Numbered from the stretch's first letter, positions 1 through 64,000 are shown. The stretch: DNA of 64,000 nt from Takakia lepidozioides (GCA_030704615.1 CM060732.1:58466001-58530000), one strand, 5' to 3'. Notes: generated from the letters alone by a model not told the origin. Made by a program: numbers and translations.

Positions 1-692
1 ACCCGAGACCCACATGCCAATACATGAGTGGCTTACCACCATGCCACAACCCTCTTGTGTAGTTTTACACACATACACAAAAATGCTAGAAAAAAGTAAA
101 AATATAAAAATGGATGAATACCATAACCGGTACCATGGAACCGGCAATTTTTAAGATGGCATAACTAGTAGATTGAGAACCGGAAAAGAAAAAATTCATG
201 TGTTTAATTAGAACCTGTAACCGAGATGTTTTTCAAACCTATTGTTATACCCTGCCCCGGCCATCCACTTTTTTCAAGGAGTAGGCCATAACCGGGACCG
301 GAAGAGGGCTCAAAACATGGTACCTGGCCAACACTGGAATATACCACACCCGACAAGGTAGCAGGATTTGAACCCAGAATCACTTGGGTGGCACGCGCTC
401 TATCCAACTGAGCTACCGGCTGACTATTGAGAACCAGCCGACATTGAAATTTATGAATTTTTTTAATTTGTTTTTCAAAATGAAACCTGGGAGCAACTGC
501 TCACAATTCAGGCCCTTGAGGAGGGGGAAAAAATAACCTCCTTTCAGAGAAGCCATTAGGCACACAGGTGGAAACGTCACCACCAGACCAACCGGTCACG
601 AACAATCCACACACCAAGCAGGGCAGCGGGTTTGAACCACGAACCACCAGGGCGACGCACTGTACACTTCCCAGCTGAGCTAATGTGCTGAA
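1..692 (-). mobile_element. Cluster of three tRNA-derived (SINE-like) heads at ~1-60, ~349-422 and ~610-692
   Basis: Minus strand shows Pol III A/B boxes: TAGCTCAGTTGG...GGTTCAAATCC (349-422), TAGCTCAGCTGG...GGTTCAAACCC (610-692), and TGGCATGGTGG with the B box cut by the window edge. Anticodon and acceptor arms are degenerate. Confidence 0.55.
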
Positions 693-824
693 CATTCTAA
701 TACTATGGAATTGAAAAGTTAAAAAAAATAAACATCATGATCCGACTTGTATTAGAAAAAATAATACCCATCCAACTCTGGTTGGGACTCGGGACCAGGG
801 ATTTGTTTTTGGACCGGCCTTAGT

Positions 825-928
825 CGTTGATGTGGCTGTGAACCACCGTGTTGGTTGTTACAAAGGTGTCCACCTTCCTACCGGAAGGCAACAGCCCTTC
901 TGGGTCAAGTGACACCATAAGTTATGCT
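825..928 (+). mobile_element. 5'-truncated SINE copy (same family as 39005-39175); its 3' end was moved to ~2869-2909 by an inversion
   Basis: aaggtgtccacc...ggaaggca...gccctt...tgacaccataagtta matches the reverse complement of 39025-39135. gtggacgcgttgccgaagc at 2891-2909 resembles the SINE 3' end. Confidence 0.7.
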
Positions 929-930
929 AT

Positions 931-2067
931 GTGTCTACTCACCGTTTCATGGGTGATAAGCTTTTCAAAGAGCTCACTAGAGGGGGAGTGTCATGTTATT
1001 TGGAAGTGCCACCACGGAGCCAGCTGAATGCTTTATTGGAGCGCTTCCATTGTTCCTTGTATGCAGGTCACCTTGGTATCAAGAAAACCATGGCCCGCAT
1101 CCAAGAGGTTTACTATTGGCTGGGAATTCACCGGGATGTCACGGAGTTCATCTCTAAGTGTGAAGGTTGTCATGCTAACATTGCTCTCCCTAGGGTCCGG
1201 ATCTTGTATGAGCTGTAGCCTTTGCCTGTCACCCATGCTTTTGCTCGTGTTGGCATTGACTTGGTAGGACCCTTTGAACTCACATCAAAGGGTCGAAGCT
1301 ACCTTTGTGTTGCTACCGACTACTTGACTGAGAAGTCCGGCATTTGCGTTTGTCCTTGGGAAATACTAACGGATCAGGGCAAGGAGTTTTGTAACCAGCT
1401 CCTCATGGTGGTATGCTTCAATTTTGGTGTCAAGTATTCCACCACAGCCTCATACCATCCCTAGACCAATGGCCTCATGGAACGCTTCAACCAAACTCTT
1501 TGCCGAATATTGGAGAAGAATGGCGCACTTACCAGGGAGTGACATACTTTTCTTCCCCATATTCTCTTTGCTTATCGCACCGCCATGCATGCTAGCACCA
1601 AAAAGACTCATTTTGAATTGTTGTATGGTCGCAAGTGTGTTTCTCCTTTATATTCTACCCCTCTTATCTCTACTATTGCTGATCCGGTTGATCTTGATAC
1701 CTTTGTTGAGGATCTTCATGCTCGGCATGTGGTGTCTATCCATGATGCCAAGACGAACATTGGTAAGGCTCAGCTAACCTATGCCCGCAATTTTAACAAA
1801 CGTGTCAAGTATTCTAATCTATTTCAGATGGGACAGACCGTGTGCGTTCGATTGCAGCATGGTAAGCATGCATGCAAATCTAAACTAGTCAAGATCGACG
1901 GTCCATACTTGATCTATCAGATTTTACGTGGGCGACGTGCTCTCCTTCTTCCACAGGGGTCCAATACTGAAGTGCGGGATGATCCGGTTTCTTTGACGGA
2001 TCTGGTACATTCCGAGTTGGTCTTTGATCTCACGTACATCAATGTGGAGGGACGTACGGTGGGGTGA
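931..2067 (+). pseudogene. Family A integrase (HHCC zinc finger plus DDE core), disrupted
   Basis: HCSLYAGHLG..CEGC, VGIDLVGP, ILTDQGKEF, GLMERFNQTL. In-frame stops at 1216 and 1462, a frameshift and an internal deletion. Confidence 0.9.
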
Positions 2068-2400
2068 TGCCTTCATCGTCTTCGCCGATCTACTTCAACT
2101 TGATCATCTTGTCTTCAGCGTCTTAGTCTTAGATTGCGGAATGTGATTTTCATGGCCTTATGGCTTGCCCATTCTAGGACTTAAAAATTTGTCGTCTTAT
2201 GATATATCACCACATGTACTCCCTGCACGGTTATCCTAGCCAAGGGTTTTGTTCTCGGCCCAATTTGCAGGTGCCATGTTTTTCTTTGGTAGGTTTTTCA
2301 CCAAGCAGCGGAGGGTGACTTTATCAAAATATTTACTTATTATTTCTTATATTTTCCTTCGCGGAGCTCAGGATTTTTCGTGGGGGGTAGGCTTCACAGA

Positions 2401-2854
2401 TGTGATGGCCCAAACTCTCATCATCACCAATTTGCCTTATTCATCCAAAATGGCGATACTCATTCATAGTATAATTATTTTGGCCTAAGTACCGTTAAAC
2501 CGTTACAATGATAGCATAGTCAGGGTTAGTTAATACTAAGTGGCCGCATCCTAGCCGTTCACTAGATCTAGGGCTATGAAAAGGTACCGTGGGCTTAGCC
2601 TGTCACGTCTCGCCACGCGGCATGCAGAGCTCTAGGGTTTGTATAAAGCGGCGGCCTGACCTTGTGTCAGGCAGTTGATAGACGCTAGTGTATGTATGTG
2701 TCTGTAAAGGTGTCCCATCACGATACGTATAAGATTTATGTTAGTTCACTTGTGAAGATCCTCCTCTCGCGTGCATGCACGCTCCTCTTGCTTTGCCCTT
2801 GTCATTTTGAAGAGCACGTGTGAGGACAGGCATATATTCCTCCTGCTTCTTTTA
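2401..2854 (+). repeat. Family A LTR core, 3' copy (A2)
   Basis: TGTGATGGCC...CTTCTTTTA. Matches 4398-4780 plus 8689-8769, and 21783-22231. TATA-like TATAAA at 2642. Confidence 0.9.
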
Positions 2855-3107
2855 AGGCTTCACAACCACAAAAAAAAGATAAAAAAAAAGGTGGACGCGT
2901 TGCCGAAGCGATAGAGAATTTGTTTGTGCAAGGACTCGGAAAGGCTTGTTGGCGAACGCCCTGATTGGCATCGCAGCAGTAGCGCAACATGTAGCTGATC
3001 ATCCATGACTGCACTGGAAGCAACGAATACCAAAAAAAGATACTGATTAAACCAAAGTCGGTGAACGAAGACAGGCAGCAGCCCGCAACACCACGATCAC
3101 CCTTAAT

Positions 3108-4172
3108 TCACGGGCAGGTTGAACATGAAATCACCTTGGTGATGTCGTGAGAGTTAGAATCGTGCATGGAAAGTGCCCACCACTTCCACACACTCATGGT
3201 CTTAACCCAAAAAGACACACAGGTAGAGTTCTCATTCTCCCAAACGCGAGATAACACTGAATCGATAGGAAAGTGATCAAGACTTTCAAGCACCTTAGAT
3301 CTAACAAACCGCTGATCAACAAACAGGGTCCCTGGCAAAATGACGATGTCGGCAGCTCGGCCAACCAAACTGTCCGATGACAGTCCTTCAAGTAGGTCAA
3401 TCGACGGCGGCAGACCTCTGTTTGGCTCGTGATGAAAGTGAAGAACACGCAGAATGAGAGAGCCCGTACCTCGGAGAGCTAATGACAACCAAGATGGCTC
3501 GACAAAGGAGGAGACCAGCCAATCACGGTGAACACGTTCAAAGGATAAAGGAAGATGAAGCCCCAGCTCTTTCCACGACAGGGTCTGATGATGCAAGAAG
3601 CGGGCCTTGACCACGTCACGAGACATACGAGCAGCGTTCCTCGAGGCCACAACCTTCCTTGTCAAAGAGAGAGAGTCTGTGGCGATCACCGCCTGGTCAG
3701 TGTCAGGTCGTCTCGGCGCCAAGACTTGACTCTCAGTAAAGTAGGATATGTCTCGTTGCATCTCAATCTCTACTTTGTCAAACCAGAATTGATCAATAGA
3801 AAGCAAGTTACACACTAAAGCATCATACTCTTGTGATTGCGCTATGTCTCTCTCAAACTCACGTTCCTGCTCTCTGGGACAGACATAATTAGGCCCTGGA
3901 TCGTGATAGTTATCAAAGTTATAATACTCGGGATCACACCTATCCAATGAACCAGATCTCCCAGTGCTTGGCAACCAAGCTTCGGCTACAGCTAGATTAG
4001 CTTCATCACTAGGACTAGGTGAATTCAAGCGGACAACAAGACGTGATTCGACAGCATTATCTCCACACACCGGTAACACCGGCAAGACAAGAGTGCCAGA
4101 CGGCGTACTGGAAGAGGGAGGGTTAGCAGGTGAAGCAGAAAGTGAAATGACCAGATCAAGCTCCACATGCAA
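3108..4172 (-). CDS. Family A ORF1, 354 aa, no recognisable domain (occupies the gag position)
   Basis: Open in both copies (also 20490-21557). Lies between PBS and integrase. No CCHC, protease or RT motif seen. Confidence 0.55.
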   Translation of the reverse strand: MHVELDLVISLSASPANPPSSSTPSGTLVLPVLPVCGDNAVESRLVVRLNSPSPSDEANLAVAEAWLPSTGRSGSLDRCDPEYYNFDNYHDPGPNYVCPREQEREFERDIAQSQEYDALVCNLLSIDQFWFDKVEIEMQRDISYFTESQVLAPRRPDTDQAVIATDSLSLTRKVVASRNAARMSRDVVKARFLHHQTLSWKELGLHLPLSFERVHRDWLVSSFVEPSWLSLALRGTGSLILRVLHFHHEPNRGLPPSIDLLEGLSSDSLVGRAADIVILPGTLFVDQRFVRSKVLESLDHFPIDSVLSRVWENENSTCVSFWVKTMSVWKWWALSMHDSNSHDITKVISCSTCP

Positions 4173-4382
4173 GCGCTAGCCTTAACGATTAACAACACTT
4201 CTAGTTATCGACACATGAGACGCCATAACCTGATACGTAAGCGAGATTAACAAGCAAGCATGGAGAGAACTCAGTACTAAGCAAATACACCGCAGGGTGA
4301 CGGGCTCCCGCCATCTTTATAAGACACTGAGGAGCACTTAAGCGTAACCTAAGCACGCCGTTCAAATGGTCAAGGAAAGTAT

Positions 4383-4397
4383 CCGGCGTCTCCACCA
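4383..4397 (-). promoter_or_regulatory. Primer-binding site of family A, tRNA-Ala-like
   Basis: TGGTGGAGACGCCGG directly after the LTR core, complementary to a ...CCGGCGTCTCCA-CCA tRNA 3' end. Same site at 21768-21782. Confidence 0.75.
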
Positions 4398-4780
4398 TAA
4401 AAGAAGCAGGAGGTATATCTGCCTATCCTCACAAGTGATCTTCAAAATGACAAGGGCAAAGCAAGAGGAGCGTGCACGAGAGGAGGATCTTCACAATGAA
4501 CTGATAGAAATTTCACACGTATCGTGATGAGACACCTTTACATACACATACATACACCAGTGTACATCAGCTGCTTGATACAAGGTCAGGCCGCCGCTTT
4601 ATACCAACCCTAGCTGCATGCTTGCATGCCTGCATGCCGCGTGGCGAGCCGTGCCAAGCTGAGCCTGCGGCGCCTTTTCATAGCCCTAGATCTAGTGAAC
4701 GGCCAGGATGCGGCCACTTAGTATTAGCTAACCCTGACTATGTTATCATTGTAACGGTTTAATGGTACTTAGGCCAAAAG

Positions 4781-5511
4781 TGTCGCGGCCCTTTGCCTTG
4801 AGGGCAGGGGGTCGGGACACACGAGGGGCTGCCCCTGTGGTGGGGGCAGCGGCAGCGATAGGTATGGGGGGGGCTGAAGCACCCTTGAGTGCCCAAGGCA
4901 CTCAGGGAAGCAGAGGCGCTCACTAGGTGGAGCCCCGCACACTGGGTTGCGGTGGGGGTGGCTCCACAAGGGGTGGTGGTAGCTTAGCGGGACTTAGTGG
5001 GGGTGGCATAGGACTCACCATGGGGGCGGAGACCTCGTGGTGGGAGTCGTGGGGAGTCTTGGGACTCATCACGGTCCATAGGGGCCGTGGTGAGTGGGCC
5101 AAGACTCACCGCGACTCATCACCGGGAGTCAAGGGTTTTCGTGGTGGTTCGCCATAAAATGGCAGGCTGGTTGTGAAACCCCCGCGGACAGCTACAGAAG
5201 TATATATATAAGGGGAGTGGTGACCTCGAGAACGGTGCAAGCCCGTTGGTGACCAAAAACTAGTGAGTAAGCGAGCGAGCCGGAAAGCGACCAAAGAGTG
5301 GGGAGCTGTTCCGGACTGCCATCTACCAAAGGGAATTCTCCTAGTCCCAAATAGGTGGAGGGTTTAGTGGGAAGCGAAGGGGGACCGTTATGTCCCGGTG
5401 AGCAGCCGAAGCTCCAAGTTGGCCCGGGCGGCGAGGTTGGGAGTCAGGCGCGCGCATCAAAGCGAGTAACTATGACTTGAAGGGGAGCTTACCGAAGAGA
5501 GGTGCGCGACA
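4781..5511 (+). repeat. 5' LTR of chromovirus B
   Basis: TGTCGCG...CGCGACA termini; preceded by TSD AAAAG (4776-4780); near-identical to 8770-9502 (minus). Confidence 0.95.
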
Positions 5512-5513
5512 CT

Positions 5514-5525
5514 TGGTATCAGAGC
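5514..5525 (+). promoter_or_regulatory. tRNA-iMet PBS of element B
   Basis: TGGTATCAGAGC, 2 nt after the LTR. Confidence 0.95.
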
Positions 5526-5566
5526 TTAGAGTTCAGTACGCGATTGTCCTTGGGATTGGCCTCATC

Positions 5567-5803
5567 ATGGGGTCGGGCAAACCAAAGCGAAAGCGGAACG
5601 GCCCAAAAGATGATGATCCTGGTGAGCCCGATGGGGGCGACGTGTCACCGAAGCGGCCGTTTGAGGAAGCGACGCTGGTTTTTGAAAGCGAGGCCGCTCA
5701 AGAGCGGGAGGAATCCGAGGAGTCGGAGCCCGAGGAATCCGTGAGAGCTCCGCCATACACTAAGGAACAGTTGGAGGCCAAGGTGGCTAAGGTTTTTGAA
5801 GAG
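5567..5803 (+). pseudogene. Element B gag N-terminus, cut by an inversion
   Basis: MGSGKPKRK...KVFEE joins in frame to MSNEMRKER at 14770 (minus). Confidence 0.75.
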
Positions 5804-7130
5804 GATCTACTCCGAGTATGGGAGGATGGACGAGTGAGGATTGTGCCTCATCCAACACAACGAGCACGATTGGTACGCCATGCCCCTAAGGAGTTGGGAC
5901 ATTTTGGGGTGCGGTGCACTCATAGTTTGCTGCAATGACAGTACTGGTGGCGGGACATGCATACGGATGTACAACAGTTAGTAGCAAGGTGTATGGTGTG
6001 TGATAGAGTGCGGGCTTCTTTCAATGCACCTACTTCACAATTGCATCCTTTACCCATTATGGATTTGGGCTATCGTTGGAGTCTTGACTTCGCAAGCCCA
6101 TTGCCACTGACGATTTGCCATAACAAGTATGTGCTGGTGATGGTGGAACATTTCTCCAAATGGATTGAACTGGTGGCATTGCCTGACAAGGCAAGTGAGG
6201 GGGCTGCATATGCATTCTTAGATCGAGTGCTTAGCCAATTTGGTGCTCCAGCTGAGGTACTCACGGACCAGGGGAGAGAGTTCTTGGGGGAGTTTCAGGC
6301 TTTAATTGTGTGAGCAAGCCTTGATAGATCACCGCACTACTTCTCGGGATCATCCCGAGGCTGATGGCTTGGCCGAGAGGGTTGTGCAAACAGTCAAACG
6401 AGGCTTGCGCAAGTATGGCTTGCAAAAGGAACACTTGGGAGATTGGGACCTTCAGCTACCTTGGTTGGCCATGGGCTACAAGTTTAGCAAGCAAGCATCA
6501 CTTGTCTCGTTCTCACCTTATTTCATTTTCTTTGGCCGAGAGCCAGATTTGTCTGCATCTATTTGCAAGGAGACTGCAGTAATCCTCAACCTTGATAATC
6601 CGGATGTGTGGACACAAGCATGTGCCCAGCGAACAGAGTTGTTCAAGAGAGTCATGCCTATGGCTTTTGAGAACCTTGCTATTGCCCAACACCGAGACAC
6701 ATTGAGATACACCACTATACGTGGAGGGGGATATCGGCCAGGTGTTCGGCGTTTCCATCCTGGGGACTATGTGTACCTGCAGCAGACAGCGCCTACGACC
6801 TTGGATGTCACAGCAGGTCGTGTGATTCTAAGGGTCCGGGAGATGTTGCCTTCAGGAGTGTTGATTTTGGAGAGTCGAGATGGCATGGTATGGAAGGACC
6901 ATGTGCGCAATTGTGCGTCATGTCACCTTCCACATGTGGACGGGAGGATAGATCCTAACCTTGCAGTGGTACCTGCAGGGTTGCGTTGCATGCTATGTGG
7001 GCATGCTGGTGGTGCCGCGACCATGTTGGTGTGTGACAAATGCTCAAGGGGGTGGCACATAGGATGCTTGACACCGCCACTTGAGGAGGTTCCTAGTGGA
7101 GAATGGTTGTGTCCACGATGCCTTGGATAG
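5804..7130 (+). pseudogene. Family C integrase (HHCC, DDE) with C-terminal PHD finger (6987-7121)
   Basis: LGHFG..CMVC, WSLDF, VLTDQGREF, GLAERVVQT; PHD CMLC..CDKC..WHIGC..WLCPRC. Stop at 5936 and frameshift at ~6305. Confidence 0.92.
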
Positions 7131-7380
7131 AGGTAGTGGGGCATGACAGTGGTGAGGTTGACAAGTGATCCAAGGTCTAGCTAACGGGAGTTCAATGCCA
7201 TGGACACCCAATTGAAGCCATGGATTGCAGGAAGACGAGTAACGATGGGGCTACTTTTGCACCCGACCTCTTGATCTATTGCCTTCAGATACTGGACTTG
7301 GGCGATTGATGACCAAGCGATGATCTTATTGGGATGGATACTTGTTAGCTATCCGGTGTTAGAGGGACCTAATCACCAGC

Positions 7381-7930
7381 TAGGGGGGCGATTGTGGTAT
7401 AGCTTTCGAGGATTGTGTGCTTAGATTGTGTGGTGGACAACGATGTGTGTTGTGGCACGATGCTTAGGTGCACGACAGCTGTCATGGTTTTAATCATGGT
7501 TATCTAGAATTACCTACTTCTAGTTAACTAGGACATTTTAGATATTTATATTTATATTTTGTGTGTTGGGACTTCATTTGGTCTCACATGCCAAGTGAGG
7601 TGTCGAGCCTCACTTGGGACATGGGGATAGGTTTTCCCCTTGTGAGGATGGAGGAGGCTCATCTTCTTGTAGTTGAGCCTCCATGAGCCTCTTTCACCTC
7701 CATAGCTCTAGGTATTGTGAGGGAGTGTGGTGAGGACTTTGTAGGGTGGATTTCCTTAGCAAGGGTGCCCTTGGCTTGACTTAGTTTATGTAATTGAGTG
7801 GATTCATGAGTGGAGGGTTTCCATTATGTTCACTTTCATTATCATTGTGGTATAGCTTTCTAGGATTGTGTGCTTAGATTGTGTGGTGGACAACGATGTG
7901 TGTTGTGGCACGATGCTTAGGTGCATGGCA
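7381..7930 (+). repeat. Family C 3' terminus: PPT, B1 (7392-7477), GC spacer, A2 (7480-7844), B2 (7845-7930)
   Basis: The 86-bp B repeat occurs twice. A2 matches 18514-18867 (minus). TSD GCCC at 7931-7934. Confidence 0.92.
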
Positions 7931-8688
7931 GCCCCAAGGAATCGCCCCCTCGATGTCACTCACATTTTAGTACTAACACGTGAGACTATCAAATTAGTCG
8001 GTATGTTAGTATAGTATACTGAGGGTTAGTACTTAGTACCAAGTCATTACAGGCTTGGGTTGTGTTTAATTGGTCTTGGACACATTAACATGACCATTCA
8101 TATTTAAGGATGATGGCTTTTAAGTTGGATGAAAAGAAGCATATATCATTACCAACCACCATTGGACATGGACGATACAAGATGGAATGTTGTTAAAGTT
8201 GCAGTCTTCAAAAAGGACATGGCCATGTCGTTAAAGTTGAAGGAGGTTGCAGTCTTCAAAAATTCAACATGGCCATGAACTTAAAGAACATGGCCAAAAA
8301 TTCAAACATGGCCATGACGTTGCGATCTTAAAGCCATGGCCATTTGAGGCTTGTCACTTTTGTAGGGAGCTTATGATTTGTTTGTGCATGCAATTGGTGA
8401 AAATATGATGTCATGTAGAATTAGAAGCGCACAGCCTCTAAAAATTGAACTCGCCATAATTTGGATGCAGAGGGAACACATCTTCCCCCAAAAACTACAC
8501 CATACTTGGAAACATAGTCAGTTACGATGATGGAAAAAGTTCAAGTGTCGCCAAATAAACCTCCACCTCAAAAATTTACTCATCCAAAATGAACTATGGC
8601 ACAACAGGTGCAACCAACCACATGTATATCATGTGCTTCCCAACAATACATTGCCACACTTTCCTCATTTCACATCCAGAGCTAGCCA

Positions 8689-8769
8689 TGTGATGGCCCA
8701 AACTCTCCTCATCACCAATTTGCCTTATTCATCCAAAACGGCGATACTCATTCATAGTATAATTCTTTT
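8689..8769 (+). repeat. Displaced 5' end of the family A 5' LTR
   Basis: TGTGATGGCCCAAAC...; flank GCCA at 8685-8688; ends at the second AAAAG TSD copy of element B. Confidence 0.9.
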
Positions 8770-9502
8770 TGTCGCGCACCTCTCTTCGGTAAGCTCCCCT
8801 TCAAGTCATAGTTACTCGCTTTGATGCGCGCGCCTGACTCCCAACCTCGCCGCCCGGGCCAACTTGGAGCTTCGGCTGCTCACCGGGACATAACTGTCCC
8901 CCTTCGCTTCCCACTAAACCCTCCACCTATTTGGGACTAGGAGAATTCCCTTTGGTAGATGGCAGTCCGGAACAGCTCCCCACTCTTTGGTCGCTTTCCG
9001 GCTCGCTCGCTTACTCACTAGTTTTTGGTCACCAACGGGCTTGCACCGTTCTCGGGGTCACTACTCCCCTTATATATACTTCTGTAGCTGTCCGCGGGGG
9101 TTTCACAACCAGCCATGCCATTTTATGGCGAACCACCACGAAAACCCTCGACTCCCGGTGATGAGTCGCGGTGAGTCTTGGCCCACTCACCACGACCCCT
9201 ATGGACCGTGATGAGTCCCAAGACTCCCCACGACTCCCACCACGAGGTCTCCGCCCCCATGGTGAGCCCTATGCCACCCCCACTAAGTCCCGCTAAGCTA
9301 TCACCACCCCTTGTGGAGCCACCCCCACCGCAACCCGGTGTGCGGGGCTCCACCTAGTGAGCGCCTCCGCTTCCCTGAGTGCCTTGGGCACTCAAGGGTG
9401 CTTCAGCCCCCCCCCCCATACCTATCGTTGCCGCTGCCCCCACCACAGGGGCAGCCCCTCGTGTGTCCCGACCCCCTGCCCTCAAGGCAAAGGGCCGCGA
9501 CA
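8770..9502 (-). repeat. 3' LTR of chromovirus B
   Basis: Reverse complement of 4781-5511. Preceded by purine tract GGTAGGGG, followed by TSD AAAAG (8765-8769, minus). Confidence 0.95.
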
Positions 9503-10408
9503 CACACCCCTACCAACAGGGAGTCGATGTCCTCATCGACTTGTCCATTTTGTAGAGACGAACATCCAAGTTGTGGCGTCCCACATCAAGGAGTTTGTTT
9601 CCGTACCATGGCATCCCATGGCAAAGAACCAAACCCCACACTTGACTCTACTCTCCACTAGCTAGTTCGGCCGACTTCCTCCAAGTCCCGGCCAAGGGTG
9701 GAGCCTCTCCAGCTCCTCCCAGTGCACTCTTCTTGGCCTACTTCAAGGCCAAGGGACGATCCTCCCCGAGGATCGAATCGCCTTACTGCAACAACATTGC
9801 TTGCGATCGCTCATGATGCCGCTTTTGGCATCACCTTGAGCAAGGGTTCACCTGGAACCCTCTTTGACTAGGAAGATAACCTTGAACCAACCGTGCGCCC
9901 CAATCACTACAATTGGGTCCGCCTTGGAATGCTGGCCTGAGGTACGAGAACACGCCGAAGCCGCACTACGACTTCGTCCCGAGGCTACACGATTATAGTA
10001 CGTGAACGGAAGCACGTAGCTTCCGCGTTAGCCCGCACTACAAGGCAACCCCCTCGGTAGTGCAGTTATAGTACGCGCACGTGCCAGGTGCTGCACTAGC
10101 ACGTGAACTCCCAAAGAAGGCGCAAGTTTCCTTGCCCCTTGGATGAGGGTCACCCAATTTTGGCACTACGCAAACACACGATTAACCCAATTTACCTCTC
10201 CCACTTTTATAAGCTAGCATGCATTCTACACACTAGCCAACCATACCATGCATCACCATTCCAAACAAAATAAGACGCACAACATTTGGAAGCCATTTCA
10301 TTTATAGCACATTTTGTACAATACAAGTTTTTGCAATCGGATTCCTAAGCTAGCTAAGCCGGGCTAAGCATGCATTTCCTCCCCCACGCTCCAAGGTTGA
10401 TGTCCCCA

Positions 10409-12400
10409 TCAACGCTTCTTCCGCTTTTGAGGTCGCCCTTCGAAAGCTGCAACCGCCTCGGATGCGTTTCTCATTTCTGAGGCACGCACCCAAGATGCCT
10501 CCACATGATGATAGCCCTTCCATTTGACGAGATACTCCGTTTCTCGGTTCCTGAACCTCCTCGACTTAAGTATTGCCTCCACCTCGTACTCAGGTTCATT
10601 TTCATGATCCAACAGCATAGGTGGTGGACGCAACACTTGATGCCGATTCGGACGCGCTTCATCTTTGAAGTAAGGCTTCAAAAGGGATACATGGAATACT
10701 GGGTACACCTTACTGTTTGCCGGCAGCTCCAATTCATAAACATCCTCATTCATAACCTTCCGAATGCGAAAGGGTCCTGCATACGGAGGTACGAACTTCG
10801 GACTCACTTCCGGAGGTAGTCGGAAATTCTTGATGTTCAACCAGACCTCTGTACCTGCCTCAAACTTCACTTCCCTCCGCTTCCGATTCGCCTGCTTTTC
10901 ATACCGTTTCCTAGCTTTGGCAATGTTGTACTTTGCGAGCTTCAACAAACGCTCGCGTTCTTCCAGTACCGCCGCTACTGCCGGTTCCTCAACGTCCTGG
11001 GCGGCCCAACTTGTCGGCACCAGAGGTGCTTTTCCATAGACCAATACGAAAGGGGAAACTCCCGTTGCGGAGTGTTCTGTGTTATTATAACAGAACTATG
11101 CCGCGTCTAAGTGTTCCACCCAGTCTGTTTGGTCTGCCGACACGTAATTCCGCAAGATCTGCTTCACTACGGAATTCACTCTTTCTATTTGGCCGTCGGT
11201 CGTAGGTCGGAAGGCGGTGCTCATCTTCAGCCTCGTCCCCATCTTCTTCCAAAGTGCCCTCCAAAATTTACTCGTAAACTTTGGATCGCGGTCCGAGACA
11301 ATATCCTTCGGGACTCCATGATGCTTTAAGACGTGGGCGAAGTAAAGTCGCCCTGTCTCCTGCGCCGTTGCCGTCTCCTTGGTGGGGATGAAATGGCCCA
11401 TTTTACTGAACCTATCCACCACCACCATGATTGCATCAAATCCTTTTGACAGCGGCATAACAGTCATGAAATCCATCGAGACGCTTTCCCAAGTCCCCTC
11501 TGGAATCGGCAAGGGTTGTAACAGCCCCGCTTGCTTTTTGTACTCGCTCCGGTTTTGTTGGCATGTGGTGCATGTCTTGACATACTCCTCTGCCTCCTCC
11601 CTCAGTTTGGGCCAGAAATACTCTTTCTTCAGGAGTGCCGCAGTGCGTTTGGCTCCGCCGTGGCCTGCAAGCGGGCTATCATGGCATTCTCTCAAGAGGC
11701 TATCTCTGATCCCTCCCTTTGGCACGTAGAGACGTTTTTGCTTATACCGGAGCAGTCCATTTTGCAAGTGGAACTGCGATTTAACCCCCATCCTCAAGTC
11801 CTGCATCACGGACTTCGCCAGCTCATCCTTCCGGCAAGCCTTCCGGATCTTCTTTTGGAGCGTCGTCTCGCCCCTGTACACCAACAGGAGCTGCTGCTTT
11901 CTACTTAAAGCATCGGCCACCACATTGTCCCGTCCCGGTTTGTACTGGATATCCACGTCGAACACCGCCAAAGTATCTTGCCACCTAAGTTGTTTTGGGG
12001 ACAACTTGGGCTGCGTGGCAAAATACTTCACTGTGACATTGTCCGTGAACACCTTCACTGGGTTGGAACCAACATAGTGGCGCCAAAGCTCAAGGCAATG
12101 CACCACCGCCTTCATCTTTTTTTCGTGCGTCGGCCACCGTCGCTCCACTTCATTCAGTTTCTTACTTTCGTAAGCCACTGGACGTCCATCTTGCATAAGT
12201 ACACCCCCAATCGCGAAGTCCGACGCATCTGTATGAATTTCAAATGGACGATCGAACTCCGGGATTTTCAAGACTGGAGCTTCCACCATCCGCTGCTTCA
12301 ATTCAGCAAAAGCTTGGCCACAAAATGTGTTCCATACCTAGACTTTGGATTTACACAGAAGGTCCGACAACGGCCCCGCGATCTTGGAGACAATGCCGTA
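10409..12400 (-). pseudogene. Element B RNase H, integrase and chromodomain
   Basis: [39 protein letters not shown] motif, chromodomain EYEVEAIL..YLVKWKGY..ASW. Stop at 11096. Confidence 0.95.
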
Positions 12401-14150
12401 CGGAGCTGAACCACAAGAAGACCCGGCGGGAAGGTGACTCCTCCCGACCGGAAAAGAAGTGGGATAGGCCACGCGGCGACAATGGCACGTGGAAATCGAA
12501 GGGAGGGCCTTCACACGTCAAGGCGGCACCCGGTGCTTCGAAAGGAAAAGCGGGTGGAGCGGCTTATGGCGGACAGAAGGCGACCTTTGATGGAGTGTGT
12601 TTCAATTGCGGAGAGCCCGGGCACATGGCTAAGAAGTGCACGAAACCTCGACAATTGAACATGACTCGGGCAACCACGGAGCTGTCGGAAGATACCATCA
12701 GTCGCTTGGTGGAAGCGGTGGTCGCCAGGACTTGCAAGGTAGGCAACTATTCTTGTGAGTTGTATCAGGAAACTGGCGCCCTGCGTAAAGGGAGTCAGTT
12801 ATTGTTCGTGGATGGGATAATATCCGGAACTAACGTGTCGTTGTTGGTGGACACAGGAGCGTCGCACTCCTTCATGATGCCGGCGGCGGCGCGAAAGTTG
12901 GGACTCCCGACAAGTGACGTGGGGGCCTCTATTGAGGTGCGTTCTGCCAAAGGAGAACCACAGTTGACAACAAGGTTGGCGTTTGATGTTCCTCTTCAAC
13001 TGGGGAGTTGGGAGGGACGTGAGAACTTCACCATCTGCGAGATCGATGGAGTAGATCTCATTTTGGGGATGACCTTTTTGAGCAAATCCGGAGCGATCAT
13101 AGATGGCCGCAAGAGAGTAGTCACGCTGCCTTGTGGGAATGGTAGCGAGGTCTTACGAGTGTCGGAAACGCCCAAATCCGTGGGAGGGCGAATAAACCTT
13201 CTGTCAGCAAGGGAGTGGGCCGTGGAGGAGGCACACGAGCCCCAGTTTTTGCTTTACATTAGAGAAGTGAAAGGAGAAGGCGATGGGGAGCCGAGCCCAG
13301 ATTGGATCAAGGGGATTTTGGGGAAATACCAGGATGTGATGCCGGAGGATTTACCAAGCGGCTTGCCACCGCGAAGAGGAGTTGACCACAAGATTGAGGT
13401 GATACCGGGAACGGAACCGCCTGCCAAGGCACCCTACCGGTTGAGCCACAGGGAGTTGGTCGAGCTGAAGACTCAGCTCAAGGATCTAATGTCAAAGGGG
13501 TACATCCGGCCGAGTAAGTCACCTTACGGAGCCCCGGTGCTATTCGCAGACAAGAAGGATGGGACGTTGCGGATGTGTGTCGATTACAGGGCTCTGAATA
13601 AGGTGACTATCAAAAACCGGTACCCTTTGCCAAGGATCGACGACCTCTTCGATCGGTTGGCAGGAGCGAAGTATTTCAGCCGGATCGACTTGCGCTCCGG
13701 CTATCATCAAATTCGGGTGGCGGAAGGAGATGAGGAGAAGACCGCGTGTAGGACAAGGTATGGTTCATATGAGTTCTTGGTGATGCCTTTTGGGCTCACC
13801 AATGCACCAGCGACATTTAGCACGCTGATGAACATCCTTTTCCAGGAGTGGTTGGATGACTTTGTGATCGTGTACATCGACGACATCTTGGTGTACTCGA
13901 AAACAAAGGAAGAACACCTGGAGCACCTAAAAAGGGTGTTCCAAAAATTGCGAGAAGGGAAGCTGTATGCCAAAGCTTCAAAGTGCGAATTCGGGGTCAC
14001 AAAAGTGGAGTTCCTGGGGCATGTGATTACACAGGATGGGATCAAAATGGATGACAGAAAGGTGAGGGCGATCTTGGACTGGGAGCCTCCGACTTCGGTC
14101 CCGGGAGTGCGATCCTTCCTAGGACTCACCTCCTATTACCGGAAGTATGT
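12400..14150 (+). pseudogene. Element B gag C-terminus (CCHC), protease and reverse transcriptase; internally inverted segment
   Basis: [50 protein letters not shown]. Confidence 0.95.
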
Positions 14151-14770
14151 GAGAGTTACCCCTAGGGACATCCGAGAAACATTCAGCCCTCTCAATTGCC
14201 TCGTTCAAAGTCTTGGGTGGCTTCTCCTCCAACTTCTGCCTGGCCCATGGGGCCAGTCCCGCCACAAAGTTGAAGACCATTTCTGGTTCTGCCATGTCCG
14301 CGACTTCGAGCAACAGCACATTGAAAGCCTGGACATACCCCCGAATGTCATCTGTTTGCTTCAAATTCCTCATCTTGTCTCGGGCAAGCCAGGACGCGTT
14401 GAGGGGCACAAACTGTCTCTTCATCAATTCCTTGAACCCACTCCAGTTCAAGGTTTCCGGGCTTGGGCCTCGGTCGTGAAGGCGTTTCTGCCACCATTGT
14501 TGAGCATAGCCCCCTCAAATAGGTGGGAGCCACTTCCACCCGATCCTCGTCACTCAACTTGGCCGCCCGGAAGTCCTGCTCTAGCTCCAGGAGCCAGGTG
14601 TTGAGTGCCTTCCGATTTCGGACGCCCTCGAAGGTGCTGGGTTCCTTAGGCTTCACCTTAAACTTTGCCTTAGTGGAAGTGGCATTAGCCGCCTTCAACA
14701 CGTCTTTCAACTCCTCATATTGCTGCTTGAGAGATCCAATGACTCTTTCTTTGCGCATCTCATTCGACAT
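14151..14770 (-). pseudogene. Element B gag core (Retrotrans_gag-like)
   Basis: KPKEPSTFEG..WLLELEQ..; [31 protein letters not shown]. Confidence 0.85.
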
Positions 14771-14909
14771 CTGCCATGGGTGTTTGCACCCCATGATCCT
14801 GTGCTCGCCCCCACTCATTGCCTCCACCGTCCCGGTTGACAGAGAGGGTGCAATATCCAATGGGAGTGCGGAAGTAGCCACCAATGCTTGCAACCTCCGT
14901 TGCTCAGCC

Positions 14910-15865
14910 ATACACAAGCCAATAACCCATGTCAAGCAATTTAGATCCATTGCTTGACCCAACACCTGACGTCGTGATGCCTCTAATAGAGGTGGCACAG
15001 TTGTAGAGCCCATAGCAAACCCCATTGCCCGCTCTCGCTCATCCGCACTAGGCTCCACCAATTGCTGTAGCATGTTGTCCCAGATCAACCCTGGACCATT
15101 GTCTCGAAAAGCATGAGACGAGGGAAAACTCATGAGTGTAGGCAAGGCCGCACGTGGCTGCCCCACTCGATTGATCACCGCCAAAGGTAGACGATCATCA
15201 TGTCGCACTCTCTGTGGTTGCCTCCCTTGGTCCAAAATGCCCTCAACCGTGAGGTTGGGTGGCCGTTGAATGGAATCATAGGCTCTCTTGAGCAACTCTG
15301 GTGGTGCAAGATTGGTCCACCACAACCTAGGCTTATGTGTCCGTGAACCCACTGCAGCTACATCCAACAATACAGCTGGTCCAATCCATGACCGGATCTG
15401 ATGCACACTAGCCATAACCCTGGCCCAAGAATCCCCCATGAGAGGAATATTCTCCAGGATGTAAGCTGGAGGTTGCACTTGCCTCACCTGCAAGTCACGC
15501 AATACTTGCAACATCTCCCAAGACAAATGCAATCGTGCATCATGCAAGCCATTCCCATGACCTGCGAGAGAGTGTCCTTGGCAAGGCCATCCAGCTATCA
15601 CCAAGTCAATGGCACCATGCCGGTCCAAATCATCCACCCCCAGCAAGGTAATGTCTGCTGGCAAGGCCTTTTGGTACCCTTGAATTGCTGAGAAAGGCAA
15701 CAACTCATGATACTGATGTGTGAGCAAGGCAACATGGTGCATGGAAACATGCCAAGCAATCCCATCCTTCTCCACATACAAGTACTTGCGTACTTTGATT
15801 CCTGCTTGCAACACTCTTGCAAGCCCAGTGCTCATGCCTCCAAACAGGTCTAGCAAACAAATGCC
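14910..15865 (-). CDS. C5 cytosine DNA methyltransferase domain inside the family C polyprotein
   Basis: Motif I LDLFGG, II VEKD, IV GWPCQG (catalytic Cys intact, ~15575-15592), VI ILENI, VIII HKPRLWWTN, IX ERERAMGF, X VLGQAMD. Open reading frame throughout. Confidence 0.92.
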
Positions 15866-16234
15866 TGAGTCAGGTTGTTGCCAGATAATAGGCACTGTGT
15901 CCAATGGAACTAACTGAGGAGGTCCAGGTGATGTCCCTGAACTCCCCTCACCTACCGATGGAAATGCCTCTTGCCATGCTTGCTGCACACACTGGCTTGC
16001 CACTCGCAGCAAATCCCCAACTGTACCCCACAGTGAGCTATGCACAGGAACATGAGGAAGCAACTCAGCCTTGTATGCCAATTGCTTGTCATCATCAGAT
16101 GGTGGCCTATCATATGCATGGCTATTGCCCTCCAAGAGGTCACCACCCCAAGCCACCACCCCTGAGAATGCAGCCAATGCCGCTACATTCCCAATAAACC
16201 GTATTGGGAGCAGTGCACGTCGGCCATCCCCTGA

Positions 16235-16681
16235 CTACCACTCCGGCCTATAGGACGTCGTTTCCTCCCAAAAGTCCAGAGTAAATCCCATTGGGTATAA
16301 CACAGCCCCACCAACAAGCACATCATAAGACATCGCGTCTGTAACAATGGCTTTAGCTCTCATGACAGAGCCATCTGTAGGATGATCTGGCTGCAATCGA
16401 ATGAAGAGCTCATGGCGTATAATCCCTCGTGCCTTCTCTGAACCACCCAAAGATGTTTGAATTTGGAAAGGGCAAGGCTCCAAATCCGCCTCTGTAAGGC
16501 CCAAGCCTGCAATTGCTGCTCTCCCTAACATCAATGGTTGTGCTCCCGAGTCTAACAAGACCCGCAATGGCCTATACCTCATCCCGGTTGGGCCACCCAA
16601 TTGAAACACTCCATCCTGATTGTCCACCAGGACTACCCCAGGAGTCACCATGCTGCACTCAATGGCTGGCCTAACTGGCAA
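16235..16681 (-). pseudogene. Family C aspartic protease, same frame as the methyltransferase
   Basis: VLLDSGAQPLMLG...YDVLVG. One TAG separates it from the downstream in-frame DNMT ORF. Upstream gag appears deleted at ~16900. Confidence 0.85.
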
Positions 16682-16996
16682 CTCCTGCGACCTTGCAGCT
16701 GTCGCTTATCATGGCGTAGCTATGACTGACTTCATCCTTGAATCCAAAGCATCCATAGATTGTACCTTATCTGCTATCTCCGCAGATAGTGCCGATGCAT
16801 CACCACTCTCACAGAGTCTAGCTGCTAGTCTGAACATAGCAGCTGGCCGAATCCCTGGCATTGCAATGGTCATTGCAGAAAACAATGGAGCTTACAAACC
16901 GCCGTAGTGCTCCTCAAATGACCCCAAAGATCCCCCAAACAATTCTTCAAAAGGCCCTTGAAAATCCTCCAAAAGCCCTATATTGTCTTTATATGT

Positions 16997-17110
16997 CACT
17001 ATGTTCCCAGCCTATAGTGACTGTTCCCACACTACAGTGACGGTTCCCAGACTACGGTGATGGTTCCGAGACTACGGTGACCGTTCCCACACCTTGGTGA
17101 CTGTTCCCAT
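16997..17110. repeat. ~20-bp tandem repeat (about 6 copies) in the family C 5' leader
   Basis: Unit approximately CTACGGTGACTGTTCCCAGA. Confidence 0.8.
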
Positions 17111-18513
17111 GAACCTAGGGTTTCATGTGCATCTCATGCTAGGGTTTGTGCATTCCAAGCTAGGGTTTGGGCTTCCTTGAGCTTCATGATTGCTCTCCTC
17201 AAGCATCCATGACTTCTATGAGATACCAAGGCAAACTACCTTGATCTTCTTCACCTCAAGCCACAACCAAGCTTGATTCCATCTCACCTAGCAATGCCAC
17301 ACAACAACCTTCACTTCTCTTTGGAGCTCAAGAATCAAGCTTTTTACCTCATTTGACAAGCAACCAAGTCTTGCACTCATTCATGTGCTCTTCTTTGGCC
17401 ATCCACACACATGCTCCATTCTTGGCTTCTATGTGTTGTTTCTCCAAGCATCAATACATCTCCATCTCATGCAAAGAGGAAGATTTAAGTCCCTTTACTT
17501 GCTAGCTCAAGAGTTGTGCTCTCCTCAAGCTTAAGGTTGAAACCCCAACTCAAACATGTGCTCTACAAGTGCTTTTCCTTCACTTGAGTGGAAACCAGCC
17601 TTTTCCTTTCTTCTTGCTTTCCAAGGCTTGAAAATAGAAGCCTCAATGGGCTGAAAACATGCTACACATAAGCATCACCTCATACACAAAGGAATGAATT
17701 TGTTCCCTTCATCTTCTAGCTCTCCTCAAGCTTGAAGTTGGAAGCGACACTTGGAAGACATGCTCCACACATGCGCCACTTGCTTGGTCAACCACTTGCT
17801 TCACCAAGAGCAATCCAAGAACTCATAGAACTAGAAAAAACACTCCCTTCTAGCGCCTTAGCTTGCTTGTTTGTCAACCAAATGAAACCCCACTTGGCTT
17901 CATTTCACCAGGGATAAAACAACCACTTCGTAGCTTCTCTTGAGCTACTCAATGCTCCTCAAGCTATCCTTGTTGTACTCCTTCTATGGTGTTTCTAACC
18001 CAAGCATGTGCCGCTCTTTGGCTTCTCTTTCACACCATGAACAACTAGAGCTTGCTCTGAAACCCTAGTGTCTATCTTCTCCACACACAAGACGCTTATT
18101 TTGTGATGCAAGAGCTCTTTTCCAAGCTCTCAAACCCTTGGTGCACAATAATTCTTCTACAAACCCTCAATGCATTCTTTTCACCATAGAAGCCACTTCA
18201 TTGGCAAATGGTTGTCACAACACTTGAGATACAAGAGATGGCGCTCCCTCTTCTCAAACTTTCAAACCTTTTGCTTCCACACACACAAGACTATCTCCCT
18301 GCAATACTTGCAAAGTCTTGTAACTCAAGAGCTCTCTCCTTGAGCTCTCCACCTCTTTGATGCAATGCAAACACACTCTCCCTTGCAACATCTTGTAAGC
18401 CTTGTGAGATACTTGAGTTTCCCCTAGCTCTCTCACTCCTTGGTGTACACCAACACAAGTGCAAAACTATCCTTACACTCTGCACTCATAAGCATAAGGT
18501 GATCTTCTTGTAG

Positions 18514-18867
18514 TGATAATGAAAGTGAACATAATGGAAACCCTCCACTCATGAATCCACTCGATCAACTAAGTCAAGCCAAGGGCACCCTTGCAATCCA
18601 CCCTACAAAGCCCTCACCACACTCCCTCTTAATACCTAGAGCTATGGAGGTGAAAGAGGCTCATGGAGGCTCAACTACAAGAAGATGAGCCTCCTCCATC
18701 CTCACAAGGGGAAAACCTATCCCCATGTCCCAAGTGAGGCTCGACACTTCACTTGGCATGTGAGACCAAATGAAGTCCCAATACACAAAATATAAATATA
18801 AATATCTAAAATATCCTAGTTAACTAGAAGTAGGTAATTCTAGATAACCATGACTAAAACCATGACA
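18514..18867 (-). repeat. Family C 5' LTR core (A1), lacking the B segment
   Basis: Starts TGTCATGG at 18867 and ends ATTATCA at 18514. Flank 18868-18871 is GCCC on minus. Empty site CCTTGGGGCAATTG at ~22847-22860. Confidence 0.92.
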
Positions 18868-19992
18868 GGGCAATTGACACTTATCATGTATCTTACCCTA
18901 TTTTCCTAGGGTTTGGAATTTTTATGCTTGCTAAGGAAGTAATTGAAAATTCATTTATACAAAGAAGACCTGATAAGAGCCACTTCGCTCTGTGGCTACT
19001 TTCCCTTTGTGGAGTTGGGTGCTATTAGTTATTACAATTTCAGGTTGAAGGGAACAAAAGTAGAAGGCCCTGGTATGGATAACAAGAGAGCCGGGCCCAT
19101 AGATAGGGACCACAAAATAAAATAATGCTCTTTGCGGATTGAGTATATTTTTCCGTCCAAACTAAGAGCCACTTCGCCTTCCGGCTACTTTCCGTTTGGG
19201 GGATGAGAATTATAAACAAAAGTGCGAGGCCCCGGATATAGTACCATGTGAGCAGGGCCACTGTAGATTGAGAAATTGGGCAAAAAGACGGTAGGGGGCC
19301 ACATAATCGAACAAAGCCCTTTACAGATTTTTTGTGTTTTTTAAGAGAACAAGGGATAGAAGCCCTGGTTAAAATTTTATTATCAACTATTCGGGAAAAA
19401 AAATTAAAACCCCTATTACACCATGAGGCACGCACACCGTGATAAGTGAATAGGCGAACCATACCCCCACTAAGGGTAAACACCAGCCATTCTTTTATTG
19501 GCGCCAAATTGCGCCCTCAAAAAGTAAAATGGAATATTCTGTCACAAATTCCCTGTTTTTTCATAGATGAAGTCGCCAAACTTCTCCAAATAACATTATG
19601 GATGAATTCTCCAAATATGGATGATATACGTAGGTTAAAGTAAAGATCAGCACGAGTGGCTACAGAGTTTTGCAAAAAATAGCCGTACATTCTGTTCATC
19701 CAATGATATTCAATTCCTTAATGGTAAACACTAAACACCATGGAGTTAGCAAGGGGCAACCCTTACTTGAAAACCAAGGCAAAGTAGATTTTTTGTAGAG
19801 TAAATGAAGAACATGACAGAGCAATAAAGCCAAACACCCAAGATGGGTGGGATGACGATAACTGCTGCTGTAAATCTAGCATTGACCTTCTACTATGAGA
19901 ACCAATCTATCTGTTGGATTAGTAATATATGACACAAACAATTAAAACAATACCGTCAATGGCCCGTTCCGTGTGGCCATGAATATGTAACT

Positions 19993-22231
19993 CAGGCAAA
20001 GACTACAGCTCATACAACATCCGGGCCCTAGAGAGAGCAATGTTAGCACGACAACCTTCACACTTAGAGATGACCTCCGTGACATCCCAGTGAATTCCCA
20101 GCCAATAGTAAACCTCTTGGATGCGGGCCACGGTTTTCTTGATACCAAGGTGGCTTTCATACAAAGAACAATGGAAGCGCTCCAATAAAGCATTCAGCTG
20201 GCTCCGTGGTGGCACCTCCAAATAACATGGCACTCCCCCTCTAGTGAGCTCTTTGAAAAGCTTATCACCCATGAAACGGTGAGTAGACACATGATAGAGA
20301 ATTTCTTTGCGCAAGGACTCGGAAAGGCCTGTTGCCGAACGCTCTGATTGGCATCGCAACAGTAACGCAACTGTAGCTGATCATCCATGACTGCACTGGA
20401 AGCAACAAATACCAAAAAAGGATATTGATTAAGCCAAAGTTGGTGAACAGAGACGGGCAGCAGCCCGCAACACCACGATCACCTTTAATTCAAGGCCAGG
20501 TTGAACATGAAATCACCTTGGTGATGTCATGAGAGTCAGAATCGTGCATGGAGAGTGCCCACCACTTCCACACACTCGTGGTCTTAACCCAAAAAGACAC
20601 ACAGGTAGAGTTCTCATTCTCCCAAATGTGAGTCTTTAACACTAAATCGATAGGAAAGTGATCAAGACTTTTAAGCACCTTAGATCTAACAAACCGTTGA
20701 TCATCAAACAGGGTCCTTGGCAAAATGACGATGTCGGCAGCTCGGCCAACCAGACTGTCCGACGACAGTCCTTCAAGTAGGTCAATCGACGGTGGCAGAC
20801 CTCTGTTTGGCTCGTGATGAAAGCGAAGAAGACGCAGAATGAGAGAGCCCGTACCTCGGAGAGCTAACGACAGCCAAGATGGCTCGACAAAGGAGGAGAT
20901 CAGCCAATCACGGTGAACACGTTCAATGGATAAAGGAAGATGAAGCCCCAGCTCTTTCCACGACAGGGTCTGATGATGCAAAAAGCGGGCCTTGACCACG
21001 TCATGAGACAGATGAGCAGCGTTCCTCGAGGCCACAGCCTTCCTTGTCAAAGAGAGAGAGTCTGTGGCGATCACCACCTGGTCAGAGTTAGGTCGTCTCG
21101 GCGTCAAAACTTGACTCTCAGTAAAGTAGGATATGTCTCGTTGGATCGCAATCTCTACTTTGTCAAACCAGAATTGATCAACAGAAAGCAAGTTACACAC
21201 TAAAGCATCATACTCTTGTGAACGCACTGTGTCTCTCTCAAACTCACGTTCCTGCTCTCTGGGACAGACATAATTAGGCCCTGGATCGTGATAGTTATCA
21301 AAGTTATAATACTCGGGATCACAGCTATCCAATGAACTAGATCTCCCAGTGCTTGGCAACCAAGCTTCGGCTACAGCTAGATTAGCTTCATCACTAGGAC
21401 TAGGTGAATTCAAGCGGACAACAAGACCTGATTCGACAGCATTATCTCCACACACCGGTAACACCGGCAAGGCAAGAGTGTTGGGCAGCGTACTGGAAGA
21501 GGGAGGGTTAGCGGGTGAATCAGAAAGTGAAATGACCAGATCAAGCTCCACATGCAAGCGCTCTCCTTAACGATTAAACACACTTCTAGTAATCGATACA
21601 TGAGATGCCATAACCTGATACGTAAGCGAGATTAACAAGCAAGCACGGAGAGAACTCAGTACTAAGCAAATACACTGCAGGGTGACGGGCTCCCACCATC
21701 TTTATAAGACACTGATGAGCACTTAAGCGTAACCTAAGCACGTTGTTCAAATGGTCAAGGAAAGTACCCGGCGTCTCCACCATAAAAGAAGCAGGAGGTA
21801 TATCTGCCTATCCTCACAAGTGCTCTTCAAAATGACAGGGGCAAAGCAAGAGGAGCGTGCACGAGAAGAGGATCTTCACAAGTGAACTGACAGAAATCTC
21901 ACGTATCATGATGTGACACCTTTACACACACATACATACACCAGTGTACATCAGCTGCTTGACACAAGGTCAGGCCGCTGCTTTATATAAACCCTAGCTG
22001 CATGCCTGCATGTCACGTGGCGAGCCGTGACAAGCTGAGCCTACGGCGCCTTTTCATAGCCCTAGATCTAGTGAACGGCCAGGATGCGGCCCTTAGTATT
22101 AATTAACCCTAGCTATGTTATCATTGTAACGGTTTAACGGTACGTAGGCCAAAAGAATTATACTATGAATGAGTATCGCCGTTTTGGATGAATAAGGCAA
22201 ATTTGTGATGAGGAGAGTTTGGGCCATCACA
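19993..22231 (-). mobile_element. Second, 3'-truncated copy of family A (LTR core 21783-22231, PBS, ORF1 20490-21557, integrase N-terminus)
   Basis: Same GCCA flank and same integrase stop codon as copy 1, so it arose by segmental duplication. Confidence 0.9.
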
Positions 22232-24000
22232 TGGCTAGCTCTGGATGTGAAATGAGGAATGTGTGGCAATGTATTGTTGGGAAGCACATGATATACATGT
22301 GGTTGGTTGCACCTGTTGTGCCATAGTTCATTTTGGGTGAGTAAATTTTTGAGGTGGAGGTTTATTTGGCGACACTTGAACTTTTTCCATCATCGTAACT
22401 GACTATTTTTCCAAGTATGGTGTAGTTTTTGGGGGAAGATGTGTTCCCTCTGCATCCAAATTATGGTGAGTTCAATCTCTAGAGGCTGTGCGCTTCTAAT
22501 TCTACATGACAACATATTTTCACCAACTGCATGCACAAACAAATCATAAGCTCCCTACAAAAGTGACAAGCCTCAAATGGCCATGGCTTTAAGATTGTAA
22601 CCTCATGGCCATGTTGAATTTTTGAAGATTGCAACCTCCTTCAACTTTATCGACATGGCCATGTCATTTTTTAAGACTACAACTTTAACGACATTCCATC
22701 TTGCATCATCCATGTCCAATGATCGTCCAAGACCAATTAAACTAAGCCCAAGCCTGTAATGACTTGGTCCTAACGCCTAACATACCGACTAATTTGATAG
22801 TCTCACGTGTTAGTACTAAAATGTGAGTGACATCGAGGGTGCGATTCCTTGGGGCAATTGACACTTACCATGTATCTAACCCTATTGTCCTAGGTTTTGG
22901 AATTTTTATGCTTGCTAAGGGAGTAATTGAAAATTCATATATACAAAGAAGACCTGATAAGAGCCACTTCGCTCTGTGGCTACTTTCCCTTTGTGGAGTT
23001 GGGTGCGATTAGTTATTACAATTTCAGGTCGAAGGGAACAAAAGTAGAAGGCCCTGATATGGATAACAAGAGAGCCGGGCCCAATTATATTCAGTAAAAG
23101 TCGTAAGGGAAGCTCTTTGCGGATTGAGTATATTTTTCCGTCCAAACTAAGAGCCACTTCGCCTTCCGGCTACTTTCTGTTTGGGGGATGAGAATTATAC
23201 ACAAAAGTGCGAGGCCCCGGATATAGTACCATGCGAGCAGGGCCACTGTAGATTGAGAAATTGGGCAAAAAGACGGTAGGGGGCCACAAAATCGAACAAA
23301 GCTCTTTATGGATTTTTTGTGTTTTTTAAGAGAACAAGGGATTGAAGCCCTGGTTAAAATATTATTATCAACTATTCGGGAAAAAATTACACCATGAGGC
23401 ACACACACCCTGATAAGTGAATAGTCGAACCATACCCCCACTAAGGGTAAACACCAGCCATTCTTTTATTGGCGCCAAATTGCGACCTAAAAAAATAAAA
23501 TGGAATATTCTGTCACAAATTCCCTGTTTTTTCATGGATGAAGTCGCCAAACTTCTCCAAATAAAAAAAACATTATGGATGAATTCTCCAAATATGGATG
23601 ATATACATATATTAAGGTAAAGATATGGATGAATGTTACTGGATGAACAGAATGTACAGCTATTTTTTGCAAAACTCTGTAGCCACTCGTGCTGCTTTCC
23701 AAATTCCTTAATGGTAAACACTAAACACCATGGAGTCAGCAAGGGGCGACCCTTACTTGAAAACCAAGGCAAAGCCTTTCATAGAGTAAATGAAGAACAT
23801 GACAGAGCAATAAAGCCAAACACCCAAGATGGGTGGGATGACGATAACTGCTGCTGTAAATCTAGCATTGACCGTCTACTATGAGAACCAATCTATGTGT
23901 AGTGTAGTGAAGTCTCAAGGCTATTGTAATATATGACACAAACAATTGAGACAATACCGTCAATGGCCCGTTCCGTGTGGCCATGATTCCATGAATAACT
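19993..24000. repeat. ~4-kb tandem segmental duplication unit
   Basis: 22232-22855 matches the reverse complement of 7931-8688; 22852-24005 matches 18868-19997; CAGGC microhomology at the junction. Confidence 0.88.
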
Positions 24001-26759
24001 CAGGCCCTCCGCCATTTGAGGGCCGTAAACGGGGGCGGGACCTGGCCAGGTCCCGAAAATGGCGGAAGGCCCGACATGCGGGCCCTTGTGCTGCATAAAC
24101 AAGTGCCTGAAGTGAGGCTTACGAATCATAAGGCTCTTGCGGCAAAACCATGTAGTGATGGAAGTTATGAATAGTAAGGCATGGTCACTGATCGATGTAA
24201 GGCGTCTATTTATACACACCGAAATTTTCGGGCAGTTCCTTACGGGATCAATCACAAGTGCTGGAACAGGAGTGCCACGTTAGAGATTATCAACCGTCCG
24301 ATGGGCTGTTACATGAATCTTCCCCGTTGAAGGAAAAGGTTGCGAGATGTGAGTAGAAGAGGCGAGGGTAAGCGTGTGAGAGTATAAAGGAGGACGATGA
24401 TGTGCGCAGAGATGAGAGCTGGTTTGCGAAGCGTGTGAAGTGCGTGTACTCGCGCTGCAGACTAGATCTGCGCTCTGTGTGCTTTGTAAGTAGATTCGTA
24501 AAGCATGGCCCTCGCTTTTCGTTGCAATGACGAGCTCGCTGCTGCAATAATGGATGCAGAGACAGGAAAACATATATGGGGACGAGAGACGGACACGCCT
24601 GTGCGAGTCAGGCGAGGATTAGGGGTGCAGTAGTCTCGCAATAGTATATAGAGTGCAGTGCTGAGCTAGTCCATTGCAAGTTCGGAAGCGGTTGTAGGAG
24701 GGTTTCGTCGGACCGCGATGACCGGACCCCACATTTGTTTCGAATTGGCAAGGGTATCTAGCGTGACATTGGTCTTGTTTCACTAGTCTATGATGCAGAT
24801 TCTTCATTTGGTTGTACTGGTTCTTTGTTCTGAACTGCATCTAACGAAGGATCTGCATTATAAACCGGTGAAAGAAGGCCGCCTGATAGTGAGGATGATT
24901 GCATTCGCGCTCCTACAGGAGAGCCAATGCTGGAAGTGGCAGCATCGCCCTCTCTCCCTTTTTTCGGGTTTCTGTGGAAGCTTGTCGTTTGAAGAGGGGT
25001 AATGGTGAGAGAGAGAGAGAGGATGCAAACATGAATTTCAGAATATAACATAGCACTGACAATGTTGACCTGGAAGGAACTGAAACTTCCATTCCCAATC
25101 TTGGTGTTTCTAGAGCTGTTATTGTAGTGTTGTTGGCTTGTATTTGCCAGGCTACGTACATTTTAAGATGTTGCTACATGGTGCAAGTGCAACCCTTTCC
25201 CGGGACCCTTCGTCTCTCTATCCCTTTGAGTCTCCTCCTCCCCCTCTCTGATTTCAAGATGACAAGTTCATGACAGCCGTCTCACTCACTGCAGGTCCTC
25301 GTTTTGTCAATGTCTGCTGTCAATTCGAATGAGCATGTATATAGGATAGTCCATTTGGAGCATTTTGTCTTATATGTGGATTTCTAACTGACGAGACATT
25401 GTACATACTGCAGAGTGTCACTGCGGAATTTCTGATGAGGGAGTTCTGGGATTGACCACTAGACACATAGCGTCTTTAAATTTTTAGTTGGTGGAGGCTG
25501 GGGCTGTTGATCTACACGCAGTAGCACATCTCTGAAACAATAGCGAAGTTGTAGTGGGATCAGCTGCGTCAACTACAGTCAGACATTTCCTGGGGATGGA
25601 GGCACAGAGATAAGAAGGAAAGAGCAAATCATCCTTCATGATCCTTTTGGCTCTTTGAAATGTAACGTTCGACATTCTGAAAGTTAATCTATCTTGCAGA
25701 AGGAAAAAAAAAGCGGGTTTAACAGTCTTCACCACGAAGGGGACAACCATACACAAGGTTACAGCAGGAGGGATGCGTTTGTATTTGTATAGCCCGCCAT
25801 GGGCTCGTAAAAGATACTTGTCCCACATACTATATCCATAGACGTGTATGCATCGGCTTTAACATCCTGACACTTCACTTCATATATTTTACATTGTAGT
25901 TTCCTAAAATTACCATTTGCCTGTGGAATCCGTGATAAAGTTACAGTTTGTCTAACCTCCAGCGAAAGAGAATGTAAGAAGTTAACACTGGCTGACGAGA
26001 GAAATTGAGAGGATAAACCTCGAGTGTGCCCATGTACATCTGTAGATTTGATTTGTGTAGGACAGTGTCAATAGCTGCCTGCGAAGAGCCAGCCGAAAAG
26101 GTAGCCTGTCAAGTTGTTAGGCAGGATGGGCTTATCTGTAACTGTACCAATCTGATGCGGGGTGAACTTTTTCATCTTTAACTCATATCTAAAGTCATTT
26201 TATTAATAGAGTGTTATAGAACACTGTCGCTTGGCGGCCACGTTCCTATGCAGCCAAGGTGACATGTCCTCCTGCCTCTTTAGTGACTGAAAGAACACAC
26301 TCTCCATACTAACTTATTGCATACACAGTTCAGGACTCTCCTCCCAGCCAATCAGAGGAGCATAAAAATGCAGTTGATCAAGCATCTGGTCTCGGAGAGT
26401 ACGACCCACTGTGCAAGAAACAACAAAGTGCCATCCACTGACTCGACAATGACATTGGGTGGGGGGTGTAGTAAGTCTTCTTAACAATGACTACAGCCAT
26501 AGTGGCCACCACAAACTTGGGCAGAAAGATAGGTTCTGTAGCAAGAGTACATATAATGACATTCATGATAGTAGTCGAGGCAGATTTCCTGCACTCATAG
26601 TTACGAACTCAATAGAAAGATATGTGCATGTTAGAAACGGATACGAATTGCGTACCCAAGCCATCTAGATACAATGAAATCCGACAGGCAATCAGATCAT
26701 GTGGGTCAAGATAAGGTGTGGAACCAAACCGGACTCTCTCTAATATTCAGATTTCTGAT

Positions 26760-27800
26760 ATGCTGTAGAAGTGCTGTAAATGGAGTCATCTCTTATTCAT
26801 TTCCCCTCTTTCGTTTGGTTCGTCCAGGATGTCCTCTTGCACCACTTCTTTTCCTAATTGGTTCTGATGGCCTTGGCTTATCTGTCTGGGTCCAGACGAG
26901 ATATTGCTGGTTTGCAACTCCCTCCCCCTCATTTTGACCTCCCGCGCTCTATAAAGACCTCAATATGCTGATGATACGGTTTTGTTTTAACAACTCCTCT
27001 ATTGCTAATGTCACCGCTGGCCTATCCTCTTTGAATTCTTTCTGCCTAACTTTGGGTTTGAAGGTCAACTGGCCCAAGAACATTGGATTGCTGTCTAAGG
27101 TCAGTGATCTCTCTTTTGCTAATCGATTTGACCCCTGGGGAGAGGATTTCGTCCTACAATGGCTTGCCGACGGGGCCTCTCACCCTCTTCTGGGATATCG
27201 ATTCGGGTATGAACTCTCCGATGCCATCAGGTGTGATTCCGTACTGGGCAAATCCAAACTCAAACTAGCATATTGGAGCTCTGCCATGCTTTCTGTATCC
27301 GATCGTGCATTAATTCTTAACCAGATTATAGCTGCACCCCTCTGGTTCTTTGCCGATGTATGGTTTCTCGTCTCATCAAATACATCACAGCTCTTATGCG
27401 GAATTTTCTGTGGAGTACAACTCCTGCATCTCCAAAGAGGCGAGCTTTGGTTTCCTGGTCGCAATTCTGCCAACCTAAAAGCATGGGTGGGCTTGGTCTG
27501 TTGGATCCGGAGAAACAACTTAAAGCCTAAATAAATCCCTCGTGCGTTGCAACACTCTCTCAATCCATGGTGCAGGATCGTTGGCACCTACATGGTGAAC
27601 GCTCTCCCTCGATCTTCCCCTCTTTGGGTCACGTCCTTACGTTGGATTGTTCAGGGTTATGGAAACTGCCTTCCTCTGGGTTCCATTGAAGCTCTTGGAG
27701 GTCAATTTGGAGTGCCCAGAACTCTCTCGCTCTCATTTGATGCCCTCGTCCTTTGCGGAAGCGAACATGCAATCCTCATAACAATTTCTAGTCCCTAAAG
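26760..27800 (+). mobile_element. L1-type LINE reverse transcriptase fragment, degenerate
   Basis: VNG..S..F...VRPGCPLAPLLF, QYADDT (~26961), GLKVNWPK, RALILNQII. Confidence 0.8.
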
Positions 27801-29681
27801 ACTTCAAGTCTGAAGGTAGTGAAGTGTCGCCAAAATCAATACATAGAGTTCACAAGTTTACAAGGAGATTCCTGAGTGAGTTGCACTCGAAAGGGATAAA
27901 CAAAGCCTAACTCTTTTTAGATTCTCCACTGTGCCTGTATATGTATCCGTGAGAGAGCTAGAGAATGATTTTGAAAGTGGGAGAAGGAGAGAGAGAAACG
28001 AAACGAAATGAAATGGTACTTTATAATTGGGAGATGGATTGAGAGGATAATTGGCTGGCATCGACATTCTAGAATCCAGCATTGCAACTCTCTACTTACG
28101 TAGACGTCAAACAAAAGATATGGAATAGTGCATAGCTGTACCAAATGTGGGCTATGAAGCTTTGCACTATATTCATAGACGCAGCTACATTGATGTGGAT
28201 TCTCCTCCGGGCTCTTGCTCCTTCATTCCAAAATTTCACTTGATGTGTCCCTGTGATTCTAGGTGTGCAGGGGAAGCTCACAGTTTCCAAGTCGATAGCA
28301 AATCACCAACCATGCATCCATTTGATTCACTTATTCATTTGTTTTTCATTCCTAAATGTGGAGTGAGTGTAGAGGGCAGGGGTGGGAGGAAGGGAGCCAT
28401 CTCTCCATTTCTCTAAAGCTCTTGTGCTGCATTTAGTTGAAATGTCCCATGAATTTCCAAGTTTCAGGATCTCCATGTGGAAATTGTTTTGGCTGCTCAT
28501 TTGATAATGCAAGATTCCCCCTCACCAGATTCTTCCTTTGTAGGCAAATTCAAGGAAATCCCTTCCTATTCCCTAGAATATAAGGGAAATTATCAAAACC
28601 TCTCTATGATCAACTCACTATTATAGGAAACCTCGATAAGGGAGGTAATCATAAATCACCGTCAGAGAGAACGGGGCTCTCCTCGGCCGCCCAGAGCTGT
28701 GTGCAGGGTAGGTGTGAGAGCGTGTCAGAGTACGAGGCTACAGCACCGCGGTGAGCATTCATGGCACTGGCAGCTTCTGAGAACACCAACTCCTGTGCAG
28801 AGTCTGCTGTCATCAGTCCGGAACTGCTAACACATATTCGTGGCAGCCAAGTTTGGCATCAGTCTAGCCAGGACAGTAGAATACTAGATGGCGGATCGAA
28901 CTTGGGCCGAGTGATTGACGGCAGTGCTTGTATGATGCGCCAAAAGTAGCGGGAGCAGGGCTGCGCAGATTCGGTGCGCGAGATTGCAGCTGCGAGAGAT
29001 GTGGAGGCAGTGACGGCGAGGCAGAGTGGGTGCGGGTGGGATGTGGTGTGGGTGCGCGACCCTCTTGCGTCTGTGGCTGCTCATGAATGGGGTGCAGGCG
29101 TAACGGCCGTGACTTCGCAGAAGCAGGTTCAGTGGATGGCAGATCTTGGTGCTCCGGACACGGTTGCAATAAGTTGTGAGGGAGGACTTGAATGCATGTG
29201 GGTAGGTAGGTGCCGATCCAACTTGTCTTGGCACCTGGTGCGGGAGGGATTTTCGGGAAGGTGATGCATAATCAATATATGAAGAAACAGAAGCATTGAA
29301 GTGCTACTTGCCTCAACCGTATTACGTGAGTAGGATGCTCTCTCAGGACTGTTGGTCCAAAGCAATGATACCTGAGCTGCTCGACCAGATTGACTCCTCG
29401 CATCATTTCAGGAATCTTCAGTTTGATGAGCCATGGATGGACCACTTGGATTGCTGCGGTCTAGTCTGAGCTGGACTGACACACCTTTGGGCTTTAGCCT
29501 AGTAGCAGCACAGTGGCTGGCCCTCTACAACACATCCAGAGGCCCGTTTAACATGTGCACACCGACACAAGGGGTTTTTGGTTTAAAATTGCATCTCATG
29601 TCAATTTTTTGTCGATTTTGATTGTTTAGGGGTTGTTTAGGGTCACCACTATTGTCAAGATTAATTATTGACCCTAAACAA

Positions 29682-31859
29682 TCACGAAACTATCTTCAGA
29701 GCATGTAAGTTGCCAAGCTGACCTCCTAATCCCTCCCCAATCTGGGATGTGGCCCATGAATAAGCCACCTCAGTCATCATTTTGTCAGTATTAGGTGCAC
29801 CAGCCTTAGATATGGGAGGCCCTTGGGCTGTGACAGAAACTGAGGGTTGTACCTTTCTTTCGTCTCCTTTCTCTTCTTGATTAACCAGCTTCGCACCATC
29901 ATCCTCCAGACTATGTTGCATGTCAACAGTAACTGGCAGTGATGGATTTGTCGCCATACATTCACCAATACCAGCGTAAACTTTAAGCTCCAACTCCTCT
30001 TGGCAACAAGGCCCAGCTTGTAAATTCCTTCCCTCCATGCCCACTGATCCTACTTCTATCTTCAGAGCATGTAGGTTGCCAAGCTGACCTCCTAATCCCT
30101 CCAGAATCTGGGATGCGGCCCAGGAATAAGCCACCTCAGTCATCATTTTGTCATTACTAGCCAGGACTGCAGTATCTTTCTGCAAGCCAGTATCTGGTGC
30201 ACCAGCCTTAGATATGGGAGGCCCTTGGAGTGTGACAGAAACTGAGGGTTGTACCTTTCTTGCGGCTCCTTTCTCCTCTTGATTGACCAGCTTCGCACCA
30301 TCATCCTCCAGACTATGTTGCCTGTCAACAGTAACTGGCAGTGATGGATTTGTCGCCATACATTCACCAATACCAGCGTAAACGCTAAACTCCAACTCCT
30401 CTTGACAACAAGGCCCAGCTTGTAAATTCCTTCCCTCCACGCCCGCCGATCCTACTTCTATCTTCAGAGCCTGTAGGTTGCCCAGCTGACCTCCTAATCC
30501 CTCCAGAATCTGGGATGCGGCCCAGGAATAAGCCATCTCAGTCATCATTTTGTCAGTACTAGCCAGGACTGCAGTATCTTTCTCCAAGCCCAACAAAGTG
30601 GTCTCTGGTGCACCAGCCTTAGATATGGGAGGCCCTTGGAGTGTGACAGAAACTGAGGGTTGTACCTTTCTTTTGTCTCCTGTCCCCTCTTGATTGACCA
30701 GCTTCGCACCATCATCCTCCAGACTATGTTGCCTGTCAACAGTAACTGGCAGTGATGGATTTGTCGCCATACATTCACCAATACCAGTGTAAACGCTAAA
30801 CTCCAACTCCTCTTGACAACAAGGCCCAGCTTGTAAATTCCTTCCCTCCACGCCCACCGATCCTGCTTCTATCTTCAGAGCATGTAGGTTGCCAAGCTGA
30901 CCTCCTAATCCCTCCAGCATCTGGGATGTGGCCCATGAATAAGCCACCTGAGTCATCATTTTGTCAGTACTAGCCAGGACCGCAGTATCTTTCTCCAAGC
31001 CCAACAAAGTGGTCTCTGGTGCACCAGCCTTAGATATGGGAGGCCCTTGGAGTGTGACAGAAACTGAGGGTTGTACCTTTCTTTTGTCTCCTGTCTCCTC
31101 TTGATTAACCAGCTTCGCACCATCATCTGGAGGTTGCCTTTCAACAGTAACTGGGAGTGATGGATTTGTTGCCATACATTCACCAATACCAGCGTAAACT
31201 TTAAGCTCCAACTCCTCTTGACAACAAGGCCCAGCTTGTAAATTCCTTCCCTTCACACCCACCGATCCTACTTCTATCTTCAGAGCATGTAGGTTGCCAA
31301 GCTGACCTCCTAATCCCTCCAGAATCTGGGATGCGGCCCATGAATAAGCCACCTGAGTCATCATTTTGTCAGTACTATCCAGGACTGCAGTATCGTTCTC
31401 CAAGCCCAACAAAGTGGTAGCTGGTGCACCAGCCTTAGATATGGGAGGCCCTTGGACTGTGACATGATTAACCAGCTTCGCACCATCATCCTCCAGACTA
31501 TGTTGCCTGTCAACAGTAACTGGCAGTGATGGATTTGTCGCCATACATTCACCAATACCAGCATAAACTTTAAGCTCCAACTCCTCTTGACAAGAAGGCC
31601 CAGCTTGTAAATTCCTTCCCTCCACGCCCACCGATCCTACTTCTATCTTCAGAGCATGTAGGTTGCCAAGCTGACCTCCTAATGCCTCCAGGATCTGGGA
31701 TGCGGCCCATGAATAAGCCACCTGAGTCATCATTTTGTCATTACTAGCCAGGACTGCAGTATCTGTCTCCAAGCCCAACCTGCTCCCCATCTCCAGTGCC
31801 AAACCAGCTTTCTCTACAAGCCGTAGGTTCTCTTTGTCTGTGAATCTGACAGTTGACAT
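29682..31859 (-). CDS. 725-aa ORF of ~5.3 tandem 122-137-aa repeats, function unknown; possibly the C-terminal extension of the DCD gene
   Basis: Repeat periods 369, 405, 411, 402 and 366 bp are all multiples of 3; no stop codon; same strand as the DCD gene and 220 bp downstream of it. Confidence 0.55.
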   Translation of the reverse strand: MSTVRFTDKENLRLVEKAGLALEMGSRLGLETDTAVLASNDKMMTQVAYSWAASQILEALGGQLGNLHALKIEVGSVGVEGRNLQAGPSCQEELELKVYAGIGECMATNPSLPVTVDRQHSLEDDGAKLVNHVTVQGPPISKAGAPATTLLGLENDTAVLDSTDKMMTQVAYSWAASQILEGLGGQLGNLHALKIEVGSVGVKGRNLQAGPCCQEELELKVYAGIGECMATNPSLPVTVERQPPDDGAKLVNQEETGDKRKVQPSVSVTLQGPPISKAGAPETTLLGLEKDTAVLASTDKMMTQVAYSWATSQMLEGLGGQLGNLHALKIEAGSVGVEGRNLQAGPCCQEELEFSVYTGIGECMATNPSLPVTVDRQHSLEDDGAKLVNQEGTGDKRKVQPSVSVTLQGPPISKAGAPETTLLGLEKDTAVLASTDKMMTEMAYSWAASQILEGLGGQLGNLQALKIEVGSAGVEGRNLQAGPCCQEELEFSVYAGIGECMATNPSLPVTVDRQHSLEDDGAKLVNQEEKGAARKVQPSVSVTLQGPPISKAGAPDTGLQKDTAVLASNDKMMTEVAYSWAASQILEGLGGQLGNLHALKIEVGSVGMEGRNLQAGPCCQEELELKVYAGIGECMATNPSLPVTVDMQHSLEDDGAKLVNQEEKGDERKVQPSVSVTAQGPPISKAGAPNTDKMMTEVAYSWATSQIGEGLGGQLGNLHALKIVS

Positions 31860-32078
31860 CTCTGTTTGGCCTCCACTCCCATGCTGACAATTGACATCTC
31901 TGCTTCTAACCCTACATCTGCATTATGCAAGCCAAGTGCTATTAAGCTCTCTGGCATTTCCTGTACAAAAGAAGAAGCTGATTTACGAGGGGTTGTGACA
32001 GTTGTTGCCAAGCTGTCTCCAGTGAAACTATAGATCCACTACAACAAACAGAAACTGCAACCTCAAACTCCTCAGAAC

Positions 32079-34371
32079 CTAGTCATTGATGGATTTCCAC
32101 ACACAAGATTCAGCTAAACAGTTTGGAGCCCCAGGAGAAACTGTCACTGCAGGAGTAGGAGGAAGTAGCGCAGAGGGACTTGCTTTGGACATCACTAACC
32201 CGCCTTCGGCAGATGACTGCACAATCCCAACACTGGTCTCACCTTCACCGACCTGCTTTTGCACACACATATGCACAGACACAGATGATGAATAGACGAA
32301 TGCATAAAGCCACACTCTCCACCATCTCTCTGTCTTGCCTGTCTGCATCTCATCTGTCGGTCTTATAAACTCTTTGACTCCAATGCGAAACAATAAATAT
32401 TGCTTGATAATTCTGATGAATTAGACATACACGCGCGTGCATGACATTCACAATATATGCTGGACATGGCTTGATGATGTTGCACGAACCTTCTGACGCT
32501 TTTTGTGCTTTTTCTTCAGTTTATTCTCTCTTTGTGGTCTTTGAAGATCAGGCTGAGTTGAAATCTGATTACTCTGCACAGTCTGGGAATGCAATCCGCA
32601 CAAATGGGCCTCCCTCCTAAATAAATCCATGAGTCTCTGGACCTGTTCAAAGAATATCCTCACATTTACTTTCTCAACATGCCCATGACACATATGACGG
32701 CAAACCAAAAACCAAGACACACCAAAACCACATATGAGAGTCTACTCTGACTTCAAAGCAACATCGTTTCAATGAAAGCCTAGATCGCACTTTGTGTAAA
32801 TTTCTACTCGGGATATCTACTTGAAACTTAATGTTTTCTGGACTGTCAGGTGCTAAGACCTACTGCAAATGATCGTGTTGAGGAGGTGTAGTCGTGCAGA
32901 GACAGAATGGATGCATTAGTCCGCTACACCAGAGAGGCAACCTTTCAATACAATATCAGTTGCCAGTGGAGGTATGATCAGGCTATTGTGGTGTCTAACC
33001 CACCAACAAGACACGTCTCCTTTGTCGGCAGTTAAGGGCATTTCACGAAGCAAGTGACAAGAAACCTCCAGGTTAATGAAGGTTCTCCACGTGCTTTGTG
33101 CTGAGACACCAAGTAACCCACTACAATAACACCTTCCACAAGAGAAGAACCAATAAGGAGGAGATGACAGGGTGACATTGGTCCTTCAGTCAATCTGGGA
33201 CCCAAAAGAATGCCACTGAGAAACCCCTTCTAAATGCAAAGCATCACTTCTAAGCTTGCTAGGCTGACTTTGCATCTGATATTTGCATTCCAGACCAGAG
33301 GAGACTCCAATTCAAGAGTTAGAACTCATAGAACCTACTTGACTTGTGGTCAGCTCATACGTGAACTTGTGCCTATCGATGTAGTTTTCCCGTATGGCTT
33401 CTTTAAAGACATTTTCTGGCAAATTGGGGCACTCATCAATGCAACGGATTTTGATCTGCAACAAACACAAAATCTACCCACACATTTAGTAGAGTTTGAT
33501 TTGACCTCAAAGCATAAAACCTCTCTGATTGCTTGAGATCTTAGTATGGAACTGTGTAATCTTCATTTAACTGCTCCAAACAATAAGGAAATGTGAGGCA
33601 GCAGTGAGCGATCATACTCAACTTAATAAATGGGAGTTCTACTGTTATTCACCCACCGCAAGATGTTTGCCAGTCCAATTGTACAGCATGCTAGCAGAGT
33701 GACAGCATATATGCTTAACAAAACAGGCGCCCGTGTTTGCCTTATCAAATTACCCAGTGTGGGATGATTGTAAATATAACACCAGACCAAGAGCTGTAAA
33801 GATAAGAGGGTGACCTGTGCTGGGAATGAGCCAAAATTGGCAAAGGCACCTGGCACAATACTCATGCCTCCATACGAGGTTGCCTCATAGATTCCTGACA
33901 TTTCCTTGACTCCAAAATTGAAGAGGAAGAGCTTGGAACCAGGGACAACCCGAAGCACCTGCATATTCCAGAAAAACTGGATCAAGAGGTGCAAGTTCCA
34001 TGGCAAGTTCTCTCAAAGTGCAGAGTGGTTCCTTCTCCTGAATGAAAACTGAAGGAAAGTTTTTTGCATTGGCATGTCCTCTCCCTCAAACTTAAAACAT
34101 TTTGTTGGATTCGTCTTACCTGGCTCTTGTTGTTGCCTGGCAATCCAAACAGCTGCAGCCTCATGCACTCATGATAAGTTTTAGTTGTGCATCCAAATAT
34201 CATTCCTGCAAGAGGTGGATCAGCAAGCGGCTCCCGGACATATGGACGTCTTGATGGACGTACCGGGCCTAACCTACGAAAAACACTCGGTGACGATGGG
34301 AATACCCCAAAGGAGCCAGACCCCAACTGGGCCCTTTGGGCCCACTTTGAAAGCCGGGGGGCGTCTTCCAT
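32079..34371 (-). CDS. DCD (development and cell death) domain protein; exons ~34371-34120, 33958-33815, 33455-33339, 32642-32490, 32252-32079; 5' end uncertain
   Basis: LAGMIFGCTTKTYHECMRLQLFGLP / GSKLFLFNF..GIYEATSYGG..FPAQ / IKIRCIDEC..FKEAIRENY..KFTYEL / VQRLMDLF, joined by phase-0 GT-AG introns. Confidence 0.85.
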
Positions 34372-35524
34372 ATATGCGAAGGTTCGAGAAGCCTATGGTT
34401 GATTCAGAATTTCCTGACCCGTAAGTGAAGAGCTTGTTGCAGATCTCTACAGACAGCTGGCTCCTTCGCTAACCACGTTGCCCTGCATCAAATCAGAGGA
34501 AGAGCTGAACTTGTTCTGCATGGAGAGCTGCAATCTGGCAGGGCACGTTTGTTGCATGTATTCCTCCATGGTGAGGGTCCTTAGGAATACCTGAAGTAGA
34601 TGAAGAATGACTTCTTTCGGGAGTAAGTGACGCAATTATGGTTGTTGAGCTACTGTGGGCTTGGATCTTGGGCTAGGTAGGAAGCGCCTCCGCACTTGAC
34701 ATGCTCATTCAACTCCACAACACGCTCTTGTCCCGCACCTGGAATTGGCAGGGTCAATGTGAAGGAACATCGTTGATCTGCCTATCCGCACGAATACTCA
34801 TGCATTCGAAATCTCCATATGCTCATCATCATTGTTAATGTGACCAACAAAGTTAAATGACGCAAGCAGCTCTCTATCCGCACCAGATCAAAAGACAAAC
34901 ATCTATCTGGGAATGTACGTAACCACCCACCTGCCCTCTCACCCCGCCACTAAATGCAGCAGCAGCACTGGACATCCATAGCACATTCCAATAGATCTCT
35001 TGCACCACAGCCAGACCTTGAGCATTTCAGCCTAGCTTTCTTACAGAATCACAAACTTCCCCGCCATGTAGTGGGAGTCGGTTGCTCTACCTACCGGTGG
35101 GACGTTAGGTCTATGTCACGGCCATGTGACATTGAATGTACAGTGCATGCCATCATCGTAATCCGCCTCACGAAATTATTACAGCACACAAACCCCATCA
35201 CCTTATTTAATCCTCCACAGTATCTCGGGAATCTGGTCGTGGCCATCACCAACGTTGTACTCACATTAGTACTGCACGACAAACCTGATCGAGCGTTATG
35301 TGACCATCCCTTCAACTTTGGACTCTTTGAGCTGTTCAACAAAACTGGATTGTAGTTGGAGATACCTAGTGAATGGGTGCGTGTTATCATTGTCTTGGAA
35401 GAGGAGAGGGAACTAGTATGATTGCTTCACTTGAAATACGGATAGAATGAGAGAGAGAGAATTTATTTTGCACATTGACAATTCTTGCGCCTTTTCTTTT
35501 CTCCACAATCTGACACTATATTGA

Positions 35525-35650
35525 GGGGAAAAAGAAAATAAAAAAATGACCGCCTTCCATGGAGGCATACAGGAATGAGACAGGCCGAAACCAAGAGGGG
35601 ATTGAACCCCAAACCCTCAGAGCAATGAACACCCTTAACTTCTGAGACCC
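35525..35650 (-). mobile_element. Degenerate tRNA-derived SINE-like element
   Basis: B box GGTTCAATCCC, 3' end GGAAGGCGGTCA and a T-rich tail. Confidence 0.4.
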
Positions 35651-36629
35651 TCATTCCATGATGCTTGTCTTGGTAGAGCAGCATCATGAATGAGAGGGAT
35701 GCCTTCTTCATGAATGAGCTACATAGCAGCCATCAACAACACAACTGCTCGGGTGCATCTGACATGGTGTCTCACACTGGATTGTCAAGTAGATTCTCAT
35801 CCAAAAACAGAACATAAAGATTGCTTAACATCCCCAACATACTTGCAGCCCATCAAAGGATGACTCTCTCTCTAAGCAAGCTTACAGCAGGTATCACTTC
35901 ATCTTTGATTCACCCTGTATTTCTTGACCAAAAGTTGGCTGATGGTGGTATGTCTGCTTCCATTACCTTCGCAAACACACACCTACAGTTCATAAAGATA
36001 TACAAAGTATAGAGAGATGATGCTGACACAAGCCAATGTAAATAATCCCAGATTCACATTGCAGCTCTCCAAGCAACCACACACAGGCTGGGTGCCTTCA
36101 AGCTGAACTCCAACTCAGGCTAATGAAGCAAAGAGGCAAATTAGCCCAAACTCGAAGAAGACCATTCTAGACTCTACCTTGCAGTGATCCATGTCTCCTC
36201 AAGTTGCTTGTGGTGAAACCCCCACTCTCTACACCCACTTTTGCTACTCACAACAAATTTTGTATCAAAGTCCAACAGTAAGTCTGTTTTGATTTTCCCT
36301 CTGTGCGTAAAGATACTCCACTCTGCCTGCCATGAACTGGAAGGAAAAGGTGATCATCACAGCAATGGGATGAATAGTCTGTAACATAAAACTTCTCAAA
36401 GTCTGGTGTAAATCAGTGCATACTAATAGTGCCTAACAGAAGAGTGCTTAACCACTCTTCCACATTCAGTCCTAAAATGCTGCATCTCACTTTTGTCTTG
36501 CCTAATTAGCTCTCATCTAAACCTGTCACAAGGGCAAACCAATCATTCCACTGCCTGACAATCTAACCTGGCTGTAGCTTCTTCCATACCAAAACCTAAC
36601 CCCACCTGGCTGGTGCACCAAAATGACAA

Positions 36630-38619
36630 CTAGTCGAGCTTCACGGAGGAGAAGAGATAGTAGACAAAGTAGCAGGATGTCAGAAACCCTATAGTGCCGG
36701 TTGCAAACATGATGGCAAGAGCCATCACCACTGAGTAGCCCATGTACAGAACAGCTGATACCGGCCCACTCAAACTGTGGAGATCAAATACTAAGTAGTT
36801 GATGGAGTATAGGAAGACGTAGAGTGCCACTGAGCCAGACGCAAAGAAGGACTTCCACCACCACCGATGGTCCTCCACACACAGATGCATGTAGGTGAGC
36901 ACCACTGATACCTCCGCACACACAATCACCAGCAGCACTAACACCACAAACAAAAACCCAAACACGTAGTATACACGGCCCATCCAGATGCTGGACATGA
37001 TGAAAAACAGCTCAATGAAGAGAGTCCCAAAGGGTAGAGTCCCAGCGCCCAACACCAGCAGCCATGAAGGGTACTTTTGGGGGGGAACTTCCCGGGGAAT
37101 CTGGTTGGTGCGCACAGGGTACTTGATTGGCTCCGCTCGTGCGCCCAAATAGCCCCCCAACAATGTCAGCGGTACAGAGATCCCAAACCATAGAAGTAGC
37201 AGGATGAAGAAGAGATATATGGGGATGGCGCCTGTACTATCGTTTGCCCACAAAATGAAGTTCAGCACAGTGAGTATGCTGAAGGCAATGCCTGGGAAGA
37301 AACAAGCCACCCGCCACGAGACTGTCCTCCAGCCTTTGGAATCACCCTTGATGGTGCACCACAACCTGGCACCCACATAACCAGCAGCCATCCCCAAAAA
37401 GAGATACAGCAGCACCATTCCCGTAAGTAGCATGCCGCGCGATGCGGGTGACATGAACCCAAATGCTGCAAACAAAATGGTAACAATTGCCATGCCCGTG
37501 ATTTGAACCCCATCCCCAACAACAACACAGAGAAGCTGAGGGTGAGTTGGCGCCCGAAATACATCACCCCACCACCAGCTTCCACCCGGATAGTTCCTCA
37601 GTCATTTGTGCCTGGGCTTCTTTGTCGAGCTCTTCATACTTGGTCAGATCTCGACGCACAGTTCTTAAGAAGATGACAAACACGATGCCAGTAAGGAACG
37701 AAATTACCATGAGCGAGTTCAGGATAGAGAACCAATGCACCCGTGCACCCTCCATCTTAAGGTACGCATCCCATCGGCTAGGCCACCGGATCGAGCTAAC
37801 TTCAAAGTGCACATCATAAGAGAACACAATCTGCTCCCCAAGCTTGATTGGCTGGTGTGGGCCATCCGCAGTACAAGGAGCCTGCTTGAGATTGCCAAGT
37901 TCAGGCAATGTAAGCGCATCCCCATCACGAGGGATACTGCAGGGTACCACCTCAAAACCAACCACCATAAATGTGCCTGACATATTTCTACCAGTTCCTG
38001 TGGGCAAGGCATCGATCCCATCACCTGTAGCCATGACAGCCCCCACGGAACCGATGGTATCCTCGTATTCGTGGATCAACACCTTGAACTTGAGGTGATT
38101 GTAAATGTAGTAATTTTTGTTCTGTTCATAACCGATAGGAAATCCGGTCCACCGCATCAGAACTTTAGACTCCGCCGTTTGCCGAGTGAACCTTGTCACC
38201 GGAAGGTTGTCCAAAATGAGATTGATCTGATAGTAGTCGTCAATCCGCTGCTTCAAATGCTTCACGTCATTCTCTGACAGGGGTTTCGAGTGGCAGAGTT
38301 TGACACTTGACTCGTCCTGCTTCATATGGAACGTGTACGGAGAGCTCTCAATCTGGTCACCCATCAGAAGCTCGCCAAGATTCTCGGCTACTTTCTTGAT
38401 ACCATCTTTGGGCTTGCAAAATGGGAGGCTGTAGTAACTGTAGGGCAGCTCGGAGTCGATCGAGGTGATGGAATTGACCTTAACCGCCAGTTCCTTGCCC
38501 TTTGCATAGGCATGCATGTAGCTACCCGGCAGATAGAACCCCTGCACACTCTGCAGGAAACAGATGCACAATACCGCAAGCACAGCTACAGCTGCGGCCA
38601 TTGTCGCCATGCCGCCCAC
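36630..38619 (-). CDS. TM9SF: Transmembrane 9 superfamily (EMP70/nonaspanin, TMN11/12-like) protein, intronless, with a +1 frameshift at 37567-37570
   Basis: Signal peptide then FYLPG, YSYYSLPFC, ENLGELLMGD, HWFSILNS, GWKLVVG/DVFR, PVRTNQIPR, C-terminal KLD (KxD/E motif). Confidence 0.95.
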
Positions 38620-39004
38620 TCCTCAAATACCGTTCCCTGCCCCTCGTACCAAGGGTCGTGAATGTGGGACGCTCTTCACCTGCTCCCTCATTTAGCACCT
38701 AGCCGCTCTCATCTTCCTGTCAGAAAACACCTACATCAGCATCCACACTCTCGATCTGCCTCCGACACTCTGCATCTGGGTTTTTCTGCAGTAGAGAGAA
38801 GCGAGAGAGAGAGAGAGAGAGGGGGGGCTCCACATGTGCGAGCGACTGTAAATAGAGGAAGGAAGGGAGGCCGTTAGTTGATGGTTGCACTGCTAGAACT
38901 GTGGCCCTCTTATTACTATGCTTAGAGGGGGGCGGAGGGGGAGGGGGGCCTGTCAAATCTCCCTACCCCCTCTTACCCCGGATTCGCTATTAAATACTTT
39001 AGAA

Positions 39005-39175
39005 AGTATGACGCCTCCCCAAGAGAGCGTAACTTATGGTGTCATTTCACCACAAGGGCTACTGCCTTCCAGCTGAAAGGTGGACACCTTCATGACACAC
39101 CAGACCGTAGTTTGAACCCACAACCACATCCAACGTGGTATGTGCCCATTACCACTCGGTTATATGCTGGTTGTC
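39005..39175 (-). mobile_element. Complete tRNA-derived SINE (~170 bp) with a 14-bp TSD
   Basis: TSD TAAATACTTTAGAA at 38991-39004 and 39176-39189; A box TAACCGAGTGG; B box GGTTCAAAC. Confidence 0.85.
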
Positions 39176-40227
39176 TAAATACTTTAGAATGTAGGAGGTC
39201 TTCAAGCAGCCGTGACTAGCATACTGGTAAGGTGATGGCAGTTACACTCCCTTCTGTTCAAGAGAAACCAATAGGAATAATGTAAGAACTTATTGCAAGC
39301 AAGTGTCTGATTTGACTGTACTTTTGCCGTCTGTAATCGGCTCCTCCGGCGGGCCTCCTTGTCAAATTCTCCCCACCCCTTCTTACCTGGACACTATAAA
39401 AAGTTTTAGTGTAGGGTTTGACTTTGCTGTATTGTTATTTTACCCTTGTCGGTGTCAGTCCAGTGATGTCACCCACAACCTCAAGAGTGATACAGATTGG
39501 AGTGACACCCACGCCGGAGTGACAAACATGTGACATCACCAAAGTGACATTAGTGATTTGAGTGACACTCGAGACAACGTTGGACATCCCAATGGCATTC
39601 AAGGGAGTGTCACTCCAATTGGTGTAACTTCCACTTGGTGTCACAAAATTTGACGAAGTATCAAAAATACAAAAATGAAAGTGGCCAGTCTGCCAAGATG
39701 GAAACCCACATCACTTACTACATGCTCCCCGAGATCCCACAATTGCATCAAGTTATCAAGTTCTTACATTATTGCTATTGTCTCATTTTTAATAGACTTT
39801 CGAACTATAATATCTGAAATGAGGTACCGCATTATCTCGCAAGTGGCATTTAGAACCACATTAAGGACTTGGATTTGTTTTAACATCAAGTCTTACAACC
39901 ATAATTTAATGTAGTGGCTTTTGGCAAGTTGTGGTTTGTGTACTGTGTCAATATCATGAGTTTTTTTGCTTTATGGTTTGTGTATTTTGTTCCTAAAATT
40001 TTCTAGGATTTGCATAGACAAAGTTCTCATATAAGGTATTTGATTATGTGGAATGTTATGGAATGGTGAATGATATGCTCATGATTGTGAGTTGAATACT
40101 TGCAAGCTTATAACTCTGTGTTCATGGTACTGCAATCTTGCGATATATGCAGCTTTGTGATTTGCACTCGATATTTAGAGTCTATGGTGTAGTATGACTA
40201 AACTATGCAACATAAGTCTACCCGTTA

Positions 40228-40660
40228 GAAATGAAATGAAATGAAATGGTGTTGTATAACGTCCGCGGAAAGTCATAGAGCTTATGGGACAAAATGGGAA
40301 GAAAAACATGAGAGAAAACAAGAAACCGGAGTCAGAGATAAGAACTATTGTTCGAGTGATTGTCTCAAGGTGAATGTCTCGTGCAGGTACTAGGCTACCA
40401 AGCATTTCTGATCTTCATAGTGAAAGACTTCAGTGATAGATTGGGTTCCACGGAATAGACAATGGAATCTCCCACGGATCTCATAATATAGAGGGCAATA
40501 GAAGAAGAAATGTTCTTAAGTTTCAATTTTCTGGTTGCGCCCTGTGCAAGCTGGACATAGGCGGTCCTCCCGTGCAGGTTTTTCCATCTACCAGTCTCTA
40601 TCCGTAGGTTGTGGGAGCCCACCCTGAACCGCCCCAAAGCCCTCAAGAGACAAAACTACT
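40228..40660 (-). mobile_element. LINE 3' end fragment with an (ATTTC)n tail
   Basis: ALGRFRVGSHNLRIETGRW followed by HF..CPLY..IR-like residues; (GAAAT)n at ~40228-40247. Confidence 0.7.
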
Positions 40661-41989
40661 ACAAAAACCGGTTTTTCCAACACCACCCATAGTTCATACC
40701 TGGCACTTTGAACAGCTCCTCTTACACCCATGTGAGAGGAGGCAAGGTGTGATCTGGACCATTGTAGGAAAACCCACACGGTGTTACAAATTTCACACTC
40801 GAATGACACCCATACGGTCAACGGGTGTTGACCAAGATAATGCATATGGGGCATTTGACATGAGTGTGAAATGAGTCATGGAGTGTGAGGTTAGTGTGAG
40901 ATGTCCTACAGGAATTTGGGGCAACTATATGGCGTGGCACATTGACCATCCAGGTGGAAGATAGATGGATGAAATGACTTCCACCTCTATTCAACATGCC
41001 TTGGACGACATAACACATAGACTTTTGTTTAGAGAATTTAAAAGTTCAAAAATGTTATTAGGGTTATGGGGTCTGCATGTAGAGGGCTATGGGACTTGTA
41101 GTTTTTCTTTGCCGACTCGTTTAGAATCTGAATGCCCACCAGTGCAGGCCATCCATTTAAGTTGATGCCAAAATGCATTTTCATCCAAACATCAAAGCTC
41201 TCAAAATAGACAACCTCAAGTAAAATGAGAAAGAGATCGGCAGAACCGAAAGGGCATAGAATTCTCTTCAATATTGAACACTGCCTACAACTATTGGCTA
41301 TAACTTGCCCTCTGTCCTGTCACATATAATCCCTTCGGGAACCAGCAATCCAAAAAGATGCACTGTTCATGCAGTTGACGACAATATCGTTATGAGAATG
41401 TCACACTATAATCAACAATGTACAACAATTGCTTTGAGAAGCTATAGATAAAACTACCTCATGTCGTCTCAGAGATTTGTGAGCGCCAAAAATGTCAATC
41501 CCATTTCTGTCCAGTCAACCTTGACACGCAGTTCGGGACACGCAGCAGAGAGGGCGTAGGCGCATGTGCACAACAACCCTAGGCCCCTCACAATGAGACA
41601 GTCTGAAGCTGAGCTGAGCACGAATTTCAATCTCTACTAGTCCAACCGTACTAGAGAAATATCCAGTGATCCTCAGACAAGGCTTTCTTCACCACCTTAC
41701 AAAAATTGTTCCCAATGACTACCTCCCTGTCCACATTGTTGCTTGATGTCGAGAAGCTTGGACAAAGTGCCTTGCTCTTTGTGACTGGCTCCCTTTTTGA
41801 GACAGCAGGGTTTTTTTTTTACGGGTGTACTTCACTCACAACCGTCTTTTTTACACTACGTCCCGGATATCAATGATCGGCCCAGCCTGAATTTTGCCCC
41901 ACCCTATCAAGCGCGAGTGTTTTTTAACTAGTGCTTTTCAACTCGTCTGCTGAGGGCCCCTTTCTCCCCTCTACTGGTACATGTCAAAA

Positions 41990-43980
41990 TCACTCCAAGA
42001 GCCATAGTGTTGGAAAACTGCCTTCGCATCCTTGATGCTCCCACATTTGGCATACATGTCCACGAGGGCACTGTCCAGAATCACAATCAGGTACAATTCC
42101 AGCTTTGACAATGAAACCATGGACCTGATCTTCCCTTTTCCAGAGCTGGCAAGCTTGCCCTTGATGCTCCCACATTTGGCGTACATGTCCATGAGGGCAT
42201 TGTTCAGAATCACATCAGGTACAATTCCAGCTTTGACAATGAAACCATGGACCTCTTCCCTTTTCCAGAGCTGCCAGGCTTGCCCTTCATGCTGACACAT
42301 TTGGCATACATGTCCACGAGGGCATTGTCCAGAATCACATCAGGTATAATTCCAGCTTTGACAAATGAAACCATGGACCTCTTCCCTTTTCCAGAGCTGC
42401 CAGGCTTGCCCTTGATGCTCCCACATTTGGCATACATGTCCACGATTGGCATACATGTCCACGAGGGCATTGTCCAGAATCACAGTCAGGTACAATTCCA
42501 GCTTTGACAATGAAACCATGGACCTGATCGGAACCTTTTCCAGAGCTGGCAGGCTTGCCATTGATGCTCCCATGTTTGGCATACATGTCCACGAGGGCAT
42601 TGTCCAAAATCACAATCACGTACAATGCAAGCTTTGACAATGAAACCATAGACCTGATCTTCCATTTTCCAGAGCTGGCAGGCTTGCCCTTGATGCCCCC
42701 ACATTTGGCGTACATGTCCACGAGGGCATTGTTCAGAATCACATCAGGTACAATTCCACCTTTGACAATGAAACCATGGACCTCTTCCCTTTTCCAGAGC
42801 TGCCAGGCTTGCCCTTCATGCTGACACATTTGACATACATGTCCACGAGGGCATTGTCCAGAATCACATCAGGTATAATTCCAGCTTTGACAATGAAACC
42901 ATGGACCTCTTTCTTTTTCCAGAGCTGGCAGGCTTGCCCTTGATGCTCCCACATTTGGCATACATGTCCACAAGGGCATTGTCCAGAATCACAATCAGGT
43001 ACAATTCCAGCTTTGACAATGAAACCATGGACCTGATCAGAACCTTTTCCAGAGCTGGCAGGCTTGCCATTGATGCTCCCACGTTTGGCATACATGTCCA
43101 CGAGGGCATTGTCCAGAATCACAATCACGTACAATGCAAGCTTTGACAATGAAACCATAGACCTGATCTTCCCTTTCCCAGAGCTGGCAGGCTTGCCCTT
43201 CATGCTCCCACATTTGGCATACATGTCCACGAGGGCATTGTCCAGAATCACAATCACCTACAATGCAAGCTTTGACAATGAAACCATAGACCTGATCTTC
43301 CCTTTCCCAGAGCTGGCAGGCTTGCCCTTCATGCTCCCACATTTGGCATACATGTCCACAAGGGCATTGTCCAGAATCACAATCAGGTACAATTCCAGCT
43401 TAGACAATGAAACCACGGACTTGATCTTCCCTTTTCCGGAGCTGGCAGGCTTGCCCTTGATGCTCCCACATTTGGTATCCCTAAAGCATGGACCTAATCT
43501 TCCCTTTTCCAGAGCTGCCAGGCTTGCCCTTCATGCTAACACATTTGGCATACATGTCCACGAGGGCATTGTCCAGAATCACATCAGGTACAATTCCAGC
43601 TTTGACAATGAAACCATGGACCCGATCTTCCCTTTTCCAGAGCTCCCAGGCTTGCCCTTCATGCTGAAACATTTGGCATACATGTCCACGAGGGCATTGT
43701 CTCGAATCACATCAGGTATAATTCCAGCTTTGACAATGAAACCATGGACCTCTTCCCTTTTCCAGAGCTGCCAAGCTTGCCCTTGATGCTCGCACATTTG
43801 GCATACTTGTCCACGAGGGCATTGTCCACAATCACAATCAGGTACAATTCCAGCTTTGACAATGAAACCATGGACCTGATCAGAACCTTTTCCAGAGCTG
43901 GCAGGCTTGCCCTTGATGCTCCCACATTTGGCATACATATCCATGAGGGCATTGTTCAAAATCACATCAGGTACAATTCC
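41990..43980 (-). repeat. Tandem array of ~15 units (125-130 bp) derived from a PLS-class PPR coding fragment
   Basis: Each unit encodes pieces of [40 protein letters not shown] with frameshifts. The last unit continues DAKAVF. Confidence 0.9.
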
Positions 43981-44407
43981 AAAAATGTGGCCCTCTTGGA
44001 TGAATCTGGGCCCACACTCTATCCCTGCTCCTTCAGCTATCCATGCCTCTCACAAATCATGCATACATCTTTGTCTTGCTGGTAGCAACTAACAATAACA
44101 GCCTACATTTGTTCTAGGAAACACCCAACTCAACTTCTCACACTAGTTCCTATGCTCAATTGCATCTGCTACTCTCTATAATCCAACATGCATTCACCTT
44201 TTTGCCACAATTGGCCCACCATTGACTAGGGTCAGAAAGGTATGCAGGCCACAACTCCATGACTGTTTAGGGTTCACTGTCACAAATGAAAGTGTGTTTG
44301 TCAGAATTTTGCCCACCCCAACAGCTCAGTCATTCCCACCCATGCAAGGTACCATGTTGTATCAAGTCTAAACCCTGGAAAAATACATGCAATAGCAGAA
44401 ACCAACT

Positions 44408-47400
44408 CTAGACCATAGCACAACTGGCCTGGTATCTCCCATGTGGAGCTTGCCTCCGCCTTCTACCATTTTGCCTCTGCCTTGCAAGTGCATTCAAGTT
44501 GGCAATGGCCAATTCATCTGCCTCACTCAAAGGAACACAAACAGCAAGCTCAGTCATGATGTTATAAGGAATTTCAGGAGGCACCATGCCTACATAAGTG
44601 TCTCCCTCACCCAGTGCCACTTCTGTAATATCGTGAACCACTCGTCGGGATCGAGGGTCCTTGTGAAGGACCACCTTCCAGTTCCCTCGTGAACTTTTTT
44701 CATCCGAGAAAAAAACTTGCTCCACCTGACTAGGGAATGTCCAGGGCTGCTCCATCCGAGGTAACATGCGACTGAAGTCAACCAAGAGAAAGCCATAATC
44801 ATCTCGTTTCATGGTGGCATTTCGGCCCACCATGTGTGACCTCACCCATCTACACAAGAACAGAATTGGGTGAAGAATTCCGTAATCCAGTTGAATTATT
44901 TCTGTTACAACACCCACATATTCCAATTGGGATAACACTCGTTTGGACATACCTGCTCTATTTTCGCTTTCCTGATGGAATACTTGAGCAACTCCAGAAT
45001 CAAATGTCACCCTGTCTATGGCGCCAGTCCCATCACGTATTGCTCGAAAGTGATTGCCGTAAGCATACATGGACTTGAAGCCCAAGGACTGTACTGCTGG
45101 TGGTATACATAAATGGCATATGTCCAAATAATAGGACTCACCTGAACTCACCTTGCGTTGGACAGCACCTTCAATCCATTCATGGAATGGAGCCAGTAAG
45201 CGCATATCTGTTGGGTATGGAATTTCTCCATTGTGGTGGTCTTGGTCTTGTCCACAAAGGAATGCTGTTCTGAACTCAGTGCGGGATGCTTCTATGAGTG
45301 CCATCTCCTCTTCATAGGCCCTGTCCAAATGAGAATTGCAAATTAGGATTACAACTTATACCATTGGCAGAAATGAAACACACAGGATATGATAAGCAAC
45401 ATACTTACTCAAGGAATGGTTTCATGCAATCTGTGTTGTGCAAAATATACTCGTGTGCACTGTCTCGTTCTTGAATGGTGAGGACTCGTACACTTCCCAA
45501 TCCTTGAACCACCTCCCCACTAACTGAGTCTTCTTCATTGGAGTCCCACACCCTTCGGCTTGTAGCATGAAATTCAGCCATATACTCAGTTAGAAACCCT
45601 AGGGCCTCATCCAAAGCATACCCTTCCGCCATGCTCCCTTCAGGTCGGCTCATATTTCTTACATAGCCTTTTAATGTCTTCATATACCGTTCCATAGGAT
45701 ACATCCAACGGCTAGACACGGGACCACACACCTCCAATTTGTCCAGGTGTACAAGCAAGTGAGTCATGATATCAAAAAATGACGGAGGGAATTCTTTCTC
45801 CAGCAGACACATAGTGATTGCAACATCTTCTTTTAAGGCCGGTAGCTCAGTTGGATTAATGATCTTTGCACACACTTTTCGGAAGACTCGAGAAAGCCTC
45901 ATAATTGCCATCCATGGACCCTTTCCCAATACCCCTCGAATGCAAAGAGGTAAAATCTGCTGCATCATTACATGGTAGTCATGGGTTTTCATTGTAGACA
46001 GTTTATTGTCAGCCACATGTTTCTGGAATGTGGCAGCATAACCTGTGGGGGCCTTTACTGCAGCCAATGTTTCCAAAAACAACACCTTCTCATCTTCAGT
46101 AAGAACATATGGGGCCAAAGGCTTCACCAACTTGTTCGGGTGAGAGGGATGGGGTCTCAACCACAAGTGTTCACGAATGACATTGAGTTCCATATCCTTC
46201 CTAGATGTGGCTGTGTCCTTCTCCCCAAGAATGGTTCTCAGCACATTCTCACACAAATTTTTTTCACAATGCATCACATCCAGTGTGTATCGGATGAGTA
46301 AGTCTTTCCAGTATGGCAATTGGTTCAAAACAATGACCCGTTTCATGCCATGTTCCTTTGAAGGGTCCTGTTTTCCCCCCTCAGCCCCTCCCATTGCGAG
46401 ATACAACTCTCTCGTTTTAGCCCGGTCAAATTGCTCACTTGCAGTGACCACCATAGGAGCTGCTCTATGTTCCACATGTCCATTAAAGTGGGACGAGTTA
46501 TTCCTATAGGGATGAACAGCAGGCAAGTATCTCCTATGACCAAGATACAAAACTTTTTTGCATGCCTTCGAGTACCTGGAATCAACATTAGGGCCGCAAG
46601 TTGGGCAAGCCTTGTATCCCCCGTGTGCGCATCCTGCTAGCAACCCATAAGCTGGAAAGTCATGGATTGACCACATCAAGATGGTCCTCATGCGAAATGA
46701 CTGTTGCCCCACTAGGCTACTTCCATCCAATGCCTCCACACCAACTTCCCACAACAATTTTAGCTCATCCACAAGGGGCTACAGATAAACATCTGCATTG
46801 TCATTTCCCACAGATTGTGGTCCAGGAATCAATAAAGCCAACATCGTGAAAAATGGCTTAGTACACAGCCAGGGTGGAAGATTATAGTTTACCAACATGA
46901 CAGGCCAAGTTGACCATTTGTTTGATTTATCACTGTAAGGATTGACACCATCCCATGCAAGACCCAATCGCAGATTTCTGGGGTCCGCTGCAAACTCAGG
47001 CCATTTTTGGTCAATGTGGGCCCAAGCCTTGCTGTCTGCTGGGTGCCTAACCAAGCCATCCAGACTTCGATTCTTAAAGTGCCATGACATTAACTCTGAG
47101 ATGGATTTGGCTTTATACATTCGAAGCAGCCTTGGAATGATAGGGAAATGTCGAAGGACCTTACGAGGTACTGGTGTCTTCGTACCCACCAAATAACGAC
47201 GTGCCTGACATTTTGGACAAACCTCCAAATTCTGAAGCTCCCTTCTGAACAACACACAGCCTTTCGGACATGCATGTATACTCTCGTAATGAAGCCCGAG
47301 TTCCATTATGAGTTGTTTTGCCTCATAGTGGGACTTTGGAAGGCAATTGTCTGCTGGCAACAGTTGTCTTCCTAACAATGTAAGGAGTTCATCGACAAAG

Positions 47401-47795
47401 GTGTTTGACACACCATGGGTTTGACAAGCATTTAACAGCAGTAAGGTAGCAGACAATCGAGAGGAAGAACTCCCTACATATAAAGCCCTGGATGCCTCGT
47501 GCTCAAAACGTAAGGCACTCGCTGCACCACGATCACCATCGCTCTTCAGTCCACCATCAGTCTGCTCTGGCACTCCATCTGTGTCCCATTGGCCCTGTGT
47601 TCCATCTCCCGGTTCCTCATGTGCATCACCAGTTTGCACCCCATTATCTATAGTTGCGAATGTCTCCCGGAGCATTCTAAGCATGTCAAGATTACGATCC
47701 AAGGTATCAGGACCACCTGCAGGGCTGGTTTCCGTTCTAAACCCCTCATGTTCGTCTCCAGAGTTTTCCTGCTTAGTACATATCAGACGCCACAT
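44408..47795 (-). mobile_element. CACTA/En-Spm transposase (Transposase_21, DUF4218- and DUF4216-like), with one stop at 46779 and a probable short intron at ~45330-45405
   Basis: IHACPKGC, LRLGLAWDGVNPY, STWPV..NYNLPPW, DFPAYG, DVMHCEKN, FPPSFFDIMTHLLVHL, RWMYPMER, LFLCRW. Confidence 0.93.
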
Positions 47796-48020
47796 GTCAA
47801 TCCACTATAAGATGGGGAGTTTTTTCATTTGCAATAGTGGATGTGGAACGTGCCATTTGTACAGGCACGTGGCAATAGGAAAACGGACATGTACAATACT
47901 CTACACCTTACAACAATACCGCTACCAGGAATTTGAACTGTTTCTTATAATTTCAAAGTATGCATCTGCAAAGGGAAGAGAATCCAGAGATATGCACCGG
48001 GAGTTCTCGTAAGTTAGGAT

Positions 48021-49899
48021 TGTAGTGTGAATGCAGGGGGTAAAAATTCAAGTTTTTGTTTGGCATCAGGTTTCGGCACTACTACAAAGGGAGTGCCCTT
48101 CGTGCTAATGAAGGGGAGGAATTGTCCATAACTTGAGGTAATTCCATGGAAAAACTATGCTATTGATCTGCCAAGAACAAAATATGGCTAAGTTATGACA
48201 TGCACCTTTTTCATCCCTAGGATGAATGATTTTCATCCATGATGTTGAACCCTAGAAGCAGGATGTGAAATTCGAAGGGGAAGAGTGCGTGCATCTTTTC
48301 GCAGCTGCTGCAGTGGTGTTGGCAGCACAGGATATCTGAGAAAGTTCCACCTACGCAAAGGGTATCAGCTTGCTTTAAAGAGAAACGTTAAGAGCTCCTG
48401 CTTGGCTTTCTGTGCAAGAAGAAGCGGTGCCGCCTTCTTCGAAAGCAATTATCAAACCTGAGGGATCAGGTTTGTGATAAGGGCGGTGCACCACTGCTGT
48501 CGCCATTGTCTTGATGAGCACATTAATGAGGAGATGGAGCGGCTCAGCAGGTGTTGGGGGATGAGAAGTACAGGTTGGTGTGTATAGCGCCTCAGGTTGT
48601 CTGTGATCAAATCTTGTAGCTGCTGTCTGTTTGAGAGCTTTAGGACCAGATCACTTTGTAAGGGAAGAGAGTAAGCATTTTTTGCAGCTGCTGCAGTGGT
48701 GTTGGCAGCACAGGATATCTGAGAAAGTTCCACCTACGCAAAGGGTATCAGCTTGCTTTAAAGAGAAACGTTAAGAGCTCCTGCTTGGCTTTCTGTGCAA
48801 GAGGAAGCGGTGCCGCCTTCTGGTGTGTATGGCGCTTAAGCTATCTATAATTAAGTTTTGTATCTGCTCTCTGTCTTAAGGGCTGTAGGACCAGATCACT
48901 TCATAGGGAAGAAATGCACATGTAGAAGGATAGGGTAGAGGTTGGCAGGCACAAGGATGTGCCAGCAGCTGAAGCGGAGCCATCATGCCTTAATGAGGAC
49001 TGGAATCACGATAAGAAGAAACGTCGGAAATGGCTGACGAGGGAGATGACAAGGTGCCTTCTTGACAGGCAGACCCACCGCTTCAATGAGTATAAGACAG
49101 ATAAGTTCGAAGAGTGTTGGCTTCCTTTTTGGCACTTAGGAATGACTTTGTGAAGTTTTTGGAACTGTCTCTTGTATCTACTGAAGGAGACAGAAATGTG
49201 AGGAGTAGAAAAGGCCTTTGAAAAATGGAATGAAGACACTGGAATTCAAACCAGGATAGGGTGGAGATGGATGCACCTGTTGTTACACTGTTATTAGGAA
49301 AATGAGAGGGGATAGGGATATCTCACCTCAGGGTCAGAATGGTTGCTGTTCTTGTGTTCCTTTTCTTTGTTTTCAGTGTTTTCAGCCAGCAAAACAATGC
49401 AGCCTTGGATGTTAAAACAGTGGAGCCAGTGTAGAACTAGCTTAGAGGAATGAGGAAAACAAGGATGGTCATTCAGAAACTGATTTGAAGAGCTGAGAAG
49501 GGATGACGTGGATGGGGAAGAAAAGTCAATACTGTTTTGGGGTTTGGATCTGATTTCTAGAAGTGTTCTCAACATGTGAATGACTGATGTTCGAAGTTGA
49601 GGAGAAAAGGAGAGCTGTCAGGGTGTGTGATTTGAGATCTGTAGAAGGGTTGTGAAGCACCTTGACCAAACAGGATACACTTGGGGAAAGGTAGTGCAAG
49701 GACTAGTCACTGGAAAGAGAGAGAGAAAAAGACTGACAGAGGGGCAGATTATCTCTTGTGTGACCAAGGTTGACTTCAATGATGGATGCACTGGATGCCC
49801 GGCTGGATGTGCATTGCATTGCATCGTAGCCATGCTGTTGTGGAGAAAAGTGAGGAATCCACACATGAAAGAAAAGGAGTGTGAGAGAAAAAAAAGGTG
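48021..49899 (+). repeat. Element E 5' LTR, 3'-truncated (no PBS seen)
   Basis: Nearly identical to 56483-58358. Internal ~140-bp direct repeat at ~48300-48440 and ~48683-48821. Confidence 0.93.
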
Positions 49900-50543
49900 C
49901 AGAGCTGATGTTAAATCTTGATTTCTACTAGCTATGGATCTTGACTGGTATTGGATGGTTTGATGGCAGGAAGAGACCACACACTGATTCCTGATGAACC
50001 AAGCATTGGAGATGTGCTGATTTGCTTCAGCAGACGCACACCAAATGCACACGCAGACCCTTGTTTGTACTTCTTCAACCCTGCTTGGAGAATAGCGAAT
50101 GGTGATTTATGTCTTAGAGTGATACATACTGGTGGAAGAACAACCATAGCACTTTGGATAAGAGAGTTAGGAAGGTGGGTGAAGATAAATACCATGGCAC
50201 GAGAGGTGACATGGGGAGGTAGAGTAAAGATGTTGCGAAATGGACAGCGGGAGTGGTATAGAGGTCAACATTAAGGGAGTTGCGGGAAAATTAGAGTCAG
50301 AATTAGGTGTTGAAACAGTTTGAACTTTGACTAGAGAATAGAAGGATGACCAGTCCAACCAGCATAGATGCGCCTTATCATGGTAGGAATAGTGAGGATG
50401 TAAATGACTGGCTGGAGAGAATTCAGATGGAGGCAAATGTCAGGGATTTGAATGAGGACAAAACTTTCAAGGTAGCAAGGCTCAACCTGAGAGCCAAGGC
50501 TGATGAATGGTACCGTAAATAAAACCCTAGACCAAACAACTGG

Positions 50544-53500
50544 GTGGACTTCAGGGCAGCAATTTCAGCCAAGTTTGGTATCGTTGACTTGGCAGAAATT
50601 AGGCTAAGAATGGATACCATTAAACAGGAGAGTAGACAAAGGGTTCAAACATACTTCGATAGGTTGAACCGGTTATTTATAAGAAGTGGGGCGTCTGATT
50701 TGGAACAGAGGCGTAGATTTGCAGCAGGTTTGAGACCAGAAATAGCAAGAGTAATGCTGGGCAGGCGCTTCCTTGATGTAGAGGAAGCACTTGACACAGC
50801 CATTGAGATTGAAAGGGGCCTGGGAAAGTTAGGGGAAATACCTCTAGAGCCATTGGAAGGAGATGATACAGATGAGTCAGTTGTGTTTGTTAACCCTATG
50901 GACAGAAGACTTGATCAGCTGAACACTACCCTACAGAAGTACTTTGATAGGGGACCAGTCATAGGAGAAATCTCGGGATCTAGAACACCACCTCGTGTTC
51001 GCCTTTGTAATGTTTGTCACAAAGAAGGTCACATAGCTGCATATTGTCCTGAAGGAAGAACCCCAGCTAAGTGTGACAAATGTCACCGGTTCGGGCATTC
51101 CACGGAAATGTGTGGTGTGAGATGCAACTTTTGCAAGCTACTCGGGCATACGGAGAGTGAGTGCAGTAGAAAACTCGACCAAACTATGATGGGAACTCCG
51201 GGAACTAACTTTGTAGATGTGTTCTATGATGATGAGGATGATGTACTCGCAGAGAGGACAGATCTGATGTCACGAAATAGTATCAATGAAGTCAGACTTC
51301 CAAGGACACGCATACCTGTCCAGAGTCCGATTGTTGAACCTACAAGGTCACCAGAAAGGAATAGTGAGAGCAGTGAACAGCCAAGCAAGACCAAGAGTGA
51401 AATCTACCCAAAGAACAATTTCAAGAATGCTATAGAAGGAGGTACGAAATCCAGAATCTTGAACCACTTCTACAAAGGGAGAATATCGTTGTCGCCCATG
51501 GACCTGATCATGACTGTGCCCGGAGAGCTAGACAAATTGAAAGGGCTGGTCAAAGTGGTGGAAAGAGCAATGGTCCAACAAAGGGAGACAACTCACAGTG
51601 TAGAAGTTGTGAAGGATGTACCAAGGCCTTTGTACTCAGCACACGCTGAGCCCACGATCTCGTATGCTTATACTAGTAAGGTTAAAGCGCTTCATGTAAT
51701 GATTACAATGGGAGATTACCAAGTATTAGGCCAGATTGACACTGGTGCCATGCTTTCTGTAATATCAGCTAGTACAGTCAGGGATCTTGGTTTGATGGGA
51801 TCTGTCATTACTAGTAAGGATGTGAATAACAGAGTAGCCTCAGGTGCTCTTGAGACTGCAATGGGCAGACTTGAGGACATCAAGGTCAAAGTAGGAGAAC
51901 TGACCAATCGTTTGTCCTTTATGGTGGTGAACACGGATACATATCACATGCTGCTGGGATTAGACTTTCTCAAAAAGTTTGGCGCTGTAGTGGACACCGA
52001 AGCTGAAACAATTCGCGTACGCTATGGGCCAGGAAAGGATTTTGCTCACTTCCCTTTGCACACCATCAATTATAATGAGCCTGCAGTTACCAAAACAGCC
52101 TACCATAGAGGGGTCGAGAGTAGAATGAGATATGCAAGCAGTACGTCAGCAGGTAATGTCTTAACCCTGACGTCAGATGAACAGTACCTAGGCTTGTGGG
52201 AGAAGAAAAGAAAACCAGAGGAAGAATATGAGGACACGGAGGAAACATCCTCAGGTTCTGACACCTCTAAATCTGATAAAGATGAGGAGATGGGAGGCTC
52301 TGAGGAGAGTAAGGAGGTAGAAACAGCACTGAGGGATGTTGAGGAAATAATAGACGATGTCAACCTAGGGGAGGACTTGTTCGAGGACCAAGGGATGTCT
52401 GAACTCCTTCAGGAAGAGACCCATAAGAGCATGGCTGCTGCCATAATACAGGAAGCTTACCAGAAAGCTTGGAATGGTGAACTAGGGAACAACAACCTAG
52501 AAATAGAGGATGACTTCCATGATTGGAATCAGGTTGTCACACAAGAGGAAGGACAGAGAATGGCTAACTCTGTAAGCCAGGTGGAGGGAAAGAATTGGGA
52601 ACCCAGTCAAGAGGAAGAAATGGAGAGTCATTGGAGAAGTCTGAAATCCAGACTGCACATCAACCCAGAACTGGCCCCAGAACATAGGATAGAGCTGGAG
52701 CAAGAGCTGAAAGCAAACTAGGAATGCTTTGCTCTTAGCAAGGCTGACTTGGGATACTGCAGTGAGGTGGAACACACAATTGACACACAAGGTTTTCCCC
52801 CTTGCAGAAGTCGTCCCAGCCGCCTATCAGAATGGGAGGAAGACGAGGTCCAAGGACAAATTGAGACTTTGATCTCACAAGGCAAGATGAGAGAGAGTAG
52901 TTCAGAATGGTCGTGTCCAGTTACCCTTCCACCAAAAAAGGTTGGATCCAAGCGGTTTTGTGGTGATTTTAGGCCAGTAAACCGTTTAACCAGAAGGGAC
53001 TCTTACCCTATGCCATTAATTCAGGATGTTTTAAACCAGTTGGGGAAAGCCAAGTGGTTTTCTGCGCTGGATTTACAATCTGGTTTTTGGCAGATCAAAA
53101 TGGACGACCGAGACATAGGCAAAACAGCAGTGATCACAAAGAAGGGATTGTATGAATGGCTAGTCATGCCATTCGGGCTAAAAAATGCCACTGCTACCTT
53201 TCAGAGAACAATGAATAGGGTGCTCAAGGAAGAAATCAAAGATTGCACTAAAGTTTTTGTAGATGACGTCAATATCCATAGCAAGGACTGGGGAGATCAC
53301 GTGGGACATATAAAGAGAGTATTGAGCAAGGTTAGAAAGGCCAATCTTAGGCTCAATCCGGACAAGTGTTACTTTGCCAACTTACAGTTGGTATTCCTTG
53401 GGCATGTGATCTCTGAAGAGGGAACGTGGCCTGATCCAGATAAGATAGCTGCTATTGAAAGGTTTCCCTTGCCAAAAAACCACACTGCTCTCAAAAGCTA

Positions 53501-56461
53501 CTTAGGCATGACAGGATACTATAGGCCCTATGTCAAAGGATATGCTGGAGTGGCAGTACCCTTGTTCACTCTAACCAAGAAGGATGTGAAGTTTATCTGG
53601 AGTGCAGAGGCACAAAACGCCTTTTCTGCCTTACAGGTGAAGTTGGTAACTGCTCCCATCCTGGCAAGACCAGATTTCTCAAGACCGTTCGTCTTGGATG
53701 TTGACTGGTCCATCAAAGGAGTAGGGGCAGTCTTGTCACAAAAGGAGTATAAAAAGGAGAGGGTCATTGCATACGCCAGTAAGGTACTATCTGATGCTCA
53801 GCGCAAATATCACCCTATGGAAGGTGAATGCTATGCCCTGGTGTGGGGAGTATTACACTTTCGGCAGTACCTGTATGGAACCCCTTTTGTAATCAGGACT
53901 GATCACAAACCACTGGAGTGGTTGGCAACGGTAAGTGACGCATATGGACGCAGGGGTAGATGGATCATGATGTTACAAGATTTTGAGTTTAAAATTGTTC
54001 ACAGAGCAGGTGCTAGGCATGCTAACGTAGATGCACTAAGCAGGTATCCAGTGGGACCAGCTGAGGAAATCGAGGAAATCGAGGTATACTCTACTTCTCT
54101 GTACAGTCAGAAAAGAGAAGGGAGAAAGAGGGATGGAGCCTATCTTCTTAAGCTAGCTTGGGATAGGGGTGCCATCAATGCTTCGTTATTTCAATTTAAG
54201 GAGGGTAAGGAGGAGTTGAGAGAAGAAGCTCTTAGGCAAGTAGGGTATAGCAGTGAAAAATGGGAGATGATTTGCAAAAGAGAAGAGTACTATGCATGTG
54301 TATGGGGCCTTTGGCACTTCAAGAAAATACTGTTGGGAAGTCATTTTTCTTTGGAAACAGATCTAGATCCATATTGGTGGCTGTACTCAGAGCACCACAT
54401 AGGCATAGACTTACTTGGTGACTTTTCATTTGAGTTCGTTCCGGGCATAGTAAGATCTTCCACAGGTGGAATGTTGACCAAGGATCATGGCATATTGAAG
54501 GGAGAACTGAAACCAGGCATAATGCCAGATGGAGAAGGAAAGAGGGTGACTTTTGCTGCACAGACTTTTGCTACAAAAAAACAAGGAAAGGGTATTGATC
54601 AATCAAGCTCTGTCAATCTGGTAAGGGAGGGTATTTGGAAGGATAAGGGTGCAGGAAGGATAGAGGCTACTGCAATCAGCAACAAGGAAAGGGAGCATCT
54701 GATGCCCTCTTGTCCCACCATCCATGTGATTACCCGAGGATCTCGTGCTCGTGATAAGGAGCTAAGCGAGGTACATCCAGCCTGTGAACTTGTGGAAGAG
54801 AGATCGAACAATGAAAAGGGAAGCTTGCAAGAGACACCATTCCTTCAACACTTGACAAGCACTCCAACAACAAGAAGAACGCGGGTGACTTCCTCATCAA
54901 AATGCCCAGCCAAGGAAAACATGGGGGGTGAGTGTTCCACCAAGACGTTTTATTCTTCAGACAGTGATGGAACAAGTGGTTCAGAACAAGACACTTCTTC
55001 TTGCAACAAGATTGATGAAGGGGACTGGGTACCATGGACCGCACCCACCAAAGCTACTCAGATGTCATTATTACGTGAGGCTGAAAGATGGGGGAAAAGC
55101 TCTCTCATCAGCTCTGACCATCATACAGCAACTGTTAAGGAGGAAAGGCAACCTGATGTGCTTGATGATGTGGAAGTCATGCACCTCTTATGTTTTGGAG
55201 AAGTCAATGACTACCTGACAAAGAGGAGAGCAAGAGAGCCAAGAGGCGGGCAAGGCAGTACTCCTATCTCAAAGGTGAGGTCTACTTTGATGGAAGGGTA
55301 GTTCCACCAAGAACTGACAGAGGGGCAATAATCACTGAAGTACATGAAGCCACTGGCCACTTTGGAGTCAGAAGAACACAAGAGGAGATATGCCGACGTT
55401 ATTTCTGGCATGATAGAACAAAACTCATCAGGCAAGTACTCAAGGGCTGTGGTAAATGTCAGATGGCCAAACAGAACGGAGTGTTGCGCTCAGGTAGCTC
55501 AAAACTTCACAGCATTCCAGTAGTGGATCTGTTTTTCAGAGTTGCAATTGACACGGCAGGACCATTACCTATAACCAGCAGGGGCAATCAGTACTTTCTG
55601 GTGGCAATCGATCACTTCTCAAAATGGATAGAAGCTGCACCAGTGGCAGATCATACAGCAGCCCTTGCTGCCCGCTTTCTTGAGGAAGAAGTAATTGACA
55701 GGTATAGCTGCCCACATACGTTGCTTACTGACAATGGCACAGAGTGGGGAGGTGAGTTTGAAGATACATGCCACGAATACGGTATAAAGAGGGAGCATAG
55801 CGCCCCCTACTGGCCTCAGTGTAACGGTATGGTGGAAAGGGTCATTAAGTCTCTCAAACAGAGCATCACCACCCTAGGAGTTGGAAACGACACTGAGTGG
55901 GATCAGAATCTCTATAAGGCCCTGTTTGGTTACAGAATGGGTGTCCATGCTTCCACTGGATTCTCACCTTTTCAGGTACTTACTGGTAGAATTCCAAGGC
56001 TGGGAATTGACAACAGGTTGCATTTTCTTACAACACCAGTAAATTCTGATGGATCTGTAGCAGAGGTCACACTTATGATGCAGCAGAAAATCCAGCTTCT
56101 CACAGAGATGAAGGCAAAGCTGCGAAAGAGTGTGAAGAAAGGGCAGTGTCAACAGGCAAGAGATTATGAAAGAAGGCATCAAACAGGGCATACCTACTGT
56201 ACGTTGATGGAGAACAGCAAGGTAATGATGTTGAGGCCTGGAAAGAGGTCTTCCATGACATCTCCATGGGAGGGACCCTATGACTTTTTGGGGTACAAGG
56301 ATGCAGAAAACACAACCAAGACTGGAGAAGCTGCACAAAGATGCAGGTTGAGAGATGGAGCAGACAAGGAATGGGTAAGAAGTAGGAGGGATTTAAAACC
56401 CTTCATACCACCAATAGATGTTCAGCCGTCAAAGGTGGTCAGTGAGGACCCTGCCACTTAA
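50544..56461 (+). pseudogene. Element E gag-pol: three CCHC knuckles, protease, RT, RNase H, integrase
   Basis: CNVC..H..C, CDKC..H..C, CNFC..H..C; IDTGA; FVDD; LDVDWS; VAIDTAGP, TDNGTEW, GMVER, GPY. In-frame TAG at 52719 and frameshifts at ~55200-55450. Confidence 0.93.
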
Positions 56462-58882
56462 AAAAGGGAGACACACTACATATGTAGTGTGAATGCAGGG
56501 GGTAAAAATTCAAGTTTTTGTTTGGCATCAGGTTTCGGCACTACTACAAAGGGAGTGCCCTTCGTGCTAATGAAGGGGAGGAATTGTCCATAACTTGAGG
56601 TAATTCCATGGAAAAACTATGCTATTGATCTGCCAAGAACAAAATATGGCTAAGTTATGACATGCACCTTTTTCATCCCTAGGATGAATGATTTTCATCC
56701 ATGATGTTGAACCCTAGAAGCAGGATGTGAAATTCGAAGGGGAAGAGTGCGTGCATCTTTTCGCAGCTGCTGCAGTGGTGTTGGCAGCACAGGATATCTG
56801 AGAAAGTTCCACCTACGCAAAGGGTATCAGCTTGCTTTAAAGAGAAACGTTAAGAGCTCCTGCTTGGCTTTCTGTGCAAGAAGAAGCGGTGCCGCCTTCT
56901 TCGAAAGCAATTATCAAACCTGAGGGATCAGGTTTGTGATAAGGGCGGTGCACCACTGCTGTCGCCATTGTCTTGATGAGCACATTAATGAGGAGATGGA
57001 GCGGCTCAGCAGGTGTTGGGGGATGAGAAGTACAGGTTGGTGTGTATAGCGCCTCAGGTTGTCTGTGATCAAATCTTGTAGCTGCTGTCTGTTTGAGAGC
57101 TTTAGGACCAGATCACTTTGTAAGGGAAGAGAGTAAGCATTTTTGCAGCTGCTGCAGTGGTGTTGGCAGCACAGGATATCTGAGAAAGTTCCACCTACGC
57201 AAAGGGTATCAGCTTGCTTTAAAGAGAAACGTTAAGAGCTCCTGCTTGGCTTTCTGTGCAAGAGGAAGCGGTGCCGCCTTCTGGTGTGTATGGCGCTTAA
57301 GCTATCTATAATTAAGTTTTGTATCTGCTCTCTGTCTTAAGGGCTGTAGGACCAGATCACTTCATAGGGAAGAAATGCACATGTAGAAGGATAGGGTAGA
57401 GGTTGGCAGGCACAAGGATGTGCCAGCAGCTGAAGCGGAGCCATCATGCCTTAATGAGGACTGGAATCACGATAAGAAGAAACGTCGGAAATGGCTGACG
57501 AGGGAGATGACAAGGTGCCTTCTTGACAGGCAGACCCACCGCTTCAATGAGTATAAGACAGATAAGTTCGAAGAGTGTTGGCTTCCTTTTTGGCACTTAG
57601 GAATGACTTTGTGAAGTTTTTGGAACTGTCTCTTGTATCTACTGAAGGAGACAGAAATGTGAGGAGTAGAAAAGGCCTTTGAAAATGGAATGAAGACACT
57701 GGAATTCAAACCAGGATAGGGTGGAGATGGATGCACCTGTTGTTACACTGTTATTAGGAAAATGAGAGGGGATAGGGATATCTCACCTCAGGGTCAGAAT
57801 GGTTGCTGTTCTTGTGTTCCTTTTCTTTGTTTTCAGTGTTTTCAGCCAGCAAAACAATGCAGCCTTGGATGTTAAAACAGTGGAGCCAGTGTAGAACTAG
57901 CTTAGAGGAATGAGGAAAACAAGGATGGTCATTCAGAAACTGATTTGAAGAGCTGAGAAGGGATGACGTGGATGGGGAAGAAAAGTCAATACTGTTTTGG
58001 GGTTTGGATCTGATTTCTAGAAGTGTTCTCAACATGTGAATGACTGATGTTCGAAGTTGAGGAGAAAAGGAGAGCTGTCAGGGTGTGTGATTTGAGATCT
58101 GTAGAAGGGTTGTGAAGCACCTTGACCAAACAGGATACACTTGGGGAAAGGTAGTGCAAGGACTAGTCACTGGAAAGAGAGAGAGAAAAGACTGACAGAG
58201 GGGCAGATTATCTCTTGTGTGACCAAGGTTGACTTCAATGATGGATGCACTGGATGCCCGGCTGGATGTGCATTGCATTGCATCGTAGCCATGCTGTTGT
58301 GGAGAAAAGTGAGGAATCCACACATGAAAGAAAAGGAGTGTGAGAGAAAGAAAAGGTGAAGAAGGGAGAAAGGGTTGATGAGGGATGGACAAATGGAGAG
58401 CCAAGGTCAAGAAGACATGAACCCTGAATGATCAAACTAGTGGGCCTGCAGTTCATGGCAGATCTGAGCTGCCCATCCACCTAGACCGTGATCTCATTAC
58501 AAAAGGGGGCTTCCGACGTGTTGCTGACCAAGGGAACTGCCCACAAGGGCAGGGTTTCATCACTGACATAGGGCTGATTGCATCACTGAATACATCGCAC
58601 CAGCATAGCTGGTGCTGTACCTGTAGGTAGGGGATGTTGTGTAAAAGGTAGAACCAAGAGTGAACAACAAATTGACTCCCCATCCATGTCTTCTCTTCCG
58701 CTGCGGCGTGGATGAGGATTGCGTGAACTCTGATCACGAAGGAGCTGAGGGAAACCCACAGCCAAGTGACGACAGTTGGACAGACTAGAAGAACGTTTCT
58801 TTCTTTTGCTCCGCTTAGAATGGAGGGGAGCACAATTAGAATTATACAGAAGGGGATTCACGCCCCTTCTTTTCACACTACA
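56460..58882 (+). repeat. Element E 3' terminus: PPT, B1 CACACTACA (56472-56480), TA, LTR core (56483-58873), B2 CACACTACA (58874-58882)
   Basis: AAAAAAGGGAG followed by the palindrome CACACTACA-TA-TGTAGTGTG. Confidence 0.92.
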
Positions 58883-59035
58883 GGATCTCGCAAGTTCAAA
58901 AGCAGATGACGCTTAGCCCGGCCAATGGTTTGCCAGTTTCCACCATGACAGACATTGCATGGACATAGAATTTTCCAAAGACCCAGTCTTCTTGCTCACG
59001 CTTCCTCTAGTTTCCACAATCTGTCATCGTCATGT
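58883..59035 (-). pseudogene. 5' exon of the CACTA transposase (transposase-associated domain), separated by the element E insertion
   Basis: CPCNVCHGG..AKRHLLLNLRDP continues as NLRELP across the GGAT TSD. Confidence 0.7.
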
Positions 59036-59090
59036 TCTGCTTGTGTCCGCCTTTGCCATCGATGGGCAGTAGGAGGGATCATCTTGGCGA

Positions 59091-59746
59091 GTGAGTGAGA
59101 CTCGTCAGGAAATGGAGACCCAAATAGAGTGTCCAGAAGTTACACCAGGGCGCAAGCCTATAGCGAGGGAGGTAGAACGAGCAAAGCGTCAAGCGGAGAA
59201 CAAGGCATTCTTTGCACGACTGAAGATCTACGACATTGCAAAGAGGTCCAAACTTCGGTTTTTTTCATATCCCCTACCTAGCCCTAGCCATGAAACCGCA
59301 TTAAAAGCTCCAAACCTGCAGAGAGGATATGTTAGGGTTTTGCAGCTGCTGACTTTGTCTTTCTTCTTCTTTGCAGCGTCGAAGAGAGCTTGAGTCGCCC
59401 TAAACGCCTCGTTGAGGAAATCCTCAAACACACATGTCCTCCTCGCCGAAGTCACAGAGTTCAACTCCTGCACTCTGCAATGTCACAAGGGGAGAAAGAG
59501 GTAGAGCAAGAGGAGGAAGCGCAGGTTCAAGCGGAGTCAGACACAGAGGAGGCAGGAGAGCAAGAATTGCAGCGAGACCAAGATTATGCCGCTCATGAAG
59601 ACTTCAATGAGACCAGCTCGGAGTCAGAGATGGAAACGATGAAAGAAGCCCCAACAAAGACAAAGCGCGCAAAGCACCCTGCAAACTCCCCAACCCATCA
59701 GCAGGTTTGCGATCTGCACCAAAGTTTTGTCTCCATATGCATATGA
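59091..59746 (+). CDS. Probable second (TnpA-position) CACTA gene, head-to-head with the transposase; spliced or degenerate
   Basis: EVERAKRQAENKAFFARLKI followed by an acidic stretch; plausible intron at ~59245-59376. No definitive domain. Confidence 0.35.
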
Positions 59747-60480
59747 AAAGGCAGTGAGGGTAAGAAACAATTGCAGCAAGGTTGTTGGGCATGAGTCTTG
59801 CATATGAATTTGGGTGGGAAAAGGCTCACTGGAATGTCAACTCCAGTTGCCTGCTTTCTGGCTTGGTCTGGATTGTAATGAGGCCAACAGTTGTGGGGGT
59901 CATACTTCTTCTTCAACAAAGCCAGATAGACAATGCAGCACTAGAGGCACTTGAAGTCCTTACCCCTAAACCCTCCAACATCTCTTTGCAAATTCAACTT
60001 GTGGACCATGTGCCTTTGTTTTCAGCAATGTGAGTGTTGGTAATCTTATGGTATGCTTGACTCTCCTTCATGATGGTATATAAATGTTGCCTCTTTTTCC
60101 TTTTTCATCTTGAACCCATAAACTGAGAATAGTGGTTTTGATTTGGTGATTGTCTCTCACCAATCCATGGACCAAGAAGAAGAACAACATGAACGGTAGT
60201 GACAAGCCACTTTGTCTAACTTCATTTTCATCAGAGAGAGAGAGATTGTACTCATAAGACGTTGTTTGCCGTAGCCTTGTGGACATTGACCCCGCGCCCA
60301 GTTTGAGCGGGAACAAAAGGGACAGAACCTACCTCTGTCAGGGGCTGACGTTGGTAGTAAGACTTACCTTCATATATAGAATTAATTCGGGTTTTCCAGA
60401 TATCCTCTAGAAATCCGTCTTGTATAGATTGACAATGACGCCCTGTCACCAGCGAAAGGGGATCGTTTCAGTCTTCTAGA

Positions 60481-61830
60481 TCAGGTTAAAGAGGAGAAGT
60501 AGGGATTGAATTCTGTCTTGAAGTTGATGGATTGAACCGTCTCTGCCAACGCCTGATTTATGTTGACAACCCGCATGGGATCGCCACCGTGCTTGATAAG
60601 CTCGTTGACAATACCATCAGGTCCACCAGCTTTATATCCATTTAAATGTTCAATTGCTTCGACAATCTCAGAAGGACTAATGGGAGCGTTATAAGCCATT
60701 GAAATATACTCCAGTTCATCAGGGCTGTTTTGCATCATAGGAACAGTTTTTCCAACTGTGTCCCTCCATTCAGTAGAAGACCCCTCACTGTTAGACCTAG
60801 AAGTTATGCCAAGGATACTGTAGTGAGTTTCAAAGGTTTTGACAATGTCAACCGATGAAGTCACCACTGCACCTTTAGTAGTCTTCAGCGCTTGTACTTG
60901 CTGACCGTTTTTCGGCTTGTACAAATGTTGAAGGGCCAACCAGAATTTCTTGTCATTACCACCATGGTGCTTTGAGTTTATTTCACTATATAACTTGTCC
61001 CAGTATAATTTCTTCTGAGACCTAACAAGCTGTTTGATATCTTTACGGAGCTGGTAGTACCTCGCCCACAATTCTCTGTTGGTTTCCAAATTGCAGCACT
61101 CTTTATAGAGGGCTCGTCTCTCAGCTATCTTGAGTTTAATCTCATTGGTCCACCAATTAACAGCTCTACCATAGACAATTAGTTTCATCCCAATGATCTT
61201 GTCAACCACGGAGGAAACGAAACTCTCCCAAGAGTCCCCTGCTCTTTCGACTTCATTTCTTGCGTTATCAAAGCGAGACTGAAGTTCTTGGAGCGATTGG
61301 ACAAAATGAGGGAGACCCTCTTGCAAGGGCTGGACATACTCAGCCTTGACCTCCTCATTATGGAGTTTTTCTATGCGCCACTTCCGAATCGAATGTTTCA
61401 CATATCTCTTGGTGTTGGGAAAACACCTTTTGATCTCATTCCAAACCAAGAAATGGTCAGAGGTACCAATATCAGTTCTGTCGATCAACACATTGGCACA
61501 CTGGGGGAACAAATTTTTGTCCATTATGATATAATCCACAATGGAACGTTCCCCAGTTTGGGATTTCTCACGAGTCCACTGCACTTGGTCACCTCTTGTC
61601 CTGTTATTCAAGGTCAAAAGCTGAAGATCTTCTAGACAGTTAATTAACCGTCTGCCATTAGAATTCAGTTCGTCCTCACCAAAAGGTCCAATGATATCAT
61701 CCTGATGGAGCCCTTTGCCCACCCGGGCATTGAAGTCACCCAATAGCACCACCTGACCTTTGGCAAGGAACGAAGCACAGTCCAGCTTTACATCTTCGAA
61801 GGCTTTGTCTGCATCAGCTTGTGAGCGTCC
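60481..61830 (-). mobile_element. LINE fragment: AP endonuclease C-terminus and linker to RT
   Basis: LLGDFNARVG, SIVDYII, SDHFLV, KAGGPDGIVNELIK. Confidence 0.9.
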
Positions 61831-61872
61831 CCTCTGTGGGCATGTAAACACAACCCACAAAGAGGTCCTTCG

Positions 61873-61876
<4 letters not shown>

Positions 61877-61911
<35 letters not shown>
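61877..61911. repeat. (GA)n microsatellite
   Basis: Uninterrupted GA run. Confidence 0.95.
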
Positions 61912-61914
<3 letters not shown>

Positions 61915-62619
61915 CACTCCTGAGAAGTTGCTTATCATAGCCTTGTGGCCACAGACCTTGCCCGTGCCCAGCAGAACAAGAGGGAACAGACATGAGGGGC
62001 TCACTCTAGTAGTAGGACTTACCGTGTTATAAACATTAGTTCAGGCTTTCCAGATTCCTTTTAGAAAGCCCTTCACACAAGCATCAATATGTTGTATGTG
62101 GGCTACCAAGCAATGAGACCCCAACAAGGCCACCGCTTTAGACTCAGCCTTGAGATATTGAAAGTTGGTGAACAGAGGTGCAGGGACTATGTTCTTGATG
62201 GTCCTGAAGAGGGTCGCTCTCTGATGAGAATACCCCGGACTTGTATCAGAAAATGGACATTGTCTTCAGGCCACCCACACCAGTGAGCATTGACAATCTC
62301 CCTTTCCTCTCTGCATCTGTTTATTGTTCAAAGGTAGACTCCCCATCCTGAGGTAAAATTTTCAGTCTAGTGCCAAGGGTAGGTCTGCCCTTCAGATCAT
62401 CCTCAAAGTCCTCACCCATGTCACAAACTGGAAACGAGTTCAGGGAAGTTTATGCCTAACATTTTTTGTTCGGACATTCTTCATGCTTTTGACATGGCCT
62501 TAGACACTTCAGCCTCCACGTCAGATTCATCTAGCAGGGTGAGTTCTTCCTTCCTAATATTCAGGTATTTATCATAGGGTCGCTGGTATGAGGCATGCGA
62601 TTCAGCTGACTGTACCATC

Positions 62620-63030
62620 TGACCTTGAACTCATCATGTTGAGAGGTCAAGGCTGGTACTCCAAACTCGCCCTGAGCAGCCATGTCAGTTGTTCTATAGC
62701 TTCTGGGGTCAGGGGAAAGATATGGAGGATGGTTCACAACCTGCATGTGAACACCAAAGCTTGTGTTGTGGTCAATAGCGAGAAGTCTAATTTCTTTGAC
62801 ATTGACCAAGGTGTAGCTCAAGGTTGTACCCTCTCCCCGCTGCTCTTCAATGTTTTCGTTTATCAGCCCTTTAAAAATTAGGAAAGCAAGAGATTTGGGT
62901 TACAGATGGGTGATGCCGCCATACCAGCACTTATGAAGAGATCAGGCCTTATCAGGCCTTGGAGTACACATCTGCTGTGTGGGTTGGCCAACTCCAATCA
63001 TGCTAAAACTTTAGAATCCATTCAGCTTTT
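62620..63030 (+). mobile_element. LINE RT fragment
   Basis: GVRGKIWRMVHNL...GVAQGCTLSPLLFNVF. Confidence 0.8.
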
Positions 63031-63359
63031 GGTGCTCAAAGAGAGCATGTCAGCGCGTGCACCATAAGATGTCAAGGAAGGAAACCTTTGTAGAAGGAAG
63101 GTGTCGTTCTAGGACAGAGGTTTCCTTAGAGGTTTCTTTCTTTTTTCCTTCCTTGAATAGGCCAGCTCAGGGACATGGTTGACACAGCCCCCAAGAAGCC
63201 TGCTTCACCTTCATGGAAAACACTTCCAGACTCCAAATCAACCTCAAGATGGGTGCTTATTATCCTACAGAACAGCTTGCAAACTGTGGTAAGAAGTGTA
63301 ATGCTACGGTAGTTCCTAGGCTGTCATCTGTGACCTCAAATTGACTCTGACACCCTCTC

Positions 63360-63632
63360 TCCAGCAAAAGGGTATCATTTCAGTCATCCAAATAAGGTCC
63401 CAGAGGAGTGCAAGGGCATCTACCATATGATCACACCAGGCTTGACAATCATATCAGACACACCAACTTTATAGCCCTTTAGATGTTCTATTGCTTCAGC
63501 AATCTCAGAAGAACTAATGGGCACGTTGTACCCCTTTGTGATGCACTCCAGTTTTTTAGGGTTGTCTTGGATTGTAGACAGTCATTTCCACTGTACCCTT
63601 CCATTCTTTAGAAGACTCCTCACTGTTTATAG
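63360..63632 (-). mobile_element. Diverged second copy of the 60450-60800 LINE segment
   Basis: caatctcagaagaactaatggg and ccagcaaaagggtatcatttcagtc resemble 60663-60684 and 60449-60473. Confidence 0.7.
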
Positions 63633-63785
63633 GTAGGTCTGACTGACAGGGTCTTCTTGCATAGGCCTTTGGGCTTTGCTTACCCACTAGGTTTGCCATC
63701 CCTAGTAGTATGGTGGTATTGTTTCTCATATTTATGTTGAGCAATGTGTGCAGAGTTCAGTAAAAAAAAGGAAGGGAATTGCAGG

Positions 63786-64000
63786 GAAGGATGCGAACGA
63801 GCATAAGTCTCTTACTCCAGCAAAGTGTGCACCAACTATTGCGCCAACTGTTGTGATGAGTGGCGCGGTTGTTCCAACTTACGAAAAACCAGCCCCGCCC
63901 ACTCCACAGACTGACGTTCCAGCTCCCTTGTATCCACCAGTATCGGCTCCTCCCTCGTATCCGCTTATGTACCCGCAGTATCCTGCCATGTCAGGGTATA
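63786..64000 (+). other. Possible Pro/Tyr-rich coding exon running off the window
   Basis: TGCAG acceptor-like site followed by an open frame KDANEHKSLTPAK...PLYPPVSAPPSYPLMYPQYP. Confidence 0.3.

Follow-up and report, generated by a model that had tools for sequence, protein, structure and literature searches.

In LTR retrotransposons, reverse transcription is primed at a primer binding site (PBS) and at a polypurine tract (PPT). Elements of the PAT/Ngaro type have a circular intermediate, and in the IS3 family, for example IS911, abutted ends a few bases apart are the substrate of a DDE enzyme. Split direct repeats of the form A1-B1-A2-B2 are described in the available part of PMC4157794 for the tyrosine-recombinase retrotransposons PAT, TOC1, Kangaroo, Ngaro and VIPER. 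For retroelements with a DDE integrase, 2-LTR circles have long been held to be dead ends (PMC4372172). According to the accessible parts of two reports, these circles are cut by the integrases of HIV-1 and foamy virus and have been proposed as an integration reserve (PMC1905944; PMC4372172). In vitro, HIV-1 integrase cuts an LTR-LTR palindrome after CA on both strands with a 4-nt stagger; in cells, such a cleavage product of HIV was not found, as far as the accessible text of that report goes (PMC1905944).

Two Gypsy elements have been described with related features. KnitGypsy-Dnmt3 of Klebsormidium nitens carries a cytosine methyltransferase together with its Gypsy pol (de Mendoza et al. 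2018, PMC5890265). The legend of Fig. 4c calls its repeats DIRS-like, and Fig. 1e of the same paper defines DIRS as A-coding-B-A-B; the main text has no match for 'target site', and its accessible parts describe no junction, target site duplication (TSD), priming or mechanism for this element (PMC5890265). Gypsy-7a_cRei of Chlamydomonas reinhardtii is a Gypsy element with a PHD finger that is active in strains CC-4532 and CC-125, with 86 new laboratory insertions in CC-4532, and according to a figure legend the last 8 bp are missing from its left LTR (Craig et al. 2023, PMC9940879). In the preprint text 'polypurine' has no match, and in what is accessible of it an internal copy, a junction or a mechanism is not mentioned for Gypsy-7a (PMC9940879). 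As summarised in the accessible part of the REXdb paper, the non-chromovirus lineages Phygy and Selgy have 4-bp TSDs, Selgy being about 5 kb long with a tRNA-Ala primer site, and the database retained only elements with TG and CA on both LTRs (PMC6317226).

The window, which is the whole stretch of 64,000 nt from Takakia lepidozioides that was analysed, contains three Ty3/gypsy families, A, C and E, and a control chromovirus, B. By self-comparison and reading, the DNA of the window consists of plant-type repeats and is heavily rearranged. Judged from the elements compared here, the layout TSD-A-PBS...PPT-B-nn-A-B-TSD, with CA-nn-TG directly after the PPT, appears to be a real and general Ty3/gypsy layout. 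The fit is clean in C and E and less clean in A, which is old and broken.

Family E is uninterrupted (48021-58882, plus strand) and flanked by GGAT duplications. The left TSD is read directly at 48017-48020, and self-comparison places A1, the 5' repeat, at 48021-49903. Gag-protease, RT-RNase H and DDE integrase follow in three stop-broken frames (50523-56461), and then come the PPT (56460-56471), B1 of 9 nt with its CA end and the spacer TA (56472-56482), A2 (56483-58873), and B2 (58874-58882) with the right TSD GGAT behind it (together 58874-58886). The domain order gag-PR-RT-RH-IN with a DDE integrase assigns E to Ty3/gypsy, and its best PDB match is Ty3 Gag-Pol. A chromodomain after the integrase is present in element B only, and none was found in E or C. 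A1 and A2 of E are 99.9% identical across 1880 aligned bases, and then A1 breaks off about 510 bp early relative to A2, in agreement with the deletion of its end, here including the primer site, that the original prediction had noted. Contigs of four runs on the 3' part of E gave 32 pieces listed. Among these, a contig of run X5 spans the E junction with a depth (20.7) close to that of the internal region, and in two runs contigs stop at the A|B seam (58873). Such stops are expected if other copies branch there to the primer site, and they lend weak support to a deletion as the cause of the short A1.

Family C is split by inversions. Its minus-strand part comprises the left TSD GCCC (18868-18871), A1 without B (18514-18867), a 12-nt primer site (18502-18513) that is complementary to LTR positions 7661-7672 and is predicted to be self-priming, and a protease remnant with a C5 cytosine methyltransferase domain (14840-16705). 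On the plus strand lie an integrase remnant with a C-terminal PHD finger (5816-7130), which carries one stop and a frame change, the PPT (7382-7388), B1 of 87 nt (7391-7477) and the spacer GC (together 7382-7479), and A2 (7480-7844), B2 to 7930 and the right TSD GCCC at 7931-7934 (together 7480-7934). The empty target site of C is found within a duplicated flank (22852-22855, minus strand).

Family A is older, with A1 and A2 about 91% identical. Its left TSD (8685-8688) and the first 81 bp of A1 (together 8685-8769, plus strand) are split off by chromovirus B, and the remainder of A1, to 4398, has a tRNA-type primer site directly behind it (4380-4775, minus strand), which we take to be tRNA-Ala-like. 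An open frame of 355 aa (3108-4175, minus strand) matched no known family. The integrase remnant (931-2067, plus strand) has a zinc-binding part and a DDE core with three stops and a 22-residue gap; for PR, RT and RH there was no match in family A. The 3' end comprises the PPT (2382-2387), B1 (2389-2398) and the spacer GA (together 2382-2400, plus strand), followed by A2 (2401-2854), B2 (2855-2864) and a right TSD matching at three of four positions (together 2401-2868, plus strand). This is a single 3' end and its spacer is not palindromic. The second copy of A (19993-22231, minus strand) is 5' only, with A1 at 22231-21783 and an adjoining primer site. Nested insertions and inversions split both A and C, and their halves were therefore joined via duplicated flanks and TSDs. 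Chromovirus B, nested in A with a 5' LTR at 4781-5511 (plus strand), the other LTR at 8770-9502 (minus strand) and a 5-bp TSD, is conventional and reads PPT-2 nt-TG...CA-2 nt-PBS. It has the canonical form of two identical TG...CA LTRs no further than 2 nt away from PPT and PBS, which A, C and E lack. These three do have the other marks of Ty3/gypsy elements, namely a PBS after the 5' repeat (E's own being deleted), a PPT before the 3' repeat, TG...CA ends and a TSD of 4-6 bp.

The junctions read TCACA-GA-TGTGA in A (2394-2405), CGACA-GC-TGTCA in C (7473-7484) and CACACTACA-TA-TGTAGTGTG in E (56472-56491), exactly as first predicted, and a purine tract precedes each of them. The E junction is the longest CA-nn-TG palindrome among 385 in the window, and when LTR sites were drawn at random, ACA-nn-TGT began no more than 5 positions away in 0.13% of the draws. 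B2 matches B1 at 9 of 9 positions in E, 10 of 10 in A and 84 of 87 in C; B is just 9-10 nt long in A and E. The LTRs of A, C and E give no mutual alignment above 17 bp, which upholds the claim that the families share no evident LTR similarity. The absence of B from the 5' repeats of A and C was likewise confirmed, since these repeats (two copies in A) adjoin the primer site with no B between. Two further claims held in part: the TSDs are perfect 4-bp repeats in E (GGAT/GGAT) and C (GCCC/GCCC) but match at only three of four positions in A (GCCA/ACCA), and DDE integrase domains are present in all three families but are broken remnants in A and C.

The same arrangement recurs in relatives of E. 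A profile from the E integrase and 23 relatives gave at least 546 confirmed stretches in metagenome contigs; the E integrase alone had no match in viral contigs. The E-like set consists of the best 80 of these at least 546 stretches and two viral-contig loci, at 43-47% identity. Of the 82 loci, 79 have the junction after the PPT; the exceptions are two at a contig edge and one interrupted by an insertion. It reads CATATG in 76 of the 79 and, after thinning to less than 80% identity, ACATATGT in 36 of 37; beyond +3 it is variable. The spacer is palindromic (TA or GC) nearly everywhere. Left ends with flank upstream were found 16 times (14 distinct sites), with B-nn upstream in none of the 14, and at 12 of the 14 the 5' repeat leads into a primer site that has no B in front of it. 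This primer site is presumably of the tRNA-Met type. Its first 8 nt in E-like elements are B-like with CA at the end, a resemblance that would mask the asymmetry. Among 33 right ends (30 distinct), TATG comes next in none of the 30. B2 and B1 are identical across 7 nt in 22 of the 30 and at two variable positions in 29 of the 30 (0 of 50,000 permutations), as against only 15 of the 30 for the inverted left end at these two positions. In the single exception, L074, B1 and B2 differ at a variable position. TSDs of nine full-length E-like insertions comprise eight perfect 4-bp repeats and one matching at three of four positions. The A|B seam, read in 13 elements, is flush in six, has one extra base in six (four T, one C, one A) and is complex in one. 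The extra T within a T run (4 of the 7 imperfect seams) could be due to slippage.

The C-type integrase-PHD part was found at 44-65% identity on four contigs binned in prokaryote genomes, and other relatives of C bear the names of liverworts, Sphagnum and Klebsormidium. All four contigs have a PPT, then 56-108 nt, then GACA-GC-TGTC; with C of the window included, all five C-type 3' ends (5 of 5) have this motif, even where protein identity is as low as 44%. In one of them, L084, B1 equals B2 at 106 of 106 positions and flank comes next. Another, L083, has the domain order protease, methyltransferase, RT, integrase-PHD, and its A repeat adjoins a 13-nt self-complementary primer site whose letters are unlike those of C in the window. 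B2 is absent from L083, L085 and L086; L083 looks collapsed, and in L085 and L086 the repeat may run past the contig end. The terminal repeats of L083 and L089 and LTR matches at contig edges were considered as evidence of circles and set aside, because repeat collapse explains them equally. Against viral contigs, the C alignment had no match and the methyltransferase alignment found one weak unrelated locus. The original prediction held that other copies would have 5' repeats without B, 3' ends reading PPT-B-nn-A-B, 4-bp TSDs and an imprecise A2|B2 seam. The relatives of E bear out each of these points (B-nn before the left end in 0 of 14, perfect TSDs in 8 of 9, seams not flush in 7 of 13), and the 3' arrangement holds in the relatives of C as well.

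In a quick integrase tree of 72 rows, with 45 A-like outgroup matches drawn at random, E-types and C-types fall on one branch (SH-aLRT 99), and A lies outside on weak branches. No close relatives of the A integrase were present among its best 150 matches, of which three named ones are pseudoscorpion polyproteins. The A alignment gave 13 distant loci in viral contigs, with usable ends in none. Family A may have a separate origin, or it may be too decayed for placement in the tree.

Chlamydomonas families appear to share the junction. In the repeat library of PMC9940879, record boundaries were compared by eye at places 9-109 of 158. CA-GC stands at the LTR boundary in 17 of the 24 Gypsy internal records with visible ends, including that of the active Gypsy-7a, and 16 of these 17 records hold a second copy of 6 to about 50 nt from the end of their own LTR. 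Families 2, 3, 5, 6, 7, 8, 9, 10 and 11 (5a reversed) have CA-GC and are likened to ours by layout alone; families 1, 4, 12, 13, 15, 16 and 17 (7 of 24) are conventional. A motif search added five further Chlamydomonas junctions, with a G run before each. Gypsy-7a_cRei, an active Gypsy element with a PHD finger and a shortened left LTR, is likewise likened to the families described here by its layout (PMC9940879).

How could such elements arise? With standard priming, the cDNA repeat would extend from the PPT to the primer site and read B-nn-A, so that both attachment ends would lie inside it. A cDNA ending in B-nn-A could not give the observed layout by ordinary linear integration. B2 lies beyond the minus-strand start and thus would not be inherited from the RNA 3' end. 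Since it nonetheless agrees with B1 lineage by lineage, each cycle probably regenerates it from the left end of the cDNA. A join between the cDNA ends would set B behind A and would account for the variable seam. From the structure of the integrated copies, we consider it probable that the ends are joined imprecisely into a 2-LTR circle, and that the DDE integrase then cuts after CA on both strands of the seam-side junction and inserts the product. The 2-nt staggered cut would leave CA-3' ends with 2-nt 5' overhangs, similar to processed retroviral ends, and a cut beside the seam would release an element of the form observed, with ends processed in the normal way and with a TSD. In IS911 the transposase makes the junction, whereas here the join varies and lies away from the attachment ends, and the integrase is therefore unlikely to be its maker.

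A closed circle holds two B-nn-A junctions, and neither PPT-side products nor a 1-LTR circle were seen. The alternative permutation A-B-nn-A-PBS...PPT-B and the 1-LTR product had both been predicted; neither was found among the copies, and one of the circle's two junctions therefore appears to be the one cut. The purine fraction at positions 8-17 is 0.77 at the left end, 0.98 at the inverted right end and 0.06 at the inverted PPT junction (n=31). Beyond B, the inverted right end resembles the left end and the PPT-side junction does not. In families with short B, the seam-side junction alone would form a full right end because it is made of A's terminal pyrimidine run and B. In families with long B, the choice of junction would need an integrase already bound at the cDNA ends. 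For these families, in which five ends were examined, sequence alone leaves the PPT-side absence unexplained.

The strongest alternative involves no closed circle. Reverse transcriptase could jump from the right end of the cDNA to the left end, copying B and a little more, and the integrase would then cut the internal CA sites of a bridged or terminally redundant molecule. Reverse transcriptases can add non-templated bases. A jump would give the same integrated layout and seam, the single extra bases at the seam fit such addition, and it alone accounts for use of the junction at the end side even where B is about 100 nt long. However, the integrase would have to cut at two internal sites separately or else cut across a flap, and the accessible part of PMC1905944 reports that retroviral 3' processing is inefficient if CA is further than 2 nt from the end. 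The conserved palindromic spacer also suggests one symmetric substrate. We regard the jump as possible but distinctly less probable than a closed circle formed by host repair, which we favour; both are known here from integrated copies alone.

It is improbable that two cDNAs are joined head to tail and that the integrase excises unit-length elements from the dimer. This would produce the same seam, and L074, with its differing B1 and B2, fits it. Yet in a sample of diverged families all but one of the insertions (29 of 30) have a B2 that agrees with B1, and tandem elements were not seen, TATG following none of the right ends. Still harder to maintain is the idea that these are ordinary linear integrants, in which B1 would be a chance match or simply the left terminus inverted, and deletion, rearrangement or assembly would have produced the asymmetry. 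In its favour, many families have a B of just 6-10 nt, which overlaps the terminal inverted repeat; the window is heavily rearranged; and E's own A1 has lost its end. Against this, it is B1 that B2 tracks, not the left end in inverted form; C-types have a B as long as 87-108 nt; and 12 of 14 independent E-like insertions have a 5' repeat that stops at the primer site. Moreover, Gypsy-7a, with new laboratory insertions, has a left LTR without its final 8 bp according to the available legend (PMC9940879). The linear reading is already contradicted by this evidence. Integration like that of PAT/Ngaro with a tyrosine recombinase acting in trans would share the A1-B1-A2-B2 layout (PMC4157794, in the available part) but is scarcely credible in view of the TG...CA ends, 4-bp TSDs, PBS, PPT and DDE integrase found here and the absence of any recombinase family among E's three long frames.

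The proposed joined-circle route would set these families apart from the described systems. They share A1-B1-A2-B2 repeats with PAT and Ngaro and differ from them in the DDE integrase, PBS/PPT priming, TG...CA ends and 4-bp TSDs; in none of them does a tyrosine recombinase replace the integrase. In retroviral 2-LTR circles, the junction is the ligation seam, it is cut with a 4-nt stagger, and the route is optional. In contrast, the junction in the families here is encoded by the element; its spacer is 2 nt long, its distance from the seam is 6-110 nt, and it is apparently obligatory. KnitGypsy-Dnmt3 is similar to family C in having a C5 methyltransferase in a Gypsy pol and A-B-A-B repeats (PMC5890265, in its available part). 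One K. nitens protein is 47% identical to the integrase-PHD part of C; none was named for K. nitens among the 120 methyltransferase matches listed. Unlike KnitGypsy-Dnmt3, the type described here reaches land-plant relatives and short-B families without a methyltransferase. Phygy and Selgy have 4-bp TSDs like these families, a likeness taken from the lineage descriptions alone (available part of PMC6317226). Troyka was rejected as a counterpart, having CG...CG ends and a 3-bp TSD in the accessible part of its report (PMC12440569) compared with TG...CA and 4 bp here. The available parts of PMC2774666, PMC8557442 and PMC13539953 hold nothing on the layout. The original prediction knew of no description of the architecture; the layout itself does figure in two legends (PMC5890265, 2018; PMC9940879, 2023), but for the junction or the mechanism no description was found in the literature searched, in its accessible parts, and subscription papers, theses, Repbase Reports or supplements could hold one. 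The junction, its breadth and the route thus appear to be undescribed in that literature.

On balance, we lean towards the view that a branch of Ty3/gypsy elements in the green lineage, old and widely distributed, with members from Chlamydomonas to bryophytes, uses an end-joined 2-LTR circle as an obligatory precursor with an element-encoded junction, that it would have converged on the Ngaro/PAT layout with a DDE integrase, and that one member is now transposing in laboratory Chlamydomonas. LTR finders require symmetric TG...CA repeats, and such elements are therefore likely to have been filtered out or given wrong boundaries. The families form a natural and abundant group whose integrated form is not derivable from the textbook linear route. 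The reading predicts an integrase specialised for cutting closed junctions, and since one family is active in a model alga, the question can be tested.

Self-priming is predicted for C-type elements from their sequence. In the window copy of family C, one of the Ty3/gypsy families with split direct repeats, the predicted self-primer pair lies at 18502-18513 (-) and 7661-7672. Complementary letters for this predicted self-priming occur in two C-type relatives, this copy and the contig L083, and the letters themselves differ between the two. In REXdb (PMC6317226), self-priming is reported for Tcn1 and TAR, and the C-type elements fall outside both lineages. The eukaryotic retrotransposon contigs L083-L086, which encode the C-type integrase-PHD, were binned within prokaryote genomes. 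Family C also bears a cytosine methyltransferase (14840-15949, -). Among the matches listed, the named sources of its relatives include Marchantia, Calypogeia, Riccia and Sphagnum, and Gypsy elements carrying a methyltransferase therefore appear to extend to land plants.

A block of approximately 4 kb is duplicated within 929-24005, with C inserted into its flank and chromovirus B, a conventional LTR element, nested in A. Several inversions in this region have breakpoints inside the elements. They break up chromovirus B (4781-14604; chromodomain, 5-bp TSD), the LTRs of which are 98.6% identical. In family A, a frame of roughly 355 aa is open in both copies (3108-4175, -, and 20490-21566, -), which share 89.6% identity; it matched no Pfam family, and its Atlas search returned nothing usable.

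Elsewhere, an EMP70/TM9 gene (36630-38622, -) consists of two overlapping, intron-free frames, which points either to a copy with a frameshift or to a misassembly. A tandem array with a unit of about 410 bp (29682-31922, -) forms a single 746-aa open frame; a second array has a unit of about 129 bp (42030-43981). At 60481-62040 (-), part of a non-LTR retrotransposon is present and includes an endonuclease domain.

Family E adjoins CACTA-type transposase frames (Transposase_21, DUF4218 and DUF4216; 44408-47804, -). Its right flank has deep coverage in the sequencing runs, so E is likely inserted within another repeat. The viral contig collection includes eukaryotic retrotransposon contigs, L081-L082, with E-like loci. 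The primer site of E-like loci, for example L055 and L060 from metagenomes, opens with 8 nt that have CA at the end and resemble B2, the terminal copy of the right-end piece; LTR finders could therefore miscall E-like elements as symmetric.
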